From Candidatus Poribacteria bacterium (GTDB lineage: Bacteria > Poribacteria > WGA-4E > WGA-3G), in the NCBI GenBank assembly GCA_965205015.1, contig OZ242029.1, positions 4,928,001-4,992,000 of the forward strand: 64,000 bases of DNA, given 5' to 3'. Positions within the stretch are counted from its first letter, which is position 1, and each line of letters opens with the position of its first letter. The notes below the pieces were generated by a model, which saw only the letters and a list, made by a program, of their open reading frames with translations, ran no database searches and had not been told where the DNA came from. Made by a program: the position numbers and the translations under genes. Shown here one piece after another: positions 1 to 64,000 of the stretch.

Positions 1-8
1 AAGTTCAA

Positions 9-1130
9 TTGCAGCCCCAAAACTTCTTAATCTTTTGCCCTCCAGACCAAGAGAACCTATTCACAAAGGACGAGATAATTGAACTCACTACCCCAATTTT
101 AAACCAAGTAATTCCTCACGATCTTTCAAATGTAAAAAAATCGCAGTGGGTTAAGTTAGAAATTATTGAACTTTTAGGATATCAAAGACCTTCGGGGCTC
201 AGAACAAAACAAGCAAAACAGTCTAAACCCAAGTTTATACATCAGTTACTCGATATTTTCGTTCAATCAAGCCGTAATTTACAAGTTTGGAATTATGTAC
301 CGTACGCAGATACCATTATACCGGGCGAATGGAACGCAGAGAGCGAATCTCCCTACCGCTACAAAGATTGCCGTTATCTTCTCGTGTTCCACAACCCTGA
401 AGGCGTTATCCTGAAAACCACTCTTGTGGATGGAAATAAACTTGCCGAATGGGATACTACTGGAACTCAGACCATTAAATGGCAAGCTAGTGCTAGACGT
501 AGTTATCGAAATGAAATATCTTCCCAAATCATCGTTAATCCTATCGAAACCCTTCACAACAAAATCAGTACATATATGCAACACCCCTTAGAGGAGAAGT
601 CAAGATTTATCATTCAAGAGTCCCAAAACCCGGAGTCCCCTTTGATTAAGCAACCACCAACTCCGACATCCTTTTTAACGCATGATGAAATCGCACAAGC
701 CCTTAGAACTTTGATAGGAAAAGAATTTGACAATCTGGGAACCGGGCAAGAAAGAGGCATGGGTCAAACTCTTGAGAAAGAAGTTATCAAAGCCCTTGGT
801 TATCAGTCTTACCAACAGACTGACACAGGCGATTATCCTGACTTACTTCACCAATTGATTGAAGTTAAATTCCAGTTCCGAGGCACAATAGATCTCGGTA
901 AACATCTACCAACCGATCCCTTGCGAATAGAAGCTCCCTGGAATAAATGGGAGATTACTCCCCGAGAAATCCGGTACATTGTTGCCCTGATGGAGCAAGA
1001 TGTCCACGGTAACTTTATTGTTGATTCTATCGTTATCACTTCTGGGGAAAAGTTCAATGAGTATTTCTCAATTTCCGAGGGAACTAACTTCAAAATTCAA
1101 ATCCCTATTCCATTGTCAATTATGCCTTAA
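9..1130 (+). CDS. Putative restriction endonuclease, PD-(D/E)xK type, with internal duplication; probably 5'-truncated by the window edge
   Basis: C-terminal motif 'DYPDLLHQLIEVKFQ' (PD...EVK). Converges on an adenine MTase. The reading frame is open back to the window start. Confidence 0.65.
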   Translation: MQPQNFLIFCPPDQENLFTKDEIIELTTPILNQVIPHDLSNVKKSQWVKLEIIELLGYQRPSGLRTKQAKQSKPKFIHQLLDIFVQSSRNLQVWNYVPYADTIIPGEWNAESESPYRYKDCRYLLVFHNPEGVILKTTLVDGNKLAEWDTTGTQTIKWQASARRSYRNEISSQIIVNPIETLHNKISTYMQHPLEEKSRFIIQESQNPESPLIKQPPTPTSFLTHDEIAQALRTLIGKEFDNLGTGQERGMGQTLEKEVIKALGYQSYQQTDTGDYPDLLHQLIEVKFQFRGTIDLGKHLPTDPLRIEAPWNKWEITPREIRYIVALMEQDVHGNFIVDSIVITSGEKFNEYFSISEGTNFKIQIPIPLSIMP

Positions 1131-3647
1131 ACTTTCCTCAACAACAAACCGGAGAGAATCATTAAACCTATAGAGATGATATACCAGATCATTGAGCCGG
1201 GCTTCTAATTTCGGCAATCCCTCTACATCCGAAGATAAAATTCTTTTAACCTGAGAGACAATCTCCTTCTGCAACGCAAAGCGAAAAATCGACATTGCAC
1301 AAGTTCCATTAGGAATTGGTACAGGAATAATACCACAAGCCAAAATGTCATTTTGAATTCTTAAATCACATACATCAGAAATTTGAGGTCTCACTTCCCG
1401 CCAAACCACTTCAAGTTCTGACTCACCCAAATGGCAATTAATGATTGGATAATTTTCGAGATAACTTTTCCAATAACGATATCGCCCGGCATAAATAAAG
1501 GTACTCGCTTTCACCTTATGATAAAAATCCAATAATTCAGAATTTAGAAGTCCAAGCAAGTAATAACTTTCTTGTCTCGTCTGATTTTTTGGGAAAATCG
1601 CAAAGCAAGAAGCACCTGACATATAACTTTGTGTGTCTAAAGCAAATGTATTTCGAGCTTTAATATCAGGTGTCACAATTTTAAACGGCCTTTGAAAAAT
1701 CTCAGGTTTCTGATGAACCCATATCTCATACCACTTTCTACCAGCCTCTATAAGATATTGTCTTTTGGAAAGTTTCTCATAATGGGATTTTAAGTAACTA
1801 CCAACATAAGGATAATCATCAAGATTAGCTGCGACAACCCTGTCCTTCTTCATCAAGTGAGGATAGAGCACATAGGTATCGGATTTATCCTTGGTGCCAG
1901 TCCACCGTACCCTCCACCTCTCAATGTTGCTTGCCTGAATGAAAGGATAAATTAAGTTCTTTTCAAGTTTGTAATTTTCAATGAAGGCCTCTGTCATTGG
2001 GTGAATGAATACGCTATCAGCCGTTGTTTTCAAGCCCGATGTTATATCTGTGATTTTCCCCAGTAGAACAGGTCGATTCGCTTCTATTCTAGCAATTACA
2101 CTCCGTTCTGCGGGGGATAAGAAGTGCCAAAAGTCATCATTTTTTGTCGGTTGAACAGATTGAATTACGCGCATCGCAAAACTTGTCTTACGCGCTGGTT
2201 TTGACGGCAGATTTATCCGCTCCTGACAAAAATCTTTGGAAGCATAAGAATGGAAATGGGTAAAAATATTTTCGATATCTTGATAGTTTTTATCATAGTT
2301 AATTTCGCGGAGTAGCCCGAACGGAAATGTTGCGTTTTCGCTTTTGCAATTTTCAAGAACAATAACACAAGGGAGCACAGCGGCTCCAAAAACTTTTGTA
2401 TCAGAAAGATCGAAAAGATGGTTTATGGTAGCCCTTTCAGCAATTACTTTCCTAATACCACTCCCTGCATTCGTCGTCATAAATTTGTTAGAAGTAATAT
2501 AGCCTAGTTTTCCATTTGGCTTTAGCAGTTGAAGCCCCCGTTCAATAAAAAGAGAATAAAGGTCAAACCTTCCTACTGCCGAGTCGAACGATTTTAGATA
2601 AGATTGTTTGGCTCCATTCGTATTCAACCTCTGAATTCTGACATAGGGAGGATTACCAACAACGCAGTCATAGGATCTATCTTTGGTTGCCGCGTGGACA
2701 TCAATAAGCGAATCAGCTTGAACGATTGGGAGACATTTGATTAATGGTAACCGTCCTTGCTCCAATCTCGCCCGCGCTATATATGGAATCAAGAAAGTAA
2801 GGTATCCTAATCGAGATAGCACACAAGCAAAAGGGTTGACATCTATACCAACGATTCTATTATGTTCCACTAAGTCTAAAATTCCATCATTGACCCACTT
2901 ATTGTGAACCAGAAAGTCCTGAAAATAACGTTCTAAGGCAGATATGAGGAATGTCCCTGCTCCGCACGCGGGATCAATGAGTCTCTGAAGAAAGAAGGGA
3001 TTTTCCACATTGTCGTTTCGTTGGGGGGTATACCCAACCCAATCTAGAATATATTCCACGATTCTCTGATCTGTGTAAAATTCTCCTAATGCTTTCCTTA
3101 GTTCCGGCGGGAAATAGGTCATATAAAGGTTAGACACTAAATTTCCATTGAGGTTCTCAACCTGAGAAAATAGAAGTGGTGTTTTAACTAAATTCCAAAC
3201 ATCAGACGTAACACAACTATCCTCTTTCCACCACCAAGAATACAAACCTCCATCAAACGAGCCTTCGGGAAAAATATCAGCCAAGCGAGCGAATTCCGCG
3301 CTAACTTCTCGTCCCGGAATATATTGTTGTTCAAACAAGGAAGTTTCAATCAACCCTATATCAACCGCATATTTTAACAATAGTGCTTGAATCCATATGA
3401 AAATGCTTGTCTCCACACAAAAAATTAGTCGTCCCGGTTCAATTTCCTTATACTGTTCCCATTGAGATGGAAGTTCTATTGTTTTATCACCAAACCTGCC
3501 TTTGGTATTTCGGTGATTCTCTGGCTGAAATGCTTGAATAAGGTGAAATATCAGACTATCAAACACTTCTCTGTTTATCAGTGATAGATCGTAATTTTGA
3601 TCCAAAAATGTTTCTTCTGCTTTTCTATTCTCTTTTCTTAGAGGCAT
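1116..3647 (-). CDS. N6-adenine DNA methyltransferase, gamma class (Eco57I/TaqI-like), with C-terminal target recognition region
   Basis: 'GEFYTD', motif I 'LIDPACGAGTFL', motif IV 'VVGNPPYVRIQ', 'DLYSLFIERGLQLLKPNGKLGYITSN', TaqI-C-like 'YYLLGLLNS'. Confidence 0.9.
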   Translation of the reverse strand: MPLRKENRKAEETFLDQNYDLSLINREVFDSLIFHLIQAFQPENHRNTKGRFGDKTIELPSQWEQYKEIEPGRLIFCVETSIFIWIQALLLKYAVDIGLIETSLFEQQYIPGREVSAEFARLADIFPEGSFDGGLYSWWWKEDSCVTSDVWNLVKTPLLFSQVENLNGNLVSNLYMTYFPPELRKALGEFYTDQRIVEYILDWVGYTPQRNDNVENPFFLQRLIDPACGAGTFLISALERYFQDFLVHNKWVNDGILDLVEHNRIVGIDVNPFACVLSRLGYLTFLIPYIARARLEQGRLPLIKCLPIVQADSLIDVHAATKDRSYDCVVGNPPYVRIQRLNTNGAKQSYLKSFDSAVGRFDLYSLFIERGLQLLKPNGKLGYITSNKFMTTNAGSGIRKVIAERATINHLFDLSDTKVFGAAVLPCVIVLENCKSENATFPFGLLREINYDKNYQDIENIFTHFHSYASKDFCQERINLPSKPARKTSFAMRVIQSVQPTKNDDFWHFLSPAERSVIARIEANRPVLLGKITDITSGLKTTADSVFIHPMTEAFIENYKLEKNLIYPFIQASNIERWRVRWTGTKDKSDTYVLYPHLMKKDRVVAANLDDYPYVGSYLKSHYEKLSKRQYLIEAGRKWYEIWVHQKPEIFQRPFKIVTPDIKARNTFALDTQSYMSGASCFAIFPKNQTRQESYYLLGLLNSELLDFYHKVKASTFIYAGRYRYWKSYLENYPIINCHLGESELEVVWREVRPQISDVCDLRIQNDILACGIIPVPIPNGTCAMSIFRFALQKEIVSQVKRILSSDVEGLPKLEARLNDLVYHLYRFNDSLRFVVEESLRHN

Positions 3648-3928
3648 TTAATATTCCTCTCATCAAGTGACAACCACGCGTGCGCAAACTAACAGTTTAC
3701 GCTACAAAATCACGCGGATCATGAAGCATCTTGAATTAAAAATGGTGTCTGTATACTCAAAATCTTGTAAGTAGCAACTTGGGTTATGTTATATAATGTG
3801 ATACCATATTCTAGGGGAGAAGTCAACCCTTTATTTTTCGATTAGTGATTAAAATGGAAATGTTGAGATAAGGTAAATTAACTTTGATTTTCAGAACGTA
3901 AGCCGAATCATTCTGTCGTTCAAAATCC

Positions 3929-3957
3929 TTGACATTACACGTCGAGTTTTATATATT
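3929..3957 (+). promoter_or_regulatory. sigma70-type promoter for the sugar operon
   Basis: TTGACA-17 bp-TATATT upstream of 4087. Confidence 0.6.
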
Positions 3958-4086
3958 ATACCCAAAGTTCACGAACTTTTGGTAATTATTTTTCGTCGAT
4001 TTGAAACCGAGTGGCGTGCTTAATAACAACACTCACACCTCTTATATCGTTAGGATTTATACACAAAATATAGGAGCACAGGAAAT

Positions 4087-5136
4087 ATGCCGAAAATCAA
4101 GGGTCCAGCTATCTTCCTCGCCCAATTTATGCGGGACGAGGCACCATACGACACAATGGAAAATATCGGAAAATGGGTTGCAGGCTTGGGCTACAAAGGT
4201 GTCCAAATCCCCGGTTGGGACGATCGCGTCATTGACATTGGAAAAGCCGCTGAATCCAAAACCTATTGCGATGAATTTAAAGGAACGCTTGACGAGATGG
4301 GGCTTGCAGCGACAGAGGTCGCCGGTTATCTTGCTGGACAGGTCCTGGCTGTGCATCCGGCGTATGAAGTTATGTTTGAGGCGTTCCATCCGCCGGACCT
4401 GCGAGGAGACGAAAGGACTGCGTGGGCAACAGGCGAGCTAACGAAATGTATCCACGCCTCGGTGAACATGGGACTGGATGTTATCCCCGTGCTTTCAGGC
4501 GGCTTCGCGTGGCACACCATCTACCCATGGCCCCAACGTCCCGACGGAATTATTGAGGAGGCATTCAAAGAACTCGCTGCTCGATGGCTTCCACTGCTGG
4601 ACCTGGCACACGATAACGGTCAAGTCTTTGCCTACGAACTTCATCCGGGTTCGGACATCTACGACGGGGCGACCTATGAAATGTTCTTAGATTATACGGA
4701 CAACCATCCCGCTGCCTGCCTCAACTACGACCCAAGTCATTTTCTCCTGCAACAGCTCGACTATATCGACTTCATCCGACTTTACAGCGAACGCATCAAG
4801 GGATTTCACGTTAAGGATGCCGAATTCCGTCCGACAGGTCGGGTTGGCGTTTATGGGGGTTATCAATCCTGGGCTGGACGTGCAGGTAGATTCCGTTCAC
4901 TCGGCGATGGGCAAGTGGATTTCACACAGGTGTTCACACTGCTGACAGAAGCGGGGTACGACAGTTGGGCAGTGCTGGAATGGGAATGCTGCGTCAAAAG
5001 TCCAGAGCAAGGCGCGGCTGAAGGTGCGCCGTTTATCGCTAAACATATCATCGAAACGACGGATGTCGCCTTTGATGACTTCGCAGGTGGAGAAACCGAC
5101 ACGGCACGGAATCGGGATATCCTCGGCTTGAATTGA
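4087..5136 (+). CDS. Sugar phosphate isomerase/epimerase (AP_endonuc_2 / IolE-like TIM barrel)
   Basis: 'YELHPG', 'NYDPSH', 'FHVKDAEF', 'VLEWEC' metal-binding motifs; RBS-like GGAG upstream. Confidence 0.85.
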   Translation: MPKIKGPAIFLAQFMRDEAPYDTMENIGKWVAGLGYKGVQIPGWDDRVIDIGKAAESKTYCDEFKGTLDEMGLAATEVAGYLAGQVLAVHPAYEVMFEAFHPPDLRGDERTAWATGELTKCIHASVNMGLDVIPVLSGGFAWHTIYPWPQRPDGIIEEAFKELAARWLPLLDLAHDNGQVFAYELHPGSDIYDGATYEMFLDYTDNHPAACLNYDPSHFLLQQLDYIDFIRLYSERIKGFHVKDAEFRPTGRVGVYGGYQSWAGRAGRFRSLGDGQVDFTQVFTLLTEAGYDSWAVLEWECCVKSPEQGAAEGAPFIAKHIIETTDVAFDDFAGGETDTARNRDILGLN

Positions 5137-5139
5137 AGC

Positions 5140-5165
5140 GGGCACCCACAAGGAGTGCCCCTACA
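5140..5165. repeat. Single REP-like palindrome (GGGCACCCACAAGGAGTGCCCCTAC)
   Basis: Same unit as the array at 19991-20267; ends in CTAC (GTAG on the other strand). Confidence 0.75.
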
Positions 5166-5213
5166 AACTGTCTACATATCTTGATAATGCACTATAAATT
5201 GGAGTAAGACACT

Positions 5214-6374
5214 ATGGAATCTTGGAATCGGAAATTACGAATGGGTATGGTCGGTGGCGGACAGGGCGCGTTTATTGGCGGTGTCCACCGCATCGCTGCC
5301 ACGCTCGATCAGCAAATTGAAGTCGTCGCTGGGTGTTTCTCACGCGACCCAGACAATACACGAACTACCGGTGCCGAGCTGTATCTCGATCCAAATCGCT
5401 GCTACAACAGTTACACAGAGATGGCGGCAGCCGAAGCCGCGCGTCCCGAAAATGAACGCATCGACTTTGTCAGCATCGTCACACCGAACATCTCCCACTT
5501 TGAGATCGCAAAGACATTTTTGGATGCCGGTTTCCACGTTGTCTGTGATAAACCGATGACTTACAGTCTCGAGGAAGCCGAAGCCCTTGTAAAACTCGTC
5601 GAGGATTCGGGGCTTGTCTTCGCATTGACGCACAATTACACGGGGCATCCACTCGTGCGGCATGCGCGAGCGTTGTTCGCTGACGGTTCCATGGGACAAA
5701 TCCGTAAGGTCATCGTCGAATACCTCCAAGATTTCCTGATGGTCCCGCACGAGAAACTCGGTCAGAAACAAGCCGCGTGGCGTGTTGATCCAGCGCAATC
5801 TGGTATCGGCGGCACGATGGGTGATGTCGGCACACACTGCGTGAACCTACTTGAATACGTCACTGGCGATCCGATCGTTGAACTCTGTGCTGATAAGAGT
5901 ACTTTCCTTCCTGATAGAGTTCTGGATGAGGATGTCAACGCCTTGCTCCGTTTCAAAGGTGGTGGTAAAGGCGTCTTAAGCATCAGTCAGGTCGCCACCG
6001 GCGAAGAAAATGGACTTACGCTCCGCGTCTACGCCGAACAGGGCGCAGTGAAATGGGCGCAAGAGAATCCGAACTATCTCGAACTCTATCGTTACGGTGA
6101 ACCGAGACAGACGCTTACGCGTGGTCAAGGCTACCTCTCTGAAGCAGCAGCAGCAGGCGCACGTATCCCCACTGGACATCCTGAAGGGTATCTGGAAGCC
6201 TTTGCAACGATTTACGTTGGCGTTGTCGAAGCCATTCGCCAACACATTGACGGCGATCCCATGGAAACCGAGGCGTATGATTTTCCGACAGTCTATGACG
6301 GATTGCGCGGTATGCAGTTCATTTACAAAGCGGTTGAATCTTGTGAAAACGGTTCAACGTGGGTTTCAATGTAA
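5214..6374 (+). CDS. Gfo/Idh/MocA family oxidoreductase
   Basis: 'LRMGMVGGGQGAFIG' Rossmann fold, 'VCDKPMT', 'GDVGTH'. Confidence 0.9.
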   Translation: MESWNRKLRMGMVGGGQGAFIGGVHRIAATLDQQIEVVAGCFSRDPDNTRTTGAELYLDPNRCYNSYTEMAAAEAARPENERIDFVSIVTPNISHFEIAKTFLDAGFHVVCDKPMTYSLEEAEALVKLVEDSGLVFALTHNYTGHPLVRHARALFADGSMGQIRKVIVEYLQDFLMVPHEKLGQKQAAWRVDPAQSGIGGTMGDVGTHCVNLLEYVTGDPIVELCADKSTFLPDRVLDEDVNALLRFKGGGKGVLSISQVATGEENGLTLRVYAEQGAVKWAQENPNYLELYRYGEPRQTLTRGQGYLSEAAAAGARIPTGHPEGYLEAFATIYVGVVEAIRQHIDGDPMETEAYDFPTVYDGLRGMQFIYKAVESCENGSTWVSM

Positions 6375-6375
6375 A

Positions 6376-6534
6376 TAGTTATCAGCCATCAGCAGTCAGC
6401 GTAAATAGCCATCAGCCATCAGCAGTCAGCAAGCAGGGTAGACGGGTAGACGGGAAGAAAAGACTGGAAGGATGGATGCCCTCCAATCTTCCAACCTTCC
6501 AACCAAATGCCGATAGCCGACTACCGACAGCCAT
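6376..6534. repeat. Intergenic short tandem repeat (7-8 bp units) with inverted halves
   Basis: ATCAGCC/AGTCAGC units, then GGGTAGAC/CTGGAAGG ... TCTTCCAA/CCTTCCAA, then GCCGATA/ACCGACA units. Confidence 0.65.
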
Positions 6535-6549
6535 TAAAAGGAGATAGTC

Positions 6550-7578
6550 ATGAAAACCTCTAACGCAGAACCTTTCCGTGTCGGATTTCTGAACGTAGAC
6601 TCCTATTCACACATGCCGTTGTGGGCACCTCATATCAACCCGCGCCCCGGTGAGAAGGATACACCGTTTACCGGAATGCGGATCACCCACTGTTGGGATA
6701 TTGAATACGAAAAGGCGAAAGCGGTTGCTGAACCTTACGGTTGCGAAGTCGTCAAGAATTTTGACGATATGTTGGGGAAGGTAGACGGCGTGATCTCCGG
6801 TGGCTACTATAACCACCCATGGAACCACATTCTCCATGAACCGTATCTCGAAGCGGGTTTGCCGAACCTGATCAACCGGCCGTTCGCAAACTCCCTGGCG
6901 AAGGCGCGACAGATGATTGAACTGGCGCAGAAGCACGGCGCGACTATCCTTGCGCCATCGAGCCATGAGCACAACGATGCCATCTCACGCGCCAAGGCGT
7001 GGGCAAGCGATAAACAGATCATCTGCTACACGGCGACCAACTCGTTCGATGACTATCCCACGCACGGAATTCATGGGCTTTACATGGTCTGCAGAGCGGT
7101 TGCGGAGGCGGGAAACCCGGTTGTGTCCGTCGCATATCAGGCGGAGAGTTGGCACAGCCCGCCCGGTGTCCTCACCTTCGAGCATGTCGACAGCGACGGT
7201 CGCCAATTCTATGGGACGCTCCATCAAGTGGGCGGTTCGTGGGGAACAGTTCAGATTCACACGCAGGAAGCCTACGGCGGCGAGAATTTCAAAATATACA
7301 CCGGCACCGGCTATCCGTTCGACAAAACAGAGATCTGGGTACCGACGATTTGGGCGTTCCAGAACATGGCACTCCACAATGAGATGCCACAGACGTTTGA
7401 CGAGATTTTACACAAGACGAACGTCTTCCTCGCGGGTTGGAAATCGGTTCTGGAGAATGATGGCAAACCCGTGAAATTAACGGATGTCGCCGAAGGATGG
7501 GAGGCACCCGCTGAACTGCCGAATCATCCCGACCACGATACGGTTTCTCTGTTCCGAAAAAAGTTCGGAGATGTTTAA
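6550..7578 (+). CDS. Divergent Gfo/Idh/MocA-like oxidoreductase
   Basis: 'PYLEAGLPNLINRPFANSLAKARQMIELAQKHG' and 'YPTHGIHGL' match the family pattern. Confidence 0.65.
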   Translation: MKTSNAEPFRVGFLNVDSYSHMPLWAPHINPRPGEKDTPFTGMRITHCWDIEYEKAKAVAEPYGCEVVKNFDDMLGKVDGVISGGYYNHPWNHILHEPYLEAGLPNLINRPFANSLAKARQMIELAQKHGATILAPSSHEHNDAISRAKAWASDKQIICYTATNSFDDYPTHGIHGLYMVCRAVAEAGNPVVSVAYQAESWHSPPGVLTFEHVDSDGRQFYGTLHQVGGSWGTVQIHTQEAYGGENFKIYTGTGYPFDKTEIWVPTIWAFQNMALHNEMPQTFDEILHKTNVFLAGWKSVLENDGKPVKLTDVAEGWEAPAELPNHPDHDTVSLFRKKFGDV

Positions 7579-8477
7579 ATCGACTCGAATTGCTGATTCC
7601 AGTCGTGATGGGACTTGGCGATACTTTCGGGATTTAAACGACTCCGAGCGATGAAACCGGGAACATTTTCGCGCCCCGTTGGCAATCCGATTTGGCTATA
7701 GCGCGTATCGACACTCCAACGGACTGTATCGGAACGGTTCGGAAGTCCACGGTGAACAACCCGCTCACTCGTCAGCAAAACATCCCCCGCCGCAAGTTCA
7801 GCCGTAACGACATCACCGGGTGGCAATTCTTCATCGCTGATGCCTCTACCTCCCGTATGCCCAGGGGTCTGATCTTGGTAGTTATGCGCAATCAGATCGT
7901 AACGGTGTGAACCTCGGATGACTTGCATGCACCCGTTTTCCTCGGTCGCCCGAATGAGCGGAAGCCAGACATTCACAACCAACGTTTCACCCGCCTCTTC
8001 AGGGATGAGATACGCCAAATCTTGATGCCACGGAATGACGGTAATTGCTTGCTCCGGCAATTTGGCACGGTAATTAAATTGCGGATGTGCAAAGATCTCG
8101 TCACCGATGAGAGCCCCAACGACATCAAGGAGCGCGGGTGCCGTTCTGAGCGTGAACATCCCCGCGGTTCGGATTTTCTGATCTCGGAAATAGTTACTCC
8201 AAATCCAGTTTGGATCGGAGCAGGCATTTGAGACGCGTGCCAATCTCATTTCAAACGGCGCGTCGTCATACGTATCCGACGGATCAAGGATTCCATGTTT
8301 GATTGCCGCTTGCGTGCCTTCATCAACCAACTGCGCTAACTCATCAATCAACGGCTGAAGTGCCTGGTTCGGCAGCACGTTTCGGACGAACAGAAAACCG
8401 TCGTCGTGAAATTGCTGCTTCTGCTGAGGTGTGAGTCCGTTCTGCTGAGGTAATTCCGAATTGTATTGTGTAGTCAT
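7575..8477 (-). CDS. Phytanoyl-CoA dioxygenase (PhyH) family 2OG-Fe(II) oxygenase
   Basis: 'IPWHQD', 'VNVWLPL...ENGCMQVIRGSH', 'VVHRGLPNRSDTVRWSVDTRY'. Start placed at ATG 8477. Confidence 0.9.
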   Translation of the reverse strand: MTTQYNSELPQQNGLTPQQKQQFHDDGFLFVRNVLPNQALQPLIDELAQLVDEGTQAAIKHGILDPSDTYDDAPFEMRLARVSNACSDPNWIWSNYFRDQKIRTAGMFTLRTAPALLDVVGALIGDEIFAHPQFNYRAKLPEQAITVIPWHQDLAYLIPEEAGETLVVNVWLPLIRATEENGCMQVIRGSHRYDLIAHNYQDQTPGHTGGRGISDEELPPGDVVTAELAAGDVLLTSERVVHRGLPNRSDTVRWSVDTRYSQIGLPTGRENVPGFIARSRLNPESIAKSHHDWNQQFESI

Positions 8478-8630
8478 TTTTTTAATTATGTACTCCTGAG
8501 CCTGCGACAAGCATAACAAAAAGCGCGCAGCCCGTAAGCGTAGCGGAGGGGTTTTTGCTTGGGCATTTTTTCAGATGTACGGAAAGGAACACGCATGTCC
8601 CAACCCACCTCACCGAAACGCAAGGAAAAA

Positions 8631-9680
8631 TTAAAAAATTGCAACAGCCCTGCCAATTTCACTGGATTCCATCGCTGCATCGAGCATTTGCATTAGCATC
8701 ACCGCCTGCGAACCGGGATTCAGGGATTCATCGCCCTCTCGAATTGCCCGAATGAATTCCCGCGCCTGAAGCGTTATATCGTCCGCCTTTTGTGGTGGTG
8801 CTTTTATAGGTTTGACTTTAACGCCGTCCGGTGTCCCAACCAGCAGCTTTCCACTTTCGAGCCCTGCCTTCGTGCCGTACAGTTGAAACTCCTGCGTCTC
8901 GCTTTTGACCAGATCGCTTCCGGCTGCTGGCGTCTGTCGATTTGTCGTATTCATCGAAAACGCGACGGCAAAATGTAAGGTACAGCCGTTCTCAAACCGC
9001 ACAAACCCGCACGCAGCGTCATCGGCGGTGTAGATTTGTTCAGGAGGCGCGAGATCGGAAAATGTACAATACATCCCAGCCATCACCTCTGTAGGGCGCG
9101 GATTGCCCATCATAAACCAGACGTTATCAATGGCGTGAATACCGAGATCCAAGAGGACCCCGCCCCCCTTCGCTTTATCGTGCCGCCAGCCCCTCGCAGA
9201 ACACCACCGCGTGCGTATCCACCGGGTTTCCGCGTAGTACACGTCCCCGAGTTCTCCAGCCTGCACGAGCCTGCGCCCCTCCATCAACTGGGACGTGAAT
9301 CTCGATTGGCGGACAAACATATACACAAGCCCTTTGGTCGCCGCGAGTTGTGTGACCGGTATTAACTCCGCTGCATTGTTTGAAGGTGGTTTTTCGCAGA
9401 GCACATGTAATCCCAGCTGCACCGCTTCCTGTGAAACAGGGGCGTGCATCCACGTGGGAAGCCCAATGCAGACCGCGTCTAAATCGCAGGCGTCGAACAT
9501 CTGCCGATAATCGTCGAAAACGCGGACGCCCTTAATCCCATCCAAGACCCTTTTTCTACGGGTGGCATCTGGGTCCGCCAAAGCGACGAGTTCTACATTC
9601 GGCTCTCCGGCGAGAATAACGGTTGTACTACTCATCGTCCCACCCACACCAATGATCCCAACCCTGATTGTATCTTTCAT
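8631..9680 (-). CDS. Gfo/Idh/MocA family oxidoreductase
   Basis: 'IRVGIIGVG', 'HVLCEKPP', 'GGGVLLDLGIHAID'. Confidence 0.9.
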   Translation of the reverse strand: MKDTIRVGIIGVGGTMSSTTVILAGEPNVELVALADPDATRRKRVLDGIKGVRVFDDYRQMFDACDLDAVCIGLPTWMHAPVSQEAVQLGLHVLCEKPPSNNAAELIPVTQLAATKGLVYMFVRQSRFTSQLMEGRRLVQAGELGDVYYAETRWIRTRWCSARGWRHDKAKGGGVLLDLGIHAIDNVWFMMGNPRPTEVMAGMYCTFSDLAPPEQIYTADDAACGFVRFENGCTLHFAVAFSMNTTNRQTPAAGSDLVKSETQEFQLYGTKAGLESGKLLVGTPDGVKVKPIKAPPQKADDITLQAREFIRAIREGDESLNPGSQAVMLMQMLDAAMESSEIGRAVAIF

Positions 9681-9763
9681 CCACACCCTCCATTTCTATC
9701 AACTCAGTTTGAAACACTACAGGTGCGATCTCCGAATCACGAGACACCCCGCAATCAAAACGC

Positions 9764-9792
9764 TTGACATTTCTTGTATGTTCCCATAGAAT
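9764..9792 (+). promoter_or_regulatory. sigma70-type promoter
   Basis: TTGACA-17 bp-TAGAAT upstream of 9923. Confidence 0.65.
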
Positions 9793-9922
9793 ATATCCGA
9801 ATCCGATCTGGCATCCAATCAAATTCCTTGGAAGGACCTGCCACACACTGAGGAGTTGTCAGCAATTGTCTGCAGGTGCCTCCATACCCTAAAACCGATT
9901 CAAAAGGAGGAAAATTCTTCTC

Positions 9923-10651
9923 ATGTATCGCCACTTTTTCCTACCGATTCTCGTACTACTTTTTGCTGTAAGTCCCGTTATCGCTGAGGGTGAAAAACTT
10001 GTCCTCGTTGGCTCTGGTGAACCCGACCCGAAGGACATTCCTCTGATAGAACATCTCGAAGAGTGGGGCTACGTTGTTGAACCGCATCAGCATTTGGCAA
10101 AACACCCTGTTGATCTGGCAGGTATAGATTTTGTCTTCATTTCAGAATCAACCTCCAGTGCCAACATTCTGGATGCTTACAAAGACTCAACCGTCCCAGT
10201 CGTCAATGCAGAGACGTGGACGTACGATGATATGGGATTTGCGGCAGACGGCACATTCAACTCCGATCCAGGTGATGAACTCACTGTCGTTGATACCGAG
10301 CATCCAATAATGGAAGGTTTTAAGGGCGACATCACCGTTAGCAAACCCGCTGCGCCCTTAATGACCTGTAATGGTTTTGAAGGCGATATCGAAATATTAG
10401 CCGTGCGAGCCGACAACGATGATTTCGTCGCCATCTCTGTCTACGAAGAAGGGGCAAAACTACTGAAAGGCACAACGAAAGCACGCCACGTTAACATCTG
10501 GCCCCACTCGACCGGATGGGAACAGGTAACGGACGATGGATGGGAACTCATACATCGCTCAATCCTCTATGCCCTCGGTCAAATTCCATTCGATGTCGCG
10601 CCACAAGACAAACTCGCTATCACCTGGGGACAGATTAAAGCGGTGCGCTAG
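9923..10651 (+). CDS. Secreted protein (possible glutamine-amidotransferase-like fold) with C-terminal KLAxTW motif
   Basis: Signal peptide, strong RBS AGGAGG, ends 'FDVAPQDKLAITWGQIKAVR'. Confidence 0.7.
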   Translation: MYRHFFLPILVLLFAVSPVIAEGEKLVLVGSGEPDPKDIPLIEHLEEWGYVVEPHQHLAKHPVDLAGIDFVFISESTSSANILDAYKDSTVPVVNAETWTYDDMGFAADGTFNSDPGDELTVVDTEHPIMEGFKGDITVSKPAAPLMTCNGFEGDIEILAVRADNDDFVAISVYEEGAKLLKGTTKARHVNIWPHSTGWEQVTDDGWELIHRSILYALGQIPFDVAPQDKLAITWGQIKAVR

Positions 10652-10677
10652 CTGCCAACGACCGGTCTTACCACTTT

Positions 10678-11409
10678 CTATAATAAAGATGCCGATCCAG
10701 CATCCAGAAATACCGCGCAATCTGGGTGCGTCTGTAAAATCGAAGCCGGGTGCATCGGCGTTATCTCGCCGTGTAAGCAATTCCGGACTGCCTCCGCTTT
10801 TCGTTCATCCGGCACGGTGCACACAACGGCTTTCGCCTTCATGATCTGGCGAATAGACATTGAAATCGCCTGGGTCGGCACGTCATCAATTCCCGCAAAC
10901 CAGCCCTCTCCGACCTGTTGAAGGCGGCACGCCTCATCCAATTCGACCAAGATATACGGATCTTCTGTCTCAAAGTCCGCCGGTGGATCGTTGAAGGCGA
11001 GGTGTCCGTTCTCACCGATCCCTACGAACGCCACATCAATCTGATGTTGCGAAATAATCCGATTCAGTCGATCACACTCGGCTTGCGATTCGTCCGCTTC
11101 GCCGTCCAAGAAATGGACCGTTCCGGGACGAACGATGTCCACGAGGCGTTCTCGTAGATACTTGCGAAAACTGGCGGGATGCGTCTCAGGAATGCCGATG
11201 TACTCGTCCAGATGGAACATCGTTGTGTTGTCCCAATCAATCGTTTTATCTGCAGTGAGCGCGGCAAGGAAATCAAATTGAGACGCGCCTGTTGCAACGA
11301 TGAAACTGGCGTGTCCATTTGCCTCCAATGCCTCGCGAAGTTTTTTACTTGCGAGGTGTGCCGCTGCTTCACTCGTTTCCCGTTTGGTTGTTGCTTTAAA
11401 GATATTCAT
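10678..11409 (-). CDS. nagB: Glucosamine-6-phosphate deaminase family
   Basis: 'IVATGASQ', 'FHLDEYIG', '[13 protein letters not shown]', 'PASILQTH'. Start overlaps the MOSC stop (ATGA). Confidence 0.85.
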
Positions 11410-12047
11410 TTTGTTAAAATTCTTGTGAAATCCCGTTTCCAACTCGGCGAGAGAGCAGGCAGTTTTCTGGCGCGTGCGATTTTCTCGTGATTGTCCGTAT
11501 CGAAATAGCGTAGGTTGAGTATCTCCGTAACACTCATCGGTTCCGATGCAACTTCAATACGCGTAATCGTATCGCCAGCCGTGATTTCGCCTTCTTCAAG
11601 CACCCGAAAATAGAAGCCGACGCGCCGACTCTCTAAAAACTGTTTAGGGAACTCCGGGAGTCCCATCTTGTATGCAAGCTTGAAACACGGCACGCGCGGC
11701 TGTGTAATCTGTAATTTTACCGTTGAACCTACCTGAAAGACATCCCCAATATGAACCGCCTCTTCCAGGAGCGCCTCCACCGTGAGATTTTCGCCGAATT
11801 GCCCATAGGTGAAGTCGTCTCTTTGCAATTCCAGTTGCCAGTGCGCGTAATGTTCAAACGGATAGCCGTAGATGGCTTTATAGGTGCCGCCGTGTACCCG
11901 TAGATCGCCCTGCCCATCACCGTCAATGTTCTTTTCTCTGAGCATGACGGTGCCGGACACCGGTTCCTTGAAAATTCCGGTGCGGATGGTCTTGCCGCCG
12001 TATTGAATAGGCTTCGGTTTTGAGACGTTTATAGATAAGAGTTTCAT
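11406..12047 (-). CDS. MOSC domain protein with 3-alpha tail (YiiM-like)
   Basis: '[12 protein letters not shown]', 'FGENLT', '[12 protein letters not shown]', '[12 protein letters not shown]'. Confidence 0.9.
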
Positions 12048-12113
12048 AATATGCTTTAATATACTGATTCTTCTAAGTTATGTCAAGCGAAACATTTTTT
12101 ACATTTTTTCCCC

Positions 12114-12150
12114 TTATGCAACCTTTGCTTCTTTAAATCGCGTCATTAAT
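12114..12150 (+). promoter_or_regulatory. Candidate ECF-type promoter, copy 1
   Basis: TTATGCAAC-N18-CGTCATTAAT; repeated at 16932, 27047 and 28466 with identical spacing. Confidence 0.6.
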
Positions 12151-12215
12151 AGTAACAGCAGTCTGAGAGTCGCGCGTTAAAAACGCGCATGCTTAACTCA
12201 CTTTGGAGAGACTTG

Positions 12216-15122
12216 ATGAAAAACGAAGATGCACAACTGGTTAACCGCTTCTTGACAGGTGACGAAAGTGCCTTTACCACGCTGGTAAAAAAATACCAGA
12301 AGCGCGTCCATGCACTCACATGGCGGAAGGTCGGCGATTTCCATACTGCCGAGGAACTCACACAAGACACCTTCCTCAAGGCATACCAGAAACTTGGGAC
12401 GCTGAAGAATCCGAGTCAGTTCGCTGGATGGCTCTATGTCATCGCTGATCGGCTCTGTATCGCGTGGCACCGAAGGCAGAAACCACCAATGGAATCTTTG
12501 GAAACAACGAGTGGAGAGGAGGTCGAGGCATCGTCTTACCGGCACTACGAAGATGAACAACGTGAAGCAGCTTCTGTTGAACATCGTTATGGACGCATTA
12601 GAGACCTCTTAGAAAAACTCCCCGAGAGCGAACGGACAGTTGTGACACTCCACTACCTCGGAGAAATGACGTGTAAAGCGATTGGTGAGTTTTTAGGTGT
12701 CTCTCCGAACACAGTTAAGAGTCGTCTCCAGCGTGCACGAAACCGTTTAAAGGAGCAAGAAACCATGATTCAGGAAACGCTTGGGGGTGTACATTTACCT
12801 ACCTCCTTCACCGATCACATTATGAAGCAAGTCGGTAACATAAAACCGGCATCTCCGACGCACAGCAAACCGTTTCTGCCGTGGGCAATCTCTGCCGCAA
12901 CAACCGTCTTTATCTTTCTAATAATGGGTGCGGGATCTCAATACCTTTCTCACTTCCAGAAGCCGTATAACCTGAACGCCCCATCGGAAACCACCGTTGA
13001 AATTATTGATGCCCCTATTGTCTTGGATACACAAGCAAAACCGGATTTACGGAACCAATCTGGACGTTTCGATACCACCGGTAAGAGCAGCAGTGCCGGT
13101 CCACAAGTCTCGGAACCTGTTATGCTTGCCGCTGCACAGGTAGAAAAGGAGCCGCGCCCGTCAACAAAACAGCAATGGATACAGGTAAGCGGTCCAAAAG
13201 AAGAAGCCTCCGTATCCGACTTATTGGTCAGTTCTTGGGGAGATGTCTATGCGGTTTCAAAAATTGGTATCTACAGATTAGCATCAGATGCCCCCACATG
13301 GACGCTCGTCAGTCCACTGCCACCAGAGACTTCTGTAGACAATCACGGTATACGGATGGCAGAACGAAAGGACACCCTCTATCTCGTCTTTCCTAACGGT
13401 GTGTTCGCTTCAAAAGACAGAGGTGAAACATGGACAAAACTGGGTGGGCGCCCAGAGGGACGCGCCATTGGATTGGTGATAACGGATGAAGCCTGGTATC
13501 TCACGCTTCGAGACGATGAAGGTATCTTCCGATCTACAGATGAAGGGAAGCAGTGGACCTCACTCGACAATGAAATAGCAGACAGCGGTGTTAATGCAAT
13601 AGCTGCCGTTGAAAACACAGTGTTTGTTGGGACAAATCAGGGGCTCTACCGCTTGCGTCCAGAGATGTCGGAGAAACTGACAATAGATACCACGAAAGCC
13701 ATCCGCTCTTTGTCAGTCTCCGGAAATAATCTCTATGTCGGGACAGGACTCGATCTAACGCAATTGGAAACCGAGGAAGGAAGGAAGGCACACTTTGAGA
13801 AACTTATAGAGGAATTTACGAGTAACGCCAATGCCCGGCAATGGGAGATTTTCCGCTCAACCGATTTGGGCGAGTCGTGGACAGATATAACACCGACCAG
13901 CACATCTCACATGATGAGAGCTGCATCGAGTACTAAAGTCGTGTCAACCGGAAATGCTGTTCTGGCATTAGGTATGATAAACTTCCACTCAACCGATAGG
14001 GGAAAAACATGGACAGAATTTGGCTTCAATAGCGACGAAATGATGTTGGATATATTTCCTGCTGTCGCAGTGGACGAAAATACCATCTTCAAAACCGGAC
14101 CCTCTGAACTTAAACGCTCAACCGATGGCGGCGAATCGTGGCATCTGTTTACAGATGGAATCGTAGGCACCAACGTATTCAACTTAGTTGGATTCAAAAA
14201 TGAACTTTATACGCCTGCCTCCAAAGGTGTTGCCAAATCCAGCGATGGCGGCGAGTCGTGGAACAAACTCACCGTGAGTTCTGGTGATCTCACACTAAAA
14301 CCAGTAGAGAAAGACACCTCTCTGATTTCCCCAAAATTCACAATTGCTGACGGTGTGCTTTATGTAGTCTCATTCTCTTTAGTCCCCGAGCATCAAATGC
14401 GTATTTTCCGTCTCTCTGCGAACGGAAACGTGTTAGTCCCTATCCAAGGAATACCTGCCCTTGAAGGTGCTCCTTCCACCAAGGATATAAAAGATTGGGC
14501 AGATAAATTGTTCCGATTCGATATATTTCCCGGAGCGTTCGCAGTCAGCGGTGAGACCTTCTATGCGGAATACACGCGGCAGCTGCTCCGGTGGAAACGT
14601 GGTGAATCAAAATGGTTTAATACCGGATTGGTAGATACAGACAGCGCAGATAAAAGCGATGATTCTATGAGGGGTTTCAAACTTGCTGTTTCAGAAGAGA
14701 CCGTCTATGTTGGAAAACGCGATGGACATCTCTTTCAATCGCTTGATAGTGGCAACACATGGAAAGATTTAACCCCAAACCTCCCACTCCGTTTTGAGCG
14801 TTTCAATGGGATAACCTTCGCGGGTTCAACGGTCTATGTTGCGACTGACGCAGGTGTCTTGACCTCAGAAGACGGTGAACATTGGCGCGCACTCACCGAT
14901 ACGGCAGGAACGCATCCCCTCATTGATCGAATGGCAGTGGATATCACAACAGTTTACGGTGTTGGGGATGAAGGTATCTATCGACTGAACAATCGCGATG
15001 AATGGGAAAAGATCTCTCCAGAAGTGCCCGATAGCGTCACCGCTTTCGTGATCAATAATGATCAATTCTATATCGTAACCGAACATCGCGGGATGTTCCA
15101 CGTCTCTCTCGAAAAAGAATAA
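12216..15122 (+). CDS. ECF sigma factor fused to a TM helix and an Asp-box/BNR beta-propeller (copy 1)
   Basis: sigma2 'AEELTQDTFLKAY...FAGWLYVIA', sigma4 'LPESERTVVTLHY...IGEFLGVSPNTVKSRLQRARNRL', hydrophobic 'LPWAISAATTVFIFLIMGAG', several SxDxGxxW Asp-boxes; RBS GGAGA. Confidence 0.9.
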   Translation: MKNEDAQLVNRFLTGDESAFTTLVKKYQKRVHALTWRKVGDFHTAEELTQDTFLKAYQKLGTLKNPSQFAGWLYVIADRLCIAWHRRQKPPMESLETTSGEEVEASSYRHYEDEQREAASVEHRYGRIRDLLEKLPESERTVVTLHYLGEMTCKAIGEFLGVSPNTVKSRLQRARNRLKEQETMIQETLGGVHLPTSFTDHIMKQVGNIKPASPTHSKPFLPWAISAATTVFIFLIMGAGSQYLSHFQKPYNLNAPSETTVEIIDAPIVLDTQAKPDLRNQSGRFDTTGKSSSAGPQVSEPVMLAAAQVEKEPRPSTKQQWIQVSGPKEEASVSDLLVSSWGDVYAVSKIGIYRLASDAPTWTLVSPLPPETSVDNHGIRMAERKDTLYLVFPNGVFASKDRGETWTKLGGRPEGRAIGLVITDEAWYLTLRDDEGIFRSTDEGKQWTSLDNEIADSGVNAIAAVENTVFVGTNQGLYRLRPEMSEKLTIDTTKAIRSLSVSGNNLYVGTGLDLTQLETEEGRKAHFEKLIEEFTSNANARQWEIFRSTDLGESWTDITPTSTSHMMRAASSTKVVSTGNAVLALGMINFHSTDRGKTWTEFGFNSDEMMLDIFPAVAVDENTIFKTGPSELKRSTDGGESWHLFTDGIVGTNVFNLVGFKNELYTPASKGVAKSSDGGESWNKLTVSSGDLTLKPVEKDTSLISPKFTIADGVLYVVSFSLVPEHQMRIFRLSANGNVLVPIQGIPALEGAPSTKDIKDWADKLFRFDIFPGAFAVSGETFYAEYTRQLLRWKRGESKWFNTGLVDTDSADKSDDSMRGFKLAVSEETVYVGKRDGHLFQSLDSGNTWKDLTPNLPLRFERFNGITFAGSTVYVATDAGVLTSEDGEHWRALTDTAGTHPLIDRMAVDITTVYGVGDEGIYRLNNRDEWEKISPEVPDSVTAFVINNDQFYIVTEHRGMFHVSLEKE

Positions 15123-15158
15123 TAGACATTTGCGCAACGATTCTCTCTACGTGTCTCC

Positions 15159-15202
15159 AATAGAGTGGTGATTTTACCCATAGCATCACCACTCTATTTT
15201 TA
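15159..15202 (+). terminator. Probable intrinsic terminator
   Basis: AATAGAGTGGTGAT / ATCACCACTCTATT stem followed by a T-run, right after ECF copy 1. Confidence 0.6.
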
Positions 15203-15348
15203 TTCTAAAGGAACTTATCGCTAAACCCAACCTAAAAAGGGAGTTGATAACCCGCACGATTCTGTAGCGTATCTTGTTAGGGTGCGCACAATCTTTTGAA
15301 CAGACTCACAAACTATACTACAAAAATGGCAACTTGTGTTATATTATA

Positions 15349-16757
15349 CTAAAGTTTGGACAATATTGTAAGTTTCAAGCTGCTTTGTCGAAAGGTAGCG
15401 TGGTATCGTGTTCAGATATGGGATGAATATTCTGTGAGTTGGTCTCTTCTTGGGAACTCGCAGAATATTCCAACGCTCTGAGGTGCGACTGTAAATAAGC
15501 GACCCGTAACCCTTGGGTCAAGTGCTTCGGATGATACCAATGAATCCCGAGATGCTCGCAGACCTCTTTGACGCTCACGCGATCCGAGGGATACCGAGAC
15601 CCAAACTTCAAGAAGACCAACTTCGTCAGAGACGCTGCGACGAAACTCAGCTGCACGAAGCGATTGATGCTTTTGCGAGACTTGACCCGATAGGCATCAA
15701 ATCCGAAATGCTGCTTGACATCTCGAAACGCTGTTTCTATCTGCCACCTCTGCCGGTAGTATTCAACGATCTTCGGGAGCTCCAAGGTCATATCTGTTGT
15801 AAAGACACAGAAATACCGATACGGTTTTGAGGGTTTGACTCGGGTGCGTATCACGACGAGTCGGACGTCTGTCGGACACATTTTCGTCCGAACGACCTCT
15901 GAGGCGACCTGATACGTTTTTTCCAGGATGCAAACGTCTTGATACCGTAAGCGTTGGATGTTCAAACGGTCTCCATATTTCTTCGGACGCCCGCGCTGGG
16001 GGCGCTTCGGACGTTTCGGTAAACGATAAAACACCGCATTTGACTTCGCACGACACAACAGATGATGTCCGAGTTCCAAGAGCATTTCAAAGACTTTTCG
16101 GCGGCAGAACCCTCTATCAAAGAGGATCAACCCCCGGGGGAGCTTTGAACAGATACGTTTCAACACCGCATCACCTTTGTCCCGGAGCGTCTGAGGTGCA
16201 ATGAGTTTCACCCAGACCGGAAACAGCAACCAATCTGCCGCTGTCTCGCAGAGTAAACCTAATGCCCCAAACTCGTGTCCGAAGTGAAACTTTGATTGAT
16301 TCACGCGATGTTTACCGTGATAACTGAAGTTGCGGAAAAAATGTAAACCCCATTGGGTTTTACCCGTCTTCAAGGCTTTGGTGGCATCATAGACGTAAAC
16401 CCAGTCGGCAAACACGCCCTGGAGCCTTTTCATCAGGCACGCAGCAACCGCATCGGTATCCCATTTGCCCCGGGAAAGAAACTTCGGAAACGACCAATAG
16501 CGTGTCGCGGATCCACTCGACTGATACAGGTGCGTCAGGCTGCCTCCAGGCGGTTGAGTCATAAACCCAAAAATAAATGCTTGAAAAAGCGCAAAGTTTT
16601 GGGAGTTGAACAAATGACGAAAATCCGATACAATACTTTCTAAGTGGAGAAGCAGGGGCATTTTTGCCTTCCTTTCAAAACAGTGGTATGTTTATGAAAG
16701 GATACCTGCTTTTCTGCTTTCAAACATCTTAATTCTTTAAAATTGTCCAAACTTTAG
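15349..16757 (-). mobile_element. Intact insertion sequence, IS4 superfamily (IS701/ISH3-like)
   Basis: Perfect 16-bp terminal IR CTAAAGTTTGGACAAT / ATTGTCCAAACTTTAG, flanked by a 9-bp direct repeat TATATTATA (15340-15348 and 16758-16766). Confidence 0.92.
15375..16661 (-). CDS. DDE transposase
   Basis: 'YVYDAT', 'LILFDRGF', and YREK-like 'YRQRWQIETAFRDVKQHFG'. Confidence 0.92.
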   Translation of the reverse strand: MPLLLHLESIVSDFRHLFNSQNFALFQAFIFGFMTQPPGGSLTHLYQSSGSATRYWSFPKFLSRGKWDTDAVAACLMKRLQGVFADWVYVYDATKALKTGKTQWGLHFFRNFSYHGKHRVNQSKFHFGHEFGALGLLCETAADWLLFPVWVKLIAPQTLRDKGDAVLKRICSKLPRGLILFDRGFCRRKVFEMLLELGHHLLCRAKSNAVFYRLPKRPKRPQRGRPKKYGDRLNIQRLRYQDVCILEKTYQVASEVVRTKMCPTDVRLVVIRTRVKPSKPYRYFCVFTTDMTLELPKIVEYYRQRWQIETAFRDVKQHFGFDAYRVKSRKSINRFVQLSFVAASLTKLVFLKFGSRYPSDRVSVKEVCEHLGIHWYHPKHLTQGLRVAYLQSHLRALEYSASSQEETNSQNIHPISEHDTTLPFDKAA

Positions 16758-16762
16758 TATAT

Positions 16763-16881
16763 TATAGTAAAACCCGTAATTACTTATACACTAACACAAG
16801 GGCGAGGATGCAATCCTCGCCAGCGGTGGCGGGGTGTTTGTTCCCTGACGAACTGTAAACATATTTTTGGATTTTACTATA
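16763..16881. mobile_element. MITE-like element with TATAGTAAAA ends
   Basis: TATAGTAAAACCC ... GGATTTTACTATA (12/13 IR); internal palindrome GGCGAGGATGCAATCCTCGCC. Confidence 0.6.
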
Positions 16882-16931
16882 AAAAAATACTTCAGCGTAG
16901 CCGTGATATAATTTCTCCAATTTTTTTCTCG

Positions 16932-16968
16932 TTATGCACCATTCTGTTCTTTAAATCTCGTCATTAAT
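16932..16968 (+). promoter_or_regulatory. Candidate ECF-type promoter, copy 2
   Basis: TTATGCACC-N18-CGTCATTAAT, followed by a leader similar to that of copy 1. Confidence 0.6.
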
Positions 16969-17032
16969 TAGTGACAGCAGTCGGATAGTCGCGCGTTAAA
17001 AACGCGCACTCTTAAGTTACTGGAGAGACTTG

Positions 17033-19978
17033 ATGAAAAACGAAGATGCACAATTGGTCAACCAATTTCTGACAGGCGACGAGAACGCCTTCACCGCACT
17101 CGTAAAAAAATATCAGAAAAGCGTCCACGCCCTCACATGGCGGAAGGTTGGCGATTTTCATACCGCTGAGGAACTCACACAGGACACCTTCCTGAAAGCA
17201 TATCAGAAACTCGCGACGTTAAAGAATCCGAATCAGTTCGCGGGATGGCTCTATGTGATCGCCGATCGGCTCTGTATCGACTGGCATCGAAAGCAGAAAC
17301 CACCCATGGGATCCTTGGAAACCACCAGCGGAGAGGAGATTGAAGAATCTTCCTACCGTCACTACGAAGACGAACAACGTGAGGCAGCCTCCGTCGAACA
17401 TCTTCAAGAACACGTCAAAAGTCTTTTAGAGAAACTGCCGGAGAGCGAACGCACAGTTGTGACACTTCACTATCTTGGAGAAATGACCTATAAAGCGATC
17501 AGTGAATTTTTAGGCGTATCCCCAAACACGGTTAAAAGCCGCCTCCAACGCGCACGGAACCGTTTAAGACAGGAAGATGATAGGGTGCGCGACACCCTTA
17601 GTAGTGTAGATCTGCCCATAACTTTCACCGAAAATATTGTAAAACAAATCGCTGACATAAAACCTGTAGCCCCTACGAACAGTAAACCCTTAATACCTTG
17701 GGCGATCTCTACCGCAACAGCCATCTTTATTTTTTTAATAATGGGTGTAGGGTCGCAATATCTCTCCCGTTTCCAGAAACCGTATAACCTGAACGCTCGA
17801 TCGGAAACCATCGTTGAAATCATCGACACCCCCATTGTCCTTGACAGAGAAGAAAAACCGGACTTGCGGAACCAAGCCGGTCACCTCGATACCACCGGTA
17901 AAAGTAAAGGTGCCGGTCCACAAATTTCAGAACCTGTTGTGCTTGCCGCTGCTCAAGTAGAAAAGGAGACGCACCCGTCAACAAAACAGCAGTGGACACA
18001 AGCAAACGGTCCCGAAGGCGGAACAGTATCAGGATTACTTCTCAGCTCGACAGGTGATATCTACACCGTTTCCGCGAGCGGTATCTATAGATTCACACCA
18101 AATGCGTCTGTATGGGCACTTGTGAGTCCATTGCCGCCAGAGGCTTCCGAAGACTACAGCTGGAAACCGATGGCAGAACGAAACGGCACCCTCTACCTTG
18201 TATCGACTGATAAAGTGTGGGTCTCAACCGATAGCGGCGAAACATGGGAGTCGCTGGGTCCGCGTCCAAAAGGAAACCCTATCGGACTCGCCATCACGGC
18301 TCAAGGCTTATATCTCGCCCTTGAAAATCAGATTTTCCGATCCGAAAACGCAGGTAAACAGTGGATTCCGATGGACGATGGGATAATCAACGAAAACACT
18401 CACATTCTCACACTGACTGCTATCGAAAACACCGTGTTTGTAGGCATGAACCATGGACTCTACCGTTCGCGATCAGGGATGTGGGAAAAATTGCCGGTGG
18501 ATACCACCAAAGCCATCCATTCCTTGGCGGTTTATGAAAACGACCTCTATGTCGGGACAGGTCCCGATATTTCTCAATTAAACACTCCCGAAGGTGCTGG
18601 GGCGTTCATCGGTCAAGTTATGAGCAGTGACACCCGAAGTTCATGGGAGCTCTTCCACTCGGTCGACTTGGGCGATACGTGGACGGAACTAACACCGAAA
18701 ATCACTTCGTTCACAATGAAAATATCACCGGGTGCTAAAGTCCTGGTGAGTGGAGAGACAGTGTTAGTCTTAGGCGTCACGACGTTCCGCTCAACGGATG
18801 GTGGAAAAACATGGACGGACTTTGGATTTGACACATCCGATATGAATACGGCACTGAATTCAGTGACACTCAGTATGTTTCCAGCAGCGACAGTGGGCAA
18901 AAATACATTTCTCAAAGTTGGAATGCACGACGGACTCATCCGTTCAACCGATGGGGGTCAGTCGTGGTACCCATTCACGAAAGGGATGGTAGGTACCAAA
19001 GTGTTTGACCTGGTAGCATTCAAAAATGCGCTCTACGCAAATACCGGCTCAGGTATCGCCAAATCCGCTGATAACGGGAAGTCCTGGAAAACTCTTGCTG
19101 TGAATTCCGCAGAACTTGTGTTAGAACCGTCAGACCTAACTATACCTACGGATATCCTGATTTCCGCAAAATTAGCGATCTCTGACGGTGTGCTTTACGG
19201 CATCTCAGCAGCCTTCGACACACAAAACGAAGTTCGCCTTTTTCGTCTCTCCGCGAGCGGCGACGTGTTAGTACCTATCCAGGGACCTGCTACCTTCGGT
19301 GGAAATCTCTCCATAATAGCCATGATGGGTCTGGCAGATGCCACTCGGCAACTCGAAAGGTTCTCTGCAGAGTTCGCAGTGAGCGGCGAGACATTTTATA
19401 CAGAATATAAGAGACGGCTTTTCCGCTGGAAACGCGGTGAACCAGAATGGTTCAACACCGGATTGATAGATAAAACCCCGCTCTCTGATAATTATAACGA
19501 TGCTGTGAAAGAGCGTCAGAAAAGTATCGCACTTGCTGTTTCAACGGAAACCGTCTATGTCGGAAAACGTGATGGACATCTCTTTCAATCGTTTGATAGT
19601 GGCAACACATGGAAGGACCTGACTTCAAATCTGCCGCTGCGCTTCACGTACTTTAAAGAGATCGTCTTTGCGGGTCCAACAGTGTATGTCGCTACAGACA
19701 CGGGTGTCTTGACTTCAGAAACAGGTGAACACTGGCGAGCGATCACCGATAAAACCGGGAGCCATACCGTTATAGATCGAATTGCTGTGTCCGGTACCTC
19801 GGTTTACGGTGCTGGGAATGAAGGTGCCTATCAATTGAACCGTCGCGGTGAATGGAAAAAAATCTCGCCAGAAGTGCCAGGTCGGGTTATTTCTCTCGTT
19901 ATTAACGACGATACACTTTACGCTGTGACGGAAAAACGCGGGATGTTTCAGGTCTCGCTTGAAGAAGAAAACTATTGA
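17033..19978 (+). CDS. ECF sigma factor fused to a TM helix and an Asp-box beta-propeller (copy 2)
   Basis: Same architecture as 12216; sigma domain nearly identical, central propeller diverged. Confidence 0.9.
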   Translation: MKNEDAQLVNQFLTGDENAFTALVKKYQKSVHALTWRKVGDFHTAEELTQDTFLKAYQKLATLKNPNQFAGWLYVIADRLCIDWHRKQKPPMGSLETTSGEEIEESSYRHYEDEQREAASVEHLQEHVKSLLEKLPESERTVVTLHYLGEMTYKAISEFLGVSPNTVKSRLQRARNRLRQEDDRVRDTLSSVDLPITFTENIVKQIADIKPVAPTNSKPLIPWAISTATAIFIFLIMGVGSQYLSRFQKPYNLNARSETIVEIIDTPIVLDREEKPDLRNQAGHLDTTGKSKGAGPQISEPVVLAAAQVEKETHPSTKQQWTQANGPEGGTVSGLLLSSTGDIYTVSASGIYRFTPNASVWALVSPLPPEASEDYSWKPMAERNGTLYLVSTDKVWVSTDSGETWESLGPRPKGNPIGLAITAQGLYLALENQIFRSENAGKQWIPMDDGIINENTHILTLTAIENTVFVGMNHGLYRSRSGMWEKLPVDTTKAIHSLAVYENDLYVGTGPDISQLNTPEGAGAFIGQVMSSDTRSSWELFHSVDLGDTWTELTPKITSFTMKISPGAKVLVSGETVLVLGVTTFRSTDGGKTWTDFGFDTSDMNTALNSVTLSMFPAATVGKNTFLKVGMHDGLIRSTDGGQSWYPFTKGMVGTKVFDLVAFKNALYANTGSGIAKSADNGKSWKTLAVNSAELVLEPSDLTIPTDILISAKLAISDGVLYGISAAFDTQNEVRLFRLSASGDVLVPIQGPATFGGNLSIIAMMGLADATRQLERFSAEFAVSGETFYTEYKRRLFRWKRGEPEWFNTGLIDKTPLSDNYNDAVKERQKSIALAVSTETVYVGKRDGHLFQSFDSGNTWKDLTSNLPLRFTYFKEIVFAGPTVYVATDTGVLTSETGEHWRAITDKTGSHTVIDRIAVSGTSVYGAGNEGAYQLNRRGEWKKISPEVPGRVISLVINDDTLYAVTEKRGMFQVSLEEENY

Positions 19979-19990
19979 TGTTATAGATTT

Positions 19991-20267
19991 AAGGCTACGG
20001 GCACCCACAAGGGGTGCCCCTACGGCTGGTGTCGGTTCAGGATATGGGCACCTACAAGGCTACGGGCACCCACAAGGGGTGCCCCTACGGCTGGTGTCGG
20101 TTTAGGATACGGGCACCTACAAGGCTACGGGCACCCACAAGGGGTGCCCCTACGGCTGGTGTCGGTTCAGGATATGGGCACCTACAAGGCTACGGGCACC
20201 CACAAGGGGTGCCCCTACGGTTGGTGTCGGTTTAGGATACGGGCACCCACAAGGGGTGCCCCTACGG
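19991..20267. repeat. Tandem array of a 65-bp REP-containing unit (BIME-like)
   Basis: Units start at 19991, 20056, 20121 and 20186; five GGGCACCCACAAGGGGTGCCCCTAC palindromes. Confidence 0.9.
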
Positions 20268-20314
20268 GATGTAAACTTATTTTTGTAATTCATCATATTT
20301 TTGGAGGAATCAAA

Positions 20315-22309
20315 GTGAAACGTGTTCTTGTCTTTGTAGGTATCACCATCGCAATGCTATGTCAATTCAGCTGTTCGCCTGATGAACAGCAAATACAATC
20401 TGAAAACCCCATAACGAACGACGCAACAGGAGTTCTTAACGCCCCACGCTTTGTCGGCGACGTTGTTCTGGAAAATATGTACGAGGCGGAAGCTCGGACC
20501 CTGAGGAGTAAAACCCCCTTGGAAATCATTACCGTGCTTGAAGGCACCAGTAAAGTCATCCTTCAGGCGCGATTTCGATCCGTTCGGGACGGTCCCCTTG
20601 GAACCCCTGTCTATGAGTGCGAGCTGACAGATGAATCCGCAGAGGCGTTAGGGGGTGTTGCGGCAGGAATGTCGGGCAGTCCTGTCGGTCCCCCGGGACG
20701 TGTTATGGGTGCTCTCGCCTTCGCGTATTCGTATAGTAAGCCGCCGTATCGGTTCTTGGTCACCCCTATTGATTATATGGAAGCCGCAATAAACCACCCA
20801 ACGTTGGGTGAGTTTCTGGAAGAAGAAGCGGCGCCCGCGGCACCCGCACTGGCGATTAATTCCTTGTATAGTCCCGTTAAAACACCTATGATAATTACTG
20901 GGATTCAACCCCACAGGATTCAAGAACTTTCTCCACATTTCTCCGGCTCAAGATTCAATTTCGTTGAATTGCTTGGCGATATTGGGGGTGCCCCTGCAGC
21001 ACCGCCGGCGGGTGCCACAACACAACTCTCTGCGGGAGATATGATCGGTGCCGCCGTCGTCACAGGGGATATCATAAATCTCATTGGCTTTGGGACAGTG
21101 ACACAGGTTTACGACAATACATTTGTGGCGTTCGGTCATCCTTTGTTGGCTGATGGGAAGTCTGCCTTACCGATATACCGAGCCGTAACACACGGAATCG
21201 TGCCCCGTTTGGTACTATCAGCGAAATCTGTCTCGGCGTATGGAAACCCGATCGGGACGATAAGCAAAGACCTACACCCCGCGATTGTAGGGGAACTCGG
21301 TCGGGGACCGTCAATGATTCCGGTAAAGTTTTCTTATCGTCCTGCTAATAACACCGCAATAGAGAAACATCACGTTGTGGCGCATGGGCAAGAGTGGGCG
21401 ATTCCGGCTGTTGCGGCAGTAACGATGGATGCCATTCGGATGGAGCGGACTGCTGCAACAGTCGAAGGAACTGCGACGCTTCACTTTCAAGAAACCGAAA
21501 CCGTCTATACAGAAAAGTTCCGGGCTGCCTCTTCAAATCCGTTTTTAGATGTGTTCATAGGAACGGGTTCAATTATTAGTTCGTTTACGGATACGCTTAA
21601 AAACAGTGCCGGCAAAGCGACTTTGAAAGCAGTGTTGATTGACATCGTGGATAAACCTCAAATTGCCAAAGCCGAGATTGATGAAATTAGTGTACCCACT
21701 GAAGTGATGCCCGGGGAGAGCCTCACGGTTTCGATTGTACTACTCCCGCACTGGAGTACTGCCGGTGCAGAGCGGACGATTCAAAGAGACGTTATACTCG
21801 ACATCCCTGCCGACTTCCCCACAGGTGAAGCGACCCTCACGGTTTCCGCCGATGCATCGACTGCCAACACAGAATTTGAACGGCTCTTCAGGGACATTCT
21901 GGATGACATCTTGGATCGGGAAGAAGATGAGGAAAAACCGTTGCCCAGAAATCTGGACGAACTCATCCAGCAGAAAGAAGAGGATCAGGTGGATGCGGGG
22001 TTAATCACAATAACCCTTGAACCCTCGGGCTTTGGTGGATTACCCCTACCGGAAGGTTTCCCGTTGAACATCCCCGAAGATGGTGAGGCAGATGAAATTC
22101 CAGAGGGTTTCCCATTCCCAGACGGTTTCCCATTGCCAGAAGCCCTCCCAGTTCCAGATGATTCTGAGGAGGAAAACGTAGTGGAAACTGAACTCATCAT
22201 TGAAGACTTTATCGTGACCGGGTCTAAAGAAGCACAGATCACGATTAAAGTGGGAGATATAGGAGACGGTGTACTGCCAATAGAAGGTTTAGAAGGCGCA
22301 CAACAGTAA
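20315..22309 (+). CDS. SpoIVB-like peptidase S55 domain protein, probably a lipoprotein
   Basis: 'GGVAAGMSGSPV', 'VMGALAFA', 'GTVTQV...FVAFGHP'. GTG start after GGAGG, lipobox-like 'QFSC'. The ORF-track start lies inside the repeat and is rejected. Confidence 0.8.
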   Translation: MKRVLVFVGITIAMLCQFSCSPDEQQIQSENPITNDATGVLNAPRFVGDVVLENMYEAEARTLRSKTPLEIITVLEGTSKVILQARFRSVRDGPLGTPVYECELTDESAEALGGVAAGMSGSPVGPPGRVMGALAFAYSYSKPPYRFLVTPIDYMEAAINHPTLGEFLEEEAAPAAPALAINSLYSPVKTPMIITGIQPHRIQELSPHFSGSRFNFVELLGDIGGAPAAPPAGATTQLSAGDMIGAAVVTGDIINLIGFGTVTQVYDNTFVAFGHPLLADGKSALPIYRAVTHGIVPRLVLSAKSVSAYGNPIGTISKDLHPAIVGELGRGPSMIPVKFSYRPANNTAIEKHHVVAHGQEWAIPAVAAVTMDAIRMERTAATVEGTATLHFQETETVYTEKFRAASSNPFLDVFIGTGSIISSFTDTLKNSAGKATLKAVLIDIVDKPQIAKAEIDEISVPTEVMPGESLTVSIVLLPHWSTAGAERTIQRDVILDIPADFPTGEATLTVSADASTANTEFERLFRDILDDILDREEDEEKPLPRNLDELIQQKEEDQVDAGLITITLEPSGFGGLPLPEGFPLNIPEDGEADEIPEGFPFPDGFPLPEALPVPDDSEEENVVETELIIEDFIVTGSKEAQITIKVGDIGDGVLPIEGLEGAQQ

Positions 22310-22324
22310 TTTCAGAATCCTATT

Positions 22325-22354
22325 GTATGGACAGGTATCCGTGCCTGTCCATAC
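22325..22354. terminator. Hairpin after the S55 gene
   Basis: GTATGGACAGG / CCTGTCCATAC inverted repeat; no clear U-tract. Confidence 0.4.
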
Positions 22355-22396
22355 GGCATCAAACGTCTATCACCGATAACACGAAAAGGACAAACA

Positions 22397-23188
22397 ATGC
22401 AGCATTCTCTACGTTTCACAGTTTTTATACTTTTCGCGATTGCTGTTCAATTGTTGGGCTGCTCAGAAGACCCCGACACTGACACGACGCCTGTCGAAAA
22501 ACTTGTTGCCGAACCTATACCCCCTAAACCTACACCCGAAGACACGTTCACGAAACTAAAGATGTTGTTTCCAAAACCCATTTTTGATGGAGATTTCACA
22601 AGACTCGATGAGGTGACAACTTCTAAAACCTATTTGGACTTTGTTACCCAAGAATATAGAACAAAGAAACCATTTAAAACGTTGGCAGAGTACCTCGAGG
22701 TAGCCAAACCTGACCCGGAAAGATATAAACCCTTTTTGAAGGAATCTATCGGGAAATCCAAGGAAGAAGACATAGCCATTATTCATCAGCTAACTTTAGA
22801 TTACCGCTGTGCAAACGTAATACTGTATCAGATGATACACGGCGGTGAAGACAATATCAAAGATGGCCTCAATGCGATATTTGCTGTGCTGGAAAAAAAA
22901 TTATCAATCCTTGATGAAGCACCTGTAAAGGCTTGGATAGAAATACATCTACCAAATCCAGACCAAGCAAAAGAATTCTTCACTGCCCTTGAACATTTCG
23001 TAACTGAAACCGAAAGGAAGGACGCGCTTTTCATACAGGAACAGTTTGAGCAACACGGCAAAGATGATGGGCTTTTATGGCTCGCCGTGCACAACCCTGC
23101 GCTAACCGCAGAAATTCTCAATAATTTCACGAATACTAATGTGTTTCTGAGATGGACTGAAGGCATTTTTTTTCAACAAAATCCATAG
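22397..23188 (+). CDS. Hypothetical lipoprotein
   Basis: Signal peptide with lipobox 'LLGC'; helical; paralogous to 26145. Confidence 0.75.
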   Translation: MQHSLRFTVFILFAIAVQLLGCSEDPDTDTTPVEKLVAEPIPPKPTPEDTFTKLKMLFPKPIFDGDFTRLDEVTTSKTYLDFVTQEYRTKKPFKTLAEYLEVAKPDPERYKPFLKESIGKSKEEDIAIIHQLTLDYRCANVILYQMIHGGEDNIKDGLNAIFAVLEKKLSILDEAPVKAWIEIHLPNPDQAKEFFTALEHFVTETERKDALFIQEQFEQHGKDDGLLWLAVHNPALTAEILNNFTNTNVFLRWTEGIFFQQNP

Positions 23189-23361
23189 GAAAAACATATT
23201 CCGTTTCACTATTGCAGCCGAGCCGTTGTTGGAATTAAAGATTCCTCACAGGTTTGGCTGTTCTTGTTTTGCTGATAAACTGGATTTCTGGGTCAACTGG
23301 AACATCTAATTGAGCGTTACAGTCTGCAATTCAAGTTCCAAGTAGAGGGAAAAAATTTTTC

Positions 23362-26061
23362 ATGAAATTTTGCTTATATTTTACGCTGTGTGTTACGCTC
23401 ATGATGCCGTTCTCTGTTTCCGCGGAAACGGACAATTCTGAAGAAAACTTGACGCCGAAAAGGAAAAGAAGCATCTGGCAGCGCGTCTTTCCCCGCACAG
23501 GTGATATAGAAGGCACTGTCTACCAACGCGATACCGATGCCCGATTGGTTGAAGCAGAGGTGTATATCGTTGAAACCGATCAGCAGCGAAAAACAGGTAA
23601 AGACGGAACGTTCCACTTTACCGAAATCCCCGTCGGAACATATACGCTGTCCATATCCCATCCAACTCACAATACCTCCACAGAAATTCCGATTAAGATT
23701 CGCGCAGGTGAGACGCTCCGCGGGAGATTTTACCTTGGCGCAGCGGTTCCATTTATCAACACTACCGATAGCGGAGATATAGACGGGTATGTTTACAGCC
23801 AAATAACAGGAAAACCGCTTGCTGAGGCAGAGGTCCGTTTCATCGAAATTGACGTCTCTGGCAGAACGGATGCCGCTGGAAACTTTCGGTTTATCGCTAT
23901 CGTTCCTGGGACTTATACTTTGTCGATTACACACGCGACACACAAGATACCGACGACTACCACAGTAGCGGTAACAGCAGGGGATACCACGCAGGTAAAG
24001 ATATACCTCGGCACAGGGATAAGACTTGAAACGGTTGTTGTAGAGGGGCAACGTCTCCCCCCAACGATAAGCCGCAAAGAGATCCGCGGCAGCGAACTGA
24101 TCCGGATTCCCGGCACCGGCCGTGATGCGCTCAAAGGACTCACGACGCTGCCGAGCATCGGTATCCCCAACGATCTTTTTGGTATTCTCTATATCCGCGG
24201 GAGTGCACCTGGGGAGACGCTTCTCTATTTCGACAGAACGCCACTCGGTTATCCGTTTCACTATGCCGGACTTTTCTCAACAATTAACTCCGATAGTATT
24301 GAGGACATCCGTATCTATGCCGGTGGGTACGGTGCTGAATTTGGGTTGGATTCACAATCGGTTATAGACATCCGTTCGCGCGAAGCGTTAGAAAAGAGAT
24401 GGGCGGGTGTGCTTAATCTGGACATTATATCGCCCTCTGGGTTTCTTGAAGCCAAAATTGGGGACAAAGGCTACGCGTCTGTCGCTGGACGATTCACCAT
24501 CTATAATCTCATACTGGGACTTTTCTTTGACTGGACATTTCCGACCTGGTCAGACTATCAACTTAAATTTGCTTATCAACTCACGGAAAAGCATCACCTC
24601 ACGCTCAACGGTTTAGGCGCGACAGATCATTTTGACTTCTCTAACTTTGGATCGGAAGAATCAGAAGAAATAGATGATGTTTCCGCCTATTTTAAAAACG
24701 GATTTGAAGCGGAAGGCATTCACCTCCGTTCTGATTTCACTGACAAACTCACGTCTCATCTCTCTCTGACGCGTTCCCACAACTTTCTCAATATCCACTT
24801 CGGCGACACCTCACGTCAAGAGGACAAGCCTGAAAGTGAAAGTTTCATCTACAGTGTGAAGGTTAACGTCCCGACCTATACCCTTCGCGAAGACGTGTCC
24901 TACACATTAACGCCAACGCTTCAATTAGAGCCTGGATTTCTCCTTGCCTTTAGTCCAGCCAAGAGTCTCACATGGACCTCGTCTGCAGGAAACATAGATT
25001 TTGAGGCTGACGAGGAACCTTCATGGACACAGAAATCTGACGAATTTAATTACACGTTTCGACGTGCTGAGGGCTACTTACAAGCGCGCTACGATCCGTT
25101 ATCGTTTTTGTCAGTCGCCCTTGGAACGCGATTCGATTACCTCAATCTGACGGAAGAGCTCTCAATCCAGCCGCGCGGGAGTCTTAGCCTCACACTGCCA
25201 TCAACTTCCACGCTTCGGTTCGCTTACGGCAGATATGAACAGAGTCCGTTAGCATATCAGGTGCTAAAGGCAGATGGAAACCGATCCCTAAAATCGAGCC
25301 TGACCGAACATTATATCATGGCGTTAGAACACCAACTATCCCCACAAACGGAACTCAAGTTCGCGCTTTATTACAAAGACATGGAAAAATTAGTTACGCG
25401 GTCTGTCAATATTGAAACACTCTTTGAGGATTCGGATGCCGCGGTTACAACAGGTTATTTCAATCAGGGTGTCGGGTTTGTGAGTGGGGCGGAGATATTC
25501 CTGCGGCATCGTGTCAGCGAAAAATTCTTTGGATGGGTATCTTATGCCTATACCCATGTCGAGCGACGTGAGACCCCGGACGCCGCTTACAAACCGTTTC
25601 TCTTCAATAATACACACATTGTCAGCATCGTTGCCAACTACAGTCCAACGACGAAAACAGAGATCGGCGCGAAGTGGCAATATTCCAGCGGCACCACCGC
25701 AGTTCCCTTAAGCAATCTCATCACGGTTCAAGACCCTGTGACGGCGGGAATGCATCCACTCATCTCTGATGTTGCCGGCGCGATTTTTCCGACAGAATTC
25801 CCGTCTTATCACCGCTTGGATCTCCGTTTTAGCGAGAAAAGAAAGTGGTGGGGACTCCCTTTGACAGCATATACCGAGATTTTGAATGTCTACAATAAAA
25901 AAAATAAAATAAGATTCCGTTTGGCTGATAGTCTTCTGGAGGAACTTGAAACCTTGGAACTTGAGGCGGACACGGATGAACTGGGTTTTGAAATCAGTGA
26001 GTATTTTGAAATCCCTCAACTTCGCTTTACCTTTTCTGCCGGACTCATCTATGAATTTTGA
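23362..26061 (+). CDS. TonB-dependent receptor with two N-terminal carboxypeptidase-regulatory-like domains
   Basis: Duplicated 'GDI.G.VY...G.F.F..I..GTYTLSI.H.TH' domains, 'LETVVVEG', plug 'LYIRGSAP...GGYGAEFG', barrel ending in 'LIYEF'. Confidence 0.88.
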   Translation: MKFCLYFTLCVTLMMPFSVSAETDNSEENLTPKRKRSIWQRVFPRTGDIEGTVYQRDTDARLVEAEVYIVETDQQRKTGKDGTFHFTEIPVGTYTLSISHPTHNTSTEIPIKIRAGETLRGRFYLGAAVPFINTTDSGDIDGYVYSQITGKPLAEAEVRFIEIDVSGRTDAAGNFRFIAIVPGTYTLSITHATHKIPTTTTVAVTAGDTTQVKIYLGTGIRLETVVVEGQRLPPTISRKEIRGSELIRIPGTGRDALKGLTTLPSIGIPNDLFGILYIRGSAPGETLLYFDRTPLGYPFHYAGLFSTINSDSIEDIRIYAGGYGAEFGLDSQSVIDIRSREALEKRWAGVLNLDIISPSGFLEAKIGDKGYASVAGRFTIYNLILGLFFDWTFPTWSDYQLKFAYQLTEKHHLTLNGLGATDHFDFSNFGSEESEEIDDVSAYFKNGFEAEGIHLRSDFTDKLTSHLSLTRSHNFLNIHFGDTSRQEDKPESESFIYSVKVNVPTYTLREDVSYTLTPTLQLEPGFLLAFSPAKSLTWTSSAGNIDFEADEEPSWTQKSDEFNYTFRRAEGYLQARYDPLSFLSVALGTRFDYLNLTEELSIQPRGSLSLTLPSTSTLRFAYGRYEQSPLAYQVLKADGNRSLKSSLTEHYIMALEHQLSPQTELKFALYYKDMEKLVTRSVNIETLFEDSDAAVTTGYFNQGVGFVSGAEIFLRHRVSEKFFGWVSYAYTHVERRETPDAAYKPFLFNNTHIVSIVANYSPTTKTEIGAKWQYSSGTTAVPLSNLITVQDPVTAGMHPLISDVAGAIFPTEFPSYHRLDLRFSEKRKWWGLPLTAYTEILNVYNKKNKIRFRLADSLLEELETLELEADTDELGFEISEYFEIPQLRFTFSAGLIYEF

Positions 26062-26144
26062 TATGCTTACTTAAAAGGTGGCAATCCATCCCCAAAGATG
26101 CTATGATGCCGTTATAATATTCAAGAATAAAGGGGAGACCCCAG

Positions 26145-26951
26145 ATGAAAAAACCGGTCGTTCTGATTCTTATCGGTATCGGCGTTGCACTTCTCGTTGT
26201 CGGGATCGTCTTTGTCGTTCCGTGGTTCGGTAAAATGATGGACGAAATGGAACAGTTAGCCGATAAGCACGTGCAACACAGGCAGGCTTTAAGAATGTCT
26301 GCACGCGAACCGTTGACGGATGAACAGGAAAACCTTTTGTCCCAACTTCTCAAAATCACACAGGCACCAGATGCGGGGCAAAAAAACGATTTTGACGGTA
26401 TCCTGTCAAGCGAACCCTATCTAACATATCTAAAGGCGCGGGAAGGGGAAGACTACGCAGATTTTCGAGCATACGTCGAGGCAATGCCGACAGAAAACAT
26501 GAAAACCATTGCGCTCTCCCGAATCAAAGCCACACTCGGAACGGATAAAAGCGATGAAGAATTAGACGTATGGACGGATTACTATTTCATCGTCCGAGCG
26601 TGGGGAATCACCGTTGAAGATCCGCGGGACAATCTGAAAGAACTCAATGAACTCCATCAAACATACCTCATAGAGCCGCTAATGAACAGCGGTTCAGACA
26701 TATCCGACCTGCATACCCAAATCGTCCAAATCGGTATGTCCTCTATATTCATGACAGAGGAAAATAACGTGTTCAAAGAGGCGTGGCGTGAACGCTTAGA
26801 AAGATATGGCGAACAAGAAGGACTCCTCCGATGCGCGATTGCGGCTCCAGGTGAATTCGCGCTCATGTGCTCGTTTTTTCCAGACTTCGCAACCTTCCAC
26901 GAATGGATACTCACACGTCCAGAACCTGAATCCGAAGAATCAGAACAATAG
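26145..26951 (+). CDS. Hypothetical N-terminally membrane-anchored protein
   Basis: N-terminal TM helix, RBS GGGAGA; C-terminus similar to 22397. Confidence 0.75.
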   Translation: MKKPVVLILIGIGVALLVVGIVFVVPWFGKMMDEMEQLADKHVQHRQALRMSAREPLTDEQENLLSQLLKITQAPDAGQKNDFDGILSSEPYLTYLKAREGEDYADFRAYVEAMPTENMKTIALSRIKATLGTDKSDEELDVWTDYYFIVRAWGITVEDPRDNLKELNELHQTYLIEPLMNSGSDISDLHTQIVQIGMSSIFMTEENNVFKEAWRERLERYGEQEGLLRCAIAAPGEFALMCSFFPDFATFHEWILTRPEPESEESEQ

Positions 26952-27046
26952 TATCCACCACAACACCGGCACCCGAGATGTGAGGGTTCTTTCCAATTTC
27001 AAACAATTTTGCCATCTTTTCGATAAAAATCCAGATTTTTTTCGCT

Positions 27047-27083
27047 TTATGCACCCTTTTCGGCGCGAACCTGTATCATTAAT
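27047..27083 (+). promoter_or_regulatory. Candidate ECF-type promoter, copy 3
   Basis: TTATGCACC-N17-GTATCATTAAT, with the same box-to-box distance as copies 1 and 2. Confidence 0.55.
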
Positions 27084-27276
27084 TATAAAAGGGGCATATA
27101 TCACCTCACGGAAAAATGAACGGTAGCGTTTCTGAAATTTTTCCGCCCCGATATTTGATGTCAATGATAGCCGAATTGTCGGCAACGTTTAAAACGCGTC
27201 ATTAGGATATAGACGCAGATTATCAAAGGTTAAACTTTAAACACGAGGCGACATAACGTCTCTGGGGGAAAAAAAA

Positions 27277-28299
27277 ATGAAAAGCATTTTTCACGGTAGA
27301 AAAACTCTCGCAAGGCTTTCACTCTTCGCAACTTTAGGACTCGCCATTCTTTGGGGTGTCTCTCTCTATTTATCTGCACACGGTCATGAAATTGGAGCGT
27401 CGAATATGCAGTTACGTGAACACATTGAACTCGACTCCAACGCACCGTTCGCGAATAAAAAGTATACCGGTCCCCAAAACGCGCAGGAATTGATGAAAGC
27501 GTTAGATGCAGATTACGATAAGAGCCTGGCAAAGACCAGTGTGAGTGTATCCGGTAAGTTCACAGGGGCAAAAACTGTGACTTATAGTAGTGATCTCACA
27601 ATACGTGAGATAGATGCAAGGTATCCACGGGCGGAATGGCTTCAGCTCCTTTTGGAGAAGGGCATCACTATAGATGATTCCCTCGAGTATGCGTCCTTGT
27701 TGTCAAAGCGTTACACTCTGGCACTCTTGGAAGACAATCCAGATTTGCGGCAGTCAGGATTCCTCGGTATTCCAGCAACGGATGATTGGGAAACCTATAA
27801 AGTCGCTTACATCGATAAGTTGGTAAACGATCACACCAAGATCCAAGAAGCCGTAGAACAGGTTGAACGCAGTAAGAAGGTAATTGAGGGTGCGAAAACG
27901 CAGATTCAACAGATTCAAGCGCACACTAAACTCGCCATTGGATGTGGCACAGCACACCTTGAACGTGCCATGACTCAACTCGAGCGTAGCACAGCACACC
28001 TTGAACATGCGAAACCACAGATTGAACAGAGTCAAGCGCATGCTAAACTCGCCATCGAATGCAGTAAGGCGGTAGTTGAAGATGCCAAGACACAGATTCA
28101 ACATAGCAAAGCGCAAATTGAACGCGCTATGACTCAACTCGAACATAGCATAACTCAACTTGAACGTGCAAAAAAAGAGTTGAGTTCACAACAACTCGGA
28201 CACATCCAGAAGCAGATTGAGCATATACAACGGACTTTAGTCCCACCCAAAAAACCGGCACCTGCGCAGGAATCGATTCCTCCGCAGGGGTCAAACTAA
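27277..28299 (+). CDS. Exported hypothetical protein with C-terminal heptad/coiled-coil repeats
   Basis: Signal/TM N-terminus; repeated 'ERAMTQLE', 'QAHxKLAIxC', 'AKTQIQ'. Confidence 0.75.
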   Translation: MKSIFHGRKTLARLSLFATLGLAILWGVSLYLSAHGHEIGASNMQLREHIELDSNAPFANKKYTGPQNAQELMKALDADYDKSLAKTSVSVSGKFTGAKTVTYSSDLTIREIDARYPRAEWLQLLLEKGITIDDSLEYASLLSKRYTLALLEDNPDLRQSGFLGIPATDDWETYKVAYIDKLVNDHTKIQEAVEQVERSKKVIEGAKTQIQQIQAHTKLAIGCGTAHLERAMTQLERSTAHLEHAKPQIEQSQAHAKLAIECSKAVVEDAKTQIQHSKAQIERAMTQLEHSITQLERAKKELSSQQLGHIQKQIEHIQRTLVPPKKPAPAQESIPPQGSN

Positions 28300-28465
28300 A
28301 ATTTCTGTTCTGTGGATATTGCGAGGCTTACGCACTGTCCGTTTCTCTGGATGCCGTCTAAGCAAACAACAGAGGCACGGTATTCGCGTAAGCTTTGCTT
28401 AAAAACGCCTTAGATTTCTGGTAGCATAGATGTGGCGTCGATCAATTTTCTATTATTTTTTAAGG

Positions 28466-28502
28466 TTATGCACCCTTTCCGTTTGAAAAAAGTATCTTTA
28501 AT
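28466..28502 (+). promoter_or_regulatory. Candidate ECF-type promoter, copy 4
   Basis: TTATGCACC-N17-GTATCTTTAAT upstream of the 28580-29335 unit. Confidence 0.55.
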
Positions 28503-28579
28503 TATAAAATAGCTTGAGCAACGTAGAACGGTATTTCAAATCGGCGTGTTATCAATAACACGAAAAAAGGAACGACATC

Positions 28580-29302
28580 ATGAAAATTTTAAGCATTGGA
28601 TTGGGCGTATTTATCCTAACTTGTTCTGCTTGGGCAGGAACATTTGTGGAGACCTTCAATGACAACGGAAATCTCGAAAAGTGGCAGGAGCTGATCAGAT
28701 TCGGTTTAGATGCGCCCGGTCCTTGGCATATTGTTGATGGCGAACTTCAGTATATCCTGGACTTTGATGATGGCGGCTTGACTCGTTTACTTACGACTGG
28801 GGATGAAATGTGGCAAGATTACAGCATCGAATTTGATGTTAAACCCCTTAGAAAACACGGGGAGGGAAACATTGCGATTGCCGCGCGAATTAATCAGACA
28901 TGGGGAGTCGTATGCACGATTGGCGACCTACCCTTCCCCGAACCTGAATCAATGGCGACCTGTTATGGCGGCAATTTGCAAGGGCATGCTTTTCTAAACT
29001 TTGCACAGGAACGTCATCGCTCGTTGAAACCGTCGAGATGGCATCATCTGAAGTTGAGCGTTAAGGGAAATCTCTTGACTTTCTGGATTAATGAAAAGCA
29101 AGTTCTCGGACCGATAGTTTTGAAAGCTATAGGCAATTTTCCTGACTACCCTAATGGTAAAGTCGGTTTCGGGGTCTCGAATTATTCGGTACTCTTTGAT
29201 AATATTACCATTACTGGTGCCGATATTCCACATCAGCGTGGGTTATCCGTAACACCGAGCGCAAAACTTGCGACCACCTGGGGACACTTGAAGCAGCTTT
29301 AG
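28580..29302 (+). CDS. Secreted ConA-like / DUF1080-like protein with C-terminal KLAxTW motif
   Basis: Signal peptide, 'WHIVDGEL', 'WQDYSIEFDVK', 'WHHLKLSVKG', 'GKVGFG...FDNITIT'; ends 'LSVTPSAKLATTWGHLKQL'. Confidence 0.75.
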   Translation: MKILSIGLGVFILTCSAWAGTFVETFNDNGNLEKWQELIRFGLDAPGPWHIVDGELQYILDFDDGGLTRLLTTGDEMWQDYSIEFDVKPLRKHGEGNIAIAARINQTWGVVCTIGDLPFPEPESMATCYGGNLQGHAFLNFAQERHRSLKPSRWHHLKLSVKGNLLTFWINEKQVLGPIVLKAIGNFPDYPNGKVGFGVSNYSVLFDNITITGADIPHQRGLSVTPSAKLATTWGHLKQL

Positions 29303-29334
29303 AGCAGTGGAAATACATTGAATGGAGGATTCTG

Positions 29335-32322
29335 ATGGAAAGAGAAAACGATGTTCAATTGATTCGTAGAATCTTGTCCGGTGACGACGCGGCATTTAAT
29401 ACCTTAGTCCGAAAGCACCAAAAGGGTATTCACGCGCTTGCATGGCGAAAAGTTGGCGATTTTCACATCGCCGAAGAGATTGTACAAGACACGTTCCTCC
29501 AGGTATACAAGCACCTCGCGCAACTCAAGAATCCGAATCAGTTTTCCGGATGGATGTATGTCATCGCCAGTCGACTTTGCCTGAAATGGCTTCAAAAGCA
29601 GAAGAAAAAATCTGCGATGCAATCGTTGGAGGACACACCTGTGGAAGAAATCGAAGAATCCTCTTACACACATTATGTATCGGAACAACGGCTAACAGAG
29701 AGCACCGAGCGTCGTCAGGAACTCGTCAAAAAACTTCTGGCACAGCTACCCGAGAGTGAGCGCACAGTCGTAACACTTCACTTCCTCGGAGAGATGACGG
29801 CAAAGGAAATTGGAAAACTCTTAGGTGTGTCGGTGAATACGATTAAGAGTCGCCTTCGCCGGGGACGGAAACGTTTACAGGAACAACGAGAGGAACTCCT
29901 GGTGAGCGAAACACTCGGGAGCATCCCATTCCCTGCCCACGTGACCGAGCGTATCATGGAACAGGTGGCTAACATGCAGCCGACACCGGCTCCGGTTGGA
30001 AAGCCATTGGTCCCGTGGATGGCTTTCGGGACGGCTGTGGCTTTCGTTATTTTCATGCTCGGCATGAGTAATCAGTATCTTGCCAGATTTCAGAAACCGT
30101 ACAGTTTTGAGGCGGAATCCGAACCCACGATTGAAATTGTCGATGCTCCTATTGTCCTTGATATCGTATCAAAGCCATCTATACGCAACCAGTTTGGACA
30201 GGCTACCACTCCGGGTAAACGCAGCAGTGCTGGTATCCAGGTTTCTGAAGCAGTTTTGAGATCCAGTGCGTTGGAGGATTCTCTTGTGTTTGGGACTTCC
30301 TCGCAATGGACACAGGGAAATGCCCCGTCAGGGGGGCGTATACAGGATATGTTCGCGACCTCTGACGGAACTGTCTATGCTGTTGCACCCACAGGAATAT
30401 ACAGATCAGAGACAGACGCAACTGCATGGACGCGGGTCAACGCAAGCGTTCCTATTGGCAACGCTCGAATGCCGATGGCAGCGCATAATGGAAACCTTTA
30501 TATCGCCTCTGTGGATGAAATACTTACTTCAGTTGATCGTGGTGAGACATGGCATACGCTGGGTCCCCGACCAAAGGGACCCACAGTTGGACTCATCATT
30601 ACAGACGCCCCCCAAGATGCCGATTCACAAGTAGATATCACGATGTATCTGGCACTTAGAGATGAAGGGGTTTTCCGATCCACAAATGGGGGAATACAAT
30701 GGCATCCGTTTAACGATGGATTGACGGGCGAAATAATATCCACAATGGCTGCTGTTGGAGAGACGATATTTATCGGGACAGGGCGCGGTCTCTATCGTCT
30801 CGATTCAGGTATGTGGAAAAAGTTGCCCGTGGAAACATCAAGAGCCGTCTATTCCTTGACAGTATCCGAGAATAATCTCTATGTTGGAACCGGTCCCGAT
30901 CTGTTGGGATTCACGCCAATAAAAACAGGACAAGTGGTGCCAAAAGCCGAGTCGCATGTACTTAAGCTTTTCCATTCGGCTGACCTGGGAGCGTCGTGGA
31001 CTGACATAACACCGAGTTATAAATCTGATAATCACGGGATACCCTCTGGCATAACAGTTTTGGCTGCCGGTGAAACGCTTTTCGCGTCAAGTGTCAAGCA
31101 CGAATACCGTTCAACAGATGGTGGACACACCTGGACAGAACTGTCAGGAGACACGAATATGGTCATGATCAATAGTCTTCCAGCTGTGGCGGCGAACGAG
31201 AGGACATTTTACAAAACGGGTCCATACGGCATTTTTCGGACCACGGATGGCGGTAAGTCATGGGGTCTATTTGTAGATGGGATGGCAGGTACACGCCTAA
31301 AGGATATGGTTGTCCTCAACGACAGATTCTACGCGCATACAGGTTATGAGGTTTATCAATCAACCGACGAAGGAGTGTCTTGGAAAAAACTTGTGATTGA
31401 CGGGAGCTTTTCGGCGGAGTCTACTGCGTTTGAATGGTCAGAAAAAGATAAGAACAAGGCGCGCGTCCATATCTTTTTTTATTCAAAACTGATAGTGGAT
31501 GGCAACCGTCTTTATTTTCTTACACGTGAAGATAGCAAATTGAAAATTTTCCGCTTATCTACAGATGGCAATACACTCAGTCCGGTTCAAGGCATACCTG
31601 ACTTCAATGATAAAGAATTAGCCCCCGAATTGTGGATAAGTGGCAAGATGATAAAGCCAACGAACGCACCCGATAGCTCCAAAAAAGACAATGCGTCACT
31701 CACCACACGTTTTGTTCCTGGAGGTGTGGCAGTCAAAACGGTTGCAGTCAGTAATGATGTGTTCTACGTGGAATACAAAGGCAGTCTTTTCAAATGGAGA
31801 CTTGGAGATCCAGAGTGGATAAATACGGGATTGATAGATACGGATCACATGTCCGATGGTGATTCCAGAAAGGGACTTCAGATAGCGGTTTCGGGAGAAA
31901 CTGTCTATGTAGGTAAGCGAGATGGTAAGTTGTTTCAGTCCCTTGATGGCGGGAACAGTTGGAGAGAAATCACACCAAACCTGCCGCTTGGCTTTACCTG
32001 CTTCAATGAGATAGCCTTTGCAGCAACGACCGTCTATGTGTCAACAGATGCTGGCGTCTTGAGTTCACAAACCGGCGAACACTGGCGCGTGCTCACCAAT
32101 AGCGTGAGAGCACACACTATTATAGATAGATTTGCAGTAGAAGGCACGAAAGTTTATGGTATCGGCGATGCAGGCATCTATCATTTGGACGCTCGTCGTC
32201 AATGGAAACGGGTTGCTTCAGATGTGCCAGATGAAATCAATGCGCTCGCTATTGCTAACAATAAGCTCTATAGTGCTACCGAAGATCGGGGGATATTGCA
32301 CATCTCACTTGACGAAGAATAG
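29335..32322 (+). CDS. ECF sigma factor fused to a TM helix and an Asp-box beta-propeller (copy 3)
   Basis: sigma2 'AEEIVQDTFLQVY', sigma4 'IGKLLGVSVNTIKSRLRRGRKRL', TM 'LVPWMAFGTAVAFVIFMLGM', Asp-boxes; RBS GGAGG. Confidence 0.9.
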   Translation: MERENDVQLIRRILSGDDAAFNTLVRKHQKGIHALAWRKVGDFHIAEEIVQDTFLQVYKHLAQLKNPNQFSGWMYVIASRLCLKWLQKQKKKSAMQSLEDTPVEEIEESSYTHYVSEQRLTESTERRQELVKKLLAQLPESERTVVTLHFLGEMTAKEIGKLLGVSVNTIKSRLRRGRKRLQEQREELLVSETLGSIPFPAHVTERIMEQVANMQPTPAPVGKPLVPWMAFGTAVAFVIFMLGMSNQYLARFQKPYSFEAESEPTIEIVDAPIVLDIVSKPSIRNQFGQATTPGKRSSAGIQVSEAVLRSSALEDSLVFGTSSQWTQGNAPSGGRIQDMFATSDGTVYAVAPTGIYRSETDATAWTRVNASVPIGNARMPMAAHNGNLYIASVDEILTSVDRGETWHTLGPRPKGPTVGLIITDAPQDADSQVDITMYLALRDEGVFRSTNGGIQWHPFNDGLTGEIISTMAAVGETIFIGTGRGLYRLDSGMWKKLPVETSRAVYSLTVSENNLYVGTGPDLLGFTPIKTGQVVPKAESHVLKLFHSADLGASWTDITPSYKSDNHGIPSGITVLAAGETLFASSVKHEYRSTDGGHTWTELSGDTNMVMINSLPAVAANERTFYKTGPYGIFRTTDGGKSWGLFVDGMAGTRLKDMVVLNDRFYAHTGYEVYQSTDEGVSWKKLVIDGSFSAESTAFEWSEKDKNKARVHIFFYSKLIVDGNRLYFLTREDSKLKIFRLSTDGNTLSPVQGIPDFNDKELAPELWISGKMIKPTNAPDSSKKDNASLTTRFVPGGVAVKTVAVSNDVFYVEYKGSLFKWRLGDPEWINTGLIDTDHMSDGDSRKGLQIAVSGETVYVGKRDGKLFQSLDGGNSWREITPNLPLGFTCFNEIAFAATTVYVSTDAGVLSSQTGEHWRVLTNSVRAHTIIDRFAVEGTKVYGIGDAGIYHLDARRQWKRVASDVPDEINALAIANNKLYSATEDRGILHISLDEE

Positions 32323-32379
32323 TAGTGTTCCGAAGGAACAATAGCTTTTCACAAGTATATTTAGAATCAGTTATGTCCT

Positions 32380-32615
32380 TTGCTTGATAAGAAACAAGTC
32401 GTGATTATGGATAATGCGTCCTTCCACAAGGGATCAAAGACGGCGCGGTTGGTTGCGGAAGCAGGTGCGAGTTTGTTATTTTTAGCACCGTATTTTCCGG
32501 AGTTGAACCCGATTGAGAAAGACTTCGCTAACATTCATCGACAGTATCAATACAACCCCGGAACATCTATTGAGCAAATCATAAAAGTGTATAACTAATC
32601 ATCGGCTTTACTATA
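32380..32615 (+). pseudogene. IS630-family transposase remnant (C-terminal part and right end)
   Basis: 'VVIMDNASFHK', 'LLFLAPYFPELNPIEK'. N-terminal part missing; followed by TTTACTATA. Confidence 0.85.
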
Positions 32616-32634
32616 ATACGGCTAAAGGAGTAAC

Positions 32635-33333
32635 ATGATGAAATCTTTGCTGATTGGATTGGGCATTTTTCTCTTTACTTTCTCTGGTTGGACAGGAACA
32701 TTTGTGGAGACCTTCGATGACAACGGAGATATTGAAAAGTGGCAAGAATTGATTATTCCTGGTGCAGAGCCGGGTTCTTGGAAGATTATTGATGGCGAAC
32801 TTCATGCAACAAGTCCTGAGGGTTTCACTCGTTTCCTTGTGACCGGGGATGAAAGGTGGCAAGATTACGTCATTGAAGTTGATGTTAAGCCGCTCGAAAA
32901 ACACGGGCTTGGAAATATCGCGATTGCCGCGCGGGTTAAGGGAACTTGGGCGGTAGGCGGTGCAATTGGCGATCTACCTTTCCCTGTACCTGTACCAATC
33001 GCGACTTGTTTTGTCGGAGATTTTGAGCGTAAGAAATTTAATATCCTCGGCTTTGGAGCCAGTCCATTATTAGAATTAGAGCAGTGGTCTACTCTGAAGT
33101 TGAGGGTTGATGGAAATACCTTTACCTTCTGGCTAAATAATGAGCAAATTCTGGAAACCGTAAATGAGGAAGCTGACTTACTCACAGGGGGAGTAGGTTT
33201 AGGTCTGGCTAATTATACAGCGCGCTTTGATAATATGGTAATTACTGGCAACGGTATCCCAAACAAGGGTAAATTATCAGTAGCACCTCAGGCGAAACTC
33301 GCTACGACGTGGGGACAGTTGAAGCGGTTTTAG
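32635..33333 (+). CDS. Secreted ConA-like / DUF1080-like protein, paralog of 28580
   Basis: Shares 'GTFVETF', 'DVKPL.KHG.GNIAIAAR', 'IGDLPFP'; ends 'LSVAPQAKLATTWGQLKRF'. Confidence 0.8.
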   Translation: MMKSLLIGLGIFLFTFSGWTGTFVETFDDNGDIEKWQELIIPGAEPGSWKIIDGELHATSPEGFTRFLVTGDERWQDYVIEVDVKPLEKHGLGNIAIAARVKGTWAVGGAIGDLPFPVPVPIATCFVGDFERKKFNILGFGASPLLELEQWSTLKLRVDGNTFTFWLNNEQILETVNEEADLLTGGVGLGLANYTARFDNMVITGNGIPNKGKLSVAPQAKLATTWGQLKRF

Positions 33334-33875
33334 AGAAACAGAATGACGGATAGCCCTGCTAAAATCTCCAACCCAGACACATCATCTCCACAAATTCAGG
33401 GACGATAGCAGATTGTATATCGCTGAAATTTTGTGTGTTAGGTTTTTATTAGGTATTGTAGCAGGATACTTCTGGTGATTGGGAGTCCATAGATAATTGC
33501 AGGGAACGTATAGACGGCGACCAGCGTGAATTTTATGACATCGGATGGGAACTTGAAAACGGAGAACTTGAAAGTGAGTGGAGGTACGGTGTTATGGCAG
33601 AAAGAGTGATTGTTGTCACTCGAATTGGACGGATAGGTGGCTTATGGATATTTCCTGCTCTCGGCCTGATCTTGGGTTTTTCACAAGAGATCCCCAATCT
33701 TCGGGGATTGCCTCAAGAAACGGAGGAATTACTTTGACATCCCGAACGCAAAAATAGCAGTGGGCACTCGCAGTCCTCTTACTCTATCGTACAATTCATT
33801 TTTCCAATTTTAAGTGATTTTTTTTAAAACCTGCGGATTAAACCCCGTAGGTTTTATTTTTATTGGAGCGAAAAA

Positions 33876-35717
33876 ATGGATAGCAACAACACACATTCCC
33901 CTAACACAGCATCAGAAACTCGTCCGTCCGCGCTAAAGACGTTGCGCCGTTTTTTCTTTGTGTCGTGGCGAGTGAGTCCATTCGGAGCCATCGCGCAGGC
34001 ACTTTTGACACTCATCCACGGACTTATCCCTATTGGTATCCTCTGGGCAAGCCGGGGGCTGGTGAACCTCATCACAGCCATCCTTGCGCAGGAGGCAGAA
34101 CCCAGCTTAGAGACCGCAGCACCTTGGGTGATTGCACTCGTCCTTTTGGCGACGCTCAGAAATATCAGTGGCACTTATGACGGCTACCTGCGATGGAAGA
34201 TGCAGAACCGTATTAAAGTCCATCAACAGCACGCCTTGATTGAAGCTGCGACACATATCGACTTCGCCCTGTTCGATCAGCCGCAAACCTACGATCTGAT
34301 ACAACGGGCGCGACAGGCACTGGACCATCGACTCACCAATTTTCTGCGGTTTCTCACGGAGATCGGACAACTCTGCGTAACACTCGTGGGATACGGTGTT
34401 CTCCTCTGGATCGCGGATCCGCTGCTCGTGCTTGTGGTGGTGTTGCCCGCAATCCCTTCGGCTTGGTTCAAAGTTAAAACAGCCGAGAAGCGATACATCT
34501 ACGATTACCATACAACCCCCGTCCGTCGTATGATGGATTACATGATCGGTCTACTCCTCGGTTCATCATCTGCACAGGAGGTCCGACTCTATGGACTCTT
34601 TGATCGCTTTTTTGGACGCTGGCGTACAAACCATCGTCAATGGCGGAAAGAATCCGTTTCAATGATTTGGACGGAAATAAGAGCCTCTATCGGCATAACG
34701 ATCGCCGAAATCGTTGCTTATGCGATAGCAATCGGTATACTTGCGGCGCGCATTGTAGACGGTGATCTCACACTCGGAGATTACGTTGTGCTTACCGGTG
34801 CAGCGGCAACCTTTCAAGGAAATATGGAGGGCTTGCTGGGAAGCATACAAAGCATATTTGTAGACCTACCCCTGCTTCGCGACTTGCATTTCTTCTTGGC
34901 GCGCGCGGAAAAGACGCGCACACAGGCAGGCACTGAAACATTTCCGAAGCCCTTACAACAAGGCGTGGAGGTTCGTAATTTACGCTTCCGATACCCACAG
35001 GCAACCGACGATGTACTACAGGACATAAACTTTCACGTGCGTCCCGGGGAAGTCGTGAGCATCGTGGGTGTCAATGGTGCGGGAAAATCGACACTCATCA
35101 AATTGCTGCTCGGTCTCTACCAACCCGATGACGGAACAATCCGCTATGATGGCGTAGATGCGGCATCAATTGCGCCAGAACAGATTTCCCTTAACTGTGC
35201 CGCTGTTTTCCAAGATTTCACGCGGTTCCGTCGACCCGTGCGGGAGGAACTCGTGCCGGGACCGCCGGGTCTCCAGATTGACGACGATACGCTCTGGCGC
35301 GTCATCAACGCCGTTGGCATTGAGGACCGTTTTCAAACGCTTCCACACGGCTTAGATACATATCTTGACCCTTCCCTCGGCGAAGAGGGAGAGGGTGCCG
35401 AGTTATCCGGCGGAGAATGGCAAAAAGTTGCGCTTGCGCGGGCTTTGGCACGAAACCCGCAAGTCCTCGTCCTCGATGAACCGACCGCTGCCTTGGATCC
35501 GCAAGCCGAAGTTGAACTCTACCAACGTTTTGTCGAACTCGCAGCAGGTAGAATGACGTTCCTGATTTCACACCGAATCGGATCCGCCCGTCTTGCCGAT
35601 CGTATCTTGGTATTGGATGCAGGTCGTATTGTTGAAGACGGCACACATGAGACGTTGCTTGCCAAGGATGGACGCTACGCCCAATTCTTTAGAGCACAGG
35701 CGCACTGGTATCAGTAG
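33876..35717 (+). CDS. ABC exporter, fused permease + ATPase
   Basis: TM helices, Walker A 'GVNGAGKST', signature 'LSGGEWQK', Walker B 'LVLDEPT'. Confidence 0.92.
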   Translation: MDSNNTHSPNTASETRPSALKTLRRFFFVSWRVSPFGAIAQALLTLIHGLIPIGILWASRGLVNLITAILAQEAEPSLETAAPWVIALVLLATLRNISGTYDGYLRWKMQNRIKVHQQHALIEAATHIDFALFDQPQTYDLIQRARQALDHRLTNFLRFLTEIGQLCVTLVGYGVLLWIADPLLVLVVVLPAIPSAWFKVKTAEKRYIYDYHTTPVRRMMDYMIGLLLGSSSAQEVRLYGLFDRFFGRWRTNHRQWRKESVSMIWTEIRASIGITIAEIVAYAIAIGILAARIVDGDLTLGDYVVLTGAAATFQGNMEGLLGSIQSIFVDLPLLRDLHFFLARAEKTRTQAGTETFPKPLQQGVEVRNLRFRYPQATDDVLQDINFHVRPGEVVSIVGVNGAGKSTLIKLLLGLYQPDDGTIRYDGVDAASIAPEQISLNCAAVFQDFTRFRRPVREELVPGPPGLQIDDDTLWRVINAVGIEDRFQTLPHGLDTYLDPSLGEEGEGAELSGGEWQKVALARALARNPQVLVLDEPTAALDPQAEVELYQRFVELAAGRMTFLISHRIGSARLADRILVLDAGRIVEDGTHETLLAKDGRYAQFFRAQAHWYQ

Positions 35718-35777
35718 AAATTGCTCACAAGAATGGGACCCGTCTGTTCTGATCAAACCGTAAGGAAGAATTAAAAA

Positions 35778-37625
35778 ATGCGAAACGTTAAAGAAACATT
35801 GAAGACATGGGGATCCGTCGTTAAGGAAAGCGTCGTCGCCTATATCCGAACCTTTTCGATCACTTGGCAGAACGGTTCATTCGCACTCTTGGGTGTGTTG
35901 CTCCTCACGCTGTTGCTCGGTATTGTGCCTGCTGCTCAGTTTTTTGTGACGGAACGTTTAGTCAACGCAATCACTGCCGCTATAGGTGATGCCGACTGGT
36001 GGAAACAGGTCGTTCCGTGGTTGATAGGTTTGATCGGTTTGCAAATTCTTAGCATTTTTGTCGATCATTTACGGGAACCGCTGCGTCTTCACGTCGGCGC
36101 CAACATTGAGACATGGATGAATGAAAATATCGTACGGACATCCAATACAATAGAGCTGACTGAATTCCAGACCCCAGAATTTCAAAACGCGCTGGCGCGA
36201 GCACGTGCAATGTCGGGTATAGAACTCGATGAGATTGTCTGGTGGATTTTTGACAGCCTCCAACAATTAGTCAGTGCCGTTACCCTCGGTATCGTCCTCT
36301 GGCGTTATCATCCGTTGCTGGCACTGCTCCCTATGATCACAGGCTTCGCTTCTTGGTGGAGCGGTTCACGTTTTGCTGCCAGTGCTTACAATCTTGATGT
36401 AGAACAGACACCGCAACGACGGGAACGAGATGCATTAGAAGGAATTCTGACGGATCGCGGTGCCGGCAAAGAAATTCGGTTATACCAAGCACAGGACCTA
36501 TGGATAACGCGCTGGCGAAATTTATGGACGGCGTTAATAGATGAACAACAGGTAATTGAACGCCGCAAATTCTTCGCACACCTTGCGATCGACATCGCAC
36601 GCGGGTTGTTATACGCGTGTTCGCTCATCCTCTTACTGCTGGAAGTCTTTCGTGGTGGATTGACTGTCGGCACCTATATTGCCGCTGCTGCCGCCCTCGT
36701 TCAATTGGATGGTATTTGGAACGAGATTACCGGTTATTTTCAGTGGATAGGAAATGAGATGCGTCGTTTGTCGGGAGACCTGTACCCATTTTTAGATCGC
36801 GGCTTAGACACAATCAAAGCAAAGATAGGCGGCGAACACCCTTCAGAATCTCACACGAATCCATTCCAGACCCCTGAAGAACCCCCATATCTTCGGATAG
36901 AAAATGTTTCGTTCCTTTATCCACATACGCAAGTCCCTGTGTTAAATCACATAAACGTGACTTTGAAAAAAGGGGAGCGAGTCGCATTGGTAGGACCCAA
37001 CGGGGCAGGGAAAACGACCCTGGCACGCGTGCTGTTGGGACTCTATCGTCCACAGACAGGCACAATTCACGTAGGGGATGTCCCATTAGACGAAGAGAAT
37101 CGTCAAGCGTGGTTGACGCATTGCAGTGCTGTTTTTCAGGACTTCACCAGCTACCACCTCACCGCCCGGGAAAACATTATCTTTGGAGATTTAGAACATC
37201 CCGAACGTATGGAAGAGGCATCAATTGCGGGTGGCGCAGCTTCGGTTGTTGAAGGACTCACAGAAAGTTATGAGACAATGCTCGGTCCCACTTTTGGCGG
37301 GCGCGACCTCTCCGGCGGTGAATGGCAGCGTCTCGCAACAGCCCGGAGTTTCATGCGGGAAACCCCATGGCTTGTTGTCCTCGATGAACCGACTGCTGCG
37401 CTCGATCCACTCGCTGAACAGGCGATCTATGAACGATTTATCGAACGGAGTGCAGAACGCACATCGGTGTTAATTTCGCACCGTCTCTCCTCTGTACGCA
37501 CCTGCGATCGGATTCTTGTCATCGATAACGGGACAATTGTTGAGGATGGGGACCATGAGACGCTGTTGGCAAGGGGCGGACTTTATGCCCAGTTTTTCAG
37601 AGCACAAGCGCAATGGTATCTTTAA
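35778..37625 (+). CDS. ABC exporter, fused permease + ATPase (likely heterodimer partner)
   Basis: 'GPNGAGKTT', 'LSGGEWQR', 'VVLDEPTAALDP'. Confidence 0.92.
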   Translation: MRNVKETLKTWGSVVKESVVAYIRTFSITWQNGSFALLGVLLLTLLLGIVPAAQFFVTERLVNAITAAIGDADWWKQVVPWLIGLIGLQILSIFVDHLREPLRLHVGANIETWMNENIVRTSNTIELTEFQTPEFQNALARARAMSGIELDEIVWWIFDSLQQLVSAVTLGIVLWRYHPLLALLPMITGFASWWSGSRFAASAYNLDVEQTPQRRERDALEGILTDRGAGKEIRLYQAQDLWITRWRNLWTALIDEQQVIERRKFFAHLAIDIARGLLYACSLILLLLEVFRGGLTVGTYIAAAAALVQLDGIWNEITGYFQWIGNEMRRLSGDLYPFLDRGLDTIKAKIGGEHPSESHTNPFQTPEEPPYLRIENVSFLYPHTQVPVLNHINVTLKKGERVALVGPNGAGKTTLARVLLGLYRPQTGTIHVGDVPLDEENRQAWLTHCSAVFQDFTSYHLTARENIIFGDLEHPERMEEASIAGGAASVVEGLTESYETMLGPTFGGRDLSGGEWQRLATARSFMRETPWLVVLDEPTAALDPLAEQAIYERFIERSAERTSVLISHRLSSVRTCDRILVIDNGTIVEDGDHETLLARGGLYAQFFRAQAQWYL

Positions 37626-37692
37626 TTTTACCTTGCGGATCAGGAAAGTGAGTTAGGATTTTAACGTTTTTCGTGTTCGAGTCGAAGAAACA

Positions 37693-38574
37693 CTACTCCG
37701 ATTTAAGGTTCTCCGCTAAGATTTCAATCAGTTCCGCTAAGGTTGGAAATTCGTCACGTGCTTCAGGTGGAAGATCCGCGAGGTGTGTGTCTCCGATGAA
37801 ACGATACATGTCCGCCGCGCCTGTTAAGATGTTCGGTGTCAATCCGACATGCGCAAAGGTTGCCGAAATCTCTTCCATCTCACCGATCCAGCGTCTCGCT
37901 TTCGGTGGCATGCTCGGCAGCCCTTTTTCCATCCGCTCAAAAAGTGCCGATTGACTCAACTGAAACTCCGCAGTGAGTGCCTCCGAAACCCCTAACACGG
38001 ACGCCGCTGTGAGCAATTCGGTGCAGAGCGCGGTTATCCCCTTTGTCAAAGAGGCATAGCACATTTTAATCGCAGAGGCGAGTCCTACCTCCGCACCGAG
38101 AGCCCGCACATCTAACCCATGATTGTTGAGTTCTGAAAACAGGTCAAGGTCGGGTCCGGATGCGTAGAAACGGGTCGCGCCTGGCGTCCGAGGGGGTGGA
38201 CCGATAATGGACGCATCAACGAACGTTCCACCTGCTGAGGTGATGACCTCTCCCAATTTACGCACTGTTTGTGGCGCGATGGCGTTGCAATCGGTGTATG
38301 TTAATGTCGTGTCCACCTGCTGCAGTGTTTCTGCGACGATAGACGCAGCGGATATCGCCTGTGCAGGCACCATGATTGAGAGGATAAGATCGGCTTCGGT
38401 GACGAACTGTGGATAGGTCAGCACGTCCACAATGCCTGCCTTCTCAGCAAGCTGCCGGGTGCGTTGACTCCTTCCCTCCAGACAGGTGATGACACGTAAA
38501 CCATTTTGACGAAGCACATCTCCGACGGTGTGCCCCATATCACCGGGGCTTAAAATTCCAACAGTGCTGAGCAT
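37693..38574 (-). CDS. NAD(P)-dependent oxidoreductase, 6-phosphogluconate dehydrogenase-like (DUF1932 type)
   Basis: 'VGILSPGDMG', 'FVDASIIGPPP', 'ASAIKMCYA', 'RWIGEMEEI'. Confidence 0.85.
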   Translation of the reverse strand: MLSTVGILSPGDMGHTVGDVLRQNGLRVITCLEGRSQRTRQLAEKAGIVDVLTYPQFVTEADLILSIMVPAQAISAASIVAETLQQVDTTLTYTDCNAIAPQTVRKLGEVITSAGGTFVDASIIGPPPRTPGATRFYASGPDLDLFSELNNHGLDVRALGAEVGLASAIKMCYASLTKGITALCTELLTAASVLGVSEALTAEFQLSQSALFERMEKGLPSMPPKARRWIGEMEEISATFAHVGLTPNILTGAADMYRFIGDTHLADLPPEARDEFPTLAELIEILAENLKSE

Positions 38575-38624
38575 AGATGACCTCTCCTCTCTTTTTCAAC
38601 ATAACTTACACAATATCTATCTTC

Positions 38625-38896
38625 AGGACTTACGCAAAATCAGCGGATTCGGTTTATATGACGCAATCGGTGCGGTTAGATGAAGATTAATTTTTTAATT
38701 CGGTAATATGCGGGCAGGCACAAGACCTGCCCCTACAAGGTCTTTTTTGGGATAGGTCGGTAATATGCGGACAGGCACAAGACCTGGGGAAACACCCAAG
38801 CAAAAACCCCCTACAATGTCTTTTTTGGGATAGGATTACCGAAATATTTATTTAAACTCCATGAAACCGCACCTACCGCGGAAGTGCGTCAGTCCT
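38625..38896. mobile_element. Nested MITE/REP composite
   Basis: Outer IR AGGACTTACGCA/TGCGTCAGTCCT; inner IRs GGTGCGGTT/AACCGCACC and TTCGGTAAT/ATTACCGAA; two direct REP-containing repeats inside. Confidence 0.65.
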
Positions 38897-38901
38897 ATAT
38901 C

Positions 38902-39948
38902 TTAAATGTGAATGCCGACGGTGTTAATTGCCTTGAATACTAATACTGCACCGAGCAGAATAACGACGGCAGCACTCATAATCGGTAGGCGTTGTAGCCA
39001 AATGCCTTCGCCCGTAAACCGCTGAATCAACGGTTTTGCCATCACCATCAGAATACCGATCGCAACCAACACGGCAGCAAGCCCGAACGAGAAAGCACAG
39101 AGGATAATTAAGCCCCACACGAGTTTGTTGAGACTAATGGCGAATAGGAGTCCAATGAGTGCATCGACGCAGGGCACGATACCCCCAGAGATACCGAGCG
39201 ATAGTAAACCCCAAAAACCTGTCCGCTCTGGAGGTGCATGACTATGCGTCCGCCCACCATGACTGTGTGTATGCGCGTGGTCATCTGAATGTCCAGGGTC
39301 ATCATCATGTGAATGGTCATGTGAGTGGTTGTCGTGTCCGTGATCGTGGTCGTCTGCATGCGAAGGGTCGTGGTCATGTGAATGATCGTGATCGTGATCG
39401 TGTGAGTGCCCGTGATCATGGTCATGCGGATGGGGTGTATGACTATGACCGCGGCTGTGCACGCCACCGCTGTAATACTGCTTCATGTTTCTGGCAAGCA
39501 GCCACGCCCCGATACCAACAATTAAGACGCCAGAGAACAGGCTCAACCACGGAACGATATCCTCCGGTGCAAACTCTTGTGCTACCAACATGACGACGCC
39601 GAGTGCTATAACACTGAAGGTATGCGTAAAGGTAACGACAAGCCCAAGGAAAACCGCGTCAATGACCCTGCCTTTAGAACCGACGAGGTAGGCAGCCACT
39701 ATGGCTTTTCCGTGTCCGGGTGTTAAAGCATGCAATCCTCCTAACACAAACGAAACAACAAGAGCAACAATTGCCAATTGAAGCGTGAGCGGTTGGTTTA
39801 TCAACTCTTTTATCCGGTCGCCTGAATGCTCATGCCCCTCATCAGCAAAAACGAATGCGCACGCCATAACACCGATAAAAATAATGCTAACTTGCAAGAC
39901 GCGCTTGCAAGTTACACTGCTAAAACAGAGATAAAGTTTCTTCAACAC
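38902..39948 (-). CDS. Nickel/cobalt transporter, RcnA-like (NiCoT family), with His/Asp-rich loop
   Basis: 'GGLHALTPGHGKAIVAAYLVG', long HDHD/HSH loop, 'GISGGIVPC'. Confidence 0.88.
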   Translation of the reverse strand: MLKKLYLCFSSVTCKRVLQVSIIFIGVMACAFVFADEGHEHSGDRIKELINQPLTLQLAIVALVVSFVLGGLHALTPGHGKAIVAAYLVGSKGRVIDAVFLGLVVTFTHTFSVIALGVVMLVAQEFAPEDIVPWLSLFSGVLIVGIGAWLLARNMKQYYSGGVHSRGHSHTPHPHDHDHGHSHDHDHDHSHDHDPSHADDHDHGHDNHSHDHSHDDDPGHSDDHAHTHSHGGRTHSHAPPERTGFWGLLSLGISGGIVPCVDALIGLLFAISLNKLVWGLIILCAFSFGLAAVLVAIGILMVMAKPLIQRFTGEGIWLQRLPIMSAAVVILLGAVLVFKAINTVGIHI

Positions 39949-39951
39949 TTA

Positions 39952-40800
39952 TTAAATCCTTGCGAATTTCTGGAAACGTCTATCAGCGACAACTTCACTG
40001 ACATAGATATTCCCGTTTGAATCGATCCAGATACCGTGTGGGGAATCACTGAACTGTCCGGGGGCATCTCCCTTCTCGCCCCACCGTCCGATGACTTCAC
40101 CCTCAAGCGTCATGATGCTGATGCGCTGCCCACCTTCAGCGATGTGAATGATATTATCACTATCAATGAAGAGATCGTTCGGGGAACGCAGGTCTGTCCA
40201 CTCCGTCAAGTATTCGCCGTTGTTGTTAAAAATCTGACAACGAAGGTTTCCACGATCGAGAATATAGACGCGGTCGTTGTGGTCGACCGTAACATCATGC
40301 GGGAGGTTAAATTCACCAGGTCCCGTGCCGGGTGCGCCCCATGAGACGATAACCTCGCCATCGGCAGTCATTCGGTGCACTCGCGACTGTCCGTAGCCAT
40401 CAGAGACGTACATCTCCCCAGATGTTGAAAGGACAGCACGTGTCGGTTCATTAAAAGGTCCCCCCGGTGCGCCGGGTTGGTTGACAGTGCCGAACGTCTC
40501 TAACAACTCCCCATCCAGCGAAAATTTTCGCACCGTATGATCGACGGTGTCTGTGGTATAGATTTCATCGTCGGGGCTGATCCAGATCCCGTGGGGTTTC
40601 TGAAAGATATCCTTGCCCCATTCCGTTACGAAGGTGCCATCCGCCTCAAAAACGAGCATAGCGGGTTGCGGACTCCGATTATAGACATAGACCCTGTCAT
40701 TCGAGTCACACGCGACGCCGGAAACGAGCCCGAGTTGCGGAATCATCCCCCACCCTTCCACGACTTCATACTGATAATCACCTGTTCCAAAAGATGCCAT
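39952..40800 (-). CDS. NHL-repeat protein (PAL-like beta-propeller)
   Basis: 'PHGIWI', 'YVSDGYG', 'GPGEFNLPHDV', 'GQFSDSPHGIWIDS'. Confidence 0.85.
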   Translation of the reverse strand: MASFGTGDYQYEVVEGWGMIPQLGLVSGVACDSNDRVYVYNRSPQPAMLVFEADGTFVTEWGKDIFQKPHGIWISPDDEIYTTDTVDHTVRKFSLDGELLETFGTVNQPGAPGGPFNEPTRAVLSTSGEMYVSDGYGQSRVHRMTADGEVIVSWGAPGTGPGEFNLPHDVTVDHNDRVYILDRGNLRCQIFNNNGEYLTEWTDLRSPNDLFIDSDNIIHIAEGGQRISIMTLEGEVIGRWGEKGDAPGQFSDSPHGIWIDSNGNIYVSEVVADRRFQKFARI

Positions 40801-40811
40801 AATGATGCCTC

Positions 40812-41477
40812 CTATGCGTAATTGACCTTTGAGTGCTTAGCGACAATAGATTTCAGAATCTGTACGATACGTTCCGCTTCGAGAACACCGTTGTAGACAG
40901 GACCAAAGTCAATGTTGAGTGTCGGTTTTTCGGTCTCAATCTCGCTGACGACCCCGTGCACAAATGCCCAAGCGTCATTAACGGTATAGCATCCGAAAAT
41001 TTCTTGCTCGGGATTGGAGTTTCCTTTCCAATTGAGCCATGCAGCAGCGAGCATCTCGCCGTAGAGCTGATATTGTGGATCTGGGGCATTCACACCCCGT
41101 TTGGCTTCATGTACAATAAGATACGGTGTTCGAATTTTACCCCCAATAGAAGGGGCAAGGGCCCCATCAGCTTCGCCCTCCAATTCAAATGTTGGGTAAT
41201 GTGCTCGCAGTGGGACCCCTGCCCATGCTTGAATATGCCCTTGCTCTGCAAGGACCAACAACGGATAGATAGCACGCGCCCATAGGGTGGCTTCGTTCAT
41301 GAGTACTAGGTGGCGTCCATGCAAGAGAGATTTGAGATGGTTAAGTAACGTGATTTCTTCAGGCGCCAGAACATATGTCATTTCATCCCATTTGTCAGAC
41401 ACACCAGGGCATTCGTGCAGTATCACAAGGGCGTTGAGCGTTTCTTCGGTGAGTTGTGATAATGGATACGTTTGCAT
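40812..41477 (-). CDS. Hypothetical PD-(D/E)xK-like protein
   Basis: 'GEADG...YLIVHEAKRG...QLYGEMLAA...IFGCYT'; RBS GGAGG. Confidence 0.6.
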   Translation of the reverse strand: MQTYPLSQLTEETLNALVILHECPGVSDKWDEMTYVLAPEEITLLNHLKSLLHGRHLVLMNEATLWARAIYPLLVLAEQGHIQAWAGVPLRAHYPTFELEGEADGALAPSIGGKIRTPYLIVHEAKRGVNAPDPQYQLYGEMLAAAWLNWKGNSNPEQEIFGCYTVNDAWAFVHGVVSEIETEKPTLNIDFGPVYNGVLEAERIVQILKSIVAKHSKVNYA

Positions 41478-41600
41478 CGCTGAAAACCTCCTTTGGGCAT
41501 GTTTCACAAGATACTTCATTTATTTTACAAGCATTTTGAGCGCACCTCATAAGGATTTCAAGTCTGATAATACCTAATTTTGGGATATATTGCAACGGTT

Positions 41601-43511
41601 TTAAAAAATCCCATTTATAAACAGAACTGCGCGTGTCAGGTCGCCTTCCTGAAAACCGGTGGCGTAGAGAATACTCGTTTCGTCAATATAGGTATACTGA
41701 TTCTTGCCGAAGAAACCTGTGATTTCAAAATTCAAGCGGAACGTCCGACTTAAGTCGTAATGTATTCCCGCCCCCCAGTCAGAGAGATTCGCACTGAAGT
41801 CGAAGAAGCGGTAATTGAAACTGTCGAGGGCATCGTTGATGAAATCCACGCGAATGAGGCTAAAATATGCAAAAGCCCGCGCTTCCCGATAATTATAGAG
41901 ACTCTGATCGCGGATCCACGTAAAGTCCAACTGGATGCGATCGTCCCACGAGTTTTCAGTCGCCCGATCATCTTGATTGAAGCGTCCGCGGAAGTCCTCA
42001 AAATCTCTTGCCCGGTAATAACTTGTATCCGTCATTCGAACGTAAGTGAGCCGATTCGACACGGCGATGCGGTAGGCTTCATTGAGATCGTAAGAGAAAA
42101 TCAAATTTGCGTGTGCGGCATCCCGAATAATCTGTTCATCAAAATCGGATTTGGTATAGAGATCGGCGTCCAAATCATCCTGATTGTCAATTTCAACATC
42201 GTGTAGGTCGCGTGTATAACGGAGTTTGAGTTCCGTCTGGAACAGTGAAGAGATCAATGACGTAGTCGGTGCGTATTTCCGAAACCGTAATTCTGCTGGA
42301 TTCAGATAGTAAAGATTCCCACGTCTGTCAATGCCTTTGAGTTGGAGCGCAACATCGGTTTCAATCTCTCGCCGAAACGGGATAAGCAACTTCTGTGTAT
42401 AAGCCCCATCTGTGGTAAACCGTTGGATACGCCGTAGCCGATAGCGGAACAGCCTTGTATCGCCATCGTAGCGTCGCGTCGGATCGTCAAGTCGTTTCGG
42501 GAGCGTCGAGGCGAAGTCCTTTAAATACTTCGCTGTATCGGCGATAAGAAGTGTTCCATCTGTTAATGCGGCTATCCGAAAAGGTGCGATAAATTCCCCA
42601 GCGGCGTCGCCATACGTGCCAAAGGCACGCTCGAACTTCCCATCAGCATTATACTTGAGTATCCGATGCCCCTTTTCATCAACAACATAGAGATTCCCAG
42701 CTTCATCCACCGTCATATCGGCGGGATGTGCGATGTGTCCTGCGCCGGGTTGGTCAAGGAGATAACGGGCAACTGTCTTGCCATTCGCATCCAGTTTGAC
42801 GATAAGTTTATTCGGGACATCGCTGTCGCACACATAGAGATTATTGTGAACGTCGATCGTTAGTAAAAATTCTCGTTTCGTGTTTCCCTGTGGAATAATC
42901 AGGGCATAATTACCATCTGCATCCAAACCGGGGGCAGCGGCTTCAAGAGGCTTTATCCGCTGGCTCAGATCTTGAATCGGATAACTTGCGACGTATGCCC
43001 CGAGGGCATCAAACTTATGGATACACGGACCGTAGTTGAAGATTTTGGGGGCCTGCGCTTCTGGTAGGCTTGCGTCTTCGGAGGTCCCGCGATCCCGCTC
43101 ATCGTGATTTGCCCCGAAACTTGTGCTTTGCTGTCTTGTATCGGCGTCGAGTTTCGGATCAAGCGCCTCCGCCGAAATCTCCACGAACATCCAGTCCATT
43201 ACATAGATACTACTATCCGCGCCGATAGCGATAGCGGTAGGGTTAATAAACCGAAACTCACGCTCCGCCGTCATCTGGATGTCAAAGACAAAAACCCCCA
43301 TTTCATTGAACTTCTGGATCCGGAAGTTATCTGTATCGGTTACATACATGGCACCGTCAGGTCCAAACGCCATGAACAAGGTTTTTGCGAATTGTGCTTC
43401 ACCGGCTCCTTTTCCCCCAAACGCATTAACAAATTTGAATTCCTGCGCGGCGTTTATGTGTATTGGAAGCAAGAGTAGCAGACAAAGCATTATATTTTTG
43501 AAATTAAACAT
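41601..43511 (-). CDS. Secreted NHL-repeat protein with a beta-rich C-terminal domain
   Basis: Signal peptide; NHL repeats 'YVTDTDNFRIQKF' and 'YVVDEKGHRILKY'; alternating C-terminal strands ending in Phe. Confidence 0.75.
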   Translation of the reverse strand: MFNFKNIMLCLLLLLPIHINAAQEFKFVNAFGGKGAGEAQFAKTLFMAFGPDGAMYVTDTDNFRIQKFNEMGVFVFDIQMTAEREFRFINPTAIAIGADSSIYVMDWMFVEISAEALDPKLDADTRQQSTSFGANHDERDRGTSEDASLPEAQAPKIFNYGPCIHKFDALGAYVASYPIQDLSQRIKPLEAAAPGLDADGNYALIIPQGNTKREFLLTIDVHNNLYVCDSDVPNKLIVKLDANGKTVARYLLDQPGAGHIAHPADMTVDEAGNLYVVDEKGHRILKYNADGKFERAFGTYGDAAGEFIAPFRIAALTDGTLLIADTAKYLKDFASTLPKRLDDPTRRYDGDTRLFRYRLRRIQRFTTDGAYTQKLLIPFRREIETDVALQLKGIDRRGNLYYLNPAELRFRKYAPTTSLISSLFQTELKLRYTRDLHDVEIDNQDDLDADLYTKSDFDEQIIRDAAHANLIFSYDLNEAYRIAVSNRLTYVRMTDTSYYRARDFEDFRGRFNQDDRATENSWDDRIQLDFTWIRDQSLYNYREARAFAYFSLIRVDFINDALDSFNYRFFDFSANLSDWGAGIHYDLSRTFRLNFEITGFFGKNQYTYIDETSILYATGFQEGDLTRAVLFINGIF

Positions 43512-43585
43512 TTGCTACTTTTATACGATCCCTAAATCTTTCTTATGCTTTATGACATAGTATCTATTCTGTAATTAGATGTTTT

Positions 43586-44002
43586 TTATTCAGAGGTATC
43601 AGGACATTTTTTTCGGATATTGTCCAAGACCCCATTGATAAATTTAGGGGAGTCCGGGGTGCTGTAGGATTTAGCAATCTCAACAGCCTCGTTGATCGAG
43701 GTTGCCGGATCAATATCGTCGAGATAGAGGATCTCATAAGCTGCACATCGCAGGATAGAGAGATCGACGACAGGCATTCGGTGGAGTTTCCAATTTTTGG
43801 ATGTGTCTTGAAGGATTGTATCAATTGCCGCCAGATGCGCAGTCGTGCCTTCAACAAGTTCCAGAGCGAAAGGTCGGAGTTCTACCGATGTGTCTTGACT
43901 TTGCCAAAACCGTTCCATAACGCTTGGTGCTGGCGCGGCGGTGAGTTGAATCTGATACAGTATTTGCATCGCAACGATGCGAGATTGTCTACGTGAAGGC
44001 AT
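43586..44002 (-). CDS. nusB: Transcription antitermination factor NusB
   Basis: 'RRQSRIVAMQILYQ', 'NWKLHRM..VD..ILR', 'INEAVEIAK', 'FINGVLD'. Confidence 0.96.
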   Translation of the reverse strand: MPSRRQSRIVAMQILYQIQLTAAPAPSVMERFWQSQDTSVELRPFALELVEGTTAHLAAIDTILQDTSKNWKLHRMPVVDLSILRCAAYEILYLDDIDPATSINEAVEIAKSYSTPDSPKFINGVLDNIRKKCPDTSE

Positions 44003-44070
44003 GATGCGTCCTGGCTTTCCAATTTCAAAGTGTTAACGCGTGCAGACTTTCTGCGTATACGCTACTTTGT

Positions 44071-44099
44071 ATTATACACAGTTTCGGAGGGCATGTCAA
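44071..44099 (-). promoter_or_regulatory. sigma70 consensus promoter for nusB
   Basis: Minus strand TTGACA-17 bp-TATAAT. Confidence 0.75.
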
Positions 44100-44180
44100 A
44101 TAAAACTCCAGAGACGTTCGGTTTTCTTGCGGGTGCAATCTCCGAAACGCCTTGCTTAACCCTCGTACACGTGTTAGGAC

Positions 44181-46730
44181 CTAACCCAGAAGCGTATTAA
44201 AAAACAACTTAAACGTCCCACGGGTTTGTGCCCGGAACTGCGGTCGAAATCCGAAAAGAATGACGCGTCCCGCCCCATATTGCGCCGAGACCAGAGCCGC
44301 CTGTTCCGCGAGGTGGTCTTCACCGACAAGCCAACCGCTTTTCAAGAGAGCCCTTTCTGGATATTGAACAACGCGCTCGTATCTTTCGCTGAAGCGTGAG
44401 TGTTGAATCTCGAATGCCGGGCTATCCCAGAACAGTATGAGCGTTTCATCAGGCATACCGTACCCGAGCGGGTGATTTGTGTCAACAGTCGCTTTCAATG
44501 TCGAGCCGGGACAGAAGAACGACTTCGACGACGTCCCTTTAAGGGTATTGCTGACCTTCAAATCCAATTTCTCAATCGCAAACTCACACGCCTCGTTAAG
44601 GGCAAGTAGCGTTCCGCCTTCCTCGACGAACTGCTTAATCGCTTTGACCCCTTCCTCACCGATGCCGCTCCGGTAGGCTGGCGGCACGTCGAACTCCTTC
44701 GATTCATCTTCGTCGGCTTCGTCCTTTTCCGCTTTGCCGACGATGCTGTGGGTCGCGTCGCTGGGGAGTATGAAAACGTCAAGCCGCTGACGCAGGTCGC
44801 CACTCGTGATGTCATCGTCTTTCAACGTCTGATAGGAGAATCCGAACTGCTCGAGGACCAATCGCGTCCAACCTTCATCCATATTGCCCCCGTGGTATCG
44901 CTGGTACATACCGATGCGCAATTGCTGGACATCATGCCGGGGGACCGAAAGTTCCTGTTCTAAGGCATAGAACGTGACGCCGGAATCGAGCGTGAACTCC
45001 TCAAGTGCCTCTTTTGATTCAGCGGGGACCACAAACGCTCCGGGTGGAAATTGCGTATCGCCGACTTCAATTGCTTCATCAACCCGTATGACTTGGATGT
45101 CTCGCGCCAGCAACGCGTTGGCAAGTCTGAAGCTTTCGTTGAGTCGTCCGTCGAAGATATAGCCAAATTCTGATTCGCCAACCCGTCTCCCCGTGGGCTG
45201 CTCGGGGGTTGTGAGCAGATCGAAAATAGCGTCATCGCACGCCAAAGCATTGACAGGTTCGACATTCACCCCCATAAACTCTGCGATTGTGTCTGTCGCT
45301 GTGTCATAGGGTCGATTTGGTGTACCGTCTGGCGTGCGTGTCCAAGCGTCATCCGGGAAAAAGGTCTGTCCGAGCAAGGTTTTAATGATCGCCATTTTCG
45401 GTTGATTGAGGAAAATGGCGTATGTACCCGCCGGATAGGTTAAATCATTGACGGTGAAGGCTTGCGTTGCTTTCTGGATGTCAATGCCCTGGGCAAGCAG
45501 TTTATTAATCAGATCCACGACGGTTAAGGTATCATGCTGTATCGGACGGATGAGATATGCGTTCGGCGTCCCCGTTGCACCACGCGCCGTCTGCCGCTTC
45601 GCTTTCAGATAGGCGTTCGACAGGATGGTATCCCTGTGCCGTGCGGCTAAATCCAGCAACCCCCACGCTGCAATCTTCTGTTGCTCGACGATGTCGCGTA
45701 ATCGCCACCAACCGCCCAGCCATGGATGCGGAAAATTGGTCTGCGGTTTATAATGCGGAAACGCTCTGAGGCGTCCGGCTTGGGATTGTAATTGTCCCTT
45801 GTGGATATACAGAGGGGTCGCCAACTTGGTGTGTGCAGATTCAGTCAAGATGCTGGCGATGTTGTGATAATTCCCAATCCAGTGGAAGCCGAGGTGACTC
45901 CACGCTGGAAATTGTGCGGCATTCAGGACACCTGTCTTCCCGGCTTCCTCGAGTCTATATGCCATGTGGGCTCCGTACCAACTGATTTCCCGCCAGACGA
46001 GTGGGTCGGCGTGCGGGTGAATCGGTTCACAATAAGGCGCGAGGTAGAGGCGTGCCCCGTAACTCCCCATCTCGTGGTGGTCTTGGAACACTTGTGGGTG
46101 CCACTCCTGAAACAGTATCCGTGCGACGTATTGCGATTCAACCAGATTCAACATAAAGGCGTCCCGGTTGTTGTCGTGCCCGGCATATTTATGGTAAAGC
46201 CACGGCAGCTCACAGCCCTCGTACTCGGTATCGAGGTATTTGTTGTACCAATCCGTTGTCATGATCAGACCGTCCGGGTTCAGGCAGGGAAACATCAGGA
46301 AAATGACATTATCGAGAATGCGTTGGGTTTCGGCATCCGTTCCGGTTATCAAATCGTAGGTGAGTTCCGATGCCATCTGCGTGCTTCCGATCTCCGTGGC
46401 GTGAATTCCCATTGACTGACAGATCACGACCTTTCCCTCGCCGATCAAAGCCCTCGCTGCGTCCTCCGAGAGTCCTCGGGCGTCGCTTATTTGGGCGTTG
46501 ACGGCTTGCAGACGCGCTAAATTCGCCAGATTTTGTGGCGATGAGATGAACGCCAACAGAAACGGGTTCCCTTCAGTGGAGGGTCCCATATCAATGACTT
46601 GCAGGCAGTCGCTCTCCTGCTCTAACAGCCGCAAGTACGCAACGATTTTGTCCCAAGCGGCGATCTTACGGTCAGAGCCAAGTTGGAATCCAAAGAATGC
46701 TTCGGGGGGAGTCACTTGATTGTTCATCAT
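44181..46730 (-). CDS. M14 family zinc carboxypeptidase with C-terminal GATase-like domain
   Basis: 'GIHATE', 'NPDG', 'DNNRD', 'DHHEMG'; start at ATG 46730 after AGGAG. Confidence 0.88.
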   Translation of the reverse strand: MMNNQVTPPEAFFGFQLGSDRKIAAWDKIVAYLRLLEQESDCLQVIDMGPSTEGNPFLLAFISSPQNLANLARLQAVNAQISDARGLSEDAARALIGEGKVVICQSMGIHATEIGSTQMASELTYDLITGTDAETQRILDNVIFLMFPCLNPDGLIMTTDWYNKYLDTEYEGCELPWLYHKYAGHDNNRDAFMLNLVESQYVARILFQEWHPQVFQDHHEMGSYGARLYLAPYCEPIHPHADPLVWREISWYGAHMAYRLEEAGKTGVLNAAQFPAWSHLGFHWIGNYHNIASILTESAHTKLATPLYIHKGQLQSQAGRLRAFPHYKPQTNFPHPWLGGWWRLRDIVEQQKIAAWGLLDLAARHRDTILSNAYLKAKRQTARGATGTPNAYLIRPIQHDTLTVVDLINKLLAQGIDIQKATQAFTVNDLTYPAGTYAIFLNQPKMAIIKTLLGQTFFPDDAWTRTPDGTPNRPYDTATDTIAEFMGVNVEPVNALACDDAIFDLLTTPEQPTGRRVGESEFGYIFDGRLNESFRLANALLARDIQVIRVDEAIEVGDTQFPPGAFVVPAESKEALEEFTLDSGVTFYALEQELSVPRHDVQQLRIGMYQRYHGGNMDEGWTRLVLEQFGFSYQTLKDDDITSGDLRQRLDVFILPSDATHSIVGKAEKDEADEDESKEFDVPPAYRSGIGEEGVKAIKQFVEEGGTLLALNEACEFAIEKLDLKVSNTLKGTSSKSFFCPGSTLKATVDTNHPLGYGMPDETLILFWDSPAFEIQHSRFSERYERVVQYPERALLKSGWLVGEDHLAEQAALVSAQYGAGRVILFGFRPQFRAQTRGTFKLFFNTLLG

Positions 46731-46968
46731 ATCTCCTCTTTTGATGGTTGGTGCTTGAGAATACCGGCATTCAGATTGTATCACGATCCCTTGAAAAATT
46801 GAACAGAAATTCTTAACAGGACGGACGCCGTTCAGCGATCACATCTTAGTTCTATCTTGCTCTGATGTTCGGTATTGGATTCAAGATGCAGGCGTTCAGG
46901 GATTCACGTTAAACGCATAATCACACCTACCCGCAAAAATGTTCCTTAAATTTCAAATTTTACTATAG

Positions 46969-47114
46969 TAACCTAAGTTGCCCCCTTATGGAAAATAAGC
47001 AAGAATTGTAGGGATAGGACCCCATAGAGAACCAGAATTAGAGGAAATTCCTTGTATTTTTAAACGAAAATGCCATATCCCTGTCTAAAACGTTGTAAGT
47101 CGCAATTTGGGTTA
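46969..47114. mobile_element. MITE-like element with TAACCYAARTTGC ends
   Basis: TAACCTAAGTTGC ... GCAATTTGGGTTA (11/13 IR); related ends at 3774, 15329 and 61445. Confidence 0.55.
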
Positions 47115-47144
47115 TAAAAAAAGCGTTTACACTGCTTGAAATAC

Positions 47145-47173
47145 TTGACAATTCCGTGAAAAACTTTTAGAAT
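47145..47173 (+). promoter_or_regulatory. sigma70-type promoter for the ggt operon
   Basis: TTGACA-17 bp-TAGAAT. Confidence 0.65.
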
Positions 47174-47208
47174 TCCGCGTATTAACCTTCAGCGAAAGGA
47201 ACAAACTT

Positions 47209-48810
47209 GTGAATTTACATAAACGGGACTATGGGACCGTCGCTGGACCCCACCCCCGCACTGCGCAAGCGGGGTTTGAAATGCTCCTTGCGGGTGGAAA
47301 CGCCGTTGATGCCGCTGTTGCCGCTGCCTTTGCAGAGGGTGTTGTGGAACCCTCTCACAACGGTATCGCGGGTTACGGGGGTTGCGTGCTTATCTATCGC
47401 AAGAAAACGGAAGATGTCATCGCGATAGACTATAACACTGCCGCTCCGGCTGCCACCTCTGAGGATATGTTTACGATTGAAGATGCTCCAGATACAGTTG
47501 CGGGGTACCGAGTCCCGGGACGCGTAAACGTTCATGGACCGTTGTCTATTGGAATACCGGGGGTCGTCGCTGGTTTGTGCTTGGCTTTAGAGGCGTTCGG
47601 AAGCCTACCACTCCCGGAAGTACTCCGACCCGCCATCAATTCTGCCCGCTACGGCTATGCGCCGAACAGTGCGAATCGCGGCGGGATGGCAGGAAATGCC
47701 GAACGATGGAAACAGGACTTCCCCGAAACGGCACGTGTTTTTCTGAAAAATGGTAGAGCACCGAAGAAAGGGGAAAAACTCACTAACCCCGAACTCGCGC
47801 GAACCTTGGAGGCGGTCGCTGAAGGCGGACATGCCGCATTCTATGAAGGTGCAATCGCTGAAACAATTGCAAACCACATTCAGGCATTAGGCGGATGCCT
47901 CACCGTGGACGACCTCAAGAACTACCGTCCTTTCATCACAGAACCCTACAAAATTCAGTATCGAGGCTACTCGGTCTATACGGCACCCCTCGGCGCAGGC
48001 GGACTGACCACCTTACAGATGCTCCGGTTGGTAGAGGCATTTGACATAGCGGCGATGTCCGTCTCTGAACGGTTTCACCTTTTCGCTGAAGCCATGAAAA
48101 TCTGTTGGCCCGAAAGACTCCGCCGATTCGGGGACCCCACTTTCGTGGACATAGATATCGAAACGGAACTCTCCGATAACTTCACCGCTGCACTCAGCGA
48201 AAAACTGAAGGCGGGACTTGAATCGCCGCAACCAGGGGAGGTCGTCTACCACGAACCGATGAACTGTACGAGTCACATCTCGACTGCGGATGCGCACGGG
48301 AATATGGTCTCCCTTACACAAACGCACGGGGGTGGATTCGGCTCAATGGTAACAGTACCAGGCACAGGACTCCTTTTCGGACACGGTGTCGGACGTTTCG
48401 ATCCCCGACCGGGAATTGCGAACTCCGTGGGCCCCGGCAAACGTCCACTTCACAACATGGCTCCGTTTCTCGCTACGCGGGACGGTAAACCCTTCGCTAC
48501 TTACGGTATCCCCGGCGGCAGAACTATCCCGAACAATCAGTTTAACATCAGCGTTAGTCTTATAGATTTACAAATCTCAATGCAGCAAGCACTCGATGCC
48601 CCACGGTTCCACTCCGATGGTGCCGAACCGATTCAAGTCGAATCTCGCGCCGGTGAAGATGTGCTCGCAGCGTTAAGAGACCTCGGACACGAGGTCACAC
48701 CAAGTGCGGGTATTGGAGGTCCAGGACACGGGGTTCGCGTCTGGAACGATGGAACGCATCATGACGGTGGGACGGATCCGCGCGGTGAAGGTAAAGTAAT
48801 GACGAAATAA
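47209..48810 (+). CDS. ggt: Gamma-glutamyltransferase family protein (no signal peptide)
   Basis: 'GGNAVDAAVAAA', nucleophile region 'CTSHISTADAHGN', 'PGKRPLHNM', 'DPRGEG'. Confidence 0.88.
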   Translation: MNLHKRDYGTVAGPHPRTAQAGFEMLLAGGNAVDAAVAAAFAEGVVEPSHNGIAGYGGCVLIYRKKTEDVIAIDYNTAAPAATSEDMFTIEDAPDTVAGYRVPGRVNVHGPLSIGIPGVVAGLCLALEAFGSLPLPEVLRPAINSARYGYAPNSANRGGMAGNAERWKQDFPETARVFLKNGRAPKKGEKLTNPELARTLEAVAEGGHAAFYEGAIAETIANHIQALGGCLTVDDLKNYRPFITEPYKIQYRGYSVYTAPLGAGGLTTLQMLRLVEAFDIAAMSVSERFHLFAEAMKICWPERLRRFGDPTFVDIDIETELSDNFTAALSEKLKAGLESPQPGEVVYHEPMNCTSHISTADAHGNMVSLTQTHGGGFGSMVTVPGTGLLFGHGVGRFDPRPGIANSVGPGKRPLHNMAPFLATRDGKPFATYGIPGGRTIPNNQFNISVSLIDLQISMQQALDAPRFHSDGAEPIQVESRAGEDVLAALRDLGHEVTPSAGIGGPGHGVRVWNDGTHHDGGTDPRGEGKVMTK

Positions 48811-48825
48811 CAGGAGAATCTGGCA

Positions 48826-49614
48826 ATGGCTTTCTGTAACGATGCACTCGCTGGACGACATATCGTTATCTCCGGTGGGTGCGGAGCGATCGGACTCGGA
48901 ATCATCAAAAAATTAATGGCGCACGGCGCAAATGTAACGGTGAACGACATCCTGTCGGATCAACAAGCAACAGACCGACTCAGTCAGAACGGCATTGACA
49001 TATCGAAAACGAACTATGTTAAGGCAGATCTGACGGATACCAATGAAACCGATATACTGGTAGATACTGCCCGTGAACGGTTCGGACCCATCCACGTCGC
49101 GCTATGCCATATCGGTATGGTGATTCCGAAACCGTTGTTGGACTACACAGCAGAAGAGTGGGATGAGACCATGGCAGTCAATGTGCGGACAGCGTTCTTA
49201 TTGGGCAGTGCCGCATCCCGTTCAATGCTGGAAGATGGCATTAAAGGACACCTCATTTTTACGACATCTTGGGTCGCTGATGTGCCGTGGCCCGAGATTG
49301 GACCGTATAACGCAAGCAAGGCGGCGATGAAGCAGCTCATGCGTTCCTTCGCACGGGAGCTCGCCGACAAAGGGATCCGCGCCAACGCAGTCGCACCCGG
49401 GATCGTCAGCGTCGGGCTTGCAAAGCAGCAGTGGGATACGGATCCAACTTATCGCGCTCGAGCACAGAAAGCCATTCCTCTTGGCGTTATGCAACCGCTG
49501 GATTCGGTGGCAGACGCCTTTCTGTTTTTGTGCAGCACCGCTGCAGATTATATGACGGGAACAGTGCTACTCGTAGATGGCGGATGTAGCCTGTATCCAA
49601 TGGATGATGCATAA
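48826..49614 (+). CDS. SDR family oxidoreductase
   Basis: 'ISGGCGAIG', 'YNASKAA', 'IRANAVAPG', 'VDGG'. Confidence 0.9.
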   Translation: MAFCNDALAGRHIVISGGCGAIGLGIIKKLMAHGANVTVNDILSDQQATDRLSQNGIDISKTNYVKADLTDTNETDILVDTARERFGPIHVALCHIGMVIPKPLLDYTAEEWDETMAVNVRTAFLLGSAASRSMLEDGIKGHLIFTTSWVADVPWPEIGPYNASKAAMKQLMRSFARELADKGIRANAVAPGIVSVGLAKQQWDTDPTYRARAQKAIPLGVMQPLDSVADAFLFLCSTAADYMTGTVLLVDGGCSLYPMDDA

Positions 49615-49680
49615 TCCGCCAAGGATAGATACAATAAATTTTCGCGTGCTTCGTAAAATGCACGCAAAGATGGAGGAATT

Positions 49681-50001
49681 ATGTCACAATTTGTAAAAGC
49701 CGCAACAACCGATCAGATTCAGCCGGGTAAATGTATTGGCGTGAAAGTCGAAGGCGTTTTCATCGGCATCTACAATGTGAAGGGTGAGTATTACGCCATG
49801 AACAACATCTGTCCACATCTCGGCGGGGTTTTGAGTTACGGCTTTTTAGATAACAACTGTGTTACGTGTCCACTTCACATGTGGGAATTTGATGTGACGA
49901 CAGGCGAATGTGTGTGGCCCGGTGAGGAAAAACTACCCACCTACCCTGTTAAAGTGGAGGGTGAAGATATCCTTGTGAATGTGGAAACACCACTCTTGTA
50001 G
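49681..50001 (+). CDS. Rieske [2Fe-2S] ferredoxin
   Basis: 'CPHLG...CPLH' ligands. Confidence 0.92.
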   Translation: MSQFVKAATTDQIQPGKCIGVKVEGVFIGIYNVKGEYYAMNNICPHLGGVLSYGFLDNNCVTCPLHMWEFDVTTGECVWPGEEKLPTYPVKVEGEDILVNVETPLL

Positions 50002-50079
50002 GGGCGAGGTTACCTCGCCTCTACTTGGTAGAACGGCGCGGTCGTTCGATCGCGCCTGTCGAAAAGAAGGAGAAAAATT

Positions 50080-51027
50080 ATGGCATATCTGCTCACCGGT
50101 GGCATGGGGTGCATCGGTACTTACGTCATCCGCGACCTATTGACCGCCGGTGAAAAGGTAGTCGTTTACGATTTTGCTTACGACCTGACGATCCCCAAAA
50201 TGGTCCTCACGGATGAACAACTTGAAGGGTTCACCTTTGTGCAGGGCGACATCACCGACTTGCCACACGTTTTGCGCACTATTCAAGAACATGAGATTGA
50301 TCGGGTCATCCATCTCGCCTCGTGGCAGGTACCGGCGTGCAACGCGAATCCACCAGAAGCGTTAAAGGTGGTTTGCGAAGGCACGATCAACATATTGGAA
50401 GCAGCGCGCATTTTCAAGCTCAAACGGGTTGTATGGGCAAGCAGTGTCGCAGTCTTCGGCGCACCCGAGGATTACAACCACGAACAGATTCTCAATGATG
50501 CCCCCCATTACCCGAAATTCATCTACGGAGCGTGCAAATCCCTCAACGAAAGATATGCGATGCACTATTTCGATGCCTACGGTGTCGATTCGATTGGGCT
50601 CCGGTTTACTGCTGTCTATGGGGTCGGTAGAACCCGTGGCATGAGTTCATTCACAACGCAAATGATCGAAGCAGTGGCGTTAGGCAAACCACACGTCTGT
50701 CCGTTCGGTGATGATGCTGTGGATTGGCAGTATGTAGAGGATGTCTCCCGTTCGATCGTGGTCGCTTGCACCTGCCCAACAACGCAGACCCGCGTCTTCA
50801 ATGTGAAGGGCGGTATCCGACCGGTCAAAGACGGCGTGGCGTACCTCAAGACGTTGGTGCCAGATGCACAGATTACGTTGGAGCCAGGGGTATTTGGAAT
50901 CTCGTGGGATTACGACGCGACACCTATCGCTGAGGAGATGGGATTTACGCCTGACTACACGATGGAAGAAGGGATTTTGAAAACGTTTAATCGTTTCCGG
51001 GAGCGTGCGGGGTTGGCGCTGATATAA
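50080..51027 (+). CDS. NAD-dependent epimerase/dehydratase
   Basis: 'LLTGGMGCIG', 'ASSVAVFG', 'YGACK'. Confidence 0.9.
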   Translation: MAYLLTGGMGCIGTYVIRDLLTAGEKVVVYDFAYDLTIPKMVLTDEQLEGFTFVQGDITDLPHVLRTIQEHEIDRVIHLASWQVPACNANPPEALKVVCEGTINILEAARIFKLKRVVWASSVAVFGAPEDYNHEQILNDAPHYPKFIYGACKSLNERYAMHYFDAYGVDSIGLRFTAVYGVGRTRGMSSFTTQMIEAVALGKPHVCPFGDDAVDWQYVEDVSRSIVVACTCPTTQTRVFNVKGGIRPVKDGVAYLKTLVPDAQITLEPGVFGISWDYDATPIAEEMGFTPDYTMEEGILKTFNRFRERAGLALI

Positions 51028-51200
51028 CTGCTACAGGGTCAAAAACGTTCATTCTATTATAGAAAAGATTATGTAAGGCGCAATGAATTACGCTTCTACG
51101 AACCGGGGTCCCACCCGTTCCTGGAAAGGGACACCGCTTTATCGTCTGTCTGTGTAGGTCGTAAAAAATGAAAGAATGATGATGTTGTTCAATCCTTAGC

Positions 51201-51890
51201 CTAATAGTACTTTTTCATCTGTGCCCAAGTGACGGCTAACTTCCCGCGGGCATCAACAGATAGCACCCGTTCCCACGGGATATTCTTTCCTCTGGAATCG
51301 GCTTGATGTATATCATCAAAGTTTGGATGTCCCCATCCACCGCTATTGTTATCCACAACAACAATTTGGGCGGTCTTGCCTTGAAATTCGGAGACATCCC
51401 ACTCTGCCCGCGCCATCGTTTCGGTGTTGTTCCCCGTCGATGTCCGCACGACTTTCCCTTTAATCTCAAGGTTAACACTACACGGCGCGGGGTCATCCTT
51501 CCAGGGGTGATTGCCGCCCCCGATGAGGAAGTTCATCGTTTTTCCGATAATCGTGAACTCGATTGAGGTGAGGGTGCCTTGCGGTCCATCGCCCTGCGTG
51601 GCACCTGGATTCTGTCCGAGTTTTTTCCCTTTATCTGGACCTTGGTACTTTTCGTATAAACCTAACCACCAATCGCCTTGATGTTCAGAGGGCTGACCGC
51701 GGTTTCGGGCCGTTGGGTTATCTCCCCAGGTAGGTTGGAAATCGAAGGCAACGTCGTCTTTCTCCCAATCCGTGAGGTCGCCCGTCTCGAAGTCATTGTT
51801 AAACGCCCGTGCCGAGGCGATGTTAAGAGGCAGAACCAAGAGTATTAGGAGGACGGAGGGAATCATGAGCGGGAATACCATTTTTTTCAT
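51201..51890 (-). CDS. Secreted carbohydrate-binding-like protein with C-terminal KLAxTW motif
   Basis: Signal peptide, 'DFETGDLTDW', 'GTLTSIEFTI...NFLIGGG', 'GGWGH'; ends 'LSVDARGKLAVTWAQMKKYY'. Confidence 0.75.
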   Translation of the reverse strand: MKKMVFPLMIPSVLLILLVLPLNIASARAFNNDFETGDLTDWEKDDVAFDFQPTWGDNPTARNRGQPSEHQGDWWLGLYEKYQGPDKGKKLGQNPGATQGDGPQGTLTSIEFTIIGKTMNFLIGGGNHPWKDDPAPCSVNLEIKGKVVRTSTGNNTETMARAEWDVSEFQGKTAQIVVVDNNSGGWGHPNFDDIHQADSRGKNIPWERVLSVDARGKLAVTWAQMKKYY

Positions 51891-52050
51891 GAGATGCGTC
51901 TCCTTCTGTTTGTGAAAAGTTGTATGCTTCAGGTCATTTAGACAGGAACTTGTGAACACACGTCTGAAAGTTGAACAACATCATCACTTTTCATTATACA
52001 CTATTATGGAAATAATGTTAAGAAAAATTGTGAATTCCGGCAGGGAATGA

Positions 52051-52626
52051 CTATAACAGGTCAACAATTTGTCTTGCGAACATCAAGCCGATGACGCAGA
52101 TAATCGCTGTCAATGTCCGCTTTTCGCTTTTGAGGGCGCGTGTCCAAGAAAAATCGTGGGGAGAGGGTTCGGGATAAGAATGGAACTGGGGAACAAAGCG
52201 TGGCACACGCGTCCGGTATGCCTGATAGACGGGACCGCAGGATTCCAGCAAATACGCTTCCTCTATTGCGATAATCGGGAGGTATTGGAGGAGATAACCG
52301 ATAATAAGAACGGCGACAAGCCAATAGACGTTCGCGACCAGGCAGACACCGAGGCTGAGTAGGAAATTACCGAGATAAAGGGGGTTACGGACATATCCAT
52401 AGGGACCGGTTGTGACAAGGTCGCGGGCGGCACCAAGGGTTCTGGCACGGGTAGATGCGCCGGCATATCCAACCGCCCATATCCTGAGAACCTCGCCCGT
52501 CGCAATGAACACTGCACCAATGCTTACGGTGTACCACACAGGTTCAGCAAAATAAAGGAGCACAAGGATGAATGGGATAGGTGTGAAACTCCGGATTTTG
52601 AAGAAGAGGTTGCCGATTTTTTTAAT
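52051..52626 (-). CDS. Isoprenylcysteine carboxyl methyltransferase / PEMT family membrane protein (start uncertain)
   Basis: 'LVTTGPYGYVRNPLYLGN', 'EEAYL', 'VPRF'. The frame stays open upstream of the GTG at 52563. Confidence 0.8.
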   Translation of the reverse strand: MKKIGNLFFKIRSFTPIPFILVLLYFAEPVWYTVSIGAVFIATGEVLRIWAVGYAGASTRARTLGAARDLVTTGPYGYVRNPLYLGNFLLSLGVCLVANVYWLVAVLIIGYLLQYLPIIAIEEAYLLESCGPVYQAYRTRVPRFVPQFHSYPEPSPHDFSWTRALKSEKRTLTAIICVIGLMFARQIVDLL

Positions 52627-52702
52627 TTTTCTTGCGGTTCGGTGAAGTCGGTGTGAACTTTTGTATGCCTCTCCGTATATCCGCCCTCCACGTTCCTACA
52701 TC

Positions 52703-53764
52703 TTACTTCGGTGTACGCCAGATCATGATACCCCCAACGGCAGCGTACATGAAGTTCGCGCCCCAACAGGCGAGAAAAGGATGAAGTTTGCCATTTTCAC
52801 TCAATCCCTCAAGTACTGCAAAGGAGAGTGCCCAATAGATAAAAGAGAGGAAGAAAGCGAGTACCAAACCCGCAAAGAAACCAGCCCTACCGAACCGGAT
52901 AGCGATAGGTGCGCCAAGCATAATAACAACGACAGCTGCGAATGGGTACGCCGTTTTGTGATACAATTTTACCTGTTCTTTGCGCGAAATCTGTCCTGCT
53001 TCCTGTTTATAGGTGATCTGTTGGCGGAGTTCTTCGATTGTCATGGCCCTCGGATCCTTTTCACTCCCGATAAAACGGGCGGGATCCTCGTGCCGCTCTA
53101 TCGCATGCGTATCAAAAGCTTCATAACCGACCTCGACGCCCCTTTCAAAGTGGCGAATGTATCCATCCGTTAATTGCCAGTGGGTAGGTGTCCACACCGC
53201 TGTCTTCGCGAACGTTACGCGAGCGAGTTTCCCATCTGTATCATATTCATAGATAGTGAGTTGTTGGATTCTACGCGCGTCCAAAGCAATCCGCTGTGAG
53301 TAAAAGATACGGTCGCCTTTGCCTTTGAAGACGATGTTCCTGCCCCGACGCGGTCTAACGTTATTTTGTAAGAGATGCGCTTCATGAAAAGCAGGCGACG
53401 CAACCCGGTTATAAAAAATAGCGAAGAGTCCACAAATAACGAGCGTTACCATCAAAACAGGCGCGAGGAGCCGGTAAACACTCAGACCGCCCGCCTTCAT
53501 CGCGGTGAACTCGTTGCTCTGGACCATCCGACCCAGCACAAAAAAGATGGCGACAAATGCAGCAACGGGCACTACCTCCATAATCCGACGCGGCGCTTGG
53601 AAGAGAACAATTTTAACAGCCGTCATATAAGCGACATCATCATCAAACTTCTTGATGTCCTTATCCAGCAAACGCACGATAATAATCAGTGCGATAAAGA
53701 ACAAAAGCCCGACAAAAAAGGCTTTCAGGTATTCGCGAAGCAGGTATCGATCTAAAATATTCAA
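52703..53764 (-). CDS. lptG: LPS export permease LptG
   Basis: 'ILDRYLLREYL', 'NEFTAMKAGGLS'; downstream of the lptF paralog. Confidence 0.8.
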   Translation of the reverse strand: MNILDRYLLREYLKAFFVGLLFFIALIIIVRLLDKDIKKFDDDVAYMTAVKIVLFQAPRRIMEVVPVAAFVAIFFVLGRMVQSNEFTAMKAGGLSVYRLLAPVLMVTLVICGLFAIFYNRVASPAFHEAHLLQNNVRPRRGRNIVFKGKGDRIFYSQRIALDARRIQQLTIYEYDTDGKLARVTFAKTAVWTPTHWQLTDGYIRHFERGVEVGYEAFDTHAIERHEDPARFIGSEKDPRAMTIEELRQQITYKQEAGQISRKEQVKLYHKTAYPFAAVVVIMLGAPIAIRFGRAGFFAGLVLAFFLSFIYWALSFAVLEGLSENGKLHPFLACWGANFMYAAVGGIMIWRTPK

Positions 53765-53907
53765 TTTTTAATTATACCTTGCGGAATAAGGACATGGAAC
53801 TGGCAATCAAGTGCCTTTCTTAAATCCGTTCTCCACTACGTTACGGACTACAGACTTAGGATTTTGAGAAGAATTACAGGTACTGGCTGCTGACAGCCTC
53901 CCTTCGG

Positions 53908-55107
53908 TTATGATTCGACTTTCCTATTGACGACAAGCGTCAGCGTGTCGCGGGCGCGCCACGTCAGCAAGATCCCCTCGCCGATCATACGAATACTGAG
54001 AAAAACGCCCAACACGCCAATTGCTATATTGGGAAGCCACATGGCAAGGGCAGGAGATATCATGCCGTTCAAACCTGCACTTTGACCGATCTGAAGCAGT
54101 AAGTAGTAAACCAAGATGACAGTTAATCCAATACCAAACCCAATCATCTTACCGCCCTGTTTTACCATCAATCCAAGGGGCACGCCCATCAATCCGAACG
54201 CCAGACATGCGAAAGGGATAGAAAACTTTTTGTGGTACTCAACCTCCGCGACACGGAGTTTATTCCGGGTATAGTCAGGATTCTGACTGGTTTGGACGGC
54301 GGCTTCCAAAGTATTGATGAATGCCTTGAGTTGGACGATAGTCATGGACCGGGGTGTTTGGTTCCGTAAAGCCCCACGCTCCAGATCCTCGGTCAACTGC
54401 AGTGCGAGTTGTTGCTGCCGGAACTTTGTTATACGATATCCATCCGAATTATCGGTTGTCGGTTCGTATGTAAGTCCATCGTAAAGCGTGAGCACGGCTC
54501 TGCCATTTTCAAAACCGAGGGTCCCTTCTTGCGCGTGACTGAAACGAGGCCGTCCTGTCCAGATCCCATCCCATATTTTGACATCCTGCATGCGTCCACT
54601 CTTGGCATCCGTGGATTCGTACATCCAGAGTTTGCCTTCTCTCTCCAACTCCTTCATAACGGTGGCTTCTTCCAAAACGAACGTCGGATTGTGTCTTTGG
54701 ATGTCGCGTTTGAGTGTCGCGTAAGCGAGATTTGCCCTTGGTAGCGCGTAGTCCATTAATCCGAGATTAACGATGCTTAGGACCACTGCCATGCCTAAAA
54801 GCGGGAGCATCAGGTGATGGAAAGCGAGCCCGTGTGCCTTCATGGCGATGATTTCATTATCGGTAGAGAGTCTTCCAAGAGAAAGTAAAATTGCGACCAA
54901 AGCCGCCATCGGAAGAGATAACACAACCGAAGCGGGCATCACATAGATAAGCAACTCAACCAGATAAATCGGACTTATCCCCTTCTGCACAAAAAGTTTC
55001 GTCAACCGAAACAGGTCATCGAAGATGAGGATAAAGGTAAAACAGATAAGTGCTATTATGAAGGGTGGAAGAAATTCTTTAAGTATATACCGCGCTAATA
55101 TTCTCAT
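53908..55107 (-). CDS. lptF: LPS export permease LptF
   Basis: 'ILARYILKEFL', 'GRLSTDNEIIAMKA', 'HKKFSIPFACL', 'AMWLPN'. Confidence 0.82.
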   Translation of the reverse strand: MRILARYILKEFLPPFIIALICFTFILIFDDLFRLTKLFVQKGISPIYLVELLIYVMPASVVLSLPMAALVAILLSLGRLSTDNEIIAMKAHGLAFHHLMLPLLGMAVVLSIVNLGLMDYALPRANLAYATLKRDIQRHNPTFVLEEATVMKELEREGKLWMYESTDAKSGRMQDVKIWDGIWTGRPRFSHAQEGTLGFENGRAVLTLYDGLTYEPTTDNSDGYRITKFRQQQLALQLTEDLERGALRNQTPRSMTIVQLKAFINTLEAAVQTSQNPDYTRNKLRVAEVEYHKKFSIPFACLAFGLMGVPLGLMVKQGGKMIGFGIGLTVILVYYLLLQIGQSAGLNGMISPALAMWLPNIAIGVLGVFLSIRMIGEGILLTWRARDTLTLVVNRKVES

Positions 55108-55397
55108 TTTTTAATTATTCGCAAGACGTTAAAATAAGGGGGTCTGTTTATGAGTCGTTTTCCTTTATATCCGCCCGCGTGTTTTTGCCAACGCTGAAAT
55201 CCAATGCGAAGAAAGTCTTTGCTTGGGTATTTCTGCGTATTGTTGCAGGCTGCCGTCTTAAGATAATTTTCGTAACCGTAGCTTCCCGTAAGCGAAGTGG
55301 AGCACTGATACAGTTCTCCTCTGTTTGTTGATTTGTGCCGGAAAAACCTTCATAATTTAATTTGAAATTTTGGTATGAAAGATGTTATCATACCCAC

Positions 55398-55877
55398 ATG
55401 GAACTTACGCTTGAATCCATTCAACTCACAACTGATGACTTGGCGGACGTAGCCGCACGTCATACTTCTGCCCAAGAAATCTACTCTCCAACAGCCCCGA
55501 GGCGTCCGACTGCCCAATTCGGTTGGCGGGACAGATGGTGGTTAAACCAGACGGCAGCACAGCAAGTTGTCATCAATTACTGGTTTTTCGAGTCCCCCGA
55601 TGAAGCCCGCGCAGCCGCTGATGAAGGCAGATTTCGGCTTTCAGCACAAACCGTACCGAAATTAGGTGGACGCGATTCCATCTATCAACCGCCCCCAAAC
55701 GACAAACATGGACTGGGGGATGTGGTGTGGCAGGCTGGCGCGAATTTTCTGTTCGTCCAACGGACGATCGTCGTGCTGGTTGCTGAAATAGGAGGGCAGG
55801 TTCCCGAGGAAACAACCCTCCATATCGCGAAAAAAATTTCCAAGAAAATTCAGGACGCGCTGCCGTCAAAACAGTAA
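55398..55877 (+). CDS. Hypothetical protein
   Basis: 159-aa ORF with protein-like composition in the gap between lptF and lacD. Confidence 0.55.
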   Translation: MELTLESIQLTTDDLADVAARHTSAQEIYSPTAPRRPTAQFGWRDRWWLNQTAAQQVVINYWFFESPDEARAAADEGRFRLSAQTVPKLGGRDSIYQPPPNDKHGLGDVVWQAGANFLFVQRTIVVLVAEIGGQVPEETTLHIAKKISKKIQDALPSKQ

Positions 55878-56063
55878 CGTGTTAAAAGCGTGTCAAGCCC
55901 AAAACACCAAAAACCAAGCCCGAAACGTAGTGGAGGTGTTTTTGCTTGGGGTGTTTTTGCTTGGGTATTTCTGCGTATTGATAGGGTGTTTCTGCGTATT
56001 TCTTCAACTCGAACACGAAAAACATTAAGATACAGGTTCCCGTTCCCTATCCGCAAGGTAAAA

Positions 56064-57128
56064 TTAATACTCTTGATACCACGTTGCGGATTGCTTGGCA
56101 ATCTGAACGTTTTTCACACCCCCAAATTGGCGATGCTCAAACCACGGTAAGGCGTTCTCCGCTGCAGCGTTTGCGTTCTTGAAGTTCGTTGTTGCCTCGT
56201 TCTCCAAAAACTGCTGAACTGCTCCCGTATCAGGATAGTATTGGACAGCATCTTTCCAGATAGCTCTGCCGCAAAGGAAACCACTTGCCCCGGCACCGGT
56301 CGCCAGGTCAACGTTTTCAATGAATTCCTCAATATCCACACCGGCACTCAAAATTACCCACGGGAGTGTCGAGGTTTCATCTAACTTCTGGCAGATGTCC
56401 TTCACTTCAGCGAGTTCATACGCAGCGTCGCCTGCATAAAAACTGGTATCTTTATAATCCGTTGTGTATTTCAGATCAGCAGGAAATTCTAACTTCAGAA
56501 TGTCAACTTTGTAACTGGGATCCGTGAACTCCTCAACACTCCGAATCACAAGGTCGGGTTTCTGTTTCGCGAAGGCGACACTCTTCGTCGTCCCCTCAAG
56601 TGCATAACTGACTAATTCCAACAAAAATGGTAAATCCTGCTTTTCGCATTCGTCCCCGACATGACGCACAAAGGCTTGTTGGTGTTCAAGGGTTTCAGCG
56701 GAGGCATCAGGGTGGTAATAGGCGAGGAGTTTAATGGCATCTGCCCCGGCACGCTGTGCCTTGGCGATGCTCCAGTTTGCAATCGGATTGGAGAGCCGTT
56801 CGTTTTCAGCCACACCTTCACTGACATACCCCGATTCTTCATAGGCTAAGAGCAATGCGACATCCCGTGGAATCTCGGTGATAGAGTAGGGATGCCCGTA
56901 AATTGGGTCGGTCAGAACGGCGGTTGCATTTGGGGAAAGGATTCGAGTAATCAAAGTCTTCAGGGCTGCGACATCATCGTATTGGACATCAGCATTGTCC
57001 TTGTTGAGCGTATCTGCAAGTGCCTGTACCATGGAACCGCGCTGGTCAATCGCCATCATTTTAAAGCGACCCTTTGCATCGGCGAGTTTCATGATCCCCC
57101 GCAATTTACCAGAGGAAATATCGTTCAT
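56064..57128 (-). CDS. lacD: Tagatose 1,6-bisphosphate aldolase (class I)
   Basis: 'MAIDQRGS', 'LLAYEESGY', 'DILKLEFP', 'WVILSAGV', 'GASGFLCGRAIW'. Confidence 0.9.
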   Translation of the reverse strand: MNDISSGKLRGIMKLADAKGRFKMMAIDQRGSMVQALADTLNKDNADVQYDDVAALKTLITRILSPNATAVLTDPIYGHPYSITEIPRDVALLLAYEESGYVSEGVAENERLSNPIANWSIAKAQRAGADAIKLLAYYHPDASAETLEHQQAFVRHVGDECEKQDLPFLLELVSYALEGTTKSVAFAKQKPDLVIRSVEEFTDPSYKVDILKLEFPADLKYTTDYKDTSFYAGDAAYELAEVKDICQKLDETSTLPWVILSAGVDIEEFIENVDLATGAGASGFLCGRAIWKDAVQYYPDTGAVQQFLENEATTNFKNANAAAENALPWFEHRQFGGVKNVQIAKQSATWYQEY

Positions 57129-57145
57129 TTAGTTCTCCTTTTTTG

Positions 57146-57250
57146 CTGGTTATCGGTTATCAGCCTTCAGGGGTCAGTTTTAAGAGGTTTTCGTTTAACA
57201 AAGGTTTCCTCCCGTTGCTGACTGCTGACTGCCGACCACTGAAGGCTATT
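57146..57250. repeat. Intergenic 7-bp tandem repeats with inverted halves
   Basis: GGTTATC/AGCCTTC/GGGGTCA ... GCTGACT x2, GCCGACC, ACTGAAG; same style as 6376-6534. Confidence 0.55.
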
Positions 57251-58314
57251 TAGTATTCACGTTCAACGAAAAAACGGATTAAAGAGAGAAACAACTGCTT
57301 TGCCCGTCTATCAGGGAGATGGGTAAAATTGTTCTGAAACCGTCCAGCGGCTTCCTGTAAGAGCGCCTGAGATCGCTGTTGGGCATAGGTAATCGACTTA
57401 TATTTTTGCATTAATCGGAGGACGCTCTCGACCTCTGCCTCGGTTTTCTCATCACGGGGACGTGCCATGATGTCAATTACATGCCGAGCTTCAGCCGAAC
57501 TGCAAGCATTGATCAGATGAATAAGCACGAGGGTCCGTTTGCCTTCACTAATATCTCCGGCAATCTCTTTTCCATACCTGCCGACGTCCCCGATCAGGTT
57601 AAGGACATCGTCCTGAATTTGAAAGGCGATTCCGAGTTCTTTGCCGAGTTCTACGAGTCCATCTATTTCTGTTTCGCTTGCGCCCCCGATGATTGCCCCC
57701 ACCCGACAGGGTGTGATACAGGTATACCATGCGGTTTTCTGTATGCACATCGTTAAGTAGTCATCTTCATCGAGGTCCCAGCGGTTATCGTTCACCCAAC
57801 TCAATTCGATGTGCTGTCCCTCAACGACTTGGTTGCTGAGTTGTATGAATTCAGATAAAATTCGGAAGGCGAGTTGATGTCCGAGAATCTCCGTGTTTCG
57901 GTGGAGCATCTCCCACATCTTGCAGTGGAGAGCGTCCCCAACGTTGATAGCCATTGGGATCCCGTGTTTTTGATGGAGACACGGCTCGCCTCTGCGGAGT
58001 TCGGAGCCATCTTCAATATCATCGTGAATCAGGAGCCAATTCTGGAGGAGTTCAAGAGAAGCAGCCGTGTTAACGGCGCGCTGTGTATCTCCGCCGAACG
58101 CCTCACACATGAGCATGCAGAGTGCCGGACGTAACCCCTTGGCGGCGCGGCGCGGGTAGTCTAACATCATCTGGTACAACTGATGGACATCCGGGTGCTT
58201 GTGGGTAGTCGGGAGAAAATCAAAAATACAGGCATCAACCTTACTTTTGACATCGCTGAGGTATGTTGTGACAAGATGCTTTGTGGGTGAGGATTCCTGT
58301 CCAGTTTTCTGCAT
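57250..58314 (-). CDS. Polyprenyl diphosphate synthase (GGPP synthase-like)
   Basis: 'LLIHDDIED...RRG', 'AINVGD', 'GQ', 'KT', 'FQIQDDVL', 'DISEGKRT'. Confidence 0.92.
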   Translation of the reverse strand: MQKTGQESSPTKHLVTTYLSDVKSKVDACIFDFLPTTHKHPDVHQLYQMMLDYPRRAAKGLRPALCMLMCEAFGGDTQRAVNTAASLELLQNWLLIHDDIEDGSELRRGEPCLHQKHGIPMAINVGDALHCKMWEMLHRNTEILGHQLAFRILSEFIQLSNQVVEGQHIELSWVNDNRWDLDEDDYLTMCIQKTAWYTCITPCRVGAIIGGASETEIDGLVELGKELGIAFQIQDDVLNLIGDVGRYGKEIAGDISEGKRTLVLIHLINACSSAEARHVIDIMARPRDEKTEAEVESVLRLMQKYKSITYAQQRSQALLQEAAGRFQNNFTHLPDRRAKQLFLSLIRFFVEREY

Positions 58315-58529
58315 CGGTTTCCTTATGTTTTTCGCCGTCTTTTTATTTCACTCAGCCCTCCCATGATTTCGTCGGGTCCCTGAGCACGAACATCAACATT
58401 TATCAAGCGTTGGTTCGCAAGTTTTGCTTTAAAATTATAACACATTGAGGCGTGAAAATCAAATTTTTGTTGGACAGGAAATGTAGAATATTTCAACAGA
58501 AGTTGAAATCCGCCACCACCTATCACGCG

Positions 58530-58766
58530 CTACAATTCATCCAAATCGAGTGCGATGAACCGGTATCCCAAGGGTTTTATCCGATCAACCAGAGTTTCTC
58601 GCAATTGGAGGGCACGCGTAAATTGTGACTCCGAGACCTGTATCCGCAGAACTGGGGTATTGTCGAAAAGCGAGACGTTTTCAAGCGCAAATTCGCTCAG
58701 GATCTGCTTGACCTCTACCAATGCTGCGCGACTTTCGGCTTGCACCGTGTTGGAATCTTTTGACAT
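58530..58766 (-). CDS. Small protein resembling the isolated C-terminal domain of LarE
   Basis: 'LRIQV...RETLVDRIKPLGYRFIALDL'; ATG starts 1 nt after the upstream SDR stop. Confidence 0.55.
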   Translation of the reverse strand: MSKDSNTVQAESRAALVEVKQILSEFALENVSLFDNTPVLRIQVSESQFTRALQLRETLVDRIKPLGYRFIALDLDEL

Positions 58767-58767
58767 T

Positions 58768-59574
58768 TTAGGACTGTCGCCTCCAGTCGCTACCCGCCAT
58801 AAATCCCCCATCAACGAAGACCATTTGTCCCGTAACAAAGTCAGAGGCATTCGAGGCGAAGAAAATTGTTAAGCCCGCAAGGTCCTCAGGTTCCCCCCAT
58901 CGCTCTGCAGGGGTGCGATTGAGAATCCACCGGTTTCGGTTGTCCTCGCGTGCGGGGGCGGTCATCTCGGTTCGGATGAAGCCGGGGGCAATGCCGTTGA
59001 CCTGAATGTTGTGCTCCGCCCATTCTACGGCGAGCAGCTTCGTTAATTGGAGGAGTCCCCCTTTCGCCGCGGTATAGGCGACACTCGTAGGGAGTCCAAT
59101 CGCTGAGGTGAGGGATAATGTGTTGATGACCTTACCTGCTTTCTGTCGCTGCATGACGTTGCCACAGGCTTTTGCGAGGAAAAACGCGCCCTTCAGATTA
59201 ATATCCGTAACGAAGTCCCAATCCGCCTCGGTAAATTCCAAGGCAGGGTTGCGTATATTGACCCCAGCATTATTGACGAGGACATCAAGTCGTCCCAGAG
59301 TCTCCACAGTTTGCGCGACGAGCGCGTCAATTTCTGTAAGATTGCTGACATCCGCCTGAATAGGGAGAACGTTTCTGCCGGTTTCATTGGCAATCCGTTC
59401 AGCGACGGGGGTTAGTGTATCTATCTCTCTACCCACAACGACGATATCTGAACCTGCCCCTGCAAGCCCTTCTGCCATTGCAAGTCCAATGCCGCGACTC
59501 GCTCCAGTGACGAGACTTACTTTACCCTCTAACCGAAATTGTTCAACGATCCCCGTAGCAGATTTTTGATTCAT
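58768..59574 (-). CDS. SDR oxidoreductase (gluconate 5-dehydrogenase / KduD-like)
   Basis: 'VTGASRGIG', 'NNAG', 'YTAAKGG', 'VNGIAPGF', 'RWGEPEDL'. Confidence 0.9.
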   Translation of the reverse strand: MNQKSATGIVEQFRLEGKVSLVTGASRGIGLAMAEGLAGAGSDIVVVGREIDTLTPVAERIANETGRNVLPIQADVSNLTEIDALVAQTVETLGRLDVLVNNAGVNIRNPALEFTEADWDFVTDINLKGAFFLAKACGNVMQRQKAGKVINTLSLTSAIGLPTSVAYTAAKGGLLQLTKLLAVEWAEHNIQVNGIAPGFIRTEMTAPAREDNRNRWILNRTPAERWGEPEDLAGLTIFFASNASDFVTGQMVFVDGGFMAGSDWRRQS

Positions 59575-59599
59575 GTTTTACTCCAATTCCAACCTGTAA

Positions 59600-60808
59600 T
59601 TAATCGGTCAATCCATCTTGTTCTGCGAATTCAAACAGTTGCCCACCATCAATAGCCTTTATTTTGCCGCCATATTCCTCGGCAAGAGAGACAAGCAGCT
59701 CCGCACCAAGGGAAAGTTTTAAATCAATTTCAAGTGCGACAACATAGATAACGGCGTTGTTGCGGTTATGTTCACGCACAATATCAAGAATCTTCTGTGT
59801 ATTGGTCTCAATTTGTACATAAGCCCCGTCATCTACCTGCGGCAAGCCATCTGTTATCAAAACAACAACAGTCGGTTCAAACGTTAAGGCGGCTTTAATA
59901 GCAGAGAGGATGTTAGTGTCCAGATTGCCCTGAATACTTTGGGGAGTGAACCTGTCAAGATACTTCAAGACGCGCTCTATGTTTGCGGAGTTCGCCGGGA
60001 GCATTTCCTTGCTCATAGGTTTCGCTGTATCGGAAAACGCTACAATGTTCAGCTTATCGTTGTTTCCTAACATCATCACGGAATCTTTGAGAGCGTTTAT
60101 TGCCAGTGGCAATTTTTTCATCCCAGCAGCCTGCATACTTGCGGTTATATCAAGACAGTAGACGACATCTTTAGGTCCCCCGAATTCATCAAGGAAATCA
60201 ATGAGGCCGAGTCGATCTGCGGCGCCATCCTTTCCACCGCCACCGAGAAGTCCACCGTCGGAACCGCCCTGCCCATCACCACGGAATCTACCCATACCGT
60301 CGCCGCGCGCTCGGACCCTACCGGTAACAATACCGCGTCCATCCGTCCGTCCAGGCTGGGCGATCAGTCTGCTGAGATTTGACGCCTCCGCCTCCCGTAA
60401 TTGTGCGTCCGTCATAACATCTGGAATCATCTCACTCAAGGGTGCTTTGTTGACCTCTACGTCTTCGAGAACAACACGCGGACTGAGTTTCATGACCTCA
60501 TCTATTTTATTCCGAGCGGCTTCAATCTTTTTCTGCTCTGCATTTCGGGCGAGCTCCTCGTTGGGATCATACATCTTCTTAGTGAGCGGTGGTTTCGGTT
60601 TGGGTTTCCGTTTTCTGGGGGCATCGGCATCATTAATTAAGTCAACAGCGAGGGCATCCGCCTGTTCTTGACTGAGTTGATTTATTGGCAGAAACAGGTA
60701 GGTAATCGCGAAAATCATGTGTAGAATAAGCGATAATAAGATGACAGAGCGTGTGCGGTTTTTACGTCGTCTTGCATCAATGCCCCAAGTTAGCAAATGA
60801 TTTAACAT
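59600..60808 (-). CDS. Membrane-anchored VWA domain protein with Pro/Gly-rich linker
   Basis: N-terminal TM 'LLSLILH', MIDAS 'LDITASM', 'LITDG'. Confidence 0.85.
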   Translation of the reverse strand: MLNHLLTWGIDARRRKNRTRSVILLSLILHMIFAITYLFLPINQLSQEQADALAVDLINDADAPRKRKPKPKPPLTKKMYDPNEELARNAEQKKIEAARNKIDEVMKLSPRVVLEDVEVNKAPLSEMIPDVMTDAQLREAEASNLSRLIAQPGRTDGRGIVTGRVRARGDGMGRFRGDGQGGSDGGLLGGGGKDGAADRLGLIDFLDEFGGPKDVVYCLDITASMQAAGMKKLPLAINALKDSVMMLGNNDKLNIVAFSDTAKPMSKEMLPANSANIERVLKYLDRFTPQSIQGNLDTNILSAIKAALTFEPTVVVLITDGLPQVDDGAYVQIETNTQKILDIVREHNRNNAVIYVVALEIDLKLSLGAELLVSLAEEYGGKIKAIDGGQLFEFAEQDGLTD

Positions 60809-60897
60809 GATAAATTCCTCCGCGTTTCGTTTCTTTTTTCATTGCATGCTTTAAAATTATAGGTTATCAAGCAACATGTTTTGGGGTTTTCGGACGC

Positions 60898-61416
60898 CTA
60901 CGTTCCTGACGCAGCTTGTTGATTTTCAAAAGCCTGGATCCATGTTCTGCCTTCAGGTGTCAGTTCATAATAGGTGTGATTTCGGTGCTTGATCCATTTC
61001 CCCTTGACGATATTTTTTCGATAGTGGATGATCCGGCCTTCAACCCGTTTTAAACCACCCAGATCCCTCAATTTACGATGTCGCTGGTGCGTCTCTTCAA
61101 GCGGAATTCTCAAAGTTTCAGCGACAACGATAGAATAGTCCATCCCCAATTCTTGATGGTGTTTGAGTATAAAGTAATCGGTCTCATCAAGTTCGGCAAA
61201 CTCAGAGGGAAGTGCAATTGAATCCGTCGGCGTCTCGGTTGTTCGAACTTCATCCCACGCGACTGTCAAGAGTCGCTCTGGTCGGAAGCCTTGCACCGCA
61301 CGACAGTCGACGTGATGGACAGTTATCGTGCTGTCTTCCTTGAAGTATCCAGTGATTGCGTCCCCTTCTTGAGGGGCACAGCACTTCGCGATTTTATAGG
61401 TGAGTTCCGCTGCCAT
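60898..61416 (-). CDS. RelA/SpoT-like Cys (zinc-finger) module fused to a DUF2250-like winged helix
   Basis: 'YKIAKCCAPQEGDAITGY...ITVHHVDC' plus 'KHRNHTYYELTPEG'. Confidence 0.7.
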   Translation of the reverse strand: MAAELTYKIAKCCAPQEGDAITGYFKEDSTITVHHVDCRAVQGFRPERLLTVAWDEVRTTETPTDSIALPSEFAELDETDYFILKHHQELGMDYSIVVAETLRIPLEETHQRHRKLRDLGGLKRVEGRIIHYRKNIVKGKWIKHRNHTYYELTPEGRTWIQAFENQQAASGT

Positions 61417-61470
61417 ATCTTTGCACCATTGCAACACCGTCTATTAACCCAAGTTCCATTTTTTTATGGA

Positions 61471-61625
61471 TATAACCCGTTACAGGGTAGGCACGAGACC
61501 TACCCCTACAGGGTAGGCACGAGACCTGCCACAGGGTAGGCACAAGACCTACCACAGGGTAGGCACGAGACCTGCCACAGGGTAGGCACAAGACCTACCC
61601 CTACAAGGTGTCCTTTAGGGTTATA
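61471..61625. repeat. Five tandem REP-like units bounded by TATAACCC/GGGTTATA
   Basis: Unit ACAGGGTAGGCAC(A/G)AGACCT(A/G)CC(CCT), 23-26 bp, five copies at 61482-61605. Confidence 0.85.
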
Positions 61626-61632
61626 GGCGTCC

Positions 61633-62907
61633 TCATTCCCGTTCCAATGCGCGATATCCGATGTCCCGCCGCGCGTGTGCATTCTCAAAATGAATGACGG
61701 AAACGCCTTTATACGCCTGTTGAATCGCATCGCGCAACCTGCCAGCCACAGCCGTGACCCCTAACACTCGACCGCCATCGGTGACAATGTTTTCACCCTT
61801 CTGCTTTGTGCCTGCATGAAAGACGGTAACGCCCTCAATCGCATCGGCATCTTCAAGCCCTGTGATCACTTTACCTGTCTGGTAGGGATCTGGATATCCA
61901 CCTGAAGCCATAACGACACACGCTGCTGCCTCGTCATGCCATTGCACATCAGCGTACTGTTCAAGCGTTCCGTCAATGCATGCGATTAGCAAAGGGACTA
62001 AATCACTTTTGAGGCGAGGTAAGAGAACTTGTATTTCAGGGTCTCCAAAACGACAGTTGAATTCCACGACTTTCGGACCGGCCTCGGTAATCATCAATCC
62101 GACGTATAGCACACCTTTGAAGGGTCTTCCAATATCTGCCATGCCGTTGACAGTCGGGTAAACGATGCGTTGCATTACATCGTCATGTAATACTGGTGTG
62201 ATAACAGGTGCTGGAGAATAAGCCCCCATTCCGCCAGTGTTTTTGCCTATGTCCCCATCATGTGACATCTTATGGTCTTGGGAGCTGACAAAAGGGAGAC
62301 AGTAGGTGCCATCGGTAAGCACTGTGAAAGAGGCTTCTTCACCGATGAGTTCCTCTTCAATGACGACACTATCGCCTGCCTCACCGAATGCCCTATCCAC
62401 CAAAATCGTTTTGACGGCTTGCCACGCCTCCTTGAAGGTGCGTCCGGGGATGACGCCTTTGCCTGCCGCGAGTCCATTTGCCTTAACGAAAACTGGGGCA
62501 TTGCGATCTTCAATGTATGCCATCGCTGCTTCGGCATCCGTAAATGTCTGGTGTTCCGCTGTCGGGATTCCGTTTTTTACCATCAGCTGCTTGGCGAAAT
62601 CTTTACTCGCTTCCAAGCGTGCTGCGCGTTTATCGGGTCCAAATGCCTTCAACCCGCGTTCACTGAAGACATCTATAATCCCGTCAGCCAATGGGGCTTC
62701 GGGTCCGACAACGGTTAGCGCAATGCCTTGGGACGCTGTCCAATCTGCCAAGTCGGTAAACCGATCGGGCATGGGGATAGATTCTGAGATTTGCGCGATG
62801 CCAGCATTACCGGGCGTGCAATAGATTTTTTCGACGAGTGGACTCTGGGCAAGTTTCCATACGAGCGTATGTTCGCGTCCGCCTTGCCCCACAACCAGAA
62901 TTTTCAT
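61633..62907 (-). CDS. purD: Phosphoribosylamine-glycine ligase
   Basis: 'GGREH', 'VVGPEAPL', 'GLAAGKGV', 'QDHK', 'NTGGMGAYSP', 'EFNCRFGDPE'. Confidence 0.97.
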   Translation of the reverse strand: MKILVVGQGGREHTLVWKLAQSPLVEKIYCTPGNAGIAQISESIPMPDRFTDLADWTASQGIALTVVGPEAPLADGIIDVFSERGLKAFGPDKRAARLEASKDFAKQLMVKNGIPTAEHQTFTDAEAAMAYIEDRNAPVFVKANGLAAGKGVIPGRTFKEAWQAVKTILVDRAFGEAGDSVVIEEELIGEEASFTVLTDGTYCLPFVSSQDHKMSHDGDIGKNTGGMGAYSPAPVITPVLHDDVMQRIVYPTVNGMADIGRPFKGVLYVGLMITEAGPKVVEFNCRFGDPEIQVLLPRLKSDLVPLLIACIDGTLEQYADVQWHDEAAACVVMASGGYPDPYQTGKVITGLEDADAIEGVTVFHAGTKQKGENIVTDGGRVLGVTAVAGRLRDAIQQAYKGVSVIHFENAHARRDIGYRALERE

Positions 62908-62990
62908 GCTTACATATCCTTTTTGACTGTATTATAGCAGAATATGTTCGGAAAATCAAGCAATTTCGTCTGAAAGCCAACGCTTCTAAT

Positions 62991-63019
62991 TTGACAAAGG
63001 ATGTCGTATCTGTTATAGT
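62991..63019 (+). promoter_or_regulatory. sigma70-type promoter for the TA locus
   Basis: TTGACA-17 bp-TATAGT. Confidence 0.6.
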
Positions 63020-63078
63020 AATTTCGGTGTATCTTACAAATTCAGGTGTAACATTCACTGACAGAGAAAAAATCAATA

Positions 63079-63237
63079 ATGCGCAATACACAGCTCCGAG
63101 ACATAGAAGTTTACGAGACCTTAAATGGTCAAGTACCGTTCACTGAATGGTTTGCATCCATTCAAGATACAAAAACACAAACCAGAATTCGAGGACGACT
63201 TGATCGCCTGGAAAAAGGGAACTTTGGAGAAACAGCG
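63079..63237 (+). pseudogene. Truncated RelE/HigB-like addiction-module toxin (N-terminal half), in frame with the antitoxin
   Basis: 'EVYETLNGQVPFTEWFASIQD...RIRGRLDRLEKGNFG'; the expected C-terminal half (ELRI...GYRVY type) is absent. Confidence 0.8.
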
Positions 63238-63642
63238 ATGAGAAAGTACCGGAAATGGCGAGAAATCGTAATAGAGCAACTTGCAGCCGACTGGGATGCG
63301 GCATTTGACTATATTCAATTCGCAATGGAAGAATACCAAGTTGATGGGGATACCGCAGTGTTTCTGCTTGCCCTCCGAACGTTTGTAGAATCTCAAGGGG
63401 GTATTACTGAGCTTAGCAAAAAAACCGGCGTGAATAGAGAAATTTTCTCGAAAGTGCTTTCATCTGAGGAACCTCCGCGACTTGACATGTTCGTAACTAT
63501 TCTATCTGCCCTTGGGGGCAAACTTTCAATTAAACCGCTGGGATCCGAGGATTTTCGTGGAGAAAAGGAAGATGTGGATGCTGTGTTAGCAACATCAGAG
63601 GGTATAAAACCCGATATAGTATTCGCTAGAGATAACAAATAA
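63238..63642 (+). CDS. Addiction-module antidote protein (HTH antitoxin)
   Basis: 'FLLALRTFVESQGGITELSKKTGVNRE...LS....PRLD...IL.ALG'; own ATG with RBS GGAGA. Confidence 0.8.
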   Translation: MRKYRKWREIVIEQLAADWDAAFDYIQFAMEEYQVDGDTAVFLLALRTFVESQGGITELSKKTGVNREIFSKVLSSEEPPRLDMFVTILSALGGKLSIKPLGSEDFRGEKEDVDAVLATSEGIKPDIVFARDNK

Positions 63643-63864
63643 TACCATTTCTAAGAGATTATATCGCATTGACAGATCACCTCAAAGACTGCACAGGCTA
63701 ACAGCCTATGCTACAAAGATCTCGTTTATTGAAGCATTTTCAATCAGAAATGGTATAAGATCAGTTTTAATGCCACATAAGGACAGCCCAAGTTTTGAGC
63801 GAGATCTACGGTAAAATGCTTGCTGCTGCATGGCTCACTTAGATTGGGTAAGAGGAAACAGTCT

Positions 63865-64000
63865 ATGCGCTATTTGCGAGGTATCATTACATGGATTGAT
63901 TCATTGGAATCCGGCAGACAATTTCGGAGTTGGGCTGCAATTCTCGTCAAAATCCTTGCGGTGGTTGTTTTCGTAGGTATCAACGTATGGGGTATTGTAA
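63865..64000 (+). CDS. 5' part of a membrane protein, truncated by the window end
   Basis: ATG after AGAGG; MRYLRGIITWIDSLESGRQFRSWAAILVKILAVVVFVGINVWGIV, open to the end. Confidence 0.5.
   Translation, partial: MRYLRGIITWIDSLESGRQFRSWAAILVKILAVVVFVGINVWGIV

Follow-up and report, generated by a model that had tools for sequence, protein, structure and literature searches.

Candidate ECF promoters before sensor-fused sigma factor genes of Poribacteria

Our sequence comparison implies that four copies of a bipartite motif in a Poribacteria gene cluster are very probably promoters, read by RNA polymerase with the ECF (group 4) sigma factors that are encoded nearby. The first-pass annotation had taken them for target promoters of these factors, and this is supported by their ECF anatomy, their sigma-proximal position and their conservation at orthologous sites. 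Autoregulated ECF promoters and sensor-fused ECF sigma factors are already known; new is the lineage-specific form in Poribacteria, and we found no published description of this promoter and sigma system of Poribacteria in the literature.

The motif copies and the genes behind them

The window, i.e. the whole 64-kb stretch of DNA that we analysed, contains the exact pattern TTATGCAMC-N20-TCWTTAAT four times, always on the + strand (12114-12150, 16932-16968, 27047-27083 and 28466-28502), and 0 of 100 dinucleotide-preserving shuffles held any match. The half-sites are scarce as well: TTATGCA occurs 5 times on the + and 3 times on the - strand, TC[AT]TTAAT 6 and 4 times. With a matrix made from the four copies, these score 64.0-68.4 bits and the next best window position 4.7 bits; a scan with it gave no fifth site in the 64-kb window, and the ~44 kb outside the sigma cluster are without the motif. 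All four copies lie in gene-free DNA, 5' of + strand genes. The motif exceeds its first-reported extent, as a run of 6-7 T stands 4-5 nt before TTATGCA in 4/4 copies and TA/TTA directly follows TTAAT. The features of the cluster are these:

12104..12152, + strand: candidate promoter copy 1, before ECF1 (pattern, matrix, orthologous sites); T-run 12104-12109; -35 TGCAAC 12117-12122, then CTTT; -10 CGTC 12141-12144 within TCATTAAT 12143-12150
12216..15122, + strand: ECF1 (Pfam, paralogue alignment, hydropathy, AF2 model)
15375..16661, - strand: DDE transposase (insertion sequence), between ECF1 and the ECF2 promoter (Pfam DDE_Tnp_1/DDE_5)
16921..16970, + strand: candidate promoter copy 2, before ECF2 (pattern, matrix, orthologues); T-run 16921-16927; -35 TGCACC 16935-16940; -10 CGTC 16959-16962 within TCATTAAT 16961-16968
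17033..19978, + strand: ECF2, paralogue of ECF1 with the same architecture (Pfam, alignment, hydropathy)
22397..26061, + strand: two genes after ECF2 (Pfam; gene order in relatives), namely a 263-aa lipoprotein-like protein (22397-23188, +) and an 899-aa outer-membrane-receptor-like protein with two CarboxypepD_reg domains and a Plug domain (23362-26061, +; Pfam)
27036..27085, + strand: candidate promoter copy 3 (pattern, matrix, orthologues); T-run 27036-27042; -35 TGCACC 27050-27055; -10 TATC 27074-27077 within TCATTAAT 27076-27083, then TATAAAA
27119..27152, + strand: 3'-terminal remnant of an ABC-2 permease gene (blastn against L001)
27277..28299, + strand: 340-aa protein; N-terminal membrane helix (aa 10-34), coiled-coil matches weak (Pfam, hydropathy)
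28456..28506, + strand: candidate promoter copy 4 (pattern, matrix, orthologues); T-run 28456-28461; -35 TGCACC 28469-28474; -10 TATC 28493-28496 within TCTTTAAT 28495-28502, then TATAAAA
28580..29302, + strand: secreted ConA-like protein (3keto-disac_hyd / GH59-C lectin fold) with a signal peptide (Pfam, hydropathy)
29335..32322, + strand: ECF3 (ORFs, Pfam, alignment, hydropathy, ECF3 clade in the tree)

The first-pass annotation had described four gapped copies at one spacing, two sub-types of the downstream box (CGTCATTAAT in copies 1 and 2, GTATC(A/T)TTAATTATAAAA in copies 3 and 4), the genes that follow them (ECF1, ECF2, the coiled-coil protein and the ConA-like/ECF3 unit) and the non-homology of the genes that copies 3 and 4 precede. 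All of this held in the pattern scan and the shuffles, in the ORFs, Pfam and hydropathy, and in BLASTP (best E = 34 for the last point).

The copies share one layout: a T6-7 run ~10 nt upstream of the -35 element, the -35 element TGCA(A/C)C, C/TTT directly 3' of it as a -35-proximal T-tract, a spacer of 18 nt, and a -10 element, CGTC or TATC, inside the conserved TC(A/T)TTAAT. ECF promoters typically carry AAC in the -35, their -10 boxes are group-specific, and a T-tract next to the -35 (tgaAACnTTTt) is among the ECF promoter elements already described (PMC5758882, in part). Transcription would start ~6-10 nt past the TC, for copy 1 probably at ~12152-12157, with leaders of ~60 nt for ECF1 and ECF2, ~75 nt for the ConA-like/ECF3 unit and ~190 nt for the coiled-coil gene.

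One could argue that the sites serve the housekeeping sigma factor or another non-ECF sigma factor of Poribacteria, as copy 4 overlaps a 10/12 match to TTGACA-16-TATAAT, a consensus that may not be Poribacteria's own. However, the 64 kb contain just 4 sites, which are confined to the sigma cluster; the ~45 other genes have none upstream. Sigma-70-like matches in the region number 31 in comparison with 24.8 +/- 4.8 in shuffles, which is not above them, copies 1-3 are without any such match, and the GG-N10-GC arrangement of sigma-54 is absent from the four sites. We regard such promoters as very improbable.

ECF1, whose ATG is most likely at 12216 (the mechanical ORF start is 12189), comprises sigma2 and sigma4, one membrane helix (aa 219-241) and a BNR/Sortilin-type double beta-propeller (aa ~320-968). 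ECF2 is 64% identical to ECF1, and ECF3, with the same architecture, 48%. Pfam finds Sigma70_r2 plus r4/r4_2 in 3/3 of these proteins and BNR, Sortilin and PSII_BNR matches in the sensor part, and hydropathy gives a single hydrophobic segment (aa 218-245). In the common predicted layout, a ~30-aa linker joins sigma2-sigma4 to one membrane helix, which is followed by a juxtamembrane segment that is conserved and, outside the membrane, by a double beta-propeller of GH74-like fold. In the AF2 model, sigma helices are followed by a low-confidence stretch (212-318) and then by the propellers, which among PDB entries match GH74 xyloglucanases best (TM-score ~0.6 on the target). The closest solved sigma factor by sequence is B. 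subtilis SigW (E 5.6e-23), and no anti-sigma domain is recognisable in ECF1-3 by Pfam or in the AF2 model.

The DDE transposase is outside the regulon, and in a related locus (L002) the ECF1- and ECF2-type genes adjoin without an intervening transposase. The 263-aa and 899-aa genes may be co-transcribed with ECF2; no matrix match that would give them a motif of their own lies between 19978 and 27047, L001 shows the window's gene order behind its ECF2 orthologue, and the 263-aa gene is also present in L002 and L004. The coiled-coil gene is the first gene 3' of copy 3 in this genome, and its protein has orthologues in L001 (76%), L004 (70%) and L054 (53%), where an ABC-2 permease gene sits between the promoter and the coiled-coil gene (Pfam ABC2_membrane_2 in L001, L004, L046 and L054). 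By blastn, window 27021-27120 corresponds to L001 16932-17031 and window 27119-27152 to L001 18417-18450 (97%). These alignments indicate that copy 3 ancestrally drove the permease gene and then the coiled-coil gene, and that the permease gene is deleted here; the ~190-nt leader of the coiled-coil gene would be what this deletion left behind. The ConA-like gene, with an orthologue in L054, opens the ECF3 unit; ECF3 starts 32 nt past its end and is therefore most likely transcribed from copy 4.

Recurrence in related loci

We fetched 76 loci with the sigma protein (1,395,633 bases; all MAG records, 74 titled Poribacteria). The exact pattern matches 14 times in these bases, 13 times on the strand of the sigma gene, and 0 times in each of 20 shuffles of the loci. 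A relaxed pattern gave 49 matches, of which 42 keep the spacing, 5 are shorter by one base and 2 are spaced otherwise. A wider matrix, built from 38 sites and used at a threshold of at least 13 bits, gave 111 matches, among which are counted its own seeds from the window-derived pattern; 106 are on the sigma-gene strand and 98 are intergenic. ORFs of at least 100 aa overlie 13/111 matches versus 87.6% of all bases. An ECF sigma gene follows directly after 70/111 matches, starting ~98 nt on, a proximity that is partly built in since each locus was picked for holding a sigma gene and the set has no genome-wide background. Conversely, of the 130 sigma genes whose upstream DNA is long enough, 68 have a match within 450 nt, the distance from TGCA to the sigma start having a median of 98 nt (range 53-301 nt). 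For the other 62/130 family sigma genes no match of at least 13 bits was found within 450 nt; several of them have divergent copies upstream or are second in an operon like ECF3.

Orthologous sites exist for copy 1 (L002, L005, L006, L007, L074), copy 2 (L001 9903, L004 9903, L002 8146), copy 3 (L001 16960, L004 15837, L054 5560, L046 19316) and copy 4 (L001 19880, L004 18770, L054 8508); the box type of copy 4 is also present at L057 9884 and L066 9788. At orthologous sites across the 76 loci the box positions are kept while the spacer and the flanks drift. The sensor domain is exchangeable across the Poribacteria sigma family (BNR, WD40, Kelch, LRR, Reg_prop), and the genes targeted by the family code for lectin-like proteins and beta-propeller repeat proteins. 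Comparison of the loci shows that one predicted promoter design serves a large, expanded, Poribacteria-specific sigma family across the phylum. The ECF regulon that had been proposed is supported for the four window sites, but it would not be only local.

The same data bear on the alternative to a promoter, namely an operator to which a transcription factor, be it a repressor or an activator, binds. A bipartite, conserved motif at fixed spacing 5' of genes would suit an operator, and protein binding besides promoter function is compatible with all computed results. However, no direct or inverted repeat relates one half to the other, and the halves fit the ECF -35 and -10 consensus elements, T-tract included; the motif keeps one orientation to the downstream gene, as the strand count above illustrates, and the locus lacks a conserved gene for a transcription factor. 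An operator in place of a promoter is, in our judgement, highly improbable.

It is hardly credible that the copies are without function, left over from duplication or from a small mobile repeat. Copies 1 and 2 are indeed parts of a duplicated gene-plus-leader unit, their alignment spanning the T-run to the ATG, and transposase genes and other repeats are present in the locus. Against this, copies 3 and 4 have only the ~50-nt motif in common and stand before unrelated genes, and conservation in the 76 loci is limited to the box positions. The copies have no terminal inverted repeats, nor do they show RNA structure (z-scores 0.72, -0.71, 0.81 and 0.27).

Sub-types of the -10 box and sigma clades

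The two sub-types had been suggested to correspond to ECF1/2 and ECF3, and their tracking of the sigma clades is borne out: the ECF1/2 clade has the CGTC sub-type, CGTCATTAAT, in 12/12 rows and the ECF3 clade the TATC sub-type, GTATCTTTAAT, in 6/6. In a 79-domain sigma tree the -10 class requires 8 changes versus 24, 24, 23, 24 and 21 in the first five of 200 shuffles, and the -35 class 16 versus 37, 37, 38, 35 and 35 in the first five; related genes inherit related upstream DNA, however, and therefore such agreement is no proof of cognate recognition.

Shared descent alone predicts this agreement, and it could be that the sites are ECF promoters without a partition of CGTC and TATC between ECF1/2 and ECF3. 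All three sigma factors, or one family sigma factor encoded elsewhere, would then read all four sites, and the sub-types would be inherited differences without a role in specificity. The -35 element and the TC(A/T)TTAAT core are common to all four copies, the aligned sigma4 recognition helices of ECF1-3 are closely alike, and several Bacillus ECF sigma factors overlap on CGTC promoters (PMC5758882, in part). On the other hand, the sub-types are constant in clades whose proteins are at 55-87% identity, with variable spacer bases. The copy 3 orthologues, whose target is not a sigma gene, retain the box type of the adjacent ECF3-type gene in 4/4 loci (L001, L004, L054, L046). Among the non-sigma target sites 12/18 match the -10 tetramer of the nearest sigma-proximal site of their own locus, versus a mean of 6.9 and a maximum of 14 in 2000 draws of random other-locus sites. 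We consider the absence of a partition rather unlikely, though a possibility to be reckoned with.

With a partition, CGTC boxes would belong to ECF1 and ECF2, with possible cross-activation, and TATC boxes to ECF3, which would control two units, ConA-like/ECF3 and coiled-coil (the latter with the ABC-2 permease gene in its ancestral state). The propeller would sense an extracytoplasmic ligand, probably a glycan. The sigma domain is tethered to the membrane, and therefore a putative release step is required: the signal would free or activate it, most likely by regulated proteolysis, by analogy with fused sigma/anti-sigma proteins. The active sigma factor would then transcribe its own gene, i.e. 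positive autoregulation, as well as neighbouring genes for envelope and secreted proteins.

Comparison with known systems

The sites resemble the promoters of B. subtilis SigW, SigM, SigX and SigV and the predicted motifs of ECF21 (GCAACC/CGTCT) and ECF30 (TGCAACA/CGTC; PMC7826278 supplement, in part) in the -35 of copy 1, which ends in AAC before a T-tract, and in the -10 CGTC of copies 1 and 2. As in SigW-type autoregulation, a site lies upstream of the sigma gene itself. Slight -10 changes separate paralogues in Bacillus too, where CGTC, CGTA and CGAC tell sigma factors apart (PMC5758882, in part). The Poribacteria sites depart from the canonical elements by ACC for AAC in copies 2-4 and TATC for CGTC in copies 3-4, by conservation that extends through TTAAT(TA), by the T6-7 run upstream of the -35 and by belonging to a different phylum. 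The 18-nt spacer of TGCAAC-N18-CGTC is one base above the 14-17 bp quoted for ECF promoters (PMC5758882, in part).

ECF57 of Planctomycetes likewise joins the sigma factor via a membrane segment to a beta-propeller: its C-terminal extension carries membrane helices and, in some members, a WD40-like propeller, a carboxypeptidase-regulatory-like protein is nearby (here 23362-26061), and membrane release is the proposed activation step (PMC7826278 supplement, in part). However, by the same part of that supplement, ECF57 has ~2 membrane helices (here 1), a sigma2/sigma4 Cys pair that is conserved throughout (here a sigma4 Cys in ECF1 only) and no conserved promoter motif, whereas the promoter is strongly conserved here. 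As far as the partial descriptions go, ECF128s2 (Actinobacteria) and ECF266 (Clostridiales) have separate one-helix anti-sigma factors with BNR/sortilin/YCF48 or beta-propeller sensors; the sensor domain types outside the membrane are shared, and ECF266 is also predicted to be autoregulated, via a motif containing TGCAACA. In those two groups the sensor protein stands apart from the sigma factor and has a cytoplasmic anti-sigma part, whereas the sensor here is fused to the sigma factor, with just ~30 aa from sigma4 to the membrane helix.

IutY (ECF243), SCO4117 (ECF52) and ECF53 are each a single polypeptide of N-terminal ECF sigma, membrane segment and extracytoplasmic sensor, and are described as fused sigma/anti-sigma proteins activated by regulated proteolysis (PMC8999054, in part). 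By analogy, they could be the model for release of the tethered Poribacteria sigma factor, but an anti-sigma or zinc-finger domain can be recognised between their sigma part and the membrane segment, and none was detected in ECF1-3. The modelled tandem-propeller fold is also that of GH74 xyloglucanases and of the Bacteroides hybrid two-component sensors BT4663 and BT4673. The double propellers of such Bacteroides sensors bind oligosaccharides and control neighbouring glycan-use genes. Their output is a kinase or response regulator, whereas here it is a sigma domain, and the modelled propeller matches the Bacteroides sensors at 0.27-0.30, far below its TM of ~0.6 on the target for GH74.

Four motif copies, their genes and their reading as promoters

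A search for TTATGCAMC-N20-TCWTTAAT gives exactly four matches in the window, at 12114, 16932, 27047 and 28466 (copies 1 to 4), all on the plus strand, and none in 100 dinucleotide-preserving shuffles of the window. The four copies at identical spacing (4/4) that the first-pass annotation had described are thus confirmed by pattern search; the half-sites are rare on their own. The conserved unit exceeds the first description: all four copies carry a T6-7 run 4-5 nt upstream, C/TTT directly after TGCA(A/C)C and TA or TTA directly after TTAAT. With a matrix derived from these copies, all four score 64-68 bits and the rest of the window 4.7 bits or less. Two candidates for a fifth copy were rejected: the one at 49487 (TTATGCAAC) falls within a dehydrogenase gene and has no second box, and the one at 60630 (TCATTAATTA) has no first. 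The genes concerned are the following.

12216-15122: ECF1, sigma gene preceded by copy 1
17033-19978: ECF2, paralogous sigma gene preceded by copy 2
27277 (start): coiled-coil gene, first gene after copy 3
28580-29302: ConA-like gene, first gene after copy 4
29335-32322: ECF3, paralogous sigma gene, which copy 4 reaches through the ConA-like gene

The two sub-types of the downstream box are present as originally reported, CGTCATTAAT in copies 1 and 2 and GTATC(A/T)TTAATTATAAAA in copies 3 and 4, so that the -10 tetramer is CGTC in the former pair and TATC in the latter; the -35 box is TGCAAC in copy 1 and TGCACC in copies 2-4. The earlier remark that copies 3 and 4 precede non-homologous genes also held, as the coiled-coil and ConA-like proteins are unrelated on comparison. 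Both proteins are exported: the product of 27277 has 340 aa, carries a membrane helix near its N-terminus and weakly matches coiled coils, and the ConA-like protein has a signal peptide.

Autoregulated ECF promoters are textbook knowledge, and judged from its sequence the design of the four copies matches known ECF promoters. In PMC5758882, typical ECF promoters are described with an AAC-type -35 and group-specific -10 boxes, CGTC, CGTA and CGAC tell paralogous Bacillus sigmas apart, and a -35-proximal T-tract (tgaAACnTTTt) stimulates several ECF sigmas. Among the predicted motifs in the supplement of PMC7826278, those of ECF21 (GCAACC / CGTCT) and ECF30 (TGCAACA / CGTC) are close to copy 1. 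Unlike typical ECF promoters, copies 2-4 have ACC for AAC and copies 3-4 have TATC for CGTC, and the distance in TGCAAC-N18-CGTC is one base above the ECF range of 14-17 bp given in PMC5758882.

Other readings of the motif were weighed against the ECF promoter. A housekeeping sigma-70 promoter (TTGACA-N16-18-TATAAT) is absent from copies 1-3 at a match of at least 9/12; a single 10/12 match overlaps copy 4, and the region shows no enrichment of sigma-70-like matches (31 vs 24.8 +/- 4.8 in shuffles). The sigma-54 reading was rejected on the sequences of the copies. An RNA element is disfavoured as well, the 61-nt folds around the copies being not unusually stable (z = 0.72, -0.71, 0.81 and 0.27); no Rfam family was found in the window at gathering thresholds, and ARAGORN found no tRNA or tmRNA there. 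The two halves of the motif are not repeats of each other.

The leaders of the ECF1/2 type (12172-12189, 16991-17008 and those of four related loci, L001, L002, L005 and L007) carry AGTAACAG right after the -10 box, with a small hairpin GCGCGT-TAAAAA-CGCGC. As a shared structural element the hairpin at 12172-12189 was rejected, its 6 pairs showing 0 compensatory changes in 8 sequences; in the related loci L006 and L008 this place is interrupted by insertions of 110-150 nt.

The motif and its predicted target genes in related genomes

When one genome per species was searched with the three paralogues, at least 605 stretches matched, of which at least 565 encode relatives, and the best 80 matches yielded 76 loci (1,395,633 bases; 47 assemblies by accession prefixes). 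The window derives from a member of Candidatus Poribacteria, a name borne by 74 of the 76 loci and, in the list of the best 120 homologues, by four of the five rows that have a name. The exact first pattern, which owes nothing to these loci, has 14 matches in them, 13 on the strand of the sigma gene, and none in each of 20 shuffles. When relaxed to TGCA[AC]C-N18-22-[GA]TC[AT]TT it has 49 matches, the window's four included: 42 are spaced as in the window, five are one base shorter and two are spaced otherwise. A 55-position matrix built from 38 distinct sites gives 120 matches at 8 bits or more and 111 at 13 bits or more, 106 of the latter on the sigma strand, totals that are partly circular because the matrix's own seeds are counted among the matches.

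Only 13 of the 111 matrix sites lie under an ORF of at least 100 aa, vs 87.6% of all bases, and 109 have an ORF start within 330 nt downstream. The next ORF is an ECF sigma gene for 70 sites (47 with a BNR propeller, 23 with another C-terminal part); a same-strand sigma gene follows within the locus for 105, at a distance of up to 450 nt for 69. Conversely, upstream DNA of at least 150 nt is available for 130 family sigma genes, and for 68 of them a matrix match lies within 450 nt upstream, with a median of 98 nt from TGCA to the start codon (range 53-301). Among the 62 without a match, several show visibly divergent versions of the design and some are second in an operon, like ECF3 in the window. 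The -35 boxes at 79 family sites include TGCAACC and TGCACCC (21 each), and the -10 tetramers are CGTC (55), TATC (12), TGTC (9) and others (3). A bipartite upstream motif of fixed spacing, co-oriented with the sigma gene, is found in both the window and the family. In L067 two near-identical promoter copies (9831 and 9948) stand 117 nt apart before a single sigma gene. Runs of 2-4 short genes lie upstream of family sigma genes in four further loci (L038 2761-8728, L056 464-8724, L058 4920-8490, L014 3965-9958); these genes are ConA-like/Laminin_G_3, WD40, PD40, Kelch or of no family, each has its own promoter copy, and the copies within a run all belong to one sub-type.

The predicted targets in the window are ECF1, ECF2, the coiled-coil gene and the ConA-like/ECF3 unit. 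The ECF2 promoter perhaps also serves the genes of a 263-aa protein and a CarboxypepD_reg/Plug receptor-like protein downstream; these lack a motif copy and hold this place behind the ECF2 orthologue of L001, L002 and L004 as well. The families of 35 non-sigma first genes after a site are tabulated below; the scan omitted L037:16081-16284 (a 67-aa ORF), the ConA-like gene of L054 and the window's two genes.

Table. Families of the scanned non-sigma first genes after a motif site
Laminin_G_3 (ConA-like): 6
ABC2_membrane_2: 4
WD40: 4
PD40: 3
Kelch: 2
Trypsin_2: 1
MacB/FtsX: 1
DUF3352: 1
TPR: 1
Peptidase_M16_C: 1
DUF3108-like: 1
No family: 10

Comparison with the related loci indicates that copy 3 once drove two genes, an ABC-2 permease gene and, behind it, the coiled-coil gene. 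ABC2_membrane_2 is found in L001, L004, L046 and L054, and about 1.4 kb has been lost after copy 3 in the window, which retains, besides promoter and leader, the final 34 nt of the permease gene: 27021-27120 matches promoter and leader in L001 (16932-17031), 27119-27152 matches the end of the L001 permease gene, and from 27192 on the sequence matches the spacer before the coiled-coil gene. The long leader at 27084-27276 is the scar of this deletion of roughly 1.4 kb.

Several further features of the region were recorded.

1116-3647, minus strand: Eco57I/MmeI-type restriction-modification methylase gene
15375-16661, minus strand: intact DDE transposase gene between ECF1 and the ECF2 promoter
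32365-32598, plus strand: open stretch of 77 aa after ECF3 and before the second ConA-like gene, similar to the C-terminal part of DDE_3 transposases (E 3.1e-13)
32635-33333: second ConA-like gene, paralogue of 28580-29302, after ECF3

Mobile-element traces thus flank the sigma genes at 15375-16661 and 32365-32598. The 312-nt gap before the second ConA-like gene (32635) holds no motif and contains the transposase fragment. Adjoining the intact transposase gene is a G+C-rich palindrome (16801-16834, GGCGAGGAT-GCA-ATCCTCGCC), which may be a dispersed repeat; a very similar palindrome lies upstream of a sigma gene in L037. Directly after ECF2, at 19991-20254, stands a tandem repeat of 65 bp (4.1 copies, 95% matches), and the palindrome GGGCACCC-ACAA-GGGGTGCCC occurs in every unit. 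The mechanical ORF start at 20144 falls inside this repeat, the real start being probably GTG 20315 behind GGAGGAA; the 664-aa protein starting there has no Pfam match and no counterpart in the syntenic loci L001, L002 and L004. Window positions 1-4000 have a G+C content of 39% vs about 50% elsewhere and may be acquired DNA.

Sigma proteins and their proposed assignment to the sub-types

At their N-termini ECF1-3 match Sigma70_r2 and Sigma70_r4/r4_2, and more weakly Sigma70_ECF, while no r3 or r1 sigma domain of Pfam is matched in them; they thus have the sigma2 plus sigma4 arrangement without sigma3 or sigma1.1 that marks group 4 (ECF). The closest solved structure by sequence is B. subtilis SigW (E 5.6e-23), and the other best solved relatives are AlgU/RpoE-type, SigH and SigE. 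C81 in sigma2 is nearly invariant, and a sigma4 cysteine occurs in ECF1 only. The stretch from sigma4 to the membrane helix is just about 30 residues long and includes one short helix (198-207), and no Pfam family of anti-sigma domains (class I ASD or zinc-finger) is matched in ECF1-3. In each protein the one strongly hydrophobic segment spans residues 218-245 and is followed by a juxtamembrane stretch that is highly conserved among the three, and the roughly 750 residues beyond the sigma part match BNR/Sortilin/PSII_BNR. The AlphaFold2 model of ECF1 (39-row alignment, mean pLDDT 73.4, pTM 0.59) contains the sigma helices, is of low confidence at residues 89-122 and 212-318, and has well-predicted beta-propellers from about residue 320 to the end. 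In fold it strongly matches GH74 xyloglucanases, the best PDB hits (2cn2_A, E 6.8e-21, TM 0.62 on target, 16% identity), and the tandem-propeller sensors of Bacteroides hybrid two-component systems rank lower (TM 0.27-0.30). A GH74-like tandem propeller consists of two seven-bladed propellers forming a cleft, and the enzymes have a catalytic Asp pair. Taken together, the domain matches, the hydrophobic segment, the model and the propeller fold lead us to conclude that ECF1-3 are membrane-tethered ECF sigma factors with a predicted outward-facing double propeller.

The sensor part varies within the family: in the 16 of the 23 non-BNR sigma genes that were scanned, the domains are WD40 (11), LRR_4 (2), Kelch (1) and Reg_prop (1), with nothing recognisable in one, and the sigma genes adjoin genes for lectin-like and propeller repeat proteins. 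The varied domains thus point to a family that is built of a conserved module (sigma, helix and juxtamembrane segment) with exchangeable sensors, beside lectin-like and propeller repeat genes.

The first-pass annotation had suggested that the two sub-types correspond to the sigma domains of ECF1/2 and of ECF3. A FastTree of 79 sigma domains with an assignable site requires 8 changes of the -10 class (24, 24, 23, 24 and 21 in the first five of 200 label shuffles) and 16 of the -35 class (37, 37, 38, 35 and 35). The ECF1/ECF2 clade has CGTCATTAAT in 12/12 rows and the ECF3 clade has GTATCTTTAAT in 6/6 rows, at protein identities down to about 55%. Orthologues of copy 3 in L001, L004, L054 and L046 all have GTATC(A/C)TTAAT, so a non-sigma target keeps the neighbouring ECF3-type box. 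The -10 tetramer is shared with the nearest sigma-proximal site of the locus at 12 of 18 non-sigma sites, vs 6.9 agreements on average and a maximum of 14 in 2000 draws of random sites from other loci; the mean box identity is 0.765 vs 0.697 +/- 0.022. Such agreement would be expected from cognate, clade-specific recognition, but much of it would also follow from common descent by itself. Recognition of CGTC by ECF1/2 and of TATC by ECF3 is therefore held to be only somewhat probable.

Alongside the observed anatomy, position, conservation and clade-specificity of the motif and the observed architecture of the sigma proteins, we envisage that the sigma domains would bind the motif boxes, that transcription would begin about 6-10 nt after the TC of the -10 box and that the circuits would be positively autoregulated. 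The propeller may bind an external ligand, probably a carbohydrate because its fold is GH74-like. The sigma domain would then be freed from the membrane by regulated proteolysis, for which IutY and ECF52/53 serve as models of the release of a fused sigma (PMC8999054); activity of the still tethered sigma may also occur.

Significance and comparison with known systems

Poribacteria are uncultivated, and because of this their regulation is legible from sequence alone. A specialist would expect the promoter itself rather than be surprised by it. As a well-defined element linked to a large family of sigma factors it is nonetheless of practical use: start sites and regulons can be predicted with it in every genome of the Poribacteria, and it flags genes that would be switched on by outside signals, such as those of ConA-like lectins, WD40/Kelch/PD40 propellers, an ABC-2 permease, peptidases and a receptor-like outer-membrane protein. 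Related sigma/promoter pairs whose specificity would differ by two bases are also of the type that synthetic biology employs as orthogonal parts. The wider reading, of a massively expanded single-pass tethered-sigma system private to Poribacteria with exchangeable sensors, a clade-specific promoter design, a -10/-35 address code and a link to host sensing, is put forward tentatively, with our own judgement leaning slightly against it. If it were true, two variable -10 bases plus -35 variation would insulate dozens of paralogous sigma circuits per cell, each sigma being wired to its own gene and to adjacent secreted lectin-like, "eukaryote-like" repeat proteins. Such repeat proteins are thought to mediate sponge-symbiont contact, and sensing of host or particle glycans or proteins would be tied directly to their expression.

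In the open literature, as distinct from subscription journals, and in part of the supplement of PMC7826278 we found no published description of a Poribacteria tethered-sigma/promoter family. Among the papers listed, those on ECF sigma factors do not mention Poribacteria, those on Poribacteria have no title or abstract on sigma factors, and those on C-terminal extensions of ECF sigmas do not mention BNR. The main text of PMC7826278 does not contain "Poribacteria", "BNR" or "propeller".

The Poribacteria family presumably resembles ECF01-Gob, the Gemmata group. Like the fused sigma/anti-sigma ECFs (IutY, ECF52/53), ECF1-3 have a C-terminal membrane segment and an extracytoplasmic domain, from about aa 320; unlike them, they have no recognisable anti-sigma domain between sigma4 and the membrane. 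ECF57 of Planctomycetes is set apart from ECF1-3 by about two helices vs one here, by a completely conserved Cys pair (sigma2 and sigma4), whereas the sigma4 Cys is found here in ECF1 only, and by a promoter that is not conserved, whereas it is conserved here. Sigma-sensor fusions are already known from ECF57, ECF52/53 and IutY, and anti-sigma factors that bear BNR/sortilin or propeller sensors occur as separate proteins (ECF128s2, ECF266). What appears to be new is the lineage, the fusion of sigma and sensor with no recognisable anti-sigma domain, the exchange of sensors and a promoter design that is well conserved yet has its own -10 variant in each clade. The extent of the expansion likewise appears new, as 6290 of 8000 scored candidate proteins reach E <= 0.001 and species representatives hold at least 565 gene copies, and the ECF field gains a group in which the predicted sensor is fused directly to the sigma factor.

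Follow-up and report, generated by a model that had tools for sequence, protein, structure and literature searches.

The locus analysed here raises the question of how an ECF sigma factor is controlled if it is joined, in one polypeptide, to a membrane helix and a large outer domain. The window, by which we mean the whole 64-kb stretch of DNA, comes from a sponge-associated Candidatus Poribacteria and carries three genes for such proteins on the + strand: paralog 1 (12216..15122, 968 amino acids), paralog 2 (17033..19978, 981 amino acids) and paralog 3 (29335..32322, 995 amino acids). The latter two have the architecture of paralog 1, to which they are 64% and 48% identical; further copies were not found in the 64 kb. 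Paralog 1 starts at 12216 and not at 12189, which agrees with the paralog alignment and with a GGAGAG ribosome site.

Pfam Sigma70_r2 and Sigma70_r4_2 were detected within residues ~24–190 of all three proteins, and NCBIfam TIGR02937 scored 98–105 bits (cut-off 42.9). Sigma2 and sigma4 are the only sigma regions, with neither sigma3 nor sigma1.1, as in ECF (group 4) sigma factors, and the nearest solved structure in a profile search was SigW (E 1.6e-32). In paralog 1, sigma2-sigma4 (residues 1–185) is followed by a conserved helix (~196–208), a membrane helix (~220–240, nt ~12873–12935, + strand), a conserved outer juxtamembrane motif (241–285, nt 12936–13070, + strand) and a GH74-like double propeller (321–968). 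Each paralog contains a single 19-residue window with a Kyte-Doolittle mean above 1.6, at residues ~218–240. The C-terminal ~650 amino acids match Sortilin-Vps10, BNR and PSII_BNR and contain 6–7 Asp-boxes (SxDxGxxW) per protein. ORF, Pfam and Kyte-Doolittle analyses confirmed what the preliminary description had reported for the three paralogs, namely their places and strand, sigma2 and sigma4, one helix and an Asp-box part of ~650 amino acids. The absence of a separate anti-sigma gene was also borne out, with no anti-sigma family from Pfam or NCBIfam in the 17 ORFs scanned. Each of the three is a one-component ECF sigma factor that crosses the membrane with a single helix, and its large domain is necessarily extracytoplasmic.

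The outer part had been described as a beta-propeller. It is indeed an Asp-box propeller, but was modelled as two tandem propellers and not as one. The model matches GH74 xyloglucanases (Foldseek E ~1e-19, TM 0.58–0.61) and contains the two tandem seven-bladed propellers expected for GH74, and the profile match to the GH74 structure 2cn2 had an E of 1e-20. As modelled, the outer part is a double Asp-box propeller of GH74-like fold. It has the double seven-bladed fold in common with the xyloglucanases, whose catalytic Asp pair lies in the cleft between the propellers, but only 14–16% identity. Double propellers can act as periplasmic glycan sensors, according to the PDB titles of BT4663 and BT4673 from Bacteroides hybrid two-component systems; these sensors are also double propellers, but their match to the window ectodomain has a low TM (0.23–0.31).

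The three genes are members of a family of single-pass, membrane-tethered ECF sigma factors that extends across the Poribacteria. The proposed joining of sigma, membrane helix and extracytoplasmic domain in one protein recurs at least 565 times among species-representative genomes; the 76 loci kept for comparison all come from Poribacteria or untitled MAGs. In 121 of their ORFs, at least 240 of residues 1–300 can be aligned (50–83% identity). The constant module of ~285 residues comprises sigma2-sigma4, a short conserved helix (LPxNLTENIMRxV), the membrane helix and an outer juxtamembrane motif of ~45 amino acids (QYLxRFQKPYSFxAxSExTVEIIDAPIVLD...KPDVRNQxG), and is followed by a variable spacer and an interchangeable ectodomain. 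A hydrophobic 19-mer (Kyte-Doolittle at least 1.78) is located at residues 218–225 in 118/118 N-modules and is the single such segment in 117 of them. The ectodomain is of the BNR type in 73 of the 121 ORFs and of other types in 48; among 30 of these 48, Pfam identified 14 WD40, 5 Kelch, 4 LRR (3 with GHL15), 1 Reg_prop and 1 Peptidase_M16_C, with sigma only in the remaining 5. Redoxin, trypsin, lectin and transglutaminase domains are also fused to the module in relatives.

The juxtamembrane motif is conserved like the sigma part (identity to the consensus 0.74 and 0.66 versus 0.69–0.86), with dN/dS values of 0.02–0.15 for the motif and 0.06–0.13 for sigma. Across all protein parts dN/dS is 0.02–0.34, with 0.18–0.34 for the ectodomains of orthologs; judged by these ratios, purifying selection acts on the architecture. 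In a search of 1.84 billion proteins, a 116-amino-acid query of linker, membrane helix and stalk matched no more than 243 representatives, and a full sigma domain precedes this piece in 99 of the best 150 representatives. The cytoplasmic linker between sigma4 and the membrane has only ~35–40 residues. A Pfam search of residues 185–320 (E up to 10) revealed no known anti-sigma domain between sigma4 and the membrane, and the ZAS motif HxxxCxxC was found after sigma4 in 0/118 N-modules.

A promoter PWM was built from 45 unique sites, taken from external loci and other genomes only; its consensus is TTATGCAMC-N18-CGTC or GTATC, followed by ATTAAT. Scanning the 64-kb window with it returned exactly four ECF-type promoter sites, all on the + strand. 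They are located upstream of paralog 1 (12109..12154, TTATGCAAC-N18-CGTC-ATTAAT, 44.3 bits, compared with a best score of 7.2 bits in 20 shuffles), paralog 2 (16927..16972, 41.9 bits), the coiled-coil gene (27042..27087, 33.4 bits, -10 region GTATC) and DUF1080a with paralog 3 (28461..28506, 38.1 bits). DUF1080a and paralog 3 likely form one operon, since the stop of the former is only 32 nt before the start of the latter. ECF sigma genes typically follow an AAC...CGT-type promoter of their own, and all three sigma genes here have the family promoter, paralog 3 via DUF1080a, which predicts in silico that they are autoregulated. The site of the coiled-coil gene recurs in L001, one of the related loci, there upstream of an ABC-2 permease gene. 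Of 117 sites with at least 15 bits across the loci, 70 precede sigma-TM ORFs (69/136 ORFs) and 38 precede other ORFs, most of which code for proteins with a signal peptide and a propeller or ConA-like fold. The count before sigma-TM ORFs is to some extent circular, given that the PWM was trained on 52 of these sites.

Only one ORF of at least 100 amino acids on the - strand from 12.2 to 33.3 kb is not nested in a + gene, namely the DDE_Tnp_1 transposase (15375-16661, Pfam) of an insertion sequence (15340..16766, - strand) whose 28-nt inverted ends lie at 15340-15367 and 16739-16766. This is in line with the earlier statement that all genes except those of the insertion sequence are on the + strand. 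In the orthologous locus L002 no transposase was found with the queries used. A hairpin with a perfect 14-bp stem and a subsequent T run (15159..15198, + strand), 37 nt after the stop of paralog 1, looks like a terminator. A second transposase, DDE_3, is present as a remnant consisting of the C-terminal 70 amino acids only (32386..32598, + strand).

The seven non-sigma genes, all on the + strand, had been described as coding for exported or anchored proteins, and each of the seven (7/7) has a hydrophobic N-terminal segment or a lipobox, as judged by eye and Kyte-Doolittle. The presumed protease (20144..22309) resembles S55 (SpoIVB) and is a putative serine peptidase containing the motif GMSGSPV. 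Its start is probably near 20315, since the listed one falls in a 65-nt tandem repeat. The family assignment goes back to a sub-threshold Pfam S55 match (17.6 bits, cut-off 25), NCBIfam SpoIVB matches (E 0.02, and 2e-4 for the homolog in L026) and language-model look-alikes: in the three best Atlas clusters shown, PF05580 occurs in 37–87% of members (scores 0.92–0.96). PDB sequences gave no match. The presumed TonB receptor (23362..26061) is a TonB-receptor-like outer-membrane protein of 899 amino acids with a signal peptide, two CarboxypepD_reg domains and a C-terminal F; Plug remained below threshold (21.4 versus 23.9 bits) and no barrel family was matched. The other genes encode a 263-amino-acid lipoprotein-like protein (22397..23188; Pfam scan, N-terminus) and a 268-amino-acid N-terminally anchored protein (26145..26951), both of no known family, a 340-amino-acid anchored coiled-coil protein (27277..28299) and the exported ConA-like proteins DUF1080a (PF06439; 28580..29302) and DUF1080b (32635..33333).

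The preliminary description had suggested that the sigma factors switch on this island, which is only partly supported. The promoter precedes paralogs 1 and 2, the coiled-coil gene and DUF1080a-paralog 3, but was not found with the PWM before the S55-like, 263-amino-acid lipoprotein, TonB-like, 268-amino-acid and DUF1080b genes. In addition, the S55-like gene is present in 1/76 related loci, is absent between the orthologous genes of L001, L002 and L004 and is not a conserved neighbour. Conservation of the neighbourhood does hold for the 263-amino-acid lipoprotein gene, which comes after the sigma gene in these three loci; relatives of the TonB-like protein occur in 5/76 loci.

The best overall explanation, to which we give a probability of about 60%, is an inactive tethered sigma that is cut in a signal-dependent manner, released by a site-2 protease and then drives its own promoter. 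The sigma would be synthesised inactive and kept at the membrane, perhaps additionally clamped by its own helix after sigma4. A signal perceived by the ectodomain, the likeliest one for the BNR type being a glycan or a different ligand of the matrix, would allow the protein to be cut first within the conserved stalk or close to it, and a site-2 intramembrane protease would then liberate the sigma; that release occurs by proteolysis is what we infer from the precedent of IutY. Free sigma would drive its own promoter in a positive feedback; in the window it would also activate the coiled-coil gene and the operon of DUF1080a and paralog 3. The 263-amino-acid lipoprotein and TonB-like genes may be transcribed by read-through from the sigma gene. 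Genes for site-2 proteases or for proteases of the Prc or RseP type were not found in the 64-kb window. The modelled sigma is compact and fits best to sigma chains from anti-sigma complexes (CnrH with CnrY, TM 0.70, rmsd 4.9; SigW with RsiW, 0.65), compared with an rmsd of ~27 to holoenzyme-bound sigmas, and residues 181-210 have a pLDDT of 84–90. AlphaFold often predicts lone ECF sigma factors as compact, and the compact model is thus weak evidence. Stalk and membrane helix were modelled with a pLDDT below 50 and therefore provide no structural support for a cleavage or docking site. Enzyme-like ectodomains (redoxin, trypsin, transglutaminase) suit the role of a sensor less well. The paralogs have near-identical promoters and the same -10 recognition loop KNPxQF, from which cross-talk is predicted; this agrees poorly with a large number of separate sensors.

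Membrane-bound one-component regulators of the ToxR or CadC kind are well established, and the sigma might similarly be active while tethered, recruiting RNA polymerase uncut, with the ectodomain acting via conformation or oligomerisation. Such a regulator would be compatible with the lack of a recognisable anti-sigma domain, with the lack of a conserved protease gene nearby and with the short and conserved cytoplasmic linker. We nevertheless consider it unlikely, because binding of core polymerase uses both sigma domains, for which a tether of ~35 residues leaves little space, and because the conserved outer stalk would have no obvious role. Furthermore, IutY, the one characterised sigma/anti-sigma hybrid, requires cleavage by Prc and RseP, and its truncated forms are constitutively active (PMC5411451).

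We see an equally small chance for a self-monitoring loop that does not sense a ligand. Here the ectodomain would itself be a useful exported protein, such as a binding protein or an enzyme, and if it were lost, unfolded or degraded, the stalk would become exposed, the sigma set free and the gene induced again along with soluble paralogs. The sigma genes carry their own promoters, neighbours with a promoter often encode free-standing exported proteins whose repeat type matches the ectodomain of the sigma next to them (Kelch in L014 and L042, M16_C in L063, WD40 in L015), and enzyme-like ectodomains do exist in the family; the loop itself is, however, pure inference. It is a variant of signal-dependent cleavage and release, since all steps after the first cut are common to both.

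It is improbable that the fusions are mere by-products of duplicated sigma cassettes inserted before genes for periplasmic proteins, with ectodomains that have no sensing role. An origin by cassette insertion was proposed for the Planctomycetes fusions (PMC7671368) and may well be true here; it would agree with the very diverse ectodomains and with tandem arrays of up to 5 sigma-TM genes per locus. The N-module tree shows 16 changes of ectodomain class, more than the minimum of 7 for 8 classes, but 200 label shuffles gave a mean of 39.5 and a minimum of 35 changes, so that the classes are strongly clustered. Orthologs moreover have intact full-length frames with the low ectodomain dN/dS given above, and the conserved stalk is kept in all ectodomain classes.

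An assembly or annotation artefact, in which separate sigma and anti-sigma genes are read as one ORF, is most improbable in general and ruled out for the window by three uninterrupted fused copies, since, although 27 of the best 150 module-bearing representatives are without a sigma domain and several of these begin with 'MIREAL..NLTENIM' right after the sigma4 position, 99 of the 150 are fused, the helix motif lies at residues 150-260 in 57/59 matches from 76 independent loci and the sole match near an ORF start (residue 18) is in an ORF cut by the locus edge.

Sponge symbionts are known for 'eukaryote-like' repeat proteins such as WD40, LRR, Kelch, BNR and lectins. The family puts a single switch module to use with a wide variety of outer domains, for which we propose the role of swappable sensors. 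It is conceivable, though rather speculative, that many of the eukaryote-like repeat proteins of Poribacteria are the outer halves of a large, self-amplifying array of membrane-tethered sigma factors with one release module, made up of helix, membrane helix and conserved stalk, and one promoter type, which would read the host matrix and would be neither adhesins nor host-mimicry effectors. Such an array would be analogous, in bacteria, to signalling of the Notch or SREBP type.

Several known systems come close. The preliminary description had considered that the mechanism might already be characterised for another ECF group, and this is half true: in IutY of Pseudomonas putida (ECF243), sequential cleavage by Prc and RseP frees the sigma (PMC5411451; PMC8999054, section 3.5.3). 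IutY, called 'unique' in PMC5411451, likewise unites in a single chain an ECF sigma at the N-terminus, one membrane helix and a C-terminal domain in the periplasm. Its anti-sigma and periplasmic domain is of the FecR type and the signal comes from a TonB-dependent transducer for aerobactin, whereas the window family has a cytoplasmic linker of ~35–40 amino acids, large unrelated ectodomains and hundreds of members; FecR was found neither in whole-protein scans nor in residues 185-320 (E up to 10). The actinobacterial groups ECF48, ECF52 and ECF53, for example SCO4117 with its outer carbohydrate-binding domain, also have a sigma fused to a membrane-spanning extension, and activation by proteolysis was proposed for them (PMC8999054, section 3.5.3). 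They differ by a ZAS zinc-finger anti-sigma, 1-2 membrane helices and their phylum.

ECF57 and ECF01-Gob from Planctomycetes share a long C-terminal extension that contains membrane helices and, for some proteins, also WD40-like propellers (PMC7826278, PMC5766207). For ECF57, too, no mechanism is known. ECF57 is described as having ~2 helices and one conserved Cys each in sigma2 and sigma4, whereas the window family has one helix (117/118) and conserves the sigma2 Cys (C81) but not that of sigma4, where the three paralogs have C, Y and A. In ECF128 from Actinobacteria, outer BNR/Asp-box, sortilin and YCF48 domains are also located behind one membrane helix (PMC7826278), but sigma and the +1 anti-sigma sensor are two genes, whereas sigma and sensor are fused in the window and in 57/59 matches of the helix motif across the loci. 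One part of the supplement text of ECF classification 2.0 does not mention 'Poribacteria'. The known kind is thus the one-component sigma/anti-sigma hybrid, and the window family is a new, expanded variant of it.

Three genes in the window, all on the + strand, encode ECF sigma factors that carry their own membrane helix and ectodomain. The open reading frames and translations of paralog 1 (12216-15122), paralog 2 (17033-19978) and paralog 3 (29335-32322) confirmed an architecture that a preliminary description had read from the DNA: sigma2 plus sigma4, one hydrophobic helix and an Asp-box part. Pfam places Sigma70_r2 and Sigma70_r4_2 inside residues ~24-190 of all three, and TIGR02937, the NCBIfam model of the ECF superfamily, scores them at 98-105 bits (cut-off 42.9). 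The sole strongly hydrophobic 19-residue window of each protein lies at residues ~218-240, and the C-terminal part of ~650 residues contains 6-7 Asp-boxes and matches Sortilin-Vps10, BNR and PSII_BNR in Pfam. Paralog 2 is 64% and paralog 3 48% identical to paralog 1; a search for a fourth copy across the 64-kb window found none.

The domain order, the single hydrophobic helix, a constrained stalk (the conserved motif on the outer side of the membrane helix) and a family-specific ECF-type promoter before the sigma genes are the observations behind the mechanism that we propose. As long as it is tethered, the sigma factor would be inactive. A signal reaching the ectodomain would permit a first cut, in or close to the stalk, and a site-2 protease would complete the release. 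The freed sigma would then amplify its own synthesis and turn on adjacent genes for exported proteins. There is a precedent in IutY, for which the available sections of two reports describe that Prc shortens the periplasmic portion to ~50 residues before RseP cuts (PMC5411451; PMC8999054).

A rival reading is that the sigma is active while still tethered. The model of the N-module (the first ~285 residues, with sigma2-sigma4, a short helix, the membrane helix and the stalk; 117 alignment rows) has a pLDDT of ~90 in the sigma domains, 84-90 at residues 181-210 and <50 in the membrane helix and stalk. It is compact, and its best superpositions are on sigma chains that come from complexes with an anti-sigma factor (CnrH with CnrY, TM 0.70 and rmsd 4.9; SigW with RsiW, TM 0.65), compared with an rmsd of ~27 to holoenzyme-bound ECF sigmas. 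The compact model is compatible with a built-in short clamp, for which it argues only weakly, since lone ECF sigmas are often modelled compact. A complex prediction of sigma residues 1-185 with residues 186-245 (score 0.01, mark 0.32) speaks neither for nor against a helix clamp. Even at Pfam E<=10, residues 185-320 showed no known anti-sigma family and the piece made of linker, membrane helix and stalk gave nothing usable in any of the three paralogs; the ZAS motif was found in 0 of 118 N-modules.

Modelled at full length (57-row alignment, mean pLDDT 75), paralog 1 is predicted confidently in the sigma helices and in an all-beta ectodomain, with residues 214-317 at a pLDDT <50. GH74 xyloglucanases, proteins built of two seven-bladed propellers in tandem, are the best matches of this model in the PDB (E ~1e-19, target TM 0.58-0.61, 14-16% identity), and a sequence profile reaches the same entries at E 1e-20. 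Matches of lower TM include the periplasmic double-propeller sensors found in Bacteroides hybrid two-component systems. Because of the GH74-like fold and the ConA-like neighbours, our best guess is that the ligand of the BNR type would be a glycan.

Reading the intergenic DNA revealed a motif common to the upstream regions of paralog 1, paralog 2, an anchored coiled-coil protein gene (27277-28299) and DUF1080a (28580-29302). Patterns written from these four sites would be circular and thus no test, so a position weight matrix was trained on external loci only, using 52 sites (45 unique) that precede 51 of the 136 family ORFs, that is, ORFs matching the N-module in 76 related loci from species-representative genomes. 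Its consensus is TTATGCAcCCtTTc..C..ctAAATcGCGTCAtTAAt, with information also at positions left free in the seed pattern. On both strands of the 64-kb window the matrix found exactly four sites (12109-12154, 16927-16972, 27042-27087 and 28461-28506) with 33.4-44.3 bits, compared with a maximum of 7.2 in 20 shuffles. Only 32 nt separate the stop codon of DUF1080a from the start of paralog 3, so the two are probably co-transcribed. A scan for generic sigma-70 promoters and terminators between 14.5 and 34 kb stayed near shuffle expectation (33 vs 24.3 and 25 vs 20.0, respectively). The 5´ leaders of paralogs 1 and 2 also contain an identical 17-nt hairpin (GCGCG-TTAAAAA-CGCGC; 12172-12188 and 16991-17007) ~26 nt 5´ of the start codon, and variants with 1-2 changes occupy the same place in three related loci (L001, L002 and L004).

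The related loci contain 117 sites of at least 15 bits: 70 precede family ORFs, 38 precede other ORFs and the remaining 9 precede no ORF. The 70 sites cover 69 of the 136 family ORFs, a count that is partly circular. Pfam assigned the 38 other ORFs to Laminin_G_3 (ConA-like; 5), WD40 (5), PD40 (4), ABC-2 permease (3), Kelch (2) and, with one each, DUF1080, MacB/FtsX, Reg_prop, M16_C, Trypsin_2, TPR, DUF3352 and a DUF3108-like family; 11 had no credible family. Most of the 20 N-termini inspected among them are signal-peptide-like. Several are stand-alone versions of the ectodomain type of the adjacent sigma: the genes L014:8885-9958 and L042:6360-7448 (Kelch), L063:8636-9976 (M16_C) and L015:8811-9827 (WD40) lie directly before a tethered sigma with the same repeat type, and three of the four have a signal-peptide-like N-terminus, the one in L015 being without. 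A self-monitoring loop is the second rival reading, and this arrangement speaks for it. Promoter subtype and ectodomain class are only loosely linked: in WD40-type genes the usual pair is TGCAAC (-35) and CGCGTC (-10), in BNR-type genes TGCACC (-35) with CGCGTC, GTGTC or GTATC (-10). In the window, CGTC is found at paralogs 1 and 2 and GTATC at the coiled-coil gene and before DUF1080a and paralog 3.

The preliminary description had proposed a surface-sensing island including a protease and a TonB receptor. This proposal is supported only in part. The putative S55-like peptidase (20144-22309) and the TonB-like outer-membrane protein (23362-26061; a pair of CarboxypepD_reg domains and a Plug match below threshold) have no promoter site before them, nor do the lipoprotein-like 263-aa gene (22397-23188), the anchored 268-aa protein (26145-26951) and DUF1080b (32635-33333), which like DUF1080a encodes an exported PF06439 (ConA-like) protein. 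An IS with 28-nt inverted ends (15340-16766) and a DDE_3 transposase remnant (32386-32598) are also present.

In seven loci (L001, L002, L004, L005, L007, L022 and L074) an orthologous island is flanked by a MOSC gene on one side and two ABC transporter genes on the other, with variable gene content. By BLAST (E<=1e-5), relatives of the TonB-like and the 263-aa gene occur in 5 of the 76 loci each, of the 268-aa and the coiled-coil gene in 4 each, and of DUF1080 in 8, often in tandem and adjoining a BNR-type sigma. A relative of the S55-like gene occurs in only one (L026), on the opposite strand, and on this ground the S55-like protein was set aside as a conserved, dedicated site-1 protease; it had no match among PDB sequences. 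In L001, L002 and L004 the 263-aa gene directly follows a sigma gene, so the S55-like gene and the tandem repeat next to it (a G+C-rich 65-nt unit, 4.1 copies, 95% match, 19991-20254) look like an insertion in the window genome. The repeat overlaps the listed start of the S55-like ORF, and thus its first ~50 codons are probably not real. A transposase query found nothing in L002, in which ~600 nt separate the two orthologous sigma genes. A role of the TonB-like protein as a FecA-type signalling transducer is unsupported, since an N-terminal signalling domain was not found and the family promoter is absent 5´ of the gene.

The surroundings of the island offer further observations. Upstream, at 4087-11442, are genes for a xylose-isomerase-like TIM barrel, three GFO/IDH/MocA oxidoreductases, a PhyH dioxygenase and a member of the glucosamine-6-P isomerase/6-phosphogluconolactonase family, a sugar-oxidation context often found with DUF1080 proteins. 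The first ~4 kb of the window (1-4000; 39% G+C vs ~50% elsewhere) are possibly a foreign island; they contain a fused Eco57I/MmeI-like restriction-modification methylase (1116-3647, - strand) and a 375-aa ORF without family that continues past the window edge. Two NHL-repeat propeller proteins adjoin a NicO-family transporter at 39952-43511 (- strand); they contain no sigma module and are a further case of the richness of this genome in repeat proteins.

Across the family a constant module is joined to interchangeable ectodomains. Among the 136 ORFs that match the first 300 residues (ORF calling and BLAST), 121 align over at least 240 residues with 50-83% identity; 73 of these have a BNR-type ectodomain and 48 do not. 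Pfam, run on 30 of the 48, found behind the same N-terminal ~300 residues WD40 double propellers (14), Kelch propellers (5), LRR (4, three with GHL15), Reg_prop (1), Peptidase_M16_C (1) and nothing known (5). In an alignment of 118 N-termini, conservation spans the sigma domains, the helix motif LPxNLTENIMRxV, the membrane helix and the outer juxtamembrane motif QYLxRFQKPYSFxAxSExTVEIIDAPIVLD...KPDVRNQxG, and collapses past residue ~300. All 118 N-modules have the single hydrophobic helix, with a weak positive-inside bias (K+R 2.06 vs 1.55). The dN/dS between orthologs (0.02-0.15 in the juxtamembrane piece, 0.06-0.13 in sigma, 0.18-0.34 in the ectodomain) indicates purifying selection on all parts and a stalk constrained as tightly as the sigma itself. 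The ectodomain value speaks against a third rival, that these are functionless fusions.

A 116-aa piece (linker, membrane helix and stalk) matched only 243 representatives among 1.84 billion proteins, 198 of them at E<=1e-10. In the best 150 of the 243, a full sigma domain lies in front in 99, a partial one in 24 and none in 27. Seven representatives (P0218, P0224, P0225, P0227, P0254, P0267 and P0317) carry this linker, membrane helix and stalk piece but begin with 'MIREAL/I...' exactly behind the sigma4 position; such sigma-less forms are either true two-gene versions or truncated predictions. The 121 of the best 150 with at least 100 residues behind the module were classed by BLAST to a labelled set as BNR (48), WD40 (37), LRR (10), M16_C (2), a 592-aa type without Pfam match (2), Kelch, Reg_prop and a 440-aa type without Pfam match (1 each), leaving 19 unassigned. 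Running 13 of the 19 through Pfam added redoxin/AhpC, transglutaminase core, Big_5, Laminin_G_3, trypsin plus TPR, CarboxypepD_reg and C-type lectin. On the topology of a FastTree of the N-modules the class changes 16 times; 8 classes require at least 7 changes, and shuffling the labels 200 times gave 39.5 on average (minimum 35). This points to a small number of fusion events that were then duplicated, and to some swaps that happened more than once.

The family is large. A whole-length protein search gave 6105 matches at E<=1e-3 among 8000 scored candidates; the 120 matches listed have 883-985 aa and the same domains, and four of the five rows among them that bear a name are Candidatus Poribacteria. 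Scanning species-representative genomes yielded at least 605 matching stretches, of which 565 were confirmed and 76 loci kept (74 Poribacteria, 2 'uncultured bacterium'), from 47 assemblies by a hand count of accession prefixes. With the 116-aa piece, 516 clusters at 90% identity were obtained among 580 candidates of similar length, and every named organism in them is Candidatus Poribacteria. An artefact is the last and least likely of the rival readings. A locus holds up to 5 family ORFs. Head-to-tail arrays of 3-5 tethered sigma genes were seen at L049:9989-18670, with spacing down to ~20 nt, at L012:3-13006 and in L067; some members have their own promoter copy, which is absent in others.

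A sigma fused to its own transmembrane sensor has so far been represented by one characterised case and a few predicted groups. In the poribacterial family a compact and unvarying release module, which has no known anti-sigma domain, is combined with dozens of types of ectodomain; the family also brings a defined promoter that suits reporter assays, and hundreds of natural variants. Through it, the holding and freeing of a sigma without a classical anti-sigma domain, the role of the stalk and the avoidance of cross-talk among near-identical promoters become testable. The papers searched contained no literature linking Poribacteria with ECF sigma factors. The single-cell genomics study of poribacterial eukaryote-like proteins (Kamke 2014; PMC3909097) reports, in the text available, transmembrane helices on many such genes, and 'sigma' does not occur in that text. 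If our reading is true, part of the 'eukaryote-like protein' repertoire in sponge symbiosis would be recast as signal receptors.

Several sigma groups with membrane extensions or related sensor domains are described in the available sections of the literature (PMC7826278; PMC8999054; PMC5766207). IutY belongs to ECF243 and is of the FecR type (PMC8999054), ECF48, ECF52 and ECF53 are ZAS-type groups of Actinobacteria (PMC8999054), ECF57/ECF01-Gob of Planctomycetes has ~2 helices and in some members WD40 (PMC7826278; PMC5766207), and ECF263 has 5-7 helices. In ECF128 the BNR, sortilin and YCF48 domains sit on a separate anti-sigma that partners the sigma (PMC7826278). For Planctomycetes, Pinto and da Fonseca proposed that duplicated sigma genes gain unrelated extensions by insertion (PMC7671368). 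Set against the descriptions of IutY, ECF48/52/53, ECF57/ECF01-Gob and ECF128, the poribacterial family departs from each group in the defining traits that were tested. By analogy it would work like an IutY-type hybrid, yet it lies outside that group. The kind, a one-component sigma/anti-sigma hybrid, is already known. What is new is a compact module that has no known anti-sigma domain, a conserved stalk on the outer side of the membrane, the wide range of ectodomains, the extent to which the family has expanded within a single phylum, and a defined promoter.
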